64,000 nucleotides of DNA from positions 27,033-91,032 of the forward strand of contig NIVC01003564.1 in NCBI GenBank assembly GCA_002269645.1, given 5' to 3'. This DNA comes from Macrostomum lignano. Lineage: Eukaryota. Position 1 is the stretch's first letter, and every line of letters starts with the position of its first letter. The notes below the pieces were generated by a model. That model searched no databases. It was not told the DNA's origin and saw only the letters and a list, made by a program, of their open reading frames with translations. The translations under genes and the position numbers were made by a program. Shown one piece after another: positions 1 through 64,000 of this stretch.

Positions 1-3000
1 CCGTGGCTGTCACAGCAGGTTGGCTGCCTGTAGAGCGCAGTGAGCGGAGAGTGGCAGTGTGGCGAGTGAACACGATGGGTTGGTTTGCAACTGCTTGAAT
101 GTGTTGGTTGAGTTCGTGTGTCAGTGCTACTACTGCAATCAGTGAATGAAGCAAAGTATTCGTTGAAATGCATGCAGGCGCACCGCTATGGAGTTGATGA
201 TGGGCGGATAAAGAGAAAATTATTTTAAGGGGAAAGAGAAAGCAAGGTATAAAATAAACCGATAATTGATTTTGGCTGGCGATAAAGAAAACGAAGTTAG
301 GGCTGTCGCAGCCCATAATTCAGCTTTTATATTTTCTAACATAAACATAGGTGAAAAGGTTGGGGGGTTGGCGGAGATATATATTGAGTACATTGTGCGT
401 ACAGTGAAAATAGAGAAAATAACTTTTGGATGAAATAGGCGGCTAGCCTAGGCCAACTCATTTTTTCGACACAAGGCATTGCTTAATAATTGTTTCATAA
501 CCTCTGAGGTGGTGAGGCAGGGCAATTGCTGGGACTTGAGTTGACTGCGAAAAATCTTTATTCAAAGCAAAATGAATGCTAAAAGGTATTTCAGCCAGGT
601 CTCAAACATAGGTTGAACTTGTGAGCTCTGGAGTTGAGCTATCGAATAAAAAATTCAGCAAAGTTGACGGGGGCTTGGATTGGGGATTGCGGCATTGTGA
701 TGATGAGCGCAGCGTCACTGACCTGCTCCGACTGCCACTTGTGCGTGGCCCTCCTTGACCTTGAGCGGAGTGTCGTAGCCGCAGGAACCTTTTCTGTCGC
801 AGCCACCTTCCAGATGGAACATTTGCCCAGCAACCAGCACAGTCCAGTCAATGTCGGAGTCTGCAGCTGTCCTGCCGTTGACTTGCACCAGACTGTTGGC
901 CCAGCCTTCTGCGTAGCTGCCGGTCATTTGCCTGTCATCCTGTGTGAGGACTCGAGCGACTTCTTGCAGCCAGTCAGCCAGGTCTTGCTGACACTCTGCT
1001 CTCTGCTGGGTGAATCCCGCATCGCTGAGCAGTTGATGCAGCTTTTTGTCAGAGAGTCTGGAAGGATAGCGTGGTGGGTGGGAGAGGTTAGAGCGCATAT
1101 TTGCAGAGTAGGAGGCCAAGGAGAGTGAGACTCACATTGAGCGGCTTTGAGCGGTTGTGTGGGTCTGCTTTCGCTTTCTGGAATGTGTGAATGAAAGCGA
1201 GGTGAGGAAGTGAAGTGATAGGAAGTGGAATGGCAATTAATGGGAACTGACTCGGTGGGATTCAGCAGGCGAAGCACCTGCTGCTGGTGGAATCTCTGTG
1301 CGAGTTGCGCACAGGTGAGGCCGTGATTGTCTCGATGGTTGGCATCGGCTCCTCTGTCTATCAGAGCCTTGGCTGCTCGCACGTGACCGGCTTCACACGC
1401 TCGTGACAGAGCAGTCCGACCCTGACTGTCTTCAGCGAGCACTGACGCACCGAGATCGATGAGTTTTCGAATGAGCTCGTGATGACCTGCATCAGCTGCC
1501 AGCATGAGAGCAGTGGCTCCAGTGCTGTCTGGCAGATCGACAAGCTGTGTGCTGACTCGCTCATCATTGATCAGCGTAACAGCAAGAGCGATGTGTCTTT
1601 GAGTGATAGAGAGACGAAGCAGCGGTGTGATGTGAGCTGGCTGCATTCGATAGAGGGTGTCTGTGAGAACAGAGTTCCTGCCTTCGATGGCCATTGCTGC
1701 AGTGAAGCTGAGGATGGTGCTGTATTGGAGGAGCCAGTCGGGCTCGAGGCCGAGGGAGGCAACGGCAGGCTCATCAAGACGAGAGCAAGCTTTGAGTACG
1801 CATTGGAAGCGGAGATTTTCTCTCTGATGGGGACTAGAGAGACACGAGATAAGGAACTGGGCGATTTGAAAGTTACTATTGATTGCAGCATTTGCGGCAG
1901 CATTGATGCAGCAGGCGTCTTTTTTTGATTGGTCATTGATTAGAGGTACGAGGAACTCGACGATTTTAAAGTGACCTTGGAATGCAGCCTTTTCGGCAGC
2001 GTAGATGCAGCAGGCGTCTTTTTTTGATTGGTCATTGATTAGTGGTACGAGGAACTCGACGATTTGAAAGTGACCATATATTGCAGCCTTTTTGGCAGCC
2101 TTGATGCAGCAGGCGTCGTTATTTGATTGGTCATTGATTAGTGGTACGAGGAACTCGACGGCTTTAAAGTGACCCTTGATTGCAGCCCATTTGGCAGCCT
2201 TGATGCAGCAAGCGTCTTTTTTTGATTCGTCATTGATTAGTGGTACGAGGAACTCGACGATTTGAAAGTGACCCTTGATTGCAGCATTTTCGGCAGCCTT
2301 GATGCAGCAAGCGTCTTTATTTGATTGGTCATTGATTAGTGGTACGAGGAACTCGACGGCTTGAAAGAGACCAAGGATTGCAGCCCATTCGGCAGCCTTG
2401 ATGCAGCAAGCGTCTTTATTTGATTGATCATTGATTAGTGGTACGAGTAGCTTGACGATTTGAAAGTGACCATTCATTGCAGCCTTTTCGGCAGCCTTGA
2501 TGCAGCAAGCGTCTTTATTTGATTGGTCATTGATTAGTGGTACGAGGAACTCGACGATTTTAAAGTGACCCTTGATTGCAGCATTTTCGGCAGCCTTGAT
2601 GCAGCAGGCGTCTTTATTTGACTGGTCATTGATTAGTGGTACGAGGAACTCGACGATTTGAAAGTGACCATTCATTGCAGCCTTTTTGGCAGCCTTGATG
2701 CAGCAAGCGTCTTTATTTGATTGATCATTGATTAGTGGTACGAGGAACTCGACGGCTTTAAAGTGACCCTTGATTGCAGCCCATTTGGCAGCCTTGATGC
2801 AGCAAGCGTCTTTTTTTGATTCGTCATTGATTAGTGGTACGAGGAACTCGACGATTTGAAAGTGACCCTTGATTGCAGCATTTTCGGCAGCCTTGATGCA
2901 GCAAGCGTCTTTATTTGATTGGTCATTGATTAGTGGTACGAGGAACTCGACGATTTTAAAGTGACCCTTGATTGCAGCATTTTCGGCAGCCTTGATGCAG

Positions 3001-6000
3001 CAGGCGTCTTTATTTGACTGGTCATTGATTAGTGGTACGAGGAACTCGACGATTTGAAAGTGACCATTCATTGCAGCCTTTTCGGCAGCCTTGATGCAGC
3101 AAGCGTCTTTATTTGATTGGTCATTGATTAGTGGTACGAGGAACTCGACGGCTTTAAAGTGACCTTGGAATGCAGCCTTTTCGGCAGCGTAGATGCAGCA
3201 GGCGTCTTTTTTTGATTGGTCATTGATTAGTGGTACGAGGAACTCGACGGCTTGAAAGTGACCAAGGATTGCAGCATTTTCTGCAGCCTTGATGCAGCAA
3301 GCGTCTTTATTTGATTGATCATTGATTAGTGGTACGAGGAACTCGACGATTTTAAAGTGACCTTGGAATGCAGCCTTTTCGGCAGCGTAGATGCAGCAGG
3401 CGTCTTTTTTTGATTGGTCATTGATTAGTGGTACGAGGAACTCGACGATTTGAAAGTGACCCTTGATTGCAGCATTTTTGGCAGCCCTGATGCAGCAGGC
3501 GTCGTTATTTGATTGGTCATTGATTAGTGGTACGAGGAACTCGACGGCTTGAAAGTGACCAAGGATTGCAGCATTTTCTGCAGCCTTGATGCAGCAAGCG
3601 TCTTTATTTGATTGATCATTGATTAGTGGTACGAGGAACTCGACGATTTGAAAGTGACCATTCATTGCAGCCTTTTTGGCAGCCCTGATGCAGCAGGCGT
3701 CGTTATTTGATTGGTCATTGATTAGTGGTACGAGGAACTCGACGGCTTTAAAGTGACCCTTGATTGCAGCATTTTCGGCAGCCTTGATGCAGCAAGCGTC
3801 TTTATTTGATTGGTCATTGATTAGTGGTACGAGGAACTCGACGATTTTAAAGTGACCCTTGATTGCAGCATTTTCGGCAGCCTTGATGCAGCAGGCGTCT
3901 TTATTTGACTGGTCATTGATTAGTGGTACGAGGAACTCGACGATTTGAAAGTGACCATTCATTGCAGCCTTTTTGGCAGCCTTGATGCAGCAAGGGTCTT
4001 TATTTGATTGGTCATTGATTAGTGGTACGAGGAACTCGACGGCTTTAAAGTGACCCTTGATTGCAGCCCATTTGGCAGCCTTGATGCAGCAAGCGTCTTT
4101 TTTTGATTCGTCATTGATTAGTGGTACGAGGAACTCGACGATTTGAAAGTGACCCTCCATTGCAGCATTTTCGGCAGCCTTGATGCAGCAAGCGTCTTTA
4201 TTTGATTGGTCATTGATTAGTGGTACGAGGAACTCGACGGCTTGAAAGAGACCAAGGATTGCAGCCCATTCGGCAGCCTTGATGCAGCAAGCGTCTTTAT
4301 TTGATTGATCATTGATTAGTGGTACGAGTAGCTTGACGATTTGAAAGTGACCATTCATTGCAGCCTTTTCGGCAGCCTTGATGCAGCAAGCGTCTTTATT
4401 TGACTGGTCATTGATTAGTTGTACGAGGAACTCGACGATTTTAAAGTGACCATTCATTGCAGCCTTTTCGGCAGCCTTGATGCAGCAGGCGTCTATATTT
4501 GATTGGTCATTGATTAGTGGTACGAGGAACTCGACGATTTGAAAGTGACCATATATTGCAGCCTTTTTAGCAGGCTTGATGCAGCAGGCGTCTTTATTTG
4601 ATTGGTCATTGATTAGTGGTACGAGGAACTCGACGATTTTAAAGTGACCCTTGATTGCAGCATTTTCGGCAGCCTTGATGCAGCAGGCGTCTTTATTTGA
4701 CTGGTCATTGATTAGTGGTACGAGGAACTCGACGATTTGAAAGTGACCATTCATTGCAGCCTTTTTGGCAGCCTTGATGCAGCAAGGGTCTTTATTTGAT
4801 TGGTCATTGATTAGTGGTACGAGGAACTCGACGGCTTTAAAGTGACCCTTGATTGCAGCCCATTTGGCAGCCTTGATGCAGCAAGCGTCTTTTTTGATTC
4901 GTCATTGATTAGTGGTACGAGGAACTCGACGATTTGAAAGTGACCCTCCATTGCAGCATTTTCGGCAGCCTTGATGCAGCAAGCGTCTTTATTTGATTGG
5001 TCATTGATTAGTGGTACGAGGAACTCGACGGCTTGAAAGAGACCAAGGATTGCAGCCCATTCGGCAGCCTTGATGCAGCAAGCGTCTTTATTTGATTGAT
5101 CATTGATTAGTGGTACGAGTAGCTTGACGATTTGAAAGTGACCATTCATTGCAGCCTTTTCGGCAGCCTTGATGCAGCAAGCGTCTTTATTTGACTGGTC
5201 ATTGATTAGTTGTACGAGGAACTCGACGATTTTAAAGTGACCATTCATTGCAGCCTTTTCGGCAGCCTTGATGCAGCAGGCGTCTATATTTGATTGGTCA
5301 TTGATTAGTGGTACGAGGAACTCGACGATTTGAAAGTGACCATATATTGCAGCCTTTTTAGCAGGCTTGATGCAGCAGGCGTCTTTATTTGACTGGTCAT
5401 TAATTAGTTGTACGAGGAACTCGACGATTTTAAAGTGACCCTTGATTGCAGCATTTTCGGCAGCCTTGATGCAGCAAGCGTCTTTATTTGATTGGTCATT
5501 GATTAGTGGTACGAGGAACTCGACGATTTTAAAGTGACCCTTGATTGCAGCATTTTCGGCAGCCTTGATGCAGCAGGCGTCTTTATAGGACTGGTCATTG
5601 ATTAGTGGTACGAGGAACTCGATGATTTTAAAGTGACCCTTGATTGCAGCATTTTCGGCAGCCTTGATGCAGCAGGCGTCTTTATTTGACTGGTCATTGA
5701 TTAGTGGTACGAGGAACTCGACAATTTTAAAGTGACCCTTGATTGCAGCATTTTTGGAAGCATTGATGCAGAATGCGTCTTTTTTTGGTTGAACATTGAT
5801 TAGTGGTACGAGGAACTCGACGGCTTGAAAGTGACCAAGGATTGCAGCACTTTCGGCAGCCTTGATGCAGCAGGCGTCTTTATTTGATTGATCATTGATT
5901 AGTGGTACGAGGAACTCGACGACTTTAAAGTGACCATTCATTGCAGCCTTTTCGGCAGCCTTGATGCAGCAGGCGTCTTTATTTGATTGGTCATTGATTA

Positions 6001-9000
6001 GTAGTACGAGGAACTCGACGATTTGAAAGTGACCATTTTTTGCAGCCTTTTTAGCAGGCTTGATGTAGCAGGCGTCTTTATTTGACTGGTCATTGATTAG
6101 TTGTACGAGGAACTCGACGATTTTAAAGTGACCCTTGATTGCAGCATTTTCGGCAGCCTTGATGCAGCAGGCGTCTTTTTTTGATTGGTCATTGATAAGT
6201 GGTACGAGGAACTCGACGGCTTGAAAGTGACCAAGGATTGCAGCATTTTCTGCAGCCTTGATGCAGCAAGCGTCTTTATTTGATTGGTCATTGATTAGTG
6301 GTACGAGGAACTGGACGATTTGAAAGTGACCATATTTTGCAGCCTTTTCAGCAGCGTTGGTGTAGCAAGCCTCTTTATTTGATTGGTAATTGATTAGTGG
6401 TAGGAGGAACTCGACGATTTTAAAGTGACCATATTTTGCAGCATTTTCGGCAGCCTTGATGCAGCAAGCGTCTTTATTTGATTGGTCATTGATTAGTGGT
6501 ACGAGGAACTCGACGATTTTAAAGTGACCCTTGATTGCAGCATTTTCGGCAGCCTTGATGCAGCAGGCGTCTTTATTTGACTGGTCATTGATTAGTGGTA
6601 CGAGGAACTCGATGATTTTAAAGTGACCCTTGATTGCAGCATTTTCGGCAGCCTTGATGCAGCAGGCGTCTTTATTTGACTGGTCATTGATTAGTGGTAC
6701 GAGGAACTCGACAATTTTAAAGTGACCCTTGATTGCAGCATTTTTGGAAGCATTGATACAGAATGCGTCTTTTTTTGGTTGATCATTGATTAGTGGTACG
6801 AGGAACTCGACGGCTTGAAAGTGACCAAGGATTGCAGCACTTTCGGCAGCCTTGATGCAGCAGGCGTCTTTATTTGATTGATCATTGATTAGTGGTACGA
6901 GGAACTCGACGACTTTAAAGTGACCATTCATTGCAGCCTTTTCGGCAGCCTTGATGCAGCAGGCGTCTTTATTTGATTGGTCATTGATTAGTAGTACGAG
7001 GAACTCGACGATTTGAAAGTGACCATTTTTTGCAGCCTTTTTAGCAGGCTTGATGTAGCAGGCGTCTTTATTTGACTGGTCATTGATTAGTTGTACGAGG
7101 AACTCGACGATTTTAAAGTGACCCTTGATTGCAGCATTTTCGGCAGCCTTGATGGAGCAGGCGTCTTTTTTTGATTGGTCATTGATAAGTGGTACGAGGA
7201 ACTCGACGGCTTGAAAGTGACCAAGGATTGCAGCATTTTCTGCAGCCTTGATGCAGCAAGCGTCTTTATTTGATTGGTCATTGATTAGTGGTACGAGGAA
7301 CTGGACGATTTGAAAGTGACCATATTTTGCAGCCTTTTCAGCAGCGTTGGTGTAGCAAGCCTCTTTATTTGATTGGTAATTGATTAGTGGTAGGAGGAAC
7401 TCGACGATTTTAAAGTGACCATATTTTGCAGCATTTTCGGCAGCCTTGATGCAGCAAGCGTCTTTATTTGATTGGTCATTGATTAGTGGTACGAGGAACT
7501 CGACGATTTTAAAGTGACCCTTGATTGCAGCATTTTCGGCAGCCTTGATGCAGCAGGCGTCTTTATGTGACTGGTCATTGATTAGTGGTACGAGGAACTC
7601 GATGATTTTAAAGTGACCCTTGATTGCAGCATTTTCGGCAGCCTTGATGCAGCAGGCGTCTTTATTTGACTGGTCATTGATTAGTGGTACGAGGAACTCG
7701 ACAATTTTAAAGTGACCCTTGATTGCAGCATTTTTGGAAGCATTGATACAGAATGCGTCTTTTTTTGGTTGATCATTGATTAGTGGTACGAGGAACTCGA
7801 CGGCTTGAAAGTGACCAAGGATTGCAGCACTTTCGGCAGCCTTGATGCAGCAGGCGTCTTTATTTGATTGATCATTGATTAGTGGTACGAGGAACTCGAC
7901 GACTTTAAAGTGACCATTCATTGCAGCCTTTTCGGCAGCCTTGATGCAGCAGGCGTCTTTATTTGATTGGTCATTGATTAGTAGTACGAGGAACTCGACG
8001 ATTTGAAAGTGACCATTTTTTGCAGCCTTTTTAGCAGGCTTGATGTAGCAGGCGTCTTTATTTGACTGGTCATTGATTAGTTGTACGAGGAACTCGACGA
8101 TTTTAAAGTGACCCTTGATTGCAGCATTTTCGGCAGCCTTGATGCAGCAGGCGTCTTTTTTTGATTGGTCATTGATAAGTGGTACGAGGAACTCGACGGC
8201 TTGAAAGTGACCAAGGATTGCAGCATTTTCTGCAGCCTTGATGCAGCAAGCGTCTTTATTTGATTGGTCATTGATTAGTGGTACGAGGAACTGGACGATT
8301 TGAAAGTGACCATATTTTGCAGCCTTTTCAGCAGCGTTGGTGTAGCAAGCCTCTTTATTTGATTGGTAATTGATTAGTGGTAGGAGGAACTCGACGATTT
8401 TAAAGTGACCATATTTTGCAGCATTTTCGGCAGCCTTGATGCAGTAGGCGTCTTTATTTAATTGGTCATTGATTAGTGGTACGAGGAACTCGAGGATTTC
8501 AAAATGACCATTCATTGCAGCAATTTCAGCAGCCCAGATGCAGCAGGCGTATTTTTTTGATTGGTCTTTGATTAGTGGCACGAGGAACTCGAAGATTTGG
8601 AAGTGACCATATTTTGCAGCCTTTTTAGCAGACTTGATGCAGCAGGCGTCTTTATTTGACTGGTCATTGATTAGTGGTACGAGGAACTCGACGATTTGAA
8701 AGTGACCCTTGATTGCAGCATTTTCGGCAGCCTTGATGCAGCAAGCGTCTTTTTTTGATTGGTCATTGATTAGTGGTACGAAAAACTCTACAATTTGAAA
8801 GTGACCATGAATTGCAGCCCTTTTTGCAGCCCAGATAAAGAAGGCATCTTTATCTGATAGGTCATTGATTAGTGGTACGAGAAGCTGGACGTCTTCAAAG
8901 CGATTATGAGATGCCGCACTTAGAGTAGCTCGGACGATCTCGTAGAAGTTGCCATGGGTTGCAGCAGTTGGCGTGTTGTTCTCGGTGGTGACAGGCTGAT

Positions 9001-9022
9001 GGCGGCTTTGATTTTGGTCCAT
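1..9022 (-). CDS. Ankyrin-repeat-array / cGAS-like (Mab-21, cGLR) nucleotidyltransferase, copy 1 (70 repeat units; 3' end off the left edge of the window)
   Basis: Exon model: 9022-1252 (one 1-bp deletion in the T-run at 4890-4895 joins ORFs 4811-9022 and 924-4754), 1177-1136 (42-nt micro-exon), 1057-723, then 27 onward off-window. Donors are GTCAGT/GTGAGT/GTCAGT, all acceptors are CAG, and phases are 2,2,1. Exon 3 encodes GSYAEG...DSDIDW (NTase motif). Three canonical ankyrins (TGATALMLAADAGH, GRTALSRACEAGH, GLTCAQLA) precede it. Positions 1-27 match the start of copy-2 exon 4. Confidence 0.85.
1920..8848 (-). repeat. Coding tandem array of 70 x 99-nt (33-aa) ankyrin-like units
   Basis: Consensus DACCIKAAENAAIKGHFKIVEFLVPLINDQSNK. 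Span is 6929 nt = 70x99 - 1. There is a 990-nt higher-order period (matching shadow ORFs at 6097, 7087, 8077) and a 792-nt period near 4.0-5.4 kb. Confidence 0.95.
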
Positions 9023-10764
9023 AGTTCTGGTGAGGGGTGTTAAGGTTAAAAAGCGGTGTTTAGTGGAAGGGAAGTGAGAGGGAGAAAGAACAAGAATGCG
9101 GGCAGGGAGGGAGAAAGATAGGAGGGAGAGAGAAGAAGAGGAGGAAGTGGGAAGGTGGGAGGAAGGTAGAAGGAGGGGAGGGAGGGAGAAGAAAGAGAGG
9201 GAGAGAGAGGGAGAAGGAGTGGACCGAAGGAGACAGAGGGGAGAGATTTAAGAAAGGGAGGGAGAGAGATAAAGAAGAAGGAGGGGAGGGAGGGAGAATG
9301 AGGGGAGGCGGAAGGAGTGTCACAGCCCTGATCACAGTAGTCAGGTCCCAGCAGAGAGTGAGTAAATCCGGAACAAAAGCCAGGCGGGAAGCAGACAGGA
9401 GGCTCTGCAGCAAGCAAACACGGTACTGTTCATACGCTCGTACGTTGCTTTGCAGTCTTAAAAATAACTTTAATCCTCTAAAAAAAAGACGGATCGTCTG
9501 TTTGGCCAAAGGCCAAAACGCCACGACCAAAAAAACATGCACTCTCTCTGGAGCAAGAGAGCGTAACTTTATATTTGAGCATCTATACCCGCACCCACAT
9601 AAAAAGGGGGTGGGTGCCGTTCACACTCAAAACAGGGGTTGGGGCTGACCAAAATACGGTAAAATCAAAATAACCAAAAATAAAAAGTAAATAAAAATCT
9701 TAGCTTGAAAACATGCGCAGAAATAACCTCTGTAATAGACAGGAGTAAACAGAAGAGAAGTTTACTTGCCAACGCACCAATAAGTATTCTTGACTGCGCA
9801 TTGGCAGGAAATCCGGGTGAAAAGGCAAATTGGATAACGGACCCTCTGCCCATAGAATTATAGATATTAACCTGGAAGGGAAGGCTTTTCTAAGCGCGAA
9901 TTTTTCGGGTGCCGGACCAGGTCGACTGCATAAAAGCGTTTTTCGTATTCTCTCCAATTTAACAAAGACGGGGGACTGTGGGGGACTATTAAAGAGTTTT
10001 CCCACAGTGGGCGCAGCTCATATCAAATGGGAAATCTATGAGAAGTGCTTGTTTAATGTACAAAGACCTATGTTTTTATACTCTCATTTAGCGGATTGAA
10101 ATATGCTGTATGATTTAATTCACTTTATGGACTGTTAGGGAATAGGGATGAAATGCATAGGGATCATTTTGACACGGGTTTCAACGTATGGTGCCCTTCA
10201 GCCCTTTTTTAGCTTTGCAAAAGAACACTGCTCAAGTGTACAGTCAGCCCTCATTTGCTTGAAAGTATAAAAGACCGCTTGTTCAAGGATGTGATTGAAG
10301 AGTTGCAAACATGGGCAACAAATGTGCTGCAATCAACTGTCGTTGTGGCTACTTTCGAAAAAATCACAGAAAACTCTGAAATTTTGATTTGATTTTTTTA
10401 GTTTCCCCTACACGATCCACTGCTTCTCCTTGGATCGCTGCGAGCCTGCGACGCATTCGGAGAGAAAATGACAGCCAGACAAACAATCCAGATTGTGCTC
10501 CTTGCACTTCAAGAACGATGGCTGACTTCATCGTCACGTCCCACGGCACCAATCCTCGTCGCAGGTGCAAGAGAGATAGTGAAGTGCTGTGTTAAACTTC
10601 GACTAAAAAGAGACGCAGTTCTGACTGTCTTTTCTCCACTAGAAGGACAATTTTTATGGTATCGGCACCACGTGTATGGAACTTAAGAAAAAAAATGAAA
10701 GAGAGGGAAGAGGGAGCAGAAGGGGAGGGAGAGAGGAGGGGAGGGAGAGGGAGGGAGCAGGAGG

Positions 10765-11003
10765 GAGGCAACAACATGTTCATGAATACGAGAGCAAGCC
10801 GCGACTGCGTATTGGAAACGGAGATTCGCTTTCCGATCCGCCCTTGAGAGACGCGAGATGAGGAACTTGACGACTTCCCACTAACCATTTTTGCAGCAGA
10901 TTCGGCAGCGTCGATGCAGCAGCGATCTCTGTTTGGTCAGCGACTTGTGGGACGACAAACTTGACGACTCCCCACGGACCGTGCAACGCAGCCAGTCGAG
11001 CAG
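10765..11003 (-). pseudogene. Decayed third paralog fragment of the ANK-cGLR gene
   Basis: Stitched across two frameshifts and a TAG, it reads ARLAALHGPWGVVKFVVPQVADQ-NRDRCCIDAAESAAK-G*WEVVKFLISRLSRADRKANLRFQYAVAACSRIHEHVVASL. This aligns with the intact FQIVQFLISCLSSSHQRENLRFQCVLKACSRLREDAVASL. Confidence 0.75.
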
Positions 11004-11170
11004 ATGTATTGTGGCATGTGCAGGTGTATTGGGATATGTGCATGTGTATTGTGGTATGTACAGGTGTATAGAGGTATGTACAGGTGTATTGGGGTATGTA
11101 TAGGTGTATTGGGGTATTGCAGGTGTATTGGAGTATGTGCAGGTGTATTGGAGTATGTGCAGGTGTATTG
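11004..11170. repeat. 20-nt minisatellite (GTGCAGGTGTATTGGGGCAT-like), array 1
   Basis: About 8 imperfect copies with a 20-nt period. Confidence 0.9.
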
Positions 11171-11174
11171 TGCA

Positions 11175-12055
11175 AAGCGCTGGGTCCGGACGAGGTGCCC
11201 ATCAAGGCGGTGCACATCCACTGTGTGGTCAGTGAGGTCGCCGGAGTGATGAACCACGTGCTGTTCGGTTAGGAGGCACCCAACGAATCGACCACGGCGC
11301 ACATCTTCGCAGTTCCTAAAAGCCGGGCACCACGAGACTTGAGGAGCATCGAGGCATCTGCCTTCAGTCCTGCGCTGCGAAGTTGTTCAACCGGATGCTG
11401 TTATTGCGGTTGCAGCCGGTGCTGGATCTGTACCTGCGTCCTGGGCAGAACGGCTTCCGACCCCATTGCAGCACAGTGACGCTGACCCTGGCTCTTCGGT
11501 GAGTCATCGAGGAGGCCCGGACCCGCCAAGTCTGCTGTTCCAACACCGGACGGACGGTCTATCGGACTTCTTGAGACATCCTCCGGGGTGCTTCAGGCAA
11601 ATACGCTTGCGCCGTTCGTGTTCGTTCTGGTGCTTGACTGGGTGATGCGGACCGCTCTTCCTACCAACGACGACGGCTTTCTGTTGCAGCGACACGTGGA
11701 TCGACGTCAACTGGAGAGGCGGTTCAGCGTGCTTGGCTACGCCGACGATTTCGTCATTTTGTCCTTAACTGTCGAGGGCACCCATCGACAACCGGAAAAG
11801 CTAGTCGGCCTGGTGGTCAACACGCAGAAGACCGTTGTGCTCAGCGTTTCGGACGACATCGAGGCTACGATTTTTTACCAAGCCTCTGATGGACAGGCGA
11901 CAGCTAGCTTCCACGGTGTCAGCTGTTCTTCTACATCGGTGGTCTTGTTCCCGGTGTCAGCGGGGATTTACGGTGTTGCCGCGGGCTTGCCTGGGCTGCC
12001 TTTCGTTCTGTGAGGGCAGTCCTGCATACCGAGGCCCTACCTGACCGCCAGAGGC
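11175..12055 (+). mobile_element. Degenerate non-LTR retrotransposon reverse-transcriptase fragment
   Basis: Translations give ALGPDEVP, CAAKLFNRMLLLRL...GQNGFRP, GVLQANTLAPFVFVLVLD, LGYADDF and FFYIGG...AWAAFRSV, with stops and frameshifts; part of the RT core appears deleted. Confidence 0.8.
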
Positions 12056-12186
12056 AGGTGTATTTGGGTATGTGCAGGTGTACTGGGGCATGTGCAGGTG
12101 CATTGGGACATGTGCAGATGTATTGGGGCATGTGCAGGTGTATTGGGGCATGTGCAGATGTATTGGGGCATGTGCAGGTGCATTGG
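12056..12186. repeat. 20-nt minisatellite, array 2 (same family and orientation as 11004-11170)
   Basis: About 6 copies of TGTGCAGGTGTATTGGGGCA. Confidence 0.9.
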
Positions 12187-12391
12187 GTCTCCCCCAATGT
12201 GTCTCTGTGTTGGTTTTGCTTACAATACTGAGATGCTCAGCTCCATCACCCATCTGCCCAGATACGCAGGGGGTGGGCTGCCTGAGGCTGCTTGTTAAAT
12301 TTCGGAGCCCAGATGCTTGAGTGTCAGAGACTGTGTCCGTGCCTGAGCTGGATCAGGATGTCAGAAGCTGGATGTCAGGGAGGGGTTAGCT

Positions 12392-12511
12392 CCAGGGGCG
12401 CCAGCACCAGGGGCGCCAGCACCAGGGGCGCCAGCACCAGGGGCGCCAGCACCAGGGGCGCCAGCACCAGGGGCGCCAGCACCAGGGGCGCCAGCACCAG
12501 GGACGCCAGCA
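12392..12511. repeat. 15-nt minisatellite CCAGGGGCGCCAGCA x8
   Basis: Directly visible; only the last copy has a mismatch. Confidence 0.95.
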
Positions 12512-13653
12512 CATTTTCCAAACATAGTCTGAGTAGAGCATTCTGAGTAGAGTGAATTCAGAGTAGAGCATTTTTTCAGTGAGCAATCTCAAGCCCAATT
12601 GACAGCTCACTCCAACGCCGGCCCAGCAGACTGAAACAGGGCATAGCAGGACTCACCAATCGCCAGTTATGATTATGAACTCGCCAGTCTGCTGATGGAG
12701 CGGCAGGGTGCAGAGACTCGCAGGGCGCAGAGAAGGCGGAACTAAAAGCAGACAGGAGGCTCTGCAGCAAGCAAACACGGCAATTTAGATAAAAGGAAGA
12801 GGCAGAGAGGGCAGAAGCAGAGAGACTAAATAATGCAGCAGTGAGCTGGAGGGAAGGCTGGGAGAGAAAAGGGAACGTACGGAGCCGTCACTGAAAGTCA
12901 TTGCCGTACATCGGGAGGGCTGACAGCTCAAGTGCAGGAATCCCTACCCCTCGGACAAATGAGAAGAACTTGACTGCACATTGGCTGAAGTGGGGTCGCG
13001 CACATTGGAAAGCGGAACCTCTGCCCCACCACATAACAATGGATGGGCAGTAGACGTGGAAGGCCCAGGCGGCCCAAGCCGGTTCGTTTCCAAAGAGCAG
13101 CTTGTGAAGATTGGCGAAGGCAGCTCATTTTTGGTGTAGAGATCTCCGAAATACAGTTTAAGCAAACTACTAGAAGTAGTATGATAAAAATATGTAAAAA
13201 CAAAGTTCTAAATGCTAGCGCTCACACTCTAGTCTTGAAATATCACGAAAACAGTGAATGACCGTTTCGCAACATTTAATGTTGGAACTTCCAATATGGT
13301 AAATGATGCCCGAAGCTATTGTATTCACAAGAATCCTACTCAACTTTCAAAGGGTCAAATTCCTAAGGAATGAACCCGTCACCTCTGAGCGAAAAATCCG
13401 AGCTAAAATCTCCGACTCGGAGCAGCCTCAAGAGGGCTTGAGAACATCCAAGAACTACGAGGCTACATCTCTGAGAGAAGTAGATACCGTTCGGTAAGCC
13501 TTTGTTGGAGTCTTTGTTATCTGATTATTGAGAGCTTTGGTTTTGCCGGTCGTTACTGATCAGCTGATTTCTACAGAGTTTATCGAATTTGAGGCCTCCC
13601 TATTGCTAAGGGATTGGAAAGGATCTGCGGACCGATTCCGATACTCTTAGACG

Positions 13654-14438
13654 TCTATTGATTGGTTGGTTTTGGCACCCTAAGAGTAACCGATAGGGGC
13701 AGATGATCCTATTGATTGATTGGTTTTGGTACCCTAAGAGTAACCGATAGGGGCAGATGACTATTAATTTGGTTGGTTTTGGCACCCTAAGAGTAACCGA
13801 TAGGGGCAGATGACTATTGATTGGTTGGTTTTGGTACCCTAAGAGTAACCGATAGGGGCAGATGACTATTGATTGATTGGTTTTGGCACCCTAAGAGTAA
13901 CCGATAGGGGCATATGACTATTGATTGATTGGTTTTGGCACCCTAAGAGTAACCGATAGGGGCATATGACTATTGATTGATTGGTTTTGGCACCCTAAGA
14001 GTAACCGATAGGGGCAGATGACTATTGATTGATTGGTTTTGGCACCCTAAGAGTAACCGATAGGGGCATATGACTATTGATTGATTGGTTTTGGCACCCT
14101 AAGAGTAACCGATAGGGGCAGATGACTATTGATTGGTTGGTTTTGGCACCCTAAGAGTAACCGATAGGGGCAGATGACTATTGATTGGTTGGTTTTGGTA
14201 CCCTAAGAGTAACCGATAGGGGCAGATGACTATTGATTGGTTGGTTTTGGCACCCTAAGAGTAACCGATAGGGGCAGATGACTATTGATTGGTTGGTTTT
14301 GGCACCCTAAGAGTAACCGATAGGGGCAGATGACTATTGATTGGTTGGTTTTGGTACCCTAAGAGTAACCGATAGGGGCAGCTGACTATTGATTGGTTGG
14401 TTTTGGCACCCTAAGAGTAACCGATAGGGGCAGATGAC
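13654..14438. repeat. 52-nt minisatellite (about 15 copies) with an internal CCCTA-N11-TAGGG inverted repeat
   Basis: Unit CTATTGATTGGTTGGTTTTGGCACCCTAAGAGTAACCGATAGGGGCAGATGA; the 52-nt period was checked by position (13864 to 13916). Confidence 0.95.
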
Positions 14439-14957
14439 TCCGATTCCGTGATTTCTAGAAGACGCGCTTCCTGGAGGACCTCGTTATTGTTAAAGAGTTG
14501 ACTTCGTTCTTAGGGTCTTCGATTTTGATTATTGATTTCGAAGAATACACTAACGTCGGCGGATTGAATTGTTACGTTCACTAAGTGCTCTCACACTCGG
14601 CCCACTTCAGAATCCAAGAAACTCCGGAGGAATACTGCATTGAGGAGACGAGCTCTGCGGACCTGCCCGACAAAGAAGAGGAGCCCGCAAGAGTCACTGA
14701 TCACTGAATTCTGTTCCCAGGCTTGCGGTCTGGAAGTGGGAGTCCGTGCGTTTTGACACTAGACTTAATCGTCTCTCTCTCTCTTTCCCTCTCTCTAGTG
14801 TGCTAAAGCGAACTCTTCATTGGTTCGATCAAAATTATCAATAAGTTCGGAATAGCTGAAACTGAATTTGGCAACTGACATCTTCACAACTGGCACTAGT
14901 TTCATTGGAATCTGAGCACGAGTTCAGTTTTTATAGAATTATATGCATCATTTTCCC

Positions 14958-15608
14958 TCCTGCTCCTGCATTGCGGCCTGGCATTGGCGCCCTTTTCCTG
15001 CTGCCCCTGCATTGCGGCCTGGCATTGGCGCCCTTTTCCTGCTGCCCCTGCATTGCAGCCTGGCATTGGCGCCCTTTTCCTGCTGCCCCTGCATTGCGGC
15101 CTGGCATTGGCGCCCTTTTCCTGCTGCCCCTGCATTGCGGCCTGGCATTGGCGCCCTTTTCCTGCTGCCCCTGCATTGCGGCCTGGCATTGGCGCCCTTT
15201 TCCTGCTGCCCCTGCATTGCAGCCTGGCATTGGCGCCCTTTTCCTGCTGCCCCTGCATTGCGGCCTGGCATTGGCGCCCTTTTCCTGCTGCCCCTGCATT
15301 GCAGCCTGGCATTGGCGCCCTTTTCCTGCTGCCCCTGCATTGCGGCCTGGCATTGGCGCCCTTTTCCTGCTGCCCCTGCATTGCGGCCTGGCATTGGCGC
15401 CCTTTTCCTGCTGCCCCTGCATTGCGGCCTGGCATTGGCGCCCTTTTCCTGCTGCCCCTGCATTGCGGCCAGGCATTGGCGCCCTTTTCCTGCTGCCCCT
15501 GCATTGCAGCCTGGCATTGGCGCCCTTTTCCTGCTGCCCCTGCATTGCGGCCTGGCATTGGCGCCCTTTTCCTGCTGCCCCTGCATTGCGGCCAGGCATT
15601 GGCGCCCT
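14958..15608. repeat. 41-nt minisatellite (about 16 copies)
   Basis: Unit CCCTTTTCCTGCTGCCCCTGCATTGCGGCCTGGCATTGGCG; it explains the 41-aa periodic ORFs in all six frames. Confidence 0.95.
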
Positions 15609-16448
15609 TTGACAAAGGTGTTGCAAGAAAAAACATTTGAAGTACATTTTTCTTGCCTTGATCCGACATCTGGGTCCGCCTTGGCTGCTCCAGGACCTTA
15701 TCCTGCATTTCGAAGCCGGCAAGAATTTGTTCCGATGTCGCCAGCTTGGCCTCGTGCAGATCTGCCAGTCTGCCTTCCCAGACCCGGCCTCTCTTCAGTG
15801 ACGATTTCGTCCTGTCTTTTTGTGCTGTCCGAATGACTTTCCAGCTGCGGCATGAGCTCGGCTTCAGTAAGCGACTGGCGTTGAAGCTTTCTTAGAAATC
15901 GGTCTCTCTTCTCCGAAGCTGAAGCTGTTTTGCTTCAGAGCGCAGCGCTTCAGGTCCTTCAGATTTCGGTCTTCCTTGTGCAGGCGGCGGATGTGCGAGT
16001 TGACGGCCTCCCTGGTGGCCCGCCATGCACTGCAAATGCGGCACTGCTGGGAGGTCTGGGATGCCGCACTTGCGTGTGCGCTACAGTTGCTTCACAGTGA
16101 CATCAGTAGCCGGCTTCAACTCTCTGCGGCGATTTTTCAGATCCTCCATTTTTTAGCACTTTGGCCATCTTCGGACAGGCTGGCTGAGCCTCGATTGTGC
16201 GATCCCGACCGAGTCGTATGGGCAGATGTGGGACTCGCCTGCTCACTGCTTCTTGGGATCATCCTCCGCTGGCAAAGGGTTGTCCGGGGGGGGGTATTTT
16301 TGACTGGCGACACTTGCAGATACAACAGTTCAGAACAAATAACTATATGTATTCACTTTTTCGGCAAAGGTCGGATTCCAGCCAATAGAGAGCCCCACTA
16401 TAACAGAATTTTAAACAAAGCTTTTATCCTTCAGCCAGTAGTGACATG

Positions 16449-17107
16449 CGGAGAGGGAGAGGCGGGAGAGGGAGAGGCGGGAGAGGGAGAGGCGAGAGAG
16501 GGAGAGGCGAGAGAGGGTGAGGCGGGAGAGGGAGAGGCGGGAGAGGGAGAGGCGAGAGAGGGAGAGGCGGGAGAGGGAGAGGCGGGTGAGGGAGAGGCGG
16601 GAGAGGGAGAGGCGGGAGAGGGAGAGGCGGAGAGGGAGAGGCGGGAGAGGGAGAGGCGGGAGAGGGAGAGGCGGGAGAGGGAGAGGCGGGAGAGGGAGAG
16701 GCGGGAGAGGGAGAGGCGGGAGAGGGAGAGGCGGGAGAGGGAGAGTCGGGAGAGGTAGAGGCGGGAGAGGGAGAGGCGAGAGAGGGAGAGGCGAGAGAGG
16801 GTGAGGCGGGAGAGGGAGAGGCGGGAGAGGGAGAGTCGAGAGAGGGAGAGGCGGGAGAGGGAAAGACAGGAGAGGGAGAGGCGGGAGAGGGAGAGGCGGG
16901 AGAGGGAGAGGCGGGAGAGGGAAAGGCAGGAGATGGAGAGGCGGGAGAGGGAGAGGCGGGAGAGGGAGAGGCGGGAGAGGGAGAGGCGGGAGAGGGAGAG
17001 GCGGGAGAGGGAGAGGCGGGAGAGGGAGAGGCGGGAGAGGGAGAGGCGGGAGAGGGAGAGGCGGGAGAGGGAGAGGCGGGAGAGGGAGAGGCGTGAGAGG
17101 GAGAGGC
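16449..17107. repeat. 15-nt purine-rich minisatellite GGAGAGGGAGAGGCG (about 44 copies)
   Basis: Directly visible; source of the ERR- and PPL-rich ORFs. Confidence 0.95.
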
Positions 17108-17483
17108 ATCAGCATCGGTGCGGCAGTCAGCAGCTCTGATCTCCAGCTCGGCAGCAGGCAGTCAATTCCGTCAAGAAGGTGCACAGCCGCCTCCGTGTCA
17201 GCTGCAGCTGCCGCCACGAGCAGGCGGAATGCACTGCCGAAGCGGCTCTCGCTGTGGCACCCAGTGGCTGAGCATTGAATGCTGTTCGGCTTTGAGCTCC
17301 GAATAAAAGTTGGGTGGCGGATATGAGATTTTCATGAATAAGGCTCGTTGTTCATTGGTTCTAATTTCTGGTTGCGAATGATGCAGAAGAAAGAAGCTGG
17401 ATTGGAGAATTGTTCGGGTTTGAGCACTGCTTCTGAAAAGCATTCTCAGCTTTAGATTGAAGATGCGTTGCAATAGAGATATA

Positions 17484-17700
17484 GTTTCCTTAGCAACCGG
17501 ATGAGCTTGCTGATGTCCTTAGCAACCGGATAAGCTTGCTGATTTCCTTAGCAACCGGATGAGCTTGCTCATTTCCTTAGCAACCGGATGAGCTTAATGA
17601 ATGCCCTAGCAACTGGGCTTTCCCAGGAACACTCGTGGAAAATAGTTATAGTTTATGATCTAGACTATAACTAGAACCCCTTAGCAATCCCCTTAGCAAT
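17484..17700. repeat. 29-nt tandem repeat containing CCTTAGCAAC (X-box-like), followed by a 10-bp stem-loop
   Basis: Four to five units. GTTTCCTTAGCAAC at 17484-17497. TAGTTATAGT (17643-17652) and ACTATAACTA (17664-17673) form a perfect inverted repeat. Confidence 0.8.
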
Positions 17701-18561
17701 CAGTTTTGTTTTTTTCACAGCCACGATAAAAATTGAATGCCGAATTTGCTGGTTCTCTAATGAAGCTGGAGTTGATGAGGCTCTCAAAAAAATGGGATTC
17801 GATACTGACGGATTCAAAACCGGCAGTGCAGAGAGATCAGAATTCTAAATGAGTCGAGCACTCAACGCATGCCGGTTGGTGAGCATCTGAGCAGCTGCAG
17901 GCAGGCGACAGAGCCCACGTATTTTACAAGTTTTGTGCAGGTTACCATGGATTATGGGGAAATTTGCAGTTTTGTGTCCAATCGGCGTTTGCTGATTTGC
18001 AAACACCCCCTCCCCCCAAGTCAACCCCCCTCTGCACTGCACCCCTCCGCCGTGAGGTTCTTACTCAGCCTGCCTCACTCTTCTCCCCTTTTCGCACTGC
18101 ATGAGTTTTTTCGCTCGCACGGAGTGGCGCGAGTGCTGACTTGGCTGCAATTGCCGAGATTTCAATTGACCAAATGACTGCAAGGCAGCTTAGAGATCGT
18201 CTACGCGTACTGGGGCTGCCCAGTGGCCGTCGCAAGCGAGACTTCAACTGGAACGAGCCATTTTCCAATCATGCCAAGCGACATGGACGGTCAACAGCCA
18301 CTCACTCAGCACTGCAGCAGCGATGACGATGAGGAACCGCGCCGCAGGGCACCGACGATCTGAAGCTGCTTCCGGTTGATAGACGGAGAGCCCAGATCAC
18401 TGTGCTAGACAGACGGAGAAGCACAGATACAACGTATTTGAGAGCTGAGCGTATTTGAGCAAAGCAACTCAAACTACTGAAGTACAGATTGGGGAATTTT
18501 ATCATTTTTATCGCTTTCTGACCAGTACGAAAACAGCAATAATTGAAATAATTGGAGTGTA

Positions 18562-19398
18562 GCTGATGCTCATGTGGGAGCTGTCAGGCTGTCAGTCACT
18601 GAATGTTCATGAGGGAACTGTCAGTCACTGAATGCTCAAGAGTGAGCTGTCAGGCTGTCAGTCACTGAATGCTCATGAGTGAGCTGTCAGGCTGTCAGTC
18701 ACTGAATGCTCATGAGGGAACTGTCAGTCACTGAATGCTCATGAGGGAACTGTCAGTCACTGAATGCTCATGAGGGAACTGTCAGTCACTGAATGCTCAT
18801 GAGGGAACTGTCAGTCACTGAATGCTCATGAGTGAGCTGTCAGGCTGTCAGTCACTGAATGCTCATGAGGGAGCTGTCAGGCTGTCAGTCACTGAATGAG
18901 GGAGCTGTCAGGCTGTCAGTCACTGAATGCTCATGAGTGAGCTGTCAGGCTGTCAGTCACTGAATGCTCATGAGGGAGCTGTCAGGCTGTCAGTCACTGA
19001 ATGTTCATGAGGGAGCTGTCAGGCTGTCAGTCACTGAATGTTCATGAGGGAGCTGTCAGGCTGTCAGTCACTGAATGCTCATGTGGGAGCTGTCAGGCTG
19101 TCAGTCACTGAATGCTCATGAGTGAGCTGTCAGGCTGTCAGTCACTGAATGCTCATGAGGGAGCTGTCAGGCTGTCAGTCACTGAATGTTCATGAGGGAG
19201 CTGTCAGGCTGTCAGTCACTGAATGTTCATGAGGGAGCTGTCAGGCTGTCAGTCACTGAATGCTCATGTGGGAGCTGTCAGGCTGTCAGTCACTGAATGC
19301 TCATGAGGGAGCTGTCAGGCTGTCAGTCACTGAATGCTCATGAGGGAGCTGTCAGGCTGTCAGTCACTGAATGCTCATGAGGGAGCTGTCAGGCTGTC
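18562..19398. repeat. 37-nt/28-nt mixed minisatellite downstream of cGLR copy 2
   Basis: Unit GAGCTGTCAGGCTGTCAGTCACTGAATGCTCATGAGG, with a variant lacking 9 nt; roughly 24 units. Confidence 0.95.
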
Positions 19399-19696
19399 AA
19401 AAGTACCTATAAAATATCTAGCTATCTATTCTAAAAAGCATTGGCAATTGGGCATTGAAGTCCGCAGAACAAAATCGCAGAGAAAAGCCCGCATCAAAGC
19501 AGACACGCAGTTTGAACAGAAAAAGCAATTCAGCATGCAGTGCGAACTGAATTGCAGCACAAGTGTACATGAACTGGAGTTCATAGCAGAAGGGCTGCTC
19601 GCACTCGATGGCTGAAAAGGAAGGAAAATATAAAGACAATTTACAGCAAAACGGTAAAAGTACACAGTTTTTGTCTGAAATTCGAGTCCAGAAAAA

Positions 19697-22600
19697 TTAA
19701 TAAATCTGAGTAAGGAAGTCCTCAGGTCCCTGCAGTCTCATTCGAATAAGCTTGGCGTGAATCCAGCTGTCTCTCTGCTCTGCTGCTGTTTCCATGGCAA
19801 CGAGGCGACCCAAGTCGGCCCCGTCTCGCCGCAGCCTCGCCCTAGCCCACAGCCTCCGCTCCTCATCTTCCATGCTGCGGTGAGCGCCGCTGTCGCTGCC
19901 GCTGCGGTTCGAAACTCGCCACCGCTTCTGCCTGACCCAGCCGATCTTCTCCTCGTCCTGCGTCTCCATGGCGACGCGTCTCTCTTTCTCGATCATCTCC
20001 ATCTGCTGCAGGCTGAGCTCCACGTGCTCGCGGCAGTCGCTGTAGTGAGCCAGAGTGAGCAGCTCCTCCAAGTCCGGGTCTCCAAGCAGCTGTTCAATCC
20101 AATGATCGAATGCGATTGCAGGTGCGCGATTGCGGAGCAGCTCAGCTTGGAGACTCCAGCTCAGGCAGCGGAAGTTCACGTACAGGTGGGAGGAGAGAGG
20201 CTGCGACAGTCTGGCTGTGAACAGAGTCTGCGTGAACTCGGGAAGGAATGGGAAGCGAGGCGGAGAGTCGCAGGGGAGGCAGAACCTCCACGCCCAGTCT
20301 GAGTATTCTGGCAGTTTTATATCACTCAAACTCCATTTGCGACTCTCATCTCGAATATCCTGCGGCTTCAACCCTGACTCAAGCTGATGTCTCTGCAGCT
20401 CCATCGCGAGTCTCTCAGCCTCCTCAGATTCTCCGAACTTCAAATGCGTCATGGCGTCATGCACAGGGCGGCGCACTTGCACCACTGCTGCTCATGCAGG
20501 AGACTGAGCTGCCTCATCCGGGTGTTTCTGTCGCTCGATTCCGACTGCAGCTCGCTCACACACTCGTGCACCACACTGTACACATCTGCGAACTTGTAGT
20601 ACTTTTTGGGACATTCACTTCTTTCCCGGATCTTCGTGACAGCAGGCGGCGCTGTTAAAGGCAGCAGAGTGAACGGGTGAAAGTAGAACTTTTCTGACTG
20701 CAGAGGTCTCACGTGTGTTCTCAGCTGCTCGACCACTCTGTCAATGTCGCTTCTCAGCTCACGAAGTCGGTCTCGAACCCTCGACTTCGTGTTGTCGAAG
20801 TCGCCGCCGATTCCAGCGTTCTTGAAGTAGAGCGGAGCGTCGGGCATGAAGAAGTGCGGCATGCACTCATTGGGCGACCTCCTTGACCTCATAAATTTAA
20901 GCATCATGTCGAGCGACTCCTTGAGCAGAGCGATCAGATTGTGGGGCTGCCAAGCCTCAGTTTCAGGACTTTTGCCATACCTCTCCAGCATTGCGAAGAG
21001 CAGAGTCTTTGCATGGTAGGTCTTGAGTCCAGGTGTGTCCAGAGTGAGCGGCAAGTGTCTCTTGAAGATGAACTTGATGAGTGTGAACAGCTGGCCCTGG
21101 ACTGTGCTCAGCCGTCTCATGATGTCTTTCTCTTGGAAGCTGAAGCTCACTCTGAGCTCGTTGGTCGAGCTCGGTCTGGTCGCGCGAACGAGGTGAACAC
21201 AATTATCGTTTTTAATTAGTTTTCTAACTCTGCCTACACAGAAGCTGCTGCAGCAGTGAATCGCATGGCACGTGTCCTGTGCAGGCCGCACACCGCACGC
21301 CGTGGCTGTCACAGCAGGTTGGCTGCCTGTAGAGCGCAGTGAGCGGAGAGTGGCAGTGTGGCGAGTGAACAAGATGGATTGGTTTGCAACTGCTTGAATG
21401 TGTTGGTTGAGTTCGTGTGTCAGTGCTACTACTGCAATCAGTGAATGAAGCAAAGTATTCGTTGAAATGCATGCAGGCGCACCGCTATGGAGTTGATGAT
21501 GGGCGGAGAAAGAGAAAATTATTTTAGGGCAAAGAGAAAGCAAGGCATTGCTTCATAATTGTTTAATAACCTCTGAGGTGGTGAGGCAGTGCAATTGCTG
21601 GGACTTTAGTTGAGTTATTGCTTGCCAGAAATTTTATTCAAAGCGAAATGAGTCCTGAAAGGAATGTCAGCCAGGTCTCAAACTCAGGTTGAACTTGTGA
21701 GCTCTGAAGTTCAGGTATCGAATAAAAAATTCAGCAAAGTTGACGGGGGCTTGGATTGGGGATTGCGGCATTGTGATGATGAGCGCAGCGTCACTGACCT
21801 GCTCCGACTGCCACTTGTGCGTGGCCCTCCTTGACCTTGAGCGGAGTGTCGTAGCCGCAGGAACCTTTTCTGTCGCAGCCACCTTCCAGATGGAACATTT
21901 GCCCAGCAACCAGCACAGTCCAGTCAATGTCGGAGTCTGCAGCTGTCCTGCCGTTGACTTGCACCAGACTGTTTGCCCAGCCCTCTGCGTAGCTGCCGGT
22001 CATTCGCCTGTGATCCTGTGTGAGGACTCGAGCGACTTCTTGTAGCCAGTCAGCCAGGTTTTGCTGACACTTTGCTCTCTGCTGGGTGAATCCTGCATCG
22101 CTGAGCAGTTGATGCAGCTCTTTGTCAGAGAGTCTGGAAGGATAGCGTGGTGGGTGGGAGAGGTGAGAGTGCATATTTGCAGAGTGGGCCAAGGAGAATG
22201 AGACTCACATTGAGCGGCTTTGAGCGGTTGTGTGGGTGTGCTGTTGTTTTCTGGAATGTGTGAATGAAAGCGAGGTGAGGAATTGAAGTGATAGGAAGTG
22301 GAATGGCAATTAATGGGAACTGACTCGGTGGGATTCAGCAGGCGGAGCACCTGCCGCTGGTCGAATCTTTGTGCGAGTTGCGCACAGGTGAGGCCGTGAT
22401 TGTCTCGATGGTTGGCATCCGCTCCTGCATCCATCAGAGCCTTGGCTGCTCGCACGTGACCGGCTTCGCACGCTCGTGACAGAGCAGTCCGACCCTGACT
22501 GTCTTCAGCACGCACTGACGCACCGAGATCGATGAGTTTCTCAATGAGCTCGTGATGACCTGCATCAGCTGCCAGCATGAGAGCAGTGGCTCCAGTGCTG

Positions 22601-23760
22601 TCTGGCAGATCGACAAGCTGTGTGCTGACTCGCTCATGATTGATCAGCGTGACAGCAAGAGCGACGTGTCTTTGAGAGATAGAGAGACGGAGCAGCTGTG
22701 TGATGCGAGCTGGCTGCATTCGAGAGAGGGTGTCGGTGAGAACAGAGTTCCTGCCTTCGATGGCCATTGCTGCAGTGAACCTGAGGATGGTGGTGGATTG
22801 GAAGAGCCATTTGGGCTCGAGGCCGAGGGAGGCAACTGCATCTTCGCGCAGACGAGAGCAAGCTTTGAGTACGCATTGGAAGCGGAGATTTTCTCTCTGA
22901 TGGGAACTAGAGAGACACGAGATAAGGAACTGGACGATTTGAAAGTGACCATTGTCTGCAGCTTTTTCTGCAGCCTCGATGCAGAAGGCGTCTCTGTTTG
23001 ATTGGTCATTGATTAGTGGTACGAGGAACTCGACGGCTTGAAAGTGACCCATGAATGCAGCATTTTCTGCAGCCTTGATGCAGCAGGCGTCTTTATTGGA
23101 TTGGTCATTAATTAGTTGTACGAGGAACTGGACGATTTGAAAGTAACCACGGATTGCAGCCTCTTCGGCAGCCCTGATGCAGCAGGCGTCTTTATTTGAT
23201 TGGTCATTGATTAGCGGTACGAGAAACTGGACGATTTGAAAATGACCATTCATTGCAGCTTTTTCGGCAGCCTTGATGCAGCAGGCTTCTTTATTTGATT
23301 GGTCATTGATTAGTGGTACGAGGAACTCGACGGCTTGAAAGTGACCCATGAATGCAGCATTTTCTGCAGCCTTGATGCAGCAGGCGTCTTTATTGGATTG
23401 GTCATTAATTAGTTGTACGAGGAACTGGACGATTTGAAAGTAACCACGGATTGCAGCCTCTTCGGCAGCCCTGATGCAGCAGGCGTCTTTATTTGATTGG
23501 TCATTGATTAGCGGTACGAGAAACTGGACGATTTGAAAATGATCATTCATTGCAGCTTTTTCGGCAGCCTTGATGCAGCAGGCTTCTTTATTTGATTGGT
23601 CATTGATTTGTGATACGAAAAACTGGACGTCATCAAAGCGATTTTGAGATGCGGCACGTAGAGTAGCTCGGACGATGTCGCAGAAGTTTGCATGGGTTGC
23701 AGCAGTCGGCGTGATGTTGTCGGTGCTGAAGGCCTGATGGCGGCTTTGATTTTGGCCCAT
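19697..23760 (-). CDS. Ankyrin-repeat-array / cGAS-like (Mab-21, cGLR) nucleotidyltransferase, copy 2 (6 repeat units; about 1147 aa)
   Basis: Exons 23760-22325, 22250-22209, 22133-21799, 21326-19697, with one apparent 1-bp deletion near 20452 (ATG ACG [G]CC ATG). Motifs: GSYAEG...DSDIDW; a third acid in AQDTCHAI; CVHLV...ELRVSFSFQEKDIM; LKTYHAKTLLF; MPHFFMPDAPLY. These match the Mab-21 core and C-terminal helical lobe. With 1 nt restored the exons total 3444 nt = 1148 codons. Confidence 0.85.
22993..23586 (-). repeat. Coding array of 6 x 99-nt ankyrin-like units (3-unit block duplicated)
   Basis: Unit order EKAAMN / EEAAIR / ENAAFM occurs twice (297-nt period). Confidence 0.9.
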
Positions 23761-24693
23761 AGTTCTGGTGAGGGGTGTTGAGGTTAAAAAGCGGTGTTTA
23801 GAAGGAGGAAGGGAACTGAGAGGGAGAAAGGAGGGCAGGGAGGGAGAAGGAGGGGAGGGAGATAAAGAAAGAAGAAGTAGGGGACGGAGGGAGGAGGATG
23901 AGAGGGAGGGAGAAGGAGGGGAGGAAGAGAGCCCTATGAGCTGTCACTGTGCTGGGACCTGAGCACTGTGATCAGTGCTGTGACACTCCTTCTGTCTCCC
24001 CTCCTTCTGCCTACCCCAATACACCTATGAATGACAGACCATAGTGACAGAGACTCGCAGGCCGCAGAGAAGGCGGAACACTCAAAAGCAGACGGACAGA
24101 AATTCCAGGCAGAGCAGGGGGCTGCTACAGAAGTATTAAACGCTGGTTGGAGGGAAGGCTGGGAGAAAAAGGCCAGGTCCGTCAAAGCGCAGCACAGAAA
24201 TGCATAGCAGAGTGCTCTTGCTGGTCAAAGCAAAACAAAAACAGGAGAGAAGTTCCCTGCACAAATAAGCACCAATAAGTAATCTTGACTGCGTATTAAC
24301 CTGGAAGGGAAGGCTTTTCTAAGCGCGAATTTTTCGGGTTCCGGTGTATGAAGGCGTTTTTTCATATTCTCCCAACTTTAATAGAGACTGGGACTGTGGG
24401 ATTACGCTCGTATGAAAGAGTTTACCCACAGTGGGCGCAGCCCATATCTATAATAATCTGTAATAAGAAGTGCTTGTTAAGTGTACAAAGACCTATGTTT
24501 AGACACAGCTCAAGTGTACAGTTAGCCCTCATTTGCCTGAAAGTCTAAAGGAACGCTTGTTCAAGGATGTGATTGACGAGTTGTAAACATATGCAAAAAT
24601 GTGCTGCAATTAACTGTCGTTCTGGCTACTTTCGAAAAAATTCACAGAAAATTCTGAAACAATGCTTTAATTTACGAGCTAACAACGCGTAAG

Positions 24694-24875
24694 TTTCACA
24701 ACGCCTAAAATCGAAAATGCAGCCTCCTTCACAACGCCTAAATTTCATAACGCCTAAAACTGAATGTGAAGGAGCGTGCAAATATTTTAGGCGTTGTGAA
24801 ATTTAGACGATATGAAATTTAGGCGATGTGAAGTGTAGTGGTTTTAGGCGTTGTGAAATTTAGGTCTTATGAAAG
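24694..24875. mobile_element. Foldback/MITE-like palindromic array
   Basis: Three forward TTCACAACGCCTAAA-like motifs face four to five reverse TTTAGGCGTTGTGAA-like motifs. No TSD identified. Confidence 0.55.
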
Positions 24876-25432
24876 CGTCCCCAATTGCAAGCCTAATTGA
24901 CAACTCACTCCAATGCCAGCCCAGCAGACTGGAAGGAACGCAGAGCAGCACTCACCAATTATGAATTCGGCAGGCAGAGACTCGCAGGGCGCGGAGAAGG
25001 TGGAACTTGCAAAAGCAGACAGGAGAGACAGCAGACCGCAGAGGGGCAGCAGTTCAAGCTAGCCAAGAGCAGCGGCGGGCTGCTACAGAAGTACCAAACG
25101 CTGGCTTGGATGTAAGGCTGGGAGAAAAAAGCCAGACGTCAAGGCACAGCACAAAACTGCACAGCAGAGTGGAGGCTTGTCGAAGAGAGTGTACGCAGCC
25201 CTGCACATATGGAGGGCTGACAGGGCCAGGGAAGAAATCTTCTAACCCTCACACGAACCAATGAGTGCATGTAGCTGCATGCAGCGTATTGGTAGGAAAA
25301 GCGTGTCCAAAACTCACACACGAAAGAGGAACCTCCAAATATGATGATAAGGGGAGGCAGCTGACCAGGGAATCCTAAAGACCTGGAAGTGATACTACGA
25401 TATTCATGCCATCGAGGCCGGTCCAACCCAGG

Positions 25433-25566
<134 letters not shown>

Positions 25567-25889
25567 AATCTAGAAATCTATCTAGATTCTAGAAGATATC
25601 TAAGCAAAGCGACTAGCAAAGCGACTCGAAAAAGGAGGAAGGAAGCGGAAGGATTTATAGAGAAGGGGTTGAGTGGCCTGACAGAATAGAGTGCAGAGAA
25701 AATCAGTGTCCAAATAAAGACTGTTTTAATATGAAAGGGGCGCACCGCACATGACTGTACATGATTCTAAACACATGATGACGCACTGTTGAATGCACAC
25801 ATAACTCTTATACCCCTATCGAGCTGCATTTAAGAAGATTTCGTGTGTTCAGAATCAAACTGAAAATCCTCTAATTTGCAAGCATCATA

Positions 25890-26674
25890 ATGGGTTACAA
25901 GTGCTGTGTATTTAGCTGAAAATCTGGCTACGCGTCGCAGAAGACAGAAAATGTGAGCCATTATGCTTTCCCTAAAGACACCAACTTGCGACAGCGCTGG
26001 CTTCGCGCCATTCCAAATGCTGATTTGAATGCTTCCGAATTTTAACGCGTCTGCTCGAAGCATTTCTGATTTTCTGATTTTCTGATTCGAAGCTGCATCT
26101 CATTCGACTGAAAGACGATGCAGTTCCATCACAATTTGAAGGTAAAAAAGCAGGTAAGCAGGTAAGCAGGTAAAAAATCAAAAAGAGCTTCATGGGAAAC
26201 AAAGTCCGCTTAGATGAGGAAATCAGCGACTGTCTTGGCTCCGACGATTCGACGATTTTCGATTTCAGCGATTTGATTCAAAAGCTGGCGCAAGCTACGA
26301 TTCCCTCTGGATTCGTCAGAAGTACAGAAGCTGATTCAGTCTCTTTTTACTTAATAAAAAGATCTCACTCAATTTCAGCTCCTTGTCTGCTTTCCTCTAT
26401 GACAGTACTGCAGGACCTTACCTTCCAAGCCTTCATCTCTAGCCTTTCTTGCTCTGATAGCATGTTTAAACACCTGCTCAAAGATGACTCGCTACATGTG
26501 GGTCAGCTTTCGACTCTAGAAAACATTTTAGCCTTGATTAAGTCTTCGGCTACTGTTGCTGTTGACTCTCGTAATTCAAATGTGTCGTCTGCGTTTGTTG
26601 CAGAAGGCGTTTTAAAAGTCTACCTTAAATCTTTGAGTGATGACTGTGAACTGAGATGTCCGATGATCCTTTAA
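25890..26674 (+). pseudogene. THAP-domain / P-element (THAP9-like) transposase N-terminal remnant
   Basis: Reads MGYKCCVFS*KSGYASQKTENVSHYAFPKDTNLRQRWLRAIPN...RVCSKHF...RLKDDAVPSQF. This has the THAP C2CH pattern, FP, W and the AVPTIF-like box; the second Cys is now TGA (25917). The downstream ORF 26192-26674 resembles the post-THAP region. Confidence 0.75.
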
Positions 26675-27077
26675 CTGTGGTAATTTTGGTTAAAAACACT
26701 TTATGTTCACTTATTAGTCTTACTTATAAAAAGCCTCATGCAAACTTGCGATGAAAGTAGTCGTACGAGTATTTTGTTACAATAATTAAAAAAAACAGGG
26801 AAATGGCTTTTTCAGCGCTGTATTAACGAGTTGGTACTGAGAAGCGTATAGAAAATGGAATGGGCTGCCTTATGGGCTGCCTTGTTTGGTGAATTAGGAT
26901 CGGCCTGAGTTGGATCACCCCCATTTGGACAGTGTCACTTCCAGGTCTTTAGGATTCAATGAGCTGACTGTCTGCTCAAAATTCTCCATAATTTCGGAAT
27001 AGCAAACCCAAATTTGGCTATCTCGTTCTCGTTTTAAAGTTGACCAAATTCTTCACAACTGACACGAATTTTATTGG

Positions 27078-27778
27078 AAGCTGAGCACTAGTGTCACTGG
27101 AATCTGAGAACTAGTGTCACTTGAATCTGAGAACTAGTGTCACTTGAATCTGAGAACTAGTGTCACTTGAATCTGAGAACTAGTGTCACTGGAATCTGAG
27201 AACTAGTGTCACTTGAATCTGAGAACTAGTGTCACTTGAATCTGAGCACTAGTTTCACTGGAATCTGAGCACTAGTGTCACTTGAATCTGAGCACTAGTT
27301 TCACTGGAATCTGAGCACTAGTGTCACTTGAATCTGAGCACTAGTTTCACTGGAATCTGAGCACTAGTGTCACTTGAATCTGAGCACTAGTTTCACTGGA
27401 ATCTGAGCACTAGTGTCACTTGAATCTGAGCACTAGTTTCACTGGAATCTGAGCACTAGTGTCACTTGAATCTGAGCACTAGTGTCACTTGAATCTGAGC
27501 ACTAGTTTCACTGGAATCTGAGCACGAGTTCACTGGAATCTGAGCACGAGTTCACTGGAATCTGAGCACTAGTGTCACTGGAATCTGAGCACGAGTTCAC
27601 TGGAATCTGAGCACTAGTGTCACTTGAATCTGAGCACTAGTGTCACTTGAATCTGAGCACTAGTGTCACTTGAATCTGAGCACTAGTGTCACTTGAATCT
27701 GAGCACTAGTGTCACTTGAATCTGAGCACTAGTTTCACTGGAATCTGAGCACTAGTGTCACTTGAATCTGAGCACTAA
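27078..27778. repeat. 23-nt satellite GAATCTGAGCACTAGTGTCACTT, array 1 (about 30 copies)
   Basis: 23-nt period; each unit carries the palindrome CACTAGTG. Confidence 0.95.
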
Positions 27779-27896
27779 TACCAGTGATAATAATAATAAT
27801 ACAAGGTTTAAAAACCCGTAGACGTAAAAATCTGTTGATAAATTTATAATTCTACGTATATACTCGTACATGTATACGAATGCCCTTTGGTCGCAG

Positions 27897-28824
27897 GTTT
27901 CGTGTCGAACATTGACGCCCTGTCTCTGGCCAAGATCTGCCATCAGCTCAGCAGGCCGGAGCGTCTCGGTGGCAAGCTGGATCATTCAACCGGACTCGAG
28001 CTGCTGGTTGTCAAGGGTGACGCTGTTAAACAGGGTACGTTTTTGTCTGAGCTAAACTGTAGTAGGAAGCTTCCAAATTTTAGACCGAGTCAGTGTAGGT
28101 AAAAATCAATTTCTTTAAAGCCGCTGAATCAATTTACGAAGAATTTTTCTAATTTTTAAAAAAAATACTTTGGGAAGTGCGAGTAAATTTTGAAATCGAG
28201 AATGTACTTTCACAATCGAGAATGTACTTTCACAATCGAGAATGTACTTTCACAATCGAGAATATACTTTCTCACAATCGAGACTGTACTTTCATAATCG
28301 AGAATGTACTTTCACAATCGAGAATGTACTTTCACAATTGAAAATGTACTTTCACAATCGAGAATGTACTTTCACAATCGAGAATGTACTTTCACAATTG
28401 AGAATGTACTTTCACAATCGAGAATGTACTTTCACAATCGAGAATGTACTTTCACAATCGATAATGTACTTTCACAATCGAGAATGTACTTTCACAATCG
28501 AGAATGTACTTTTACATTCGATAATGTACTTTCACAACAATAAATGTACCTTTAGAATCGTTAAATTTCTAAATCGTAAATCGAAAATCGTAAATAAATA
28601 TATTTACTTTAACAATCAAGATGGTAATTCTGCACTTCTTGCACTTCCCTTTATGACCAAACTCAATGAACAATTTCCTTACTGCAGGCAGCCCGTGGGT
28701 GACGGTGTACCACAGTGACCCGCTGACTGAGCGTCAGAGACAGGGTATTAACGCGTGCCTTCAGGTAACCAAGGAGCGGCCCCAGGTGCTGCCCCTAATC
28801 CGTGAGATCTTCCCACAGCATTGA
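27897..28824 (+). CDS. TYMP: Thymidine phosphorylase, last two exons only (C-terminal domain)
   Basis: Exons 27897-28034 (CAG|..|GTACGT) and 28688-28824 (CAG|..TGA), phase 1 to phase 1. They read GFVSNIDALSLAKICHQLSRPERLGGKLDHSTGLELLVVKGDAVKQGSPWVTVYHSDPL..., matching the pyrimidine-nucleoside phosphorylase C-terminal pattern (G.V..IDA / DH.VG.ELL..GD.V..G.PW). Upstream exons were not found. Confidence 0.75.
28197..28545. repeat. 20-nt minisatellite GAGAATGTACTTTCACAATC (about 17 copies) in the TYMP intron
   Basis: Directly visible. Confidence 0.95.
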
Positions 28825-29021
28825 TCGGAAGACGCAGCTTATAATTAAACGTCGATAAAGCGATAGTGAACTTTCATTTTAGCGATTATCATTATCTAAC
28901 AAAAAATGCTGAATTCAAATTAAAGTAGCTAGTATCCAAGTATCCCTCTTTGGCATCTGGACTATTATAACGGGTGATCCAAAAAATGGACAAACTTTGT
29001 AGTGAAACTGTGCCAAGTTTA

Positions 29022-29285
29022 ACTGGAATCTGAGCACTAGTTCACTTGAATCTGAGCACTAGTGTCACTTGAATCTGAGCACTAGTGTTACTTGAATCTG
29101 AGCACTAGTGTCACTTGAATCTGAGCACTAGTGTTACTTGAATCTGAGCACTAGTGTCACTTGAATATGAGCACTAGTGTCACTTGAATATGAGCACTAG
29201 TGTCACTGGAATCTGAGAACTAGTGTCAATTGAATCTGAGAACTATTTTCACTTGAATCTGAGCACTAGTGTCACTGGAATCTTA
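29022..29285. repeat. 23-nt satellite, array 2 (about 11 copies)
   Basis: Same unit and orientation as 27078-27778. Confidence 0.95.
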
Positions 29286-29719
29286 GCATCTCCATTACTC
29301 TCTCTCCTCTTCTATATTTTTCAACATCCCATCTCTTTGCCTCTCCTCTCTTATCCGTCATTTCACCCTCTCCTTTTCACTCCAGCCTGGCCCGTAGCCA
29401 TGTAGCTGGAGTCTCTATCTGCACAACCAAGTGCCGAACCAAGTAAACAAAGCAGGAAAATAATGCCGATTTTATACGAGTATCAGGATAAGCTACTAAA
29501 TTATTACTAATTATTAAAGAAAGATTAACGAAGCAATGAAATAACTCTTTTTTCTCTAGTTTTGAGAAGCTCAATCGCTGCTCTTCATTGCAGCTGATAA
29601 ATGTATGCAACCATCGATAGCACTTTTGAGCAGTCTTGGAGAAGCTGGACAGCAGAGCACAGGTACAGGCAATCATCAAGTTCTTTATTACGGAAGCCAT
29701 TCCCCCTGTCAAAGCAGGA

Positions 29720-29785
29720 GGCAGAGCAGCTGAGCGGTAAACGCACCCGACTCTCGAGCCCAACAAGTCCGAGGTTCGATTCCGT
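29720..29785 (+). mobile_element. tRNA-derived SINE head
   Basis: A-box-like CAGCTGAGCGG and B-box GGTTCGATTCC (29773-29783) at tRNA-like spacing; no full cloverleaf. Confidence 0.55.
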
Positions 29786-30888
29786 ATTTCTCGATAATCC
29801 ACACCCATGAGGACCATAATCCAGTAGCCACCTAGCGTACAGTATTGGCGCGCTTGTCTGTGCTCAGGATACATGGGGCTGAATAATAAATAAGAAATAA
29901 ACAGAAGACAATAAATAGACAGTCTGAAATAAATTTCAATTTTTTATGAGTGTGACTGTAATTTTAGAACAACTACTAAGGTATTCATATTGTATAAGCG
30001 ACAAATTTATTAATAATTTGTATTTATAGGCTCGTAGCGAGAGCGCAAAGCCGTACTTGGGGTCACACTATGCACTTACTGACAAGCAAAACAGACAGCC
30101 AATCAAATCACATCTGTACACTGTAGTAAACAGACAATGGCACCCTATTATATATGATGGCGCCTGAAAAAAGCCTCCCTGCGCTGAGCTTACTACTCAC
30201 AAGCGGTATGTATGGGTGCAAATAAATTAATTTAGTTTAGATTTATTATTGCAAATTTCAGGAAGAGTTCACACAAACCAAGCACAAATTATTAAATAAT
30301 AAACGAGAGGAATTAGCATATTTATTAAACGGAACACAGAAGAGTAAAGAGGATAATTAGGTGATGGTGAAGTGAAAGTAACAGAGCAAGCACAACAGGA
30401 TGTGAATCTTTTCTACTCTTTCTCTAAATTTTAGTCTGCTAGTTGCCTACATAATTTTTGTTCAGCAGGACAGTTTAAATTATCAATAAGTAAAAGTACA
30501 AGTTAGGTGAAATAAAAAAACCAGCACACATTAAATTGAAACTATGCCTTCAAAGTTAACAGCAACTGTCAAGTAATCAACAAGCAGCGCTACAATTTGT
30601 AAACGGAGCACAACATACTACTCAAAAAAGCGGAGGCATCAATTGAACTTTTGGCATCTCATCGGGGCCAAAAGTTGACTTGAACAAATCTGTGATTGCA
30701 AGCATAAATTTGTTTTATTATTAACGATATGAAATCAACATGCTGTTCTTATACTAAAGCACATATACTAGAATAACCTTGATGCCACTCGCAAATAATG
30801 CATTATCTACTTTTCAGTAGCAAAATAGCGTTAGCATAGCGAGCAAGAGATAAAAGGGTCGCGCCCCAGCCCCTAAACAGTTTGGAGC

Positions 30889-31150
30889 TTGTGTCTGACT
30901 TTGACTTCTCTCCTTACCGCTCTCTCATTGGCTGAGCCGGATTGGGCCTGCCTGACTTTGACTTCTCTCCTTACCGCTCTCTCATTGGCTGAGCCGGATT
31001 GGGCCTGTCTGACTTTGACTTCTCTCCTTACCGCTCTCTCATTGGCTGAGCCGGATTGGGCCTGCCTGACTTTGACTTCTCTCCTTACCGCTCTCTCATT
31101 GGCTGAGCCGGATTGGGCCTGCCTGACTTTGACTTCTCTACTTACTGCTC
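30889..31150. repeat. 57-nt minisatellite (about 4.5 copies), 3' of the GPATCH8-like gene
   Basis: 19-aa periodic ORF CLTLTSLLTALSLAEPDWA; each unit has two ATTGG motifs. Confidence 0.9.
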
Positions 31151-31375
31151 TCTCATTGGCTTAGCCTGATTGAGCACTTGTGCACACCGAGATAAATGCT
31201 TGCTGGTAATTAGTCACAAACCCCGCGAGAAGGAGAGGAAGTTTTAGCTGGCACATTAAATTCAAGTGACACTGCGCAGATAAACTACTGAAAACAGAGC
31301 AAACGCTCTACTGTTTCAAAACTTTAATTGCAAGTGACTTGTGACAAGTGGCAAGTGATATTGCCAGAGACTGTC

Positions 31376-34205
31376 TCAGCCATTCCGCTGCAGAAACAGG
31401 GGATTAGCAGCCGAAGCGGCACCGGCTGGAGCCCGCATGAACAGCTGGCCGTTGATGATCACCGGCCCTGTGGCGGCGGCCGCGGCCTGGCTGGTGGCAG
31501 CCGCCAGGTGCTGCGCAGCGGCCAGCGGGTTCAGCGCTGCCGGCGTCAAAAAGCGTTGAAAACCGGAGGCTGATTGGGCAGCCAGCAGGTGCTGCTGAAG
31601 GAAGCCGCTGGGCCCAGCAGCAGCAGCTGCCTGCTGTTGAAGCAGCAGGTTCTGCTGCATGGCCAAGAAGGGGTTGGGAGCGCCTGCGGAGCCGGCGGCG
31701 GAGGTGGCGAGGCCGGGCGGCAGGAAGCGAAGCAGCTGGCCGTGCTGGAGGAACTGCGCTTGATGCTGCAGACCGCCAGCTGCGGCCAGGTGCAGCGCCT
31801 GGGTGGTGGCAGCCACAGTCTGCTGTTGCTGCTGCTGCTGCTGCTGCAAGGCGGCCTGGAGCTGCAGGAAATGCAGCGACTGCAGGGCGTGCGCTGCTGA
31901 AGTTGTCGGGGCGCTGCCGGAGGCTGCCGCGGCAGCTGCGGCGGCTGCCAGTGCGGCGGCTTGCGGCGGCTGCTGAGGCTGTTGAGGCCCAGGAGCTGCC
32001 GCGGGTGTCGGCTGACCAGCGGCCGCCTCGGGGCCCGGTGTTGTCGCCGGCGTAGCAGAAGCTGGCGGCGGCGCCGATGCCGATGCTGCAGAACTGGTCG
32101 CGCCTGGAGCGCCGCCAGCCGCCGCCGCCGCATCGCCAGCTGCCGGCGCCGGAGTCGCTGCGCCAGTTGGCGCCGACGCGATGCTGCCGGGTGTTGCAGC
32201 GGCAGCCGGAGCTGCACTTGCCGGTGTTGTTGAAGGCTGCGGCGGCGCTGTGACGCTGCTCGCGCTTGAAGTTGCCGCTGCAGCAGCTGCGGCCATGGCA
32301 GCCTGAAATTATCAGTGAAGGAAGGAAAATTCAGTAGACTGGTTTCACCGGAAAATTAAATCTACAATTCTACAATAACACTATAAGTGTGAGTTTGAGA
32401 TACGAACCTGATGTTGCATAATGAGATGCTGCAGGTGCTGTTGGCCACCACCCATAGGTAGGTGATGATGCAAGCCAGGCTGATGATGCTGCTGATGCTG
32501 CTGAGCCAGATGGTGCCCGTGAAGAGCTTGCTGGTGCTGAAGGTGCTGCTGGTGCTGAAGGTGCTGCTGGTGCTGAAGGTGGTGCTGGTGCTGAAGGTGC
32601 TGCTGTTGCTGCTGCTGCTGCAGGTGATGATGGTGCTGGGCAAGCTGGGCGGCGTGCAGGCCCAGATGGTGCGGCAGCGCGGCTCCAACGACGCCACCGG
32701 AGCCGCTGACGCCGACACCGCCAATGTTGGCCAGAGACGGCATCCCGGCGCCTGCGGCAGCAGCCGCGGCAGCAGCGGCGGCCATTGAGTAGGCCAAGGC
32801 CGGGTCAACGGCGCCGGCTGCCGCCTGCTGAACAACAGCTGCAGCTGGCTGATGCTGCTGCGGATGCTGCAGATGATGCTGCGGATGCTGCAGCTGGCCT
32901 AGCATCATCGCGGGCGACATCGCGGCGGAAGTCGCTCGCGGAAGCTGATCAGCGCCGGCGGCAGCGGCGGCGGGGGCGGCATCAGCAGCCGGCGAGGCTG
33001 ACGAACTGCCACCCGCCACAGCAGCCGCCTGCAGCCTGGCGTGCTCCTGAGCCCGCTTCATCAGCTCCTGATACTGCTGCTGCTCCTTTGTCGAATAGGG
33101 CGGCTGCATCGCTCGCTGCTGAGCGGTCGCCGATTCCGTCGAGTTTGGCGACTTGGCAGCGCCGCCAAGGCCCAGGCGCTCCGCCATCTCCTCCGGCACC
33201 TGCGGCCCGATGTACGCCGCGTCCGAGCTGCCGCTGCCGCCGCCTCCAGCGCCGCGGTGGCCTCCGCCGCTCTTCGACCTGCCGCCGCCTCCGCCAGCCG
33301 CAGCTGCCGGTCCTCCGCCTTTGCCGCCGCCAGCCCTGCCGCCGTGGAAGTCCTGCTGGCCGGCGGCCGAGCGCCACGAGTCGCCGCCGCCAGACCGGCT
33401 GCCGCGGCCGTTGCCACCGGGAAGGTGCGGCCCGAACACCGGCTGGTCCCGGCCCTTGTCTCCGCCTCTGCCGCCTTGCTGCTGCTGGCCTTTTTTCTTT
33501 TGGTGCTGCTGCTGCTGCGGCCTCGGCTTAGCCACTGGCGGCAGACGCGACTTGTACACCGCGGCTGCAGATTTACCACCGCCGCCGCCCCCTGACCGGC
33601 TGGCGCTGGCGCCGCCTCCGCCGCGGCCGCCTCCGTTTCGGGGCGTCCGCCTCCGCCTGGAGCTGCGATACTGCCCACCGCCACCACCGCCGCCGCCGCC
33701 ACCGCCGCCCGACGATCTCCGATGCCTGCCGCGACCGCGCGATCTCGACCGGGATCGAGTCCGGGACCTCGACCGGCTGTAGGACCGGCCGCGACTGTCG
33801 TCGCTATAAGAGGTGTAAGACGAACCGGATGAGTAGGATCTGGAGTAGGTGGAGGTGCTGTACGATCGCGAGGTGTACGACCGGCTTCGGCTGCGGCTGG
33901 ATCGGGACCTGCTAGATCGGGACCTGCTAGAGCGGGACCTCGATCGGGATCGCGACGTTGAGTATCGGCCGCCTCGCCTGCCGCTGCGACCGCCGCCGCC
34001 ACCGCCGCGTGGCGAACGAGACGAGCGTCGACGGGAACCGCCGCGGCGTCCGCCGCCGCCACCGCCACCGCCGCGGGATCTCGACCGACGCTGCTGGGAG
34101 GATTGGCGTCCTGACTGCTGCTGCTGCTGCTGCTGCTGTTGAGACGATGCATGAGCCCCGTTATTGTTGTTGTTATTGATGCTATTATTGCCGTTTCCGC
34201 TTCCA

Positions 34206-34246
<41 letters not shown>

Positions 34247-37200
34247 TGGAACAGCGGCTTTCACAGAGGGCTCTGGCTGTTGTTGTTGCTGCTGCTGCTG
34301 CTGGTCGCCAGCCGGCTTTCCCGATGGTGCCTCAGCTTCATCCTCATCCTCGTCTGAAGTCTCCCAGGTGCTCTTCTCCGTACCCTTCACTCGTTTCGGC
34401 TTTGGCGAACGGTTTGAACTGTCGTCGTCTTTATCCTCGTGATCCGAGTCTTTGTAGTCGACTAGGCCGAGGCCACCGGAAATGCCGCCGGCTTCCGTCT
34501 TCACAGCGGCGACTGGTTCGTTTGTCTGTTGCTGCTGCTGCTGCTGCTGCTGGGCCGCTGTCGGCTGCTTTTTTGGACCAAATTTCCCGAACGAGTTGGT
34601 GACAACTTCAAAGCCGCTGCTGCCGCTACCAGCGGTTGGATTAGCGACGCTAGCCGAAGGATTAGCCGATGGATTAGCCGATGCAGATACAGAAGATACA
34701 TTCATTGGCAAGATCTTGGCCTGGGTAGCTTTACCAGCAACTACCACCATTGTCATTGGCTGTTGCGGCTGCTGCTGCTGCGGTGGCTGCTGCACAGCTG
34801 GCGAAGGCTTCGGCGAAGGCGGCAGCGGCGGCGGCGGCACAGCCGATACAGCCGGCTTATTGCTTGGCAAAGGAATATCCGGCGGAGGCGCCTGCGGCAC
34901 AGGGATATCGCTGACGGCCTGCGGCTCGCTAGCTGGCATGGGGATCTCGGTCAGGCTAACCGGTCCCGGTCCATCCCCAGGTGGCATTGGTACCTGGGAC
35001 AGGGGGGTGGGGCTGTCCGCGGGCCGGGGTATGCTGGCCAGGTCCAGACCGGCTCTCAGCACCTCAGCCTCCTCATCTGCATCGTCATCTCCATCATCAT
35101 TGTTGTCATCGTCCTGCTCCCATTCGCCCGGGTTGACTCGAACGGCGGCAGTCTTGCCAGCCGCTCCCACCTGCTGCTTTTGCTTCTTTTTATTGCTTTC
35201 AGCCGTCTTCTTTTTCTTCTTTTTCTTGGCTTTGCTTTTGCTTTTGCTTTCGCTAGAGACTGACAGAGCCTTCTTCGAGGCGGCCGAGGAGTCGCGTCGG
35301 CGGCGCTTCTTGCTTGAGTCGCTTTTGCTGCTTTTGCTGCGCTTGCGTTTGAGCTGCTGCTGCTCCAGCTGGTCCTGGCAATTGGTTGGTGGGTGGAGAT
35401 TCTCATAGGGCATTAGGAAGATTCTCATAGGGCATTGGGAAGATTCTCATAGGGCATTGGGAAGATTCTCATAGGGCATTGGGAAGATTCTCATAGGGCA
35501 TTGGGAAGATTCTCATAGGGCATTGGGAAGATTCTCATAGGGCATTGGGAAGATTCTCATAGGGCACTGGGAAGATTCTCATAGGGCATTGGGGAGATTC
35601 TCATAGGGCATTGGGGAGTTTGTCATAGGGCATAGGGGAGATTCTCAAAGGGCATTGGGAAGATTCTCATAGGGCATTGGGAAGATTCTCATAGGGCATT
35701 GGGAAGATTCTCCTAGGGCATTGGGGGAGATTCTCAAAGGGCATTGGGGGAGATTCTCATAGGACATTGGTGGAGGGATTCTCATAGGGCATTGGGGGAA
35801 ATTCTGTAAAGGACATTGAGGAAAGTTCTTAAAAGGACATTGGGGAAGATTCTTTAAAGGACATTGGGGAATATTCTTTAAAGGACATTGGAGAAGATTC
35901 TTAATGTTCATTGGGGAGATTATTTAAAAGACATCATTGAAATTCCTTAAAAGACATTGGGGAGATTCCAGTTTGTAAATTGTGCCCTCATTGAAATAAA
36001 GAAACTACTCATTAAAAGGTAGTATAAAAAGCAAACAAATACTCAGCTAACCTGTTCTTCATCTTGCTGCTGCCTGCTTCTACTCCTAGTTGTCATGACA
36101 GTTGACGAAGATTTCAAGCCGCTGTTCTTCTGCGCAGAAGCGGCAGACAGAGTTTTCTTTTTCTTTTTCTTACTACTCGCACTAGTAGTAGATGCGGTGT
36201 TAGAATTGACCGATTTATCCGCCGGGGCCCTGGCCGAGCTGAATATGAGTGGCGGCGAGGCCCGAGTCAGTTTGAGCAGCTCGTGAGGCCATTCGATTTC
36301 GCTGTTGCCATCGCTGGCCAGAACCGGGTAGGGCTTCTGGCGATCTTCAATGCGCTGCTGCAGCTGCTGGCGACGGCTGCCGATGCCGCTGCTGTCCTGG
36401 GCTGCGGCCGACTGACCGCCGGTGTCCGACTGCTTCTTGGCCTGCTGCTCGAAGCTGAGGGATTGCCGCGAGGAGAGGGTGATATTTGACAGGGAGAGCA
36501 GCTAAAACAGGGAGAGGGCAGGGAGAGAGCAGCGGGGGTAGGGAGAGAGAAGCAGGGGCAGGGAGAGAGCAGCTGGGGCAGGGAGAGAGCAGCTGGGGCA
36601 GGGAGAGAGCAGCGGGGGCAGGGAGAGAGCAGCGGGGGCAGGGAGAGAGCAGCTGGGGCAGGGAGAGCAGCTGGGGCAGGGAGAGAGCAGCTGGGGCAGG
36701 GAGAGCAGCTGGGGTAGGGAGAGAGCAGCGGGGGCAGGGAGAGAGCAGCTGGGGCAGGGAGAGAGCAGCGGGGGCAGGGAGAGAGCAGCTGGGGCAGGGA
36801 GAGAGCAGTTGGGGCAGGGAGAGAGCAGCGGGGGCAGGGAGAGAGCAGCTGGGGCAGGGAGAGCAGCTGGGGCAGGGAGAGAGCAGCTGGGGCAGGGAGA
36901 GAGAAGCAGGGGCAGGGAGAGGGCAGGGAGAGAGAGCAGCGGGGGCAGGGAGAGAGCAGCTGGGGCAGGGAGAGAGCAGCGGGGGCAGGGAGAGAGAAGC
37001 AGGGGCAGGGAGAGAGCAGCGGGGGCAGGGAGAGAGCAGCTGAGGCAGGGAGAGAGCAGCTGGGGCAGGGAGAGAGCAGCGGGGGCAGGGAGAGAGCAGC
37101 TGGGGCAGGGAGAGAGCAGCTGGGGCAGGGAGAGAGAGCAGCGGGGGCAGGGAGAGAGCAGCTGGGGCAGGGAGAGAGCAGCTGGGGCAGGGAGAGAGAG

Positions 37201-40200
37201 CAGCGGGGGCAGGGAGAGAGCAGCTGGGGCAGGGAGAGAGAGCAGCTGAGGCAGGGAGAGAGCAGCTGGGGCAGGGAGAGAGCAGCGGGGGCAGGGAGAG
37301 AGCAGCGGGGGCAGGGGGCAAACAACAAGCCAGTCAGCACAAGAACCGCAAGCCACTCACTCAGGCGGCAGCTCCACGCTGTCATAGGCCATGCTGTCCC
37401 GAGGTGACGAGCTGGACAAAGCATTTGATGCCGGCCGACCTGTGATTGACATTGCGCAGGAGAGAAGGGAGAAGAGGGGGAGGGCGGGAGGCGCAGGGTG
37501 TAAGGCGAGCAGACAAAGAATGAAGTGTTTAATAAAAAAACCGACACAGCCTACCTAATACCTAATGGTAATTAAGTCTAAATACTGCCAAAGCCCAGTT
37601 TCTCCGCTAGCTCAATTAATTAGTGCGTCATTTGGATAAAAAAATCTCTGAAAAAATAAACTGGAAAATAAACTCCCAATCAATAATAGCAAGAGTCAAC
37701 GATTAGCTGAGGGTGGTTGTGAACAGTTGAAGTTACCTCGGCAATTTTGAATTGACTGAAAACAAATAAAAATCAGTTGATTTAATTATGATAGTAAATA
37801 ACAAACCATTGCAACAGTTTATCAAGCATGCACTGAGTATTGCACAGGCCTATCACATTGGTTATCGACTGCCAGTAAGGGGGAGAGGTTGCAGAGATAT
37901 TAAAAACTGAATTAAACACAAAGGAATTAGCGCTAGGCACAGGTAGGTGCATAAATTAGCATTCAGACACGCCTTGCATTGCATACCTGTTGTAGATGAC
38001 GGGTCCTTTTAGATAACAGAAGAAAAGAAGCATTGAAAATGATAAATAGTAAGCTTTGAATTACCGCCAACCACAACAAAAAAGCGTATAACAAACCTTG
38101 CCTCGCAGTTTGGCAACAGAAACACAAATAATGAATTATTAATTAAGCTAATTAATGCTAATGCTAATTAAATTAAGTTTAGCGAGTGCTTGCAGACAAA
38201 GTTCTGAGGCCCGTGTTAGGTGGGCGTGAGTGACACTGACAGAGTTATAGATAGACAAAGGTGTGGAAGAGAGACTGATTAGGGAACAATTTGACACCTT
38301 TTACTGGGTGACTCCAACGATGGACAGGTGGTGTCATCACTAATGTAATTAATTATTATTATTATAGTTTAAAATAGAAAACAAGCGCTTGTTTAAAACA
38401 CAGGCTATAAACACCGGCACATATCAATGGGGGGGGGGTATAAAAATTATGATGTAGCGCTGTGATCCAAATCTACAGAAATAGAAATTGCGGGAGGGTT
38501 GATTGTGCTGTAGTAAAACATTCAATTTTATTATGCTTTCTTTGAACAAAATGCATTCAACTGTCTGTCTGTTTGAATTGAAAAAAAACAGCCTTGCCAA
38601 AAGACGCGGGGCCCATAGCAGTTTAATTATTTATTAGTTGGTATTGTTAATTTGGATTTGCACTATACTACTAATGCTACTCGCTAGCAAGTAGCAACTG
38701 AAGCGAATCAGACAGAAGAAAAAAGTTGAAGAAATATATAAAAAACACAGTTATAGAGTAGCAGAAGACAAATATTGGATAGTAAGGCAAGAAAGGCCGA
38801 CTGCCTATTAAAACAAGCTCATTCTGATGAATCACAACATTAGGCTAAGAATTAATAACACATTGCCACCGAGATGATTTTGGCATAATTATTATTAGTT
38901 TGCCAGCAGTTAGAGAAAAGGAACGCAACGAATAAAGGCTAATGCGGCCCTGACTTTATCAATCAATCAATAAATCAATGCGACTCTCCTTCGATAAAAC
39001 AAAGGTGCCGGTTGCATTCAACAGTCAGTAGTGCAATTACTTACGTTCTGCTCTGTTTGTGTAAATGAATTTTAAATCAAATCTACAATCGATTTGGTTG
39101 AGTTGGCAAGGACTGTTATTAGCAAGAATATCGACCAGAATCCACTTATAACATCTTAGCCTTGACTTTTTCGATCGTTAATTTCTGATTTGTGAAAGTG
39201 TCAAAGCGCTATAAAACTGCAAAAGACGCAGTGTGACCGAAGGAGAAGTTCGAAGGCCGGACAGATTTGCTAAGCTGAGTAGCAAGAAGCAATTTTGCAA
39301 AAAGCAAAAAACCAAAACACAGAGTGCAGATTTGTCTAATTTAAAAGCATGCTCAAGCGGTAATAATTAGTCACTGATACTTGATGGTGTGATAGATTCG
39401 CTCAGAAATTTCGGAATTAACTAGCTAAATTGGGGATTGGCAAACTTTTCAATTAATGGGCTAGATAAAGAATGTAGCTCTTGGCTGCAGGTCAGATGAG
39501 AGTGGAAAGGAGAGAGAATAGAAGAGGGGAAAGAAGAGGAGAGAGGGGAGCTAGAGAGGAGAGAGGAGAGGAGATGGTGCCAACCCCTCCGAGTGAAATA
39601 ATAGGATAAAATTATTGACAATATTGAACACACGCAAACTGGTTAGAAAATTATTGTTATTAATTAATTATTAAGAAGTAAGCGGCCGCCGCCAGTGCAA
39701 GAACGCAAGCAAAATCCGTCTGGTTGAGTTATGAATTGGTTCTAAATATAATTGAAATTATATAAAATTGTCATACCAATGTTGGTAAACACTTTCTCTG
39801 CTGCAATTGTGTGTGTGTGGCAATGCAATATAGAGGCAGTAGTTTTTCTCATAAGGTTCCAATTTTATTTTCCTTTATTTTGGTAAATTGTTGTCAATGC
39901 TTTCGTGCCGCGTTATAAGTTAACAGATAAAGCAAGCCACAGGTGCGCACACAACATTAGAAGCGAAAGATTAATTAGTTAACTAAATAAATAAGTTTTA
40001 ATGTCGTTGAATGATATGAAATTTGATTATCCGTGTAATTTTAAAGAGAACCGCTTCCATTTATTAAAGACTACTATCAGTAAAGAGAGAGGAACATCAA
40101 CTCCGACCATGCAAACTGAATAGAAAGTATTATTAGTAGATAACAAATATCTTTTATAACTAATCGATAGATTAAATTATGTAATTCTGTTGATTATTTA

Positions 40201-42278
40201 TTCAATTAGAAATCACCTGAGCAGGGTGGGGCCACAACAGCTAATTGAGATAATTATTATGATCTGTTTTCTTTTCAAGTTTAGTTTAGTCAAAATTAGC
40301 CAGATTTAAACTCATGAGATAAGCACAACATAGCACAGTTTAGCAGCTACCTGTTCGCAATGGCAACCAAGTTTAAATGCATGCGATTTAACTAACAGTT
40401 AACGTAGCAGGTGCGCACGCAAAGCACTAAGCGGCTCCATTCTCATCATTAATGAAGCTAAGAATTGTATAACACTAATAATTAGAGGTGTGCAAAGGCC
40501 ACAAACAACCAAAATATGAAGGTTAATCTAACATCCATTCAATTAACAAAGGTGCTATTGGATAGGAACCCGCAAATTGATATTATATAAAGCTAACTAA
40601 TTCCTAGCTGAGTCATTGAGTCTTGAACTAGCTGATCATAGAAAGGCTCATTGGTATACAAAGGTCATGCTGGTATACAGCAGTGCTGTAGTGTTTTTCA
40701 CAATGTTAAAATTTAGTTAATAACAAAACATTTAACAATTTTTAAATTAGAAATTCAAACATTACTGATTTGCAGTGTCTGAAAACAAAAGTTTTATAAA
40801 ATCTGAAGAGCGAGAGGAGAGGGGAGTAGCCAGGGGGCAAGGCAGGTTAATTTCGATCACTGCTCTGAGAAATTATTGCTTAGTTTTTATATAATACCTT
40901 TTAAATCGTAGATGACGAACTACTTTGAGTAGTTTATATTATAATATGTGAACTGTTTTAGCTAATAGCTACATGTATGTAGCACTACTTCTAGTACTGA
41001 ACCTATTATAATTATAACATACTATAAATACAGATATACATGTATTCTCTCTAAATAGTTTTGTAGCAAAGTTGAATAAATTTTAGTTGAATAAGTAGCA
41101 GATAAAGCTCAAATTTTAAATATCAGATTAGTAATTGATTATTAACTCAAATATATAGCTCCGCATAAGTTCTTGAATCGGGAAAATAATGAACATAAAT
41201 CAAGTTGCATGCAGCATGCATAGCAGAATAGAATTTATATATTAATAATAATATAATAATAATAAGATTAGATAAAGATGAAGAGCTTAAGAATATGATA
41301 GGTATATCCAATATAACCTACTTGAATCCTAAATTTATCATTTATCATCATAAATGTTACCCTCCCTAACAAACATTTTTGAATCAATTTTATACGAGAA
41401 AGTAATTTAAGGAAACCGTGACCATAAATTAAATATGCTAATTAATAATTGTTGAAGTAAGTGACATTCAAGACTACAGGAATTTCCCCATAGGGATATA
41501 TTGAAGATATCAGCGTCTTAATAAATATATGACTCAAAATAAGCAAGTTTATATAAGTCAGGTAGGTGCCAGACACTACATCAATAAATATAGGTGGCAG
41601 GGTGTTAGCGAGGAAAATTAAAATAAAATAAACAGCAGGTCCAAAAGCACACGCAGGATTGGTTAGATCAGATTCAGAGTTGATGAGAAGTGGTCGAACA
41701 TTAACTGATTCAATATTGAATATTGAAATTTAGTGATATGACGACGATAGCGCACTTCTCACCAACATCTAGTAGAAAGGTGCATTAAACGATTAGGAAA
41801 AACACACGCACACAAAACAGACAAACAGCTGTTATTAATCAATCAGGTGGCAGCTGAGCACTAGCAACTAAGTATTCAAGGAGCCGCAATTAAGCGAGTG
41901 GCAGACAGTAAAAAAGCACATTTGTTTTAGACACACACAGTTGTGCTAAACAGCTATTCTGCATGGAAATTTTGCTTTGTAAACTCAACTTTGACAAACC
42001 GCCGTCAAAAAACGATTAAAAAAGTTCAATGGAATAAATGAAAATGCATAATAGTGGATTACTGCCGTGTCACCTAATTATGTTTTAGCTTTGGAAGTGT
42101 TGTTTCTCTTAAAAAAAGACAACGAAATAAAAAAGGGCTATAGTTAGATCCTGGAACAAGCAAGTAATAAAGAAAAAATTGCAATATTCGAAAATATTCT
42201 TTTTAAATTGTACTCACTTTGCAAGGCAGTGTCTTGTTGTGCAGTCCTACTGTCTGCAGATTTTGCTCTTGAATCCAT
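31376..42278 (-). CDS. GPATCH8: GPATCH8/ZNF804-like RS-, Q-, A- and G-rich protein (about 1478 aa model)
   Basis: Exons 42278-42218, 37439-37361, 36454-36052, 35374-32408, 32302-31376; all GT-AG and phase-compatible (1,2,0,0). Segment PYPVLASDGNSEIEWPHELLKLTRASP resembles my recollection of the GPATCH8/ZNF804 conserved block. It also has an RS tract, FGPHLP/IGPQVP motifs and QELMKRAQEH. G-patch and zinc finger not seen. Confidence 0.6.
35399..35990. repeat. 22-nt intronic minisatellite GGGCATTGGGAAGATTCTCATA (about 25 copies, decaying rightward)
   Basis: Directly visible; lies between GPATCH8-like exons 3 and 4. Confidence 0.9.
36490..37320. repeat. About 21-nt G-rich intronic minisatellite GGGGCAGGGAGAGAGCAGCTG (about 39 copies)
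   Basis: Directly visible; lies between GPATCH8-like exons 2 and 3. Confidence 0.95.
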
Positions 42279-42481
42279 TGTTCCAAGTTGGAGTAACTTG
42301 CAGGTGTTTCACTTCACAATTGATTGCACAGTTTTTGCCTTTTGCTGAAGAATTATGAAAATGCTACATCATTAGTTTTTAATATATACAAAAAGAAACT
42401 AAATTAATCTGATATATATCAGTGTGCTCTAATTGCAACTGCAGGCCATAGGCATTGTAGCAAATAGCATCTAGCCTTAGT

Positions 42482-43738
42482 CAGTGTTGGGCAAGTTACT
42501 CAAAAAAAGTAACTTGCGTTACTGTAACTTAAGCTACCACTTTTTAAAAAGTAACTTACGTTAGCCTAGTAACTTTGAACAAAAACCCGGTAACTTTTAA
42601 GTTACTTCCGTTACTTACTTCCGTTACCTATGTTATTAACAAAATTTTCTGCTTTTTTAACATTGCAAATGTGATGGAACAGCACAAATGATCGCGAAAG
42701 CCAGGAGGAAGAATACAACAACATTAATTTCAGTAACTGTATTAAATTTTAATCACTTTAGGCCCTTTCCGTAAAAAGAAGAGAAGCTGAAGGTCAGAAA
42801 CGTTAAAGGCAAAACGCAATTTAATTTTTAATAACATTATAAGTTATAATACACAAGGACAACTTAACGTAACTTCAGTTGTCCTTGATAATACATCGCT
42901 CGTAATAAGTACCTGGCTTTACTCCACTCTACAGTCTGCTTTACTAGTCTTTTTATTTATTTTCAATTATTATCATTAATATTAAATTATTGTGCAGTGC
43001 AGTGCAGTGCCAGTGGACTTTAGTGGTGTAGCCAGGGAGGCCGCCTTAACAATCGTTGGGGCGGCAACTTCACCCCACCTGCAAGACACCCCACCTGGGG
43101 GGGGGTGGGGTTGGGCGTGGCGGGTACCAAAAACCATGAGGCGATTGAGTGCCTGCGGCGCTTAAATGAGTGCCTGCGGCGCTTAAATGAGTGCTTGCGG
43201 CGCTAAAATGAGTGCCTGCGGCGCTAAAAGTGGCAATGGCATGAGGCATGGCCAGCCAGGCCAACCCGCCCCCCCCCCAATTAAAATTCCTGGCTACGTC
43301 GATCACTGAGTGGATTTGTGGAGACTACAGATGAATTTCTTTCTTTGGTTGTTTGTTTCTAAGAACTAAACAAAATATTTTTATTAACTTAAAAACGAAA
43401 AGCAAAAATATTTTACCGAAAATAACAAAGTAAAAACATGTTTCAAGTATTTCTTTATTAATTACAGCGTAATACCGTATGATATTATTCACTTAGTTTT
43501 GAATTTAGGAATGAAAAATGCTAAAAATGTGACAACTGGAGTAATAGCTAAGCATATCAGTTTTAAATTTAAATATTGCGATTGTTGCAAAGTAACTGTA
43601 ACGGACTTCCGAAATTTGAGTAACTTACCGTTACTCCGTTACCAAAATAGGAAAGTAACTTGCGTAAGGAACGCTTTACGAAAAAGTAACTTGCGTTACC
43701 ATTTACAAGTTACTCGGTAACGGAAGTGCCCAACACTG
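42482..43738. mobile_element. Non-autonomous hAT-type element
   Basis: TIRs CAGTGTTGGGCA / TGCCCAACACTG; perfect 8-bp TSD GCCTTAGT (42474-42481 and 43739-43746); subterminal AAGTAACTT repeats. Confidence 0.9.
43021..43308. mobile_element. GC-rich MITE nested inside the 42482-43738 element
   Basis: Termini TAGTGGTGTAGCCAGG / CCTGGCTACG..CACTG; flanks AGTGGACTT / AGTGGATTT; four internal 21-nt repeats. Confidence 0.65.
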
Positions 43739-45989
43739 GCCTTAGTAACATAAGAAAAGGCTAAAAATAATACATTAACTTAAAGATTACCATTTAATAC
43801 TGATAGGCTAAGATTTTAGTGCATTCAAGTCATATTTTATAATAGGGTCAAAATTATAATGCAATTGTTGGTATCCTAAGTCAAAATTAAATATTGAAAA
43901 TTGAAACCTATTATAGCCAATAGGAGGGGCCCAGCATAGGTAAGTTGCAAAAATTCTCACCAAAATATAGATTATATATTTTTATACATACCTACATACC
44001 TATGTATTACATACCTAAAAATATTTTAATTATATTGATTAGGTTTATTTTACAGGTAAATGGTGGTTTTAGTCAAAAGGTAAGTTGCATGGCTAATGTA
44101 AATCAGGAAGGGTGCACATGCATATAGTAATTAAGCAAAATTAAAAAAATGTTTGACATGCAAATGTACTAAGGCTTACATCTGTAGCAAGAGAATATTA
44201 GCCTTGTTAGATTACTAGTTGGATTATTTTTAAAGACAGAAGAATAAACTCTGCAATATATTTGATGCACAAATGTGGTCTACAATGCTGTTTGAAAATA
44301 AAGGCTAGTATCTTCTAGTTCCAGTTTTTATAACAAAATGGCTGTGGTTAAGAAATGACAACAGTACAAATAAAAATATTGATTAAATATGATTATACTT
44401 ATTTTAAAGAATTTAGGTACTACAACTTCACATAATTGCAAGTTATTATTATAAAGGAGAATAAACAACACTTATTTGTTATTTTGTTTAATGTACATCA
44501 AATTTAACAACAAAAAAGGTCCTTTGTTGTCATAGCATAAAAGTAAAGTTGCACAATTTTTTAATTTTGGTATATATAACAGTCCAATTTTTTATACCTA
44601 GCATACATAGGGACCCCTTCTTGAGTTTAATTTGAGATGGGTAAATATTTCACTCATAAGTTGTAAGTTGAATTTCTGCAAAAATGCTAGAGAAAAACTA
44701 AGTTTGTTTTAAAGCTCAAATAAATGCACAAATTAATTTTTTGTTATAAGTGTATATAGAAATCTGCCTATATAAAGAGCAAATTTTGCCACAAAATAAA
44801 TAACCATTCATACTCTTGCACAGTTTGACTGATTATGAGCACTCAGTTCAATATTATTACTCAGAAATTTAGAAGAGGGTTGAGAAGAACATATTCATTT
44901 AGGAAAAGGGATTTTGAGAAAAGGTTCTACTAAGAGTAAGAAGAAGGATACTATTCAAAGGGTATACTAAGAGTTGTGCTGTGACCCTCTAATCTTGGTG
45001 AATACCCAATTAGACTAACTTATCTAACAGTACTAGACCACCCAGGCCATACATTAGATGCTACCAGAAATATATTATAGATGAGATTCTAAGAGGGTTA
45101 TTCCATGATAGGGTCATCAAAGGTATAGAAATATTTTTAAAAATTATTTGCAAATGTGAATATTTCATTTTGCATATAATTATGTATAGTTTCATTTTTA
45201 TGTAGTTTCATACACATTTATCTACCTCTAGGTATATATATTTTGTTTTGATCATGGTACCCTTGCAAGATTTTAAATGTCCTGCGGGACATTATAAAAA
45301 GTTTAATCTAGTTTTCAATAAGAAAAAAAGTGAATAAACATAATGCATCAAGTGCATAAATAATAAAAATCTTTCTTTCTTATATCTAAAGACTGAAATT
45401 ATAAAGTTTTATGATCTAATATAGTTCAATCTATCATAATTTTTTATTTTAAAAAGTTTGATTTCCCTTTTTTAAGTGTTAAAAACGACCATCATTTTTT
45501 TTTACAAAAAGTTGTTGTACTAATTTTCAAAAGGTTTATAAGTTGATAATTTTTTGCTAAAATATTTTCTGAGCCTATATTTAAGTTTATAGTCATTTTT
45601 GTTAGTTTATGATAAGTGTAACATGCTAAAAAAACCCTGCAAAGTTACCTAACGACCATCATTTTCTGGTATTCTGAAATCTGTTGATCTTCATAAAACC
45701 TGAATTACTATCATTTATTCCTAAATTTTATACAAAAAAGTGAATTTACTGATATTCTAAAATCATGTCTTTTTTTAAATGTGAATTACTTATTCAATTT
45801 CTCTTTCAAAGTTTTTACAGTTTTGATTGTAAAGAAAAATATAGTGGAATTCAAGTCTTTTATTAAAAATGTATACTGTCAATTACTTGTTTGATACCAT
45901 AAAATCATTTTCAACCTGCACTATTAAAAAAGGTTGTTCCAATTACTAACCATGCACCTAGAACTCTCCACTTTAGTTTGCAATGCACC

Positions 45990-46782
45990 TTAAGGCTCAT
46001 TCCATATAAGATGGACATATTTGGAAAATAGAAAAAAGTCAATATTTTTGCTTGCCATTGCCTAATTAGCCTATTTTTTTACCAAATGTTTATATTGTGC
46101 AATATATACAATCTAAGAATAAAGGAATGGTAAAATGTTGGATTAGTATGTTATCAATTGGCAAAAAGTCATTTTTGTAAAAATTTGGACATTTTTCGAA
46201 GTAAAAGACATCATTAAGATTTTGTACCTTTTAAAAACAAATAGAAAGCTTTTGAAGGTTGAAACAAACTATAGATAAAAGTATAGTACTTGCATCATCA
46301 GATAAAAGCATTGGTGACCAAATAATCTATTATATTTTTAATGTATTAGTACCTCAAAGTTACTGAATTGACAGAAAAAATATGTTACGACCATAATGTT
46401 ACGACCATAAGGCTGCCTTTTCTTTTGTATCTTTGTTGCCTTTTGAGTATATATATTCTAATAAAAGAGTATGATTTCTAAAGATGTTCTTAGTCAAATT
46501 TAAAAAATGTATTGCAAAATATCAAAAATGAAAAATGTTATAAGACTTTTACCTTTTAGTTTCTATATGTCAAAAATCCTGTCGTTACGACCATAAGTGT
46601 CATTTAAGGTTTAATAGCATCTATACTAATGATGATATCTATATGAAACTCTATAAATATATTCTAGACAAAATAATCTTTCATTTAAAATATTGGTTTA
46701 GTATATTCTATTATTAGATTTCATTTTATAAGTAAAAATAACCTGTCATGTTACGACCATGCTTATATGGAATGAGCCTTAA
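45990..46782. mobile_element. Non-autonomous TTAA-target DNA transposon (Kolobok-like by GG termini)
   Basis: Perfect inverted repeat TTAAGGCTCATTCCATATAAG / CTTATATGGAATGAGCCTTAA; internal GTTACGACCAT repeats. Confidence 0.75.
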
Positions 46783-48086
46783 CACATGCCCCAATCTTCA
46801 GCATAAGTAGTCTAACTAGACTCAAGTTTTTACTATCCATTGGTGCTACTGCTTCTTGCCTAACAAATAATCTGTATTTGCCTTTGGTTTTGTTAATTGT
46901 TATATTATATTCTTTGAATTCTTGAATAGATTAGGACTGTCCATCTTTATGATCATATGTTGAGTTGTGCAATCATGAAGTGATGTTTTTGTTGAAGGTG
47001 CATAAGTATGTTTGATCTGAAATATGAAACAGGTATAATAAATTTTATGGTTAGACAAGCAAGTTATAGTTTTTATATGAACAACTATGGATTATAAACA
47101 ATCTTTTAACCAAGATTGTATCTAAAAATAGAGAATCCTAATACACTTTTTAAAACTGAAGGTCGTTTTTTTGAAACAAATGACAGTCAGTCAATGACCG
47201 TCATTTAAGAAAAAATGTGCAACATAGTTAAAGTTATCTACTAAAATGTAATAATTGTTTGTAACCATTCATCTAGCTATTGTTTACTACAATTAATGAT
47301 CAATTGAGACAAAAACTTGCCTGATTCGCAGGAATCTTAAACTTGAGTTATAAAGTTGGATACATAAACTTTCACCAAAAACGACCATCATCAAAAGTTT
47401 CTCTCTGCTAAATCAACACAGTAAGACAAATGACTTTAAAATGTATCTCATCTCAATCTAGAGGTCACGCTCATAAATATAGAACTCACAAAGTCTCAAT
47501 TTAGTTTGTCTTTTGTATGATTACTGATTATTATTTGCTCCAACCCAACAGCCGTCATCTTTTGGAATTATCCAAGAAACAATTAGAAATATTAAGACAG
47601 AAGTTCAACTAGGCACAACTTTGGTGTCAGCAATAGAAATTTAATAGAAAGAAGTAAAACCCTTGTTACAACTTTGGTAACTTAGCAGAGGGCAGAAATA
47701 AGCCATACAACAACTTTGGTGGTAGCTGATATGATAGTTAATAGACAAAGCCCAAAGGCCTAGATCACAAACTCTAATATTTGCATATGCCATCTTTATG
47801 ACTATGGGATATACTATTATCAATAGATAGAGAATGAAGATATTCAGCTTAAGCATAGAAGTCAATAAAAAAATTTATATTAGAAATATTATTATTAAAA
47901 ACTGATTTAGGACAAGAATGATCATCATACATAGTGCATCACAATTAAAAATAGACAAATATATATTATATTACAAAAATGCTAAAAATATATTATACAA
48001 AATGCCCTATTGGAATAAATGTTAAAAACCCATGGACATGTGCTTTAGAATGCAAGTCAAATTATTTTACTGCATTTTAGCATTAT

Positions 48087-48351
48087 TAGAGATGTTCCAA
48101 AAGATTTTCTATCAAAATTGAAATTTTTCTAACTTTCAAAATCAAAATTGAAAATTTCCAATATTAAAATTCAGAAAAACAAAGTTCCGTATGACCAACA
48201 CTCACTTTTTTACTTTTAATTTACTTTTTATGCAAAACAAAAAATATGTATATGTAGCAGGAATTAGTTTTTTAGCCACTTTTTGAAATTAAAATTTTCT
48301 TCAAAATTCCAAATCTGGGAAAACTGAAATTGAAAATTTAGAACATCTCTA
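48087..48351. mobile_element. hAT-type MITE (265 bp)
   Basis: TIRs TAGAGATGTTCCAAA / TTTAGAACATCTCTA; 8-bp flanks AGCATTAT / TGCATTAT (7 of 8 match). Confidence 0.75.
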
Positions 48352-50516
48352 TGCATTATAAATGATGAGTGTATAGGTCCCTTCCACAGAGGTATTAGGC
48401 CCCTTTCCATATTTATTTGATAGAGCAGCAGCCAGCAGGAAAGGAAAGCACACACCGCGCGTGTGAAAAATTTTAAGTGCTTTGGATGCTGTCACCATAG
48501 TTTTGCAACTTTTTCCTACAAGGCAAAAATGTCAATATAATATCAATATAACTGAAATGAAATAATAAAATGTGAATAATAGCACTCAGAACTAGGATGG
48601 AATTCTGGCTTTAGGAAAAGAAAATGTGCAAGCATATTCTTAGAGAAGTGCTTAAGTGTTTATATGCTTGAGAAATGTATATAAACATGCCTACAAAATT
48701 GTAGATATTAACAAAACTTGAATTTTCTATTTTTGAGAACTTACTGCTTTGTTTTTGTGACAATGGCCAATTTTATTCATAAGGCCTAGATACTATTTTT
48801 GAAAAGACTAAGACCTTAGGCTAAGCTAAGCCTAATTAAGGTTACTGAAATTTTTTTTGTAAAAACTAAGGCAAATAAAATTTATAGTCAAAAAATGTAA
48901 AAAAAACTTCATATTTGATCAAGTTCTATAAAAATTGTTTTTAGAGTCAGAATTAGAAATATAAGCCTAGTATATAGGCCTTAAGTTAAAAATTAAATCA
49001 GAAAAACAATTATGAAATAATCAAATTTAGCACTATTAGTAAATTAATGATATGATACCCTATAGACTTATACTTTATCTATATAATGAAGAATTATAAT
49101 TACTTTGGTGAATCCCTTTGGTAACATCCATTCTAGTGACAGGTTACTTTGGTGCCAAATAAAGTATATAATTTCAAATTTAAGCTAAAAAATACTCTAG
49201 ATTTAGTCTCTTATAATTTGATACCTTGTTTAAATGGTGATTGGACATTTTGTTGAAAACCTTTTTGTCAAATAGTCATTTTGTCAGTTTGTAAAATAGT
49301 ATATGCATAATTTCAAATATAAATTGAAGTAAATACTCTAGATTAGTTGCATGTATGTTTAAATACGTCAGCATCAAAAAAGAAGTATACTGCTAGTTTA
49401 AAGTAAATTGTTTCTAAGAAAAGGCATATATATTTTAATTTTTAACTTTCTTCCACACATAAAGGAAACATGCAATTAACTTTTTATACTTTCTTATTTG
49501 AACAAGAAATGAACTTGTCAAAAGCAATAATTATTGATTGCCAATTCAATTGATTTTTTTTATTGCCATTAATATTCTCATTTGTAGCTGTAGTTAGCTA
49601 GGCCCCTAGTCAGAATACTCATTAGTCATTGTTGCATGGTAAAATCTTAAAATAAAATAAACTCAGACAGAACATAAGCCTAGCTTCTAGAGTGCAATGC
49701 ATTAGGCCTACTTGGTGAACCTAAATTATCTGTGGTCACAAACTCTAACCAGAGCCATGGTTCAAAAGAATTTTTACTAGTGCATAAAGTTAGTAGGCCC
49801 CCCTAGGGCCTAGGGTAGGCTAGGGCCTAGGCCTAGTTGTCTTTCTGTTTCTGAGTTGCCTGCCATATCATACGTTTCTATAGTAGGGCCTAGATGACAT
49901 TAGTGAAATACTGAAATGAGTTACGATAGGCCTAAGAAAAAGGCCCGGAAGAACGCTACTGAAATTCACCGTGCGCTAAGTTTTGTGTTTCATTAAGGAC
50001 AGTTTCTCGTTTTTGTTCCTAAATAACCGTTAGTAAATGATTTATTGCTGAAAATTGGACTGTGTGTCGTTGTTGTTTCGTTACTATGTGAATAAATTTG
50101 ACTTTCCTAACTGCTTCTAAAGGATATTTCCTTAAAAGGGCTAATTACTTTTGGAACAAATTAAATTGAATTATTTTTTATGTCAATTGATGCGAAGGAA
50201 GGAAGGAATGTCGTAAATTATTATTTACCTCAAATGACGAATTTAAAAGAAAAAATAGTTATTATTTATAACAACAGTTTCAGCATAGAAATACCGATAA
50301 CATTTCTTCTAGCACTAGTATTTTAATCCTTGTAGAATACACTTTAATAAGCTTTTAAAAATATGCTCTGTATTTTTTACTATTTAAAAGGATATTATTT
50401 TTTTTCCAGTCTCGGAGTTGCTTGAATTTCTTCAAATCTTTCTTAGACAGGTTGTGTTTTTCACACTAAAGTCCCAACGAGTCTTATGCAAATTTTCTGT
50501 ATAACACCTAAATAAA

Positions 50517-53500
50517 ATGTGGAAAGTACAGTCTGGTTGCAATTTCGGCTTAAAAACGTTTGTGCTTAGCAGAAATGCCATTGGTGTTGGTCATGCAAGA
50601 GTTGCAGTAATTGACAATAGTTATGTCACTGGTATGTATAAAAAATTATATATTGTTACAATATTGTTCTTTTTCTACATTATTTATTATCAGAAGCTTT
50701 GATTTTTTTCTAGTCTACTATATAAATGCTTTTAATTAGACCTACACAAATCTATTTACTGAATTTTGTGTTGTCTATTTGTCTGTCTATTTGTTGTTGA
50801 GTTTTTGAGAACTATCTGCCGCCATCCAGACAATTTTTTCAAATTACTTTTTAAAGTTTCTAGGCCTAATTTTTTGGGAATAAAAAATTGAATGGGAACC
50901 ATAGTCCAGATCATGCTGGGTGCATACCCAAACAAAAATAGAATAATAATAAATGCATGTTGAAAAAAATTAGTGCATGCCCTTGACTTACTTGACTTAG
51001 CTGCAGGCCATACTCAAGAAGGTGGCCTGCACACGGGAATTTTCCCGCGTGCACAAGCCACGCTAAAATTTTGGTGTGCAAAGTTGGCGTGCAAATAGGG
51101 GTCTTAAGCCATGCCTAAATTTTCAGCGTACAAGTTTTTTACTTGGCATGTAACCTTGGCGTGCAATTACAAACTGACAGTATATCAACAAGTCAAATAT
51201 AGATGTATACACTATATATATACAATATATAAAGTTAAACGTGAACAATTGAATTTTAATATTGATTAAACCAACTAGTTGAAGCTACAGCCAGGCCTAC
51301 ACTCCCATAGTCAGGAAGGTGTCCAGTGTACGCCGGAATAAAAATTAAGAAAAAATGTTGTGTATGCCAAAATTGAAAAGCCCTAAAAAAGCGCTTTTTG
51401 ACGTACACCAAAATTGAATAGCCCAAAAAAGCGTACGCCAAAATTGAGGACCCAAAAAAACTGCAAATGCGCGAAATTTGCAACTTAAATCTTAACTTAC
51501 CTGTATGTCATCTGTTGTAACGTGAAGAAATCTAAAATACTAAAGTAATTATTGTACAGAATTAGTTAATAAGTTAAAATAAATAACTGACTTACACAAA
51601 ACTTTAGTAAAGTTTTGTTAACAATAAATTAGATTCAAAATTTGCATAATTTCAGCGTTTTAAAGATGAAAATAGATTTACCATTTCACTAAAATTGAAC
51701 GATATACAATACTTTGTCGAAGTAATTGGGTTGTTTGCAGGTTTTTTAAACGTTTGTTCTTATGCCAATCACATGCAAATATTGTAGGCCGATTTTTGGA
51801 CAGATTTTTGCATGCGAAAACTGTGTTGTGTATGCCAAGAACTCTGTATGCCATTTTTCGGACCGCGTGTATGCGAAACTGTACGCCATTTTTTTGGGGG
51901 GGGGGCTGATGTACGCCGGAAAATTCCGGCGTACGGACACCTTCCTGACTATGGCTACACTCTACAGCCTACATTAAAATTAAAATATCCAATAACTTTT
52001 AAACGCTCTTATTTTGTGACTCTTGTAGACTTTTAGTTTATTTGTTTCTTGAAATTTGAAGAAAAAGTTTTTGATACTCACTATGTTCTTTGTAGCGAAT
52101 TTCCTTTTTTATATAAACTTTGTTTAACGTAAGTAGAAAATCTATTTAAAAATAGTATCTAATATGGTTAATATTCAAATCACACGTACATGAGGCATAC
52201 ATGATTTTTGGTATTCAAGATTTTTGGCGTGCAACAGAAACGTCATGTTAAGGGTTTTAAAAAATTGGCGTACATTGGCATGCACCAAGGATTTTTCCAT
52301 AAATTGATTCCCGCGTGCACTTGCCACCTTCCTGACTATGGGCTGCAGGGGGGCATCTGGTGGATGCAGCGAGAAGGCAGAGGAGACTGCCCATTCCACT
52401 AGCCCCTGGTGACCAATGACTTCCATCAAAGCGATGTCACTCAAGGGGACCCATTGTTCTTACTTATACCGCAGTCCTCACCAGTGGTAGGAAATAACTC
52501 AGCTTGTCCTGTGTCCTTAAGGTACCAGGCGAGCAGCGGGATGTTCTCAGGGCTGCAAATGTCGGAGAAAACTAGGTTTGGCCCAAGGTAAGTGAGCCTG
52601 GCCCTAGTGAAGACTAGGCAGTAGCAGATAAAATGCTTGGCATTTTCATTGCCTAAGCAGCAGAAAGGGCACTGCTCTTCAAGAACTTGGCCCTAAAGGA
52701 AACGGTGGCTAAAGAAGTAGCCATGCCTGGAGAAGTCCATATTGACTATTTTGAGGTCTTTGCGATTGAGCCTAAAGAGGGCTCTACGCAAGAGAGGAGA
52801 GAGACAAGGGATAGCAGTATAGGATTGCCTATAATTCTGGTTGTCGTGCCATTTGCAGAGATGCTCGGAGTCAGTCCAGCACTTAACATGGGAGTTGATC
52901 AAGAAACCAAGGATAGGGGCTGCTGGGCCCAGCCCCAGCAGTACGCTAGTGGAGCCAGCCTTAACCAGCCTATACATGCCTAACATCTGTCTGAACCAGA
53001 CAGGTGAAATGGCCACCAGCCAAGGTAAGTCGCAAAATCAAAAATGGGAAAAACAAAAAAAATTAGAAGAATAAATAAAGGAGAGGAAAGAAAAAGAAAA
53101 TAAAAAGAAAAAGGGGAAAGAGGAGAAAATAAAGAAAGAGAAGAAAAGTGAACAGAAGAACAAAGTCACAATTAAGAGGAACTAAGTTGCAATCGGGAAG
53201 AACTAAGTCACAATTAGAAGGAACTAAGTTGTAGTCAAGAGGAACTAAGTCGCAATCAAGAAAAACTAAGTTGCAATTGGGAGGAACTAAGTCGCAGACA
53301 GGAAGAACTAAGTCGCAATCGGGAGAAACTAAGTTGCAATTAGGAGGAACTAAGTCACAATCAACGGGAACTAAGTTGTAGACAGGAGGAACTAAGTTGC
53401 AATTGGGAGGAACTAAGTCACAATCAACAGGAACTAAGTTGTAGACAAGAGGAACTAAGTTGCAATTTTCTCTTCTACCAGGAGCATCTGATGCCGAGTG

Positions 53501-56500
53501 ACTATTTAACTAGTTATTTATATAAATTTCCTATATAAAATTGCTCAATGGAAGACCATTAATGCAAATTTGTAGTAGATGCTCAATTTTGGCAGATGTT
53601 AACTATGTTCTTCTATCATATGCTATATGTTTATAGATAGAAAATCCTCGTTCTGCATCAGCTGAAGAAATAGGCAAAGTTAGCACTACCTGAATTAGTT
53701 TTTTTAATTCTAAGCATCTATTCAACTGTCTGTACTTCAAGAAAAAAGCCCAGAATGAAACAGGACTTTTAATCTTATAGGTGCAGAATTCATTCTTGTA
53801 AGCTATTAAGCTATGAATGAGTATTTGAAACTGGCTAGATATTGTCCTTGGCAACCACTTCTAATGCCCATGTGCTTGGCTTGAATGAGAATCAGAATCA
53901 GACGATACTATTTCCATTTAATCTTTAGCAGACAATTAAATGAATTCCAAGGCATCTAGCTAGAGGAATAATCTTTGCACTGTATACAAAAACCCTTTCA
54001 AGAGTGTCTTCAGTAGGTAAAGCTTTGGGATCAAGAACATCAAATATTGAGTATGTCTCCTCAGGAAAGTATCTCTGTAGTTGGGTAATAATATTGTCAA
54101 TGATATTAGCTTGAATATCTTTCAGTGGTGGAAATTTATTTTCGGATATTTTGGCAGCACTTGTAGAAGAAGATGAAGCAGAACTTACATATGGGCGGGG
54201 GGGGGCATAGCCCAGTGGTAGCGCAGCTGCTCTGGTGTGCTAGCGACCCAGGCTCGATTCCAAGTGCAGTCACATTAATTTGGGGCTAAATTGGAATCTT
54301 GGCTTGGCTCTGCTCGTGTAATTAATGGCCTTGAGAGCCAACCCCCCAAGGCGCAGTGAAGTGTACATGCCTAACAATAAAATAAAGTTAGGGCCACTAT
54401 ACACTCCTGTGTGAGTGTGTGCCTACGTACGTATCCGCGCGCTTGTGTGCCTGCTCAGGGGAGTTGGCAGAATGGGCAGTAATGCCTCTCGTCGGTTGTG
54501 TGCCTATGTTGCTTAAAGTGCGCTAGTGTGCACACAAAACCGCCCTGCTGCCTCTCTCTCTCTCTCTCTCTCTCTCTACATATAGGCAACCCCTAGTACC
54601 TGTAGCACAAACTGAGCAAGGTTGCCTTAGTTCAAAATTTTGAGTTGTCTTGTCCTATAAAGCATTGAAAGTTAGAGTGTGAGAGGTCATATGTCTGGCA
54701 GTGGGATCAGTACTCTGTCTCCTCGGTATGCCTTGTCACTACTTGGCACTTGCAATAGTTTAGGAATGCTGTTGTGCTTGGCCCATTTTCAGTTTTTAGT
54801 ATTTTAGTATTTCCAATGAGTTTATTAAGTCATTGTGACATTTTTGTAGGCCAATAAAAGTTGCTTGTATCTTCTAAAACTGCATAGATTGAAGTTAAAA
54901 AGAATTTAGCACATCCAAAATAAATATATGCAGAGCATAGTACCGAATATTCTGAAGAGTATTTAAAAAGCCAGTTGCTATAGCTTTGCTTTCATAAATA
55001 AATCCAGTGGAAGGTGACTTTATACTTTCTAAATTAGTTACCAAAGTATAGTAGGACTTTCTAACAACTTCTAAAGCTGAGACTTATGATGCTACCCATC
55101 TAATCGGGTATATCTTTTTAAGGTTATAAAATACAGCATTTAAAGCCACTGATGTTTCAGCAAGAGAAGCATTACACTTTATAGTCATGACTTATGGCAA
55201 ATTTTCGAAGGTATAATACATAGAAAGTTCCAATTTGTGTGCAGCACAATGGTGTTGGAAGTAATTGTTTCTTGCCCATAGTTTTAGCAAACTTGTAAGT
55301 CCAACTCGATTTCCTGTTATCACAGATGCTCTATTTGTTGTAATGCCCCATAGTCTTTGTGAAACAATTGTTGCAATATTATCTTGAGTAAATAAATCTT
55401 TTAGCATATCAAATATGCTTTGTCCTGTTTCTGTGACAGACAGTTGCTTAAATCTATAGAAGTACATTATTGGTTTGCTCTTCTCAAGCATCCTGACATG
55501 CTGGCATGCTTATTTGAGAAGATCAATATGTGTGGGTTGTTGCATCTGCACCATGAATCTTAATTTCTGCATTCTGTACAGCTAGATCTCTATTAGAAGC
55601 AACAACCTCTGGATTTTGCACTGCCATTAACAGTCTCTCTCTGTGTGAGCTTGCTGAACATTGGGATGGTCGTGCTTCTAGTTCCCTTGAATGTGCTGCA
55701 GCTGCACCATCACCTGATCCCTAGGCTGCACTTAAGATTGCTGGTAAATTTTCTAATATCCAATGCACACCAGAACACTCATTCACTTCTCCAGGAGTTA
55801 TACAACCAAGTTTCCATCATGTAAAGAGCAATGGCTTTTGCTCTTTAGCTGCAGAAAGGGGGCACCAGTTGATAGAATAGTCTTCATGGCCTTTTTCATC
55901 CCATTCACGTGCAGGACTCAGTATATAGTCAGGTATAAGTCTATCTTTAAGTGAAGTATATGACTCAAAGAATGTACACTGGTTGTTCTATATACCTCTT
56001 GCATAAATGATCATGTCGTGAGTTCTATGTTGAAATATCCTCATTGATTGGAATTCTATCAACAAATGTAGGTCACCTATTAGATGGGTGCATCTTTGTT
56101 AGAGGTAACTTTGCAATGCTATTTAGGTAGTTTGCCGCATCTTCATTTCTTGAATAGTCTTTCTGATACAGAAGCATGAGGGCCATAGGACTTTTGCCAT
56201 TACCATTCCTCAATACATTTAGGTCATTTGGAAGTTGTTTACTTGCCAATTTGAAAATTGAAAATTGCAATGCCCTAGCTGGTGCTTCCTTAGACAGTAG
56301 TCCTGTTTTACCTGTATACCCAATTGCAAAGTCTGTGAAGTACATGTCTGCTGTATTTATTCTATCCTTTGATGCAATAACAAAAAAATTGGTTTTTCCT
56401 TCATTGCAATGCAAAAAAGTCTATAGAAAAAGTAATGACTGGTTTTTTGAACTGTCAATGTAGGCTTTATCGAACATACAAGCTTTAATTCAACAAATTC

Positions 56501-59500
56501 CAAAAACTCTTGAGAGCCAAGATGGGGTCTATCAGTATTCAGCTCATTTATAACAAAAGTACACAATCTGTCTAGATCAGTCCAACAGTTTATTGAAGCA
56601 CAATAGAAACATAGGGCAAGTAGTGCAATTTTGCAAGAAAAGCTGTAGCTTATACCTCATTCTTACTTAGCTGGACCTGAAATGCAAGTGACAAGTCTTT
56701 CTTTAGCTACAAAGGTTTACCAACTTGATTTTTGAAATGTTTTATCCAATGAAATGGATAAGGTTATAATTTGCAAGCAGCTTAGCAAAAGCAACACTTA
56801 CCACTTCCACAAGTCAAAGTTACCAGTGCCTGTACTTTTTTTACTGAAGGTAGTTTTGCTGCAGTTTGCCTTCAGCCTTATCTGGTTGCCTTAAACTAAA
56901 GCTTTCTGTTTGTTATCCAAAAAACCAGCCCACATGAGGCCTATATAAATATATGAGTGCACAAGTGTGCAGATACAAGTTAGTTTGCCAGACATACAGT
57001 ACAATATGTAAAGTGTAGCCTACAGGGTACAAGCTACCAGTCTTTCAGTGTGGTGGCAGATAGGTAAGTCGCAAATCTAGACAAAACTAAGTTGCATTGT
57101 ACGGGTGAAATTTTGAGGTTGGGCATGTATGAGCCAGTATATCAGCACACTCATTGCCAAGGAAAACCATATGGCCCGGGATCCATCTAAGCTCAACCTG
57201 GTTGCCTAGCGCAAGTCCGTTGAGCTGGGTGTTGTAGTCCAGGATGGACCTGGAGCTAGTAGTGCTGCAGCAGAGGGCCCAAAGGGCTGCTTGGCTATCA
57301 AAGTGAAAAATAAATTTCTGACTGCTAAGCTGCCCTTAGCGCAGCTCTGCCGCACAGGAGCTGATGGCAAGCACCTTGCTCTGAAAAACACTGGAGTTGA
57401 GCCTAGTGTGCTGGAAGTAGCTCCACACCACTTTTCCCTTGAAGAAGATGCAAGCTCCAAAGCCTGAAAGACCATGCCTCATAGAGCTGTCAGTGTAACA
57501 GTGGACTTCAGAGTTGCTCCAGCTGTCACTCGCCTTGTGTCAAGGCTGAATAGTGACCTAATACCTTTGGCTCAGGAGAAGAGTGGCTGGGATTGAGTCT
57601 GTGAGGATGTTGAGCCTGCCATACTCCTCGAGAGCCTTAAGGCAAAGGTCAGAGTGCAGGATAAGCGACCACTTCTTAAAGGCTGGCACTTTCTTGAAGG
57701 CCACCCCAGCATCTAGAAGATGCCCAAGTGCTCTTTGCCGCCTCTCCTTTGATGTAATTATCCAGAGGAGGGGCATAGAGAAAGGCATTCATGCCTTCAA
57801 AAGGAGTAGAGGGTGGAGTGCCCATAGTGATACAGCAGGCTCTGCCCTGGATTTTGTAATGAGTTTTAAGGTTGCTCTTGACGCTCAGGCTGCTGGCCCA
57901 TATGAGGCTGGAATAACTGATTGAGGGGTGGATGATGACAGTGTAAATCCACCAGAAGGATTTGTTTTGGTGCGGGTATGCTGATCAGGTATAATGCATG
58001 GCACACCTGCGCTAGAACAAATCCTATCAAAAATGTTTGATGGCGCTGTGTACCAGAACTATTCCTATCAAAAAAATTTGCTTATACGGTATGCCATATT
58101 GTGGAAGGTATAGTATATACCAAAAAAATGGCATACAATAGTCTATAGTGAAGCAGTCAAACAAAAGTTTGTATATTAATTTTCAGCTATAAATAGTATT
58201 TGTAATAGATAAAAAACAAAGAAAATAAAAAAATATCAGCTAAAAAGGGGTCATTGATGCAACACAAAAAGGTCATTTTTTCACATGCAAAAATATGTTT
58301 TATTGATATAACACCAACCTAGATTTGAGAATGTACTCAACTTTTTTTGGTGTGCATTTGTAATTATTTTTTTTATGTTTGGGTGTGTATTCAGCTTGAT
58401 CTAGACTATAAAGTGACATAGCAACGATTTTGAAATGGCTTTTAAAGGGGGTTAAAGATGTGCTGCATTGGTGCAATATAGTGCTAGACAAAAACTTCTG
58501 ACAAGACAATATTAAGATTATGATTTCACACTCTGAATCATACAGTATACGCCCAAAATTGTAGCCATATACTTAGCTAAATTTTAGCTAATAAAATACA
58601 GAATATATATTGTATCATTTTATTTAAGCCTTGAAGCATTTTATTTATTCATGGATTAGCAAAGAGCTTGTTCAAGATTAAATGCATGAGCTGGTTATGA
58701 AAGGTTTGAAGCAAGGCCAAGCCACTCTGGTTGTCTGAATTGACTGAATCTTTTTAGTTGGCTGACAGTGTGTGTGTATGTACTACTAGTATTACTAACT
58801 GCTTATGCTACCAATACTAATTGTATACTAGTATAGCAGTAATATGTTAGTATATGTTTTTTATAATTTTATATTGTTTTTTATATGTATGCGACTTGGC
58901 CTAGGCCCCTACCTCTACCTGTATCCCAATTTGTACACATTCATCCACTCAGGTAAGCAGCAGCAATGCCAAGCTGTCCAGCTTCACCAGCCTCATCGGT
59001 GCAACAGCTCTGCAAGCCGTCTAACAGACTACAAGCGTGGCAAAGGCGGTCGCAGCTCATTTAGCGGCATGGTTGCCACAGTGTTTGGCTGTTCCGGCTT
59101 CTTTGGCAAATACGTTGTCAATAGGCTGGGCAAAATGGGCTGCCAGGTGATCTGCCCGTACCGAGGCGATCCCTACGATGTAAAGGAGCTGAAACTGATG
59201 GGCGACCTGGGTCAGATCCTGTTCTTGCCCATCCACCTGGAGGACGAAGCCAGCCTGCGCAAGGCGATGCAATATTCCAACGTAGTTGTCAATCTAATTG
59301 GCAAAAACAATGAGACCAGAAATTTCTCATTTGAGGATGTGAACTACTTGGGTGCTCAGCGTATTGCTCGCCTAGCTAAGGAGAGCGGCGTTGAGAAGCT
59401 GCTGCACTTCAGCTCGTTGAACGCCTGTCCGAATCCAGCTGGTCACGTGCTGCCGGAGGGCTCCGAGTTCTTGCGCACCAAATTCAAAGGCGAAATGGCT

Positions 59501-61544
59501 GTTAGGGAAGAATTTCCCGAGGCTATCGTGTTCCGACCCGCCGATATGTTTGGCCAGTTGGATCACTTTCTGACTCTGTACGCTAGGCCTTATCGTCGGG
59601 TGGCCGGACTGGGCGGTGTCACCTACATACCACTGTACAAGAAAGGTCGGACCACTGTCAAGCAGCCGGTGTTTGCTAGCGATGTTGGTGACGGCGTGGT
59701 GAAAGCCCTGCTAGATCCCGGCTGTATGGGCAAGACCTTTGATATTGTTGGACCGCACAGGTGAGTGCTGATGGGATTAAAAATTGATTAAAAACTGGGT
59801 AAACGGCAGGAGTAACTATAACTGTACTGCAATAGAAAAATGTCTTGTCATCTAGTTAGTCGTTTCGCTATCAGAGTTAGTTGTTTTCAAGTAAAATAAA
59901 AATAATTACACCTGCCCTATTGGGCAGATGTGCAACCGACAGCTCAGCCGCAGCTATTGCGCGGCGCATCTGAAGGCTGCGTACGGCTGTTCAGTCCAAG
60001 GACTGGGGGGCGTCGCCACACAGCCTCAATTACCCCAGCTAATGCTGGCACCCATTATACAGCTGGTGATTTTAAAACTGAAGCAATGCAGAGTTGAGTG
60101 TCTTGCTCAAGGACACAAATTGTTCCAAATAAGACAAGAATCGAACCCCCGACCTTTCATTCGTTAAGCACTAAGCCACAACCCCTCCTGATCTAAAGTA
60201 TATCCAATTTCATACTGTAGCATTTTGGTTTTACTGCGTGTTGCTATAGTGCATCTGTACCGTAGGCTCCCTGAAGGTCTGCCTTCCCAACCCTGGTGCA
60301 GAGACAATCAGAATGTCAAGGGCAGCTCAGAAGTCAGCCGGAAGATGCTCAGAAATGACCAAGAAGCTCAGTGAACTAGGTGGTCATCACCAAGGGTTAA
60401 TATGCTAGGCTATTATCCATCTTAATCAAAACTACAGACAGATACTAGAATCACTAGATGGGCCATTCAGCACATTTGCGTGTAAGCTACTTTCAATTCA
60501 GTAGTAAGTTAAACTGAAGCATTTTAATGTATTTTTAAGACACAAGGCTCATTTATTGGCTCTTACCCCCCCCCCATTTATTATTTTTTTTATTAGAGGC
60601 AGGGGGGCTGTGTGCACCCTGGCGCACTTTAAGCGACATAGGCACACAACCGGCGAGAGGCATTACTGCCCATTCCGCGACTCCCCTGAGCAGGCATACA
60701 AGCGCGCGGATACGTACGCAGGCACACACTCACACAGGAGTGTACACCGGCCCTAGCTTTATATTATCGTTAGGCATGTACAATTCACTGCACCTTGGGG
60801 GGTTGGCTCTCAAGGCCGTTAATTGCACGAGCAGAGCCAAGCCGAGATTCCAATTCAGCCCCAAATTAATGTGACTGTACTTGGAATCGAGCCTGGGTCG
60901 CTGGCACACCAGAGCAGCTGCGCTACCGCTGGCTACGGCCCCCCTTATCCCCCCCAATTTAAATAAACCCTCAGACTCCACACAGAACCTCTACCCTGCC
61001 GAGCCGCCCAATTTTATTATTGCCCCTCCTCGATTGTTCCAGCCTAATTCCGCCATGTACATTTCAGTGAACCAATTAGCAAGCTGTTTAACGCCTGCAA
61101 GCTTGGACTTCTATTTATAAAAGAAGCTTATGTATTATCCATTGCTACAGATCTGAAAGTAGAAAGCTGTTATCTTGTCATGACCCCCCCCTGTCCGTAG
61201 GTACCGGCTGGACCACCTGATCACCTACATCTACCAGTGCTTAGATACAGTCCCAGCAACATTCGCTTAACCGAATTCAATCGAACACTGCCATTCAAGC
61301 TGCAAATGCGCCTGATAAATTTCGTCGGCCGGTCAGTCCGCCCTACTCGCTAGACCGGATCGAACGAGAATTTGTGACTGACACCCTGACGCCTGGCAAT
61401 CCGACACTGGCCGATCTGGGTGTGCAGCTCACCCCGCTGGAGCACCGGATTCACTGGGAGATCAAGCCGTACCGGCTGTACAACTACTACTGGGCCAGCA
61501 TTGGCGAGTTCCCCGAGCCCGACCCGCCGCCTCTGGCTCATTAA
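50517..61544 (+). CDS. NDUFA9: NADH dehydrogenase (ubiquinone) 1 alpha subcomplex subunit 9 (about 422 aa)
   Basis: Exon 2 58953-59760 reads KRGKGGRSSFSGMVATVFGCSGFFGKYVVNRLGKMGCQVICPYRG...GDLGQILF. Exon 3 61201-61544 ends RIEREFVTD...LADLGV...YYWASIGEFPEPDPP* and needs two 1-bp restorations. Exon 1 50517-50631 (transit-peptide-like, G|GTATGT, phase-compatible) is less certain. Confidence 0.9.
51008..52341. mobile_element. MITE with CCATAGTCAGGAAGGTG TIRs (outer copy)
   Basis: Left TIR has 2 mismatches; perfect 8-bp TSD GCTGCAGG (51000-51007 and 52342-52349). Confidence 0.9.
51305..51954. mobile_element. Same-family MITE nested in the outer copy
   Basis: Perfect 20-bp TIR CCATAGTCAGGAAGGTGTCC; perfect 8-bp TSD CTACACTC (51297-51304 and 51955-51962). 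Confidence 0.92.
53170..53465. repeat. About 21-nt subterminal repeats (GGAACTAAGTTGCAAT core) of the hAT element
   Basis: About 13 imperfect copies; related AACTAAGTTGCA / GTAAGTCGCAAA motifs lie near the other end (57062-57096). Confidence 0.8.
54200..54578 (+). mobile_element. tRNA-derived SINE, copy A
   Basis: A-box TAGCCCAGTGG (54208-54218), B-box GGCTCGATTCC (54251-54261), (CT)n tail; second copy at 60601-60944. Confidence 0.85.
59925..60180 (-). mobile_element. tRNA-derived SINE of a second family
   Basis: Minus strand shows TGGCTTAGTG (A-box-like), GGTTCGATTC (B-box), then TTGTGTCCTTGAGCAAGACACT, a hairpin motif common in metazoan SINE2 cores. Confidence 0.7.
60601..60944 (-). mobile_element. 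tRNA-derived SINE, copy B (inverted relative to copy A)
   Basis: The reverse complement aligns end to end with 54200-54550 (roughly 90% by eye). Confidence 0.85.
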
Positions 61545-61867
61545 AATCAGAACTTGATTGTGTCTCCAGCTTTGTTGTTGACTGACCTATCATAGATGCT
61601 TCTGTTGCAGACTGGAACACACCCTCAGATGCGCTAGTTTATTCATTGTTTAATAGTTATTATTTGGGTAGGTAGGTAGCTAGCTAGTGTTCTTTAATTT
61701 AGATAAAATAATATTTATCTTACTAACGTCATTGTGGGCTCCCTTAATGTTAAGTAAATATAATATAATATTGGCACATGTGCCCGATTGGGAGCTGTCT
61801 ATGCAATTTTTTTTTCACGGGTATATCTGTCTCTTTTCTTTTGATTTTGTTTGACAGGTGGTATTAT

Positions 61868-62575
61868 CAACAGTCACAGGTGGTAATTATCTAGAGTCAC
61901 AGGTGCTAATTATCTAGAGTCACAGGTGGTAATTATCTAGAGTCACAGGTGCTAATTATCTAGAGTCACAGGTGCTAATTATCTAGAGTCACAGGTGCTA
62001 ATTATTTAGAGTCTTAAGTGCTATTGTCTAGAGTCACATGTGGTAATTATCTAGAGTCACAGGTGGTAATTATCTAGAGTCACAGGTGGTAATTATCTAG
62101 AGTCACAGGTGCTAATTATCTAGTCTTAAGTGCTATTGTCTAGAGTCACATGTGGTAATTATCTGAGTCTTAAGTGCTATTGTCTACAGTCACAGGTGGT
62201 AAATATCTAGAGTCACAGGTGGTAATTATCTAGAGTCTTAAGTGCTATTGTCTAGAGTCACATGTGGTAATTATCTAGAGTCTTAAGTGCTATTATCTAG
62301 AGTCACAGGTGGTAATTATCTAAAGTCACAGGTGCTATTGTCTAGTCACAGGTAGTAATTATATAGAGTCACAGGTGGTAATTATCTAGAGTCACAGGTG
62401 GTAATTATCTAGAGTCACAGGTGGTAATTATCTAAAGTCACAGGTGCTATTGTCTAGTCACAGGTAGTAATTATATAGAGTCACAGGTGGTAATTATATA
62501 GAGTCACAGGTGGTAATTATCTAGAGTCTCAGGTGCTATTGTCTAGTCACAGGTGATGTTATCTAGAGTCTTAGA
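61868..62575. repeat. 23-nt minisatellite GAGTCACAGGTGGTAATTATCTA with interspersed 22-nt variant (about 30 units)
   Basis: Directly visible. Confidence 0.95.
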
Positions 62576-62733
62576 TAGTATTATTTAGGAGTGAAAAATG
62601 GTATTTTTATTGTAGTGGATAAAAAATTTTCTGATGGAGAATTATACTTATTTTTCTAATCAATATTTGTTTATTTATTCTGCAGCAAATATTTGGTAAT
62701 ACAAAAATTACTTTATTGCTTTTTTCAGGCCCT

Positions 62734-63481
62734 ATGGATTGCCGGATTATCGTTTTGTCAACAATAATCTTTTATGCCAGCTACTTGATTCCGTGGCACA
62801 GAATTGTCGTATCCTTTCAGTTTCAACATTTGCAAGGATAGAATTAATGTAAGATTGCTTCAAGCTTGCTCGAATCAAAGCGAGAATTATTTCAACTCGC
62901 AATGCGAGTGTCAGAGCTGCACCATTGTGAAACAAAGATGCTTTTCAAATCCTAATGACTTAATCTGTCCGAAATATCGTGAGCTAAACTATTGCGCACT
63001 GAATACTACAAGCAGTGCAATGCTAGTAGTTTCACTCCTACCACCAGTGCGAGAGGCGTAGAGTCTACTAGCGGAGCTACTGATAATCTGTTGTTAACTA
63101 CCGACAGCAACGGCAAAGTCTATGACGGTCTGTCCACTGCAGTGAAGATAACAATTCCTATTCTAATTATCATAGTTGTTGTAATCGGAATAGCGATGTT
63201 CATTCGATTGAAGTACGCCGACGTGATAAGAGTGAAGTTTACTAGCTTTTGTCGCCTGTTGCCTAGGAGTCGGCAAGCTCAGACTCAGACGCCATTTGAT
63301 AACAACAGCGCCAACCGCCAGAGTAAGCATGTTCAGTGAGCCTACTGCAATTGAACCAGCAGCTCCTTTGCTTGATGTGCAGCAGCAGCAGCAGCAGCAT
63401 GTGGAAAATGACTTGGATCATGAGCCGGTAGTGGTCGACATACCAGACACTCCTGACCCTGCTCCGCAAGCCAATGCCTGA
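62734..63481 (+). CDS. Putative Cys-rich single-pass membrane protein, frameshifted (pseudogene or consensus errors)
   Basis: After an acceptor at 62728: signal-like MDCRIIVLSTIIFYASYLI, a Cys-rich segment (ORF 62804-63061), a Ser/Thr stalk and TM-like ITIPILIIIVVVIGIAMFI-RLK (ORF 62992-63339). Joining needs shifts near 62790 and 62995, possibly also 63320. Confidence 0.5.
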
Positions 63482-64000
63482 ACTGTCGGGTCATTCGAAA
63501 ATTTGAAGCGTTTTTGTATGAATTGTTAATTTGTCATAACGAATAATACAACAGCCGCTCCAACCTAGGTCTGTAATCTGTAAAATTAACCATCTTTGAA
63601 CAAAACAATCGTATTTGTTAAAGAAAGTTTTTAGCAGACGAAAAATTTCTGTATGCATCATGATAAAAATCACCACAAAAAGACGACGTATAATCAGGAA
63701 CTATTATGTAAACTTAAGCTAATAAAGTGGTGTCCCAAATTATCCCTTTGCTTGTTCTCCCCTATCCTAGGTCCAATTTTTTGTCACTTTTTCGCCCAAC
63801 CTAGCTTCCTGGTGTCACTGTGAGCATAATGACGTATCATTTGTGTATTGGCTCCACTTTATAAGCTTAAGTTGACAAACTTTATAGTAAGCAGAGAAAG
63901 AGATTTAAGATCACTTGAAATAACACACATTAGCAGCTGTAAAATCCATTCAAAAATCCAAATTCTGCTTGTGTCCCCAATGCTTAAAGTAGTAATCGTC

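What the first reader, a model, noticed from the sequence alone, without database searches (positions are those of the whole stretch)
1..23760. Tandem family of ankyrin-array / cGAS-like (cGLR) fusion receptors
Seen: the ORF track splits these genes into apparently unrelated pieces. Phase-consistent splicing (two introns of about 75 nt around a 42-nt micro-exon, then a 472/695-nt intron) joins a repeat array, three canonical ankyrins, a GSxxEG...DxD nucleotidyltransferase exon and a Mab-21 C-terminal lobe. The same exon structure is present in both copies. Established: Mab-21/cGLR proteins are pattern-recognition enzymes that make cyclic dinucleotides. Inference: this is a lineage-specific sensor in which a large repeat module supplies or gates ligand recognition, an NLR-like sensor logic attached to a second-messenger enzyme. 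I cannot confirm that it is undescribed.
Basis: partly seen in the sequence, partly recalled or inferred. Interest (0 to 1): 0.92.

Follow-up and report, generated by a model that had tools for sequence, protein, structure and literature searches.

The report
Flatworm ankyrin-array cGAS-like gene cluster
The region holds two of four tandem genes of the flatworm Macrostomum lignano that join a long, variable ankyrin-repeat array to a cGAS-like enzyme; the reading is correct, but this architecture and this species' family are already listed in the 2023 cGLR survey, so these are new members of a known kind.

Summary
All closest proteins are from Macrostomum lignano. A public gene model from a near-identical locus (P0161) uses the same junctions, micro-exon included. 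Copy 1 (9022 to beyond the left window edge) has the same structure and a 71-unit array of 99-bp repeats.

The enzyme half is a Mab-21/cGLR fold. Pfam Mab-21_C scores above its cut-off. A profile of the core matches cGAS and cGLR1 in the PDB. Foldseek with the AlphaFold model returns MAB21L1, cGAS and MB21D2 first. The GS, DID and downstream Asp motifs are kept in nearly all paralogs checked.

- a conserved C-terminal extension of about 245 aa with no known family;
- one homopolymer frameshift in each window copy;
- the size of the family: four tandem genes on this contig and about 158 signature copies genome-wide.

Li et al. 2023 list ANK-cGLR fusions. They cloned paralogs about 84% identical to these genes; none is among their 15 named active enzymes. 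No STING was detected in the genome.

Function as a sensor enzyme remains an inference.

The parts
22325..23760 (-). Copy 2 exon 1. It starts with MGQNQS, then about seven 33-aa ankyrin-type repeats (DNA array 22925-23629), a helical linker and three canonical ankyrin repeats.
   Evidence: The ORF and splice donor CACCGA|GTCAGT are seen. Pfam Ank_2 scores 135 bits, and Ank and Ank_3 also match. The tandem array is reported. AlphaFold predicts a continuous helical solenoid with pLDDT around 90 or more.
22209..22250 (-). Copy 2 42-nt micro-exon, encoding (E)KQQHTHTTAQSRS(I), a flexible linker.
   Evidence: It is flanked by ..cattccag| and |gtgagt and keeps the frame. The same peptide is present in public model P0161. 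Model residues 479-492 have pLDDT below 50. Some paralog models (P0003, P0159) skip it.
21799..22133 (-). Copy 2 NTase N-lobe exon. It carries the spine helix, the GS motif (21997-21992) and the DID motif (21931-21923).
   Evidence: The sequence is. The motifs GS[YF]AEGW (27/27) and DSDIDW (25/27) are kept in paralog loci. S-D-I-D-W is at least 90% conserved across 40 family members.
21327..21798 (-). Copy 2 intron 3 (472 nt).
   Evidence: The intron runs GT..AG. Hits from more than 90 paralogs start at query residue ~111, which is this acceptor.
20455..21326 (-). Copy 2 exon 4, first part. It holds the rest of the NTase core, including the candidate third catalytic Asp (21276-21274), the LRVSFSFQEK motif and the Mab-21 C-lobe (Pfam hit at about 21042-20830).
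   Evidence: Pfam Mab-21_C (PF20266) scores 30.3 bits against a cut-off of 24.1. AQDTCHAI is kept in 29/30 paralogs.
19697..20454 (-). Copy 2 C-terminal extension (~245 aa). It lies in another frame because of a 1-nt deletion at about 20455/20454 relative to paralogs.
   Evidence: The frame change is shown by two tblastn segments. It also shows in comparison with P0161, P0163 and P0001, which read CMTAM(A/T)HLKFGESEE. No Pfam or PDB sequence match was found. In the model it is folded, mostly pLDDT 80-95.
1252..9022 (-). Copy 1 exon 1. It starts with MDQNQS, then 71 repeats of 33 aa (1852-8881), a linker and three canonical ankyrin repeats. One A7-to-A6 frameshift lies in the unit at 4921-4824.
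   Evidence: Supported. A 10-unit piece of the array scores Ank_2 107 bits and Ank_4 97 bits. A 10-unit higher-order repeat is 95.6% identical.
1136..1177 (-). Copy 1 42-nt micro-exon.
   Evidence: The flanks ..cattccag| and |gtgagt were read from the sequence.
723..1057 (-). Copy 1 NTase N-lobe exon.
   Evidence: It is 95.5% identical to the P0161 exon-3 peptide.
1..27 (-). Start of copy 1 exon 4 (SQPAVTAT...). The rest lies left of the window, at contig C3564:27057-25257.
   Evidence: The acceptor ctctacag|GCAGCC is seen. The C-lobe, extension and last exon were found intact outside the window.
9248..19696 (.). Spacer between the two genes, made of minisatellites and a short ORF with a YADD-type motif.
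   Evidence: Tandem arrays lie at 13655-14439, 14952-15610, 16450-17107 and 18566-19399. The ORF at 11486-12013 has no Pfam match.

Best explanation
The region is part of a head-to-tail cluster of four Macrostomum lignano genes. Each encodes, in order:
- a solenoid of 33-aa ankyrin-type repeats;
- three canonical ankyrin repeats;
- a flexible linker;
- a cGAS-like (Mab-21/cGLR) nucleotidyltransferase core with an intact-looking GS / DxD / D site;
- a family-specific C-terminal domain of about 245 aa.

The genes belong to a lineage-specific family of about 150 or more copies arranged in tandem clusters.

The most likely mode of action is inferred, not shown. The ankyrin solenoid would bind a ligand, probably a protein, on a variable helix face. 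Binding would release or assemble the cGLR core, which would then make a nucleotide second messenger. The receiver is unknown, because no STING is detectable in this genome.
For: Organism and gene model. All close proteins are from M. lignano. The splice model is open, uses GT..AG throughout and is identical to public model P0161.

Fold and family.
- Mab-21_C scores above its cut-off in the window protein and in 38/40 relatives.
- A profile of the core matches cGAS and cGLR1 at E = 3e-6 to 1e-5.
- The AlphaFold model has pLDDT 79.4 and pTM 0.81.
- Its Foldseek top hits are MAB21L1, cGAS and MB21D2, all with probability 1.0.

Active site. GS, DID and the downstream Asp are kept in 25-29 of 27-30 paralogs. 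S-D-I-D-W is at least 90% conserved in 40 diverse relatives.

Repeats. The array is recognised as ankyrin and models as a solenoid that Foldseek aligns to DARPins and ankyrin. Variation sits at repeat positions spaced i, i+3, i+4, i+7, i+8. At those codons pN/pS is about 2.0, against 0.32 elsewhere.

Family.
- Four tandem genes lie on the contig.
- More than 90 near-full-length C-lobe exon hits were scored.
- A 32-nt signature has 158 genomic matches and 0 in the reversed control.
- 28 of 30 long exons are free of stops, with median dS 0.12 and dN/dS 0.70.

Literature. Li et al. 2023 classed this M. lignano family as cGLRs and listed the ANK fusions.
Against: - No activity is known. The catalytic domains of two close paralogs were screened by Li et al. 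and are not among the 15 named active enzymes.
- Pfam's Mab-21 NTase model PF03281 matches none of 40 members.
- Sequence-profile matches cover only the C-lobe. The stretch around the exon 3/4 junction is modelled with pLDDT below 50. The placement of the third catalytic Asp therefore rests on motif and strand position only.
- No STING ligand-binding domain was found.
- Both window copies carry a frameshift.
- The choice of 'hypervariable' codons by their pN is circular, so the ratio of 2 overstates the case.
Confidence: 0.7

Rival explanations
1. The proteins are non-enzymatic Mab-21-fold scaffolds, like MAB21L1 or MiD49/51. The ankyrin array and the C-terminal domain would mediate protein-protein contacts, perhaps with ANK-caspases, and the NTase-like pocket would at most bind a nucleotide.
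For: - MAB21L1 is the top Foldseek hit.
- PF03281 matches no member.
- The screened paralogs are not labelled active.
- No STING was found.
- A relative fused to ANK and a caspase (P0023) has DxN in place of DxD.
Against: - GS, DID and the downstream Asp are almost invariant across about 30 paralogs, and S-D-I-D-W is at least 90% conserved in 40 divergent relatives. That is hard to explain without catalysis or at least metal and nucleotide binding.
- Li et al. describe Mab21L1/2/3 as lacking a predicted functional active site.
- A screen of isolated cores with nucleic-acid ligands would miss enzymes gated by an ankyrin-bound ligand.
Confidence: 0.2
2. The window copies are decaying members of a recently amplified gene family, that is, pseudogenes under relaxed constraint with no present function.
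For: Each window copy has a 1-nt frameshift. Family-wide dN/dS is high at 0.70. The spacers are full of satellites.
Against: - Both frameshifts are single-base losses in homopolymer runs (A7 to A6, GG to G), which is the typical error of long-read assemblies.
- 28 of 30 sampled paralogs have 470-508-codon exons without a stop at dS of about 0.12.
- Outside the variable repeat positions pN/pS is 0.32.
- The near-identical locus on contig C1809 is intact.
Confidence: 0.07
3. The 71-unit array of copy 1 is inflated or mis-assembled, and the real gene has a much shorter array like its annotated relatives.
For: - The array contains a 10-unit higher-order repeat at 95.6% identity, and only 40 distinct units among 70.
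- Among the fetched relatives, a motif written for this repeat subtype matches at most 9 times in one protein.
Against: The units are not identical. The register is kept over 7 kb with a single indel. Annotated relatives of 2111-3379 aa exist in the same species.
Confidence: 0.15

Closest known systems
M. lignano cGLRs in the Li et al. 2023 screen: PAA68676.1 / BOX15_Mlig016402g1 (= P0163) and PAA93208.1 / BOX15_Mlig001946g3
   Same: They belong to the same family. P0163 is 77% identical to P0161, the near-identical public model of copy 2. It has the same order: MGQNQS start, 33-aa repeats, three ANK repeats, linker, GSYAEGW...DSDIDW core and C-terminal extension.
   Different: P0163 has only three 33-aa repeats, against 7 and 71 here. 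These are different loci. Only the catalytic domain was cloned in the screen, and no product was reported.
ANK-cGLR fusions of other animals, e.g. Stylophora pistillata (Li et al. 2023, Fig 1C/4C)
   Same: A cGLR NTase core is fused to ankyrin repeats proposed to mediate ligand or protein interaction.
   Different: They come from a different phylum. No array of comparable length, no ~150-copy family and no C-terminal extension is described in the text read. S. pistillata has seven STINGs, whereas none was detected here.
cGAS, Drosophila cGLR1 and MB21D2 (solved structures)
   Same: They share the bilobed Mab-21 fold by Foldseek, C-lobe sequence similarity, the GS loop, the DxD motif and an RxSFSxxEK-like strand.
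   Different: Identity is 13-15%. The N-lobe is not alignable by sequence, and PF03281 does not match. The window proteins add an N-terminal solenoid and a C-terminal domain. The H-x3-CC-x3-C cluster sits right after the third Asp, not where I recall cGAS's zinc thumb to be (from memory, not tested).
MAB21L1 (5eom)
   Same: It is the best Foldseek match.
   Different: Li et al. state that Mab21L1/2/3 lack a predicted functional active site. The window proteins keep GS/DxD/D.
Fungal NLR-type receptors with highly similar internal ANK/TPR/WD repeats (from my own knowledge, not tested here)
   Same: Both have long arrays of near-identical repeats, variation focused on a few surface positions, and signs of unequal crossing-over.
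   Different: No NACHT or NB-ARC domain is present. The signalling module is a nucleotidyltransferase, and the array is N-terminal.
Platyhelminth ANK-caspases (Genome Biol Evol 2024, PMC11463336)
   Same: These are ankyrin-bearing death proteases specific to flatworms. One M. lignano gene model (P0023) joins a cGLR-like core of this family, ANK repeats and a caspase domain.
   Different: The window genes have no caspase domain. P0023 may be a merged gene model, and its DxD motif is DxN.

Membership tests
cGLR / Mab-21 nucleotidyltransferase family | Mab-21 C-terminal HhH/H2TH-like lobe (Pfam PF20266) | tested here: met
   The score is 30.3 bits against a cut-off of 24.1 for the copy 2 exon and 27-30 bits for the spliced protein. 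38 of 40 relatives match.
cGLR / Mab-21 nucleotidyltransferase family | Mab-21 NTase domain recognised by Pfam PF03281 | tested here: not met
   No hit was found in the window protein even at E up to 10, nor in any of 40 relatives at E up to 0.01. The N-lobe is too divergent for this model.
cGLR / Mab-21 nucleotidyltransferase family | Bilobed cGAS-like fold | tested here: met
   The AlphaFold model of paralog P0001 has pLDDT 79.4 and pTM 0.81. The first 50 Foldseek PDB hits are all MAB21L1, cGAS or MB21D2, with probability 1.0, E about 1e-6, TM about 0.5 by target length and about 380 aligned columns. The tested protein is an 83%-identical paralog, not the window protein itself.
cGLR / Mab-21 nucleotidyltransferase family | Active site: GS loop, [DE]h[DE] on the next strand, and a third acidic residue on a later strand | tested here: inconclusive
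   The motifs are present and conserved (GSYAEGW, DSDIDW, AQDTCHAI). They sit at a helix start and at strand starts in the model. No residue-level structural superposition was possible, and the junction region has low pLDDT.
cGLR / Mab-21 nucleotidyltransferase family | Ligand-stimulated synthesis of a nucleotide second messenger | not testable with these tools
   Two close paralogs were in the Li et al. screen. The column that names active enzymes is blank for them.
cGLR-STING pathway | A STING receptor encoded in the same genome | tested here: inconclusive
   The PF15009 six-frame search of the assembly gave no candidate, and the control genomes were also silent. Intron-split or very divergent genes could be missed.
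Ankyrin repeat proteins | 33-residue helix-turn-helix repeats recognised by the Ank profiles and forming a solenoid | tested here: met
   A piece of the copy 1 array scores Ank_2 107 bits and Ank_4 97 bits. The three canonical repeats match Ank and Ank_3. Foldseek aligns about 500 columns to DARPin fusions and ankyrin. The TPLH motif and β-hairpin are replaced by a longer first helix.
NLR / STAND receptors | Central NACHT or NB-ARC NTPase domain | tested here: not met
   No such Pfam domain reaches its cut-off in the window protein or in the relatives. Only a weak sub-threshold NCH2 match was seen. 'NLR-like' can describe the logic only, not membership.

The most novel reading that the evidence does not exclude
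M. lignano may run a very large, diversifying repertoire of ankyrin-gated cGLR sensors that works without STING. About 150 close copies, plus dozens of older clades, carry arrays from 3 to 71 repeats that are reshaped by unequal crossing-over. Their variable helix faces would bind pathogen or self proteins. Output would go through the family-specific C-terminal domain or a new nucleotide receptor, possibly to the flatworm ANK-caspases. The cGLR-like / ANK / caspase gene model P0023 suggests that link.
Probability: 0.2. Interest if true: 0.8.

Novelty: new member of a known kind. Interest (0 to 1): 0.5.

Why it matters
cGLRs are a major animal family of pattern-recognition enzymes, yet the ligands of most of them are unknown. 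[quoted passage not shown] M. lignano is an experimentally tractable flatworm in which RNAi and transgenesis are established (from my own knowledge).

Four features are not discussed in the main text of Li et al. that I read:
- an expansion to about 150 copies in tandem clusters;
- arrays of up to 71 near-identical ankyrin units with variation on one helix face;
- a conserved extra C-terminal domain;
- no recognisable STING.

If the proteins are active, they offer a way to ask how a non-nucleic-acid ligand can gate a cGLR, and what receives the signal when STING is absent. If they are inactive scaffolds, they show a Mab-21 fold reused in a different immune or death pathway.

Tried and rejected
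- My first CDS join was off by one base. It was corrected.
- The profile of the full-length alignment against the PDB was swamped by ankyrin proteins and said nothing about the enzyme. I repeated it with a trimmed core alignment.
- Pfam PF03281 gave no hit.
- The C-terminal extension gave no Pfam family and no PDB sequence relative. Foldseek lists were filled by cGAS or ankyrin hits, so its fold could not be assigned.
- The STING searches found nothing usable.
- My first per-codon analysis of the array was out of register after the frameshift, and its numbers are void. It was redone.
- I considered transposon-borne amplification. The spacer ORF with a YADD motif has no Pfam match, the genes sit in ordinary tandem clusters, and I found no terminal repeats framing a gene. 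I did not pursue this further.
- A literature search for Macrostomum together with cGLR, cGAS or STING listed no paper that mentions Macrostomum among those shown. The M. lignano entries I found are in the supplementary tables of Li et al..
Full report
**Source and layout**

The window is G000:C3564:27033-91032, from a 764-Mb assembly of 5269 contigs. Every close protein relative carries a Macrostomum lignano name, so this is the free-living flatworm.

Two genes lie on the minus strand of window 1-23760. tblastn along the whole contig shows two more of the same kind upstream, all in the same orientation. Their starts are at contig positions 50792 (window 23760), 36054 (window 9022), 16656 and 3252.

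**Gene models**

For copy 2 I joined 23760-22325, 22250-22209, 22133-21799 and 21326-20449. All three introns are GT..AG, and the product is an open 896-codon frame.

The junctions are not just plausible. The public protein P0161 (UniProt A0A1I8GUK9, 1139 aa) has the same sequence across every junction, including the 14-residue micro-exon peptide. It is encoded 100% identically at a near-identical locus on contig C1809. More than 90 paralogous exons start their match at the same acceptor, query residue ~111.

Copy 1 has the same donors and acceptors, at 1252, 1177-1136, 1057-723 and 27, with a 695-nt third intron. Some paralog models omit the micro-exon (P0003, P0159). It may therefore be alternative. 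In the structure model it is a disordered linker.

In paralogs the last exon does not end after ...CAALCMT. It continues as AM(A/T)HLKFGESEE... for about 245 further residues.

In copy 2 that continuation is present at 19697-20491 but in another frame, because one G of a GG pair is missing at about 20455/20454. In copy 1 one repeat unit is 98 nt instead of 99, because an A7 run is A6.

Both defects are single-base homopolymer losses. 28 of 30 sampled paralogs have this 470-508-codon exon without any stop. I cannot tell assembly error from real mutation with these tools. Assembly error seems more likely to me.

Copy 1 is cut by the window edge. Its C-lobe, extension and last exon lie just outside and are intact.

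**Identity of the enzyme half**

- Pfam Mab-21_C (PF20266) scores 30.3 bits against a cut-off of 24.1 on the copy 2 exon. It matches 38 of 40 relatives.
- phmmer against PDB sequences gives only cGLR1 and cGAS as weak hits.
- A profile of nine trimmed cores raises these to E = 3e-6 to 1e-5, over the C-lobe only.
- An AlphaFold model of paralog P0001 (83% identical; core plus extension) has mean pLDDT 79.4 and pTM 0.81.
- Its first 50 Foldseek PDB matches are all MAB21L1, cGAS or MB21D2. They have probability 1.0 and about 380 aligned columns.
- Pfam's N-terminal Mab-21 model PF03281 matches nothing.

Membership therefore rests on the C-lobe, the fold and the motifs.

**Active-site motifs**

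Exon 3 carries GSYAEGW (GS at 21997-21992) and DSDIDW (DID at 21931-21923). Exon 4 carries AQDTCHAI (Asp at 21276-21274).

Among about 30 paralogous loci these read GS[YF]AEGW in 27/27, DSDIDW in 25/27 and AQDTCHAI in 29/30. S-D-I-D-W is at least 90% conserved in 40 relatives that go down to about 30% identity.

In the models the GS sits at the start of a short helix, and both acidic motifs sit at the start of β-strands. That is the expected layout of a Pol-β-type NTase. This last point is from established knowledge; I could not superpose residues. The stretch SQPAVTATAC at the exon 3/4 junction has pLDDT below 50, so the third Asp is the least secure assignment.

The strand LRVSFSFQEK resembles cGAS's RLSFSHIEK. 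That comparison is from memory. The core has a predicted pI of 8.9.

**The repeat module**

The 33-aa unit (LVPLINDQSNKDACCIKAAENAAIKGHFQIVEF) is recognised by the ankyrin profiles: Ank_2 scores 107 bits and Ank_4 97 bits on ten units.

In the full-length model of P0161 (pLDDT 83.7, pTM 0.74) each unit is a 17-18-residue helix plus a 9-10-residue helix. The units stack into a solenoid that continues through a helical linker into the three canonical repeats. Foldseek aligns about 500 columns to DARPin fusions and ankyrin.

Copy 1 has 71 units, with a 10-unit higher-order repeat at 95.6% identity. That points to recent unequal crossing-over, or to assembly inflation.

Across the 70 in-register units, variation is concentrated at unit positions 10, 17, 20, 21, 24, 25, 29 and 30. 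Five of these are spaced i, i+3, i+4, i+7, i+8 and so lie on one face of the long helix. At these eight codons pN is 0.27 against pS 0.13. At the other 25 codons pN is 0.04 against the same pS.

I chose the codon class by pN, so the ratio is inflated. The equal pS and the helical periodicity are the informative parts.

**Family size and evolution**

- The six-frame search of the assembly scored more than 90 near-full-length C-lobe exons at 78-87% identity, out of 1008 first-look candidates.
- A 32-nt signature from the extension (codons for CLSWSLQAELL) has 158 matches with at most two mismatches, and none in the reversed control.
- The copies sit in clusters of up to four to six hits per contig.
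- Among 28 intact long exons the median dN is 0.080, dS 0.116 and dN/dS 0.70.
- Divergence is patchy, with hypervariable, indel-rich patches between nearly invariant blocks.
- The exhaustive HMMER search found 180 clusters (at the 50% identity level) at E up to 1e-3, and 66 at E up to 1e-30.
- All the hits that carried a name were from M. lignano, down to 32% identity.

The family is therefore both old and recently expanded within this lineage. Array lengths differ widely between members. The motif count gives 3, 7 and 9 units in P0163, P0161 and P0017, against 71 here.

**Literature**

Li et al. 2023 (bioRxiv 10.1101/2023.02.22.529553 / PMC9980059; published in Cell) report that 87% of cGLRs are stand-alone, and that some are fused to TPR or ankyrin repeats. 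[quoted passage not shown]

- Their Table S3 lists five M. lignano proteins cloned for the biochemical screen. Numbers 92 and 93 are close paralogs of the window genes, and number 93 is P0163.
- Their Table S2 lists these accessions with Ank_2 hits.
- The column that names the 15 characterised active enzymes is blank for all five.
- The main text does not mention Macrostomum.
- I found no other paper linking Macrostomum with cGLR, cGAS or STING.

The architecture and the family are thus catalogued but not functionally described.

**Downstream partner**

A six-frame HMM search for the STING ligand-binding domain found no candidate, but its control genomes were silent too. This is weak negative evidence.

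One M. lignano gene model, P0023, joins a core of this family (with DxN instead of DxD), ankyrin repeats and a caspase domain. ANK-caspases are a known flatworm peculiarity (PMC11463336). This is a lead for the output pathway, with the caveat that P0023 could be a merged prediction.

**Verdict**

The identification as an ankyrin-array / cGLR fusion is well supported.

The 'sensor that gates a second-messenger enzyme' reading is a reasonable inference. It is backed by active-site conservation, focused repeat variation and the architecture of the family. There is no evidence here of activity, of a ligand or of a receiver.

These loci are new members of a published kind. The giant array, the scale of the expansion, the extra C-terminal domain and the apparent lack of STING are the parts worth following.

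Noticed in passing
protein P0023 (BOX15_Mlig012150g1), not in the window: This gene model joins a cGLR-like core plus extension of this family (residues 2-565; DxD reads DxN), ankyrin repeats and a caspase p20 domain (Peptidase_C14, E = 2.7e-25). It could be a Rosetta-stone hint of a link to flatworm ANK-caspases, or a merged prediction.
   Followed up: partly
window 19802-20455 region (C-terminal extension); signature TGCCTGAGCTGGAGTCTCCAAGCTGAGCTGCT: At least 100 genomic copies match this 32-nt stretch exactly, synonymous sites included, although the genes differ by about 10-15% elsewhere. Conservation along the exon is strongly mosaic. Gene conversion or a nucleotide-level constraint is possible.
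   Followed up: partly
window 23760-23743 versus 9022-9005: Copy 2, like P0161 and P0163, starts MGQNQS, which fits the N-myristoylation pattern MGxxxS (from memory). Copy 1 starts MDQNQS and would lack the glycine.
   Followed up: no
window 21274-21240 (DTCHAIHCCSSFC): An H-x3-CC-x3-C cluster follows the candidate third catalytic Asp. The CC pair is nearly invariant in the wider family. It might be a metal site, and its position differs from where I recall cGAS's zinc thumb to be.
   Followed up: no
window 13655-14439, 14952-15610, 16450-17107, 18566-19399: The spacer between the two genes holds four minisatellite arrays: 52 bp x15, 41 bp x16, 15 bp x44 and 37 bp x24.
   Followed up: no
window 11486-12013 (+): This ORF contains ...LGYADDFVIL..., which is reminiscent of a reverse-transcriptase YxDD motif. 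Pfam gave no match at E up to 0.01.
   Followed up: partly
window 32381-35446 (-): A 1021-codon open frame lies in a 68% G+C island. It is very low in complexity (poly-Q, poly-A, poly-G and long RS/SR runs) and has no Pfam family.
   Followed up: partly
window 58832-59764 (+): This open frame has an NAD-dependent epimerase/dehydratase (NmrA-like) Rossmann domain (Epimerase 44 bits, NmrA 27 bits). It is probably an exon of an ordinary housekeeping gene.
   Followed up: partly
window 38000-52000: G+C drops sharply to 27-37%, against about 50% in the gene cluster.
   Followed up: no
loci L005 (G000:C1483) and L009 (G000:C2094): In these paralogs the open frame continues past the C-terminal extension into further 33-aa ankyrin-like repeats, giving open frames of 1022 and 1157 aa. 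The cause is either C-terminal arrays or read-through into the next tandem gene.
   Followed up: no
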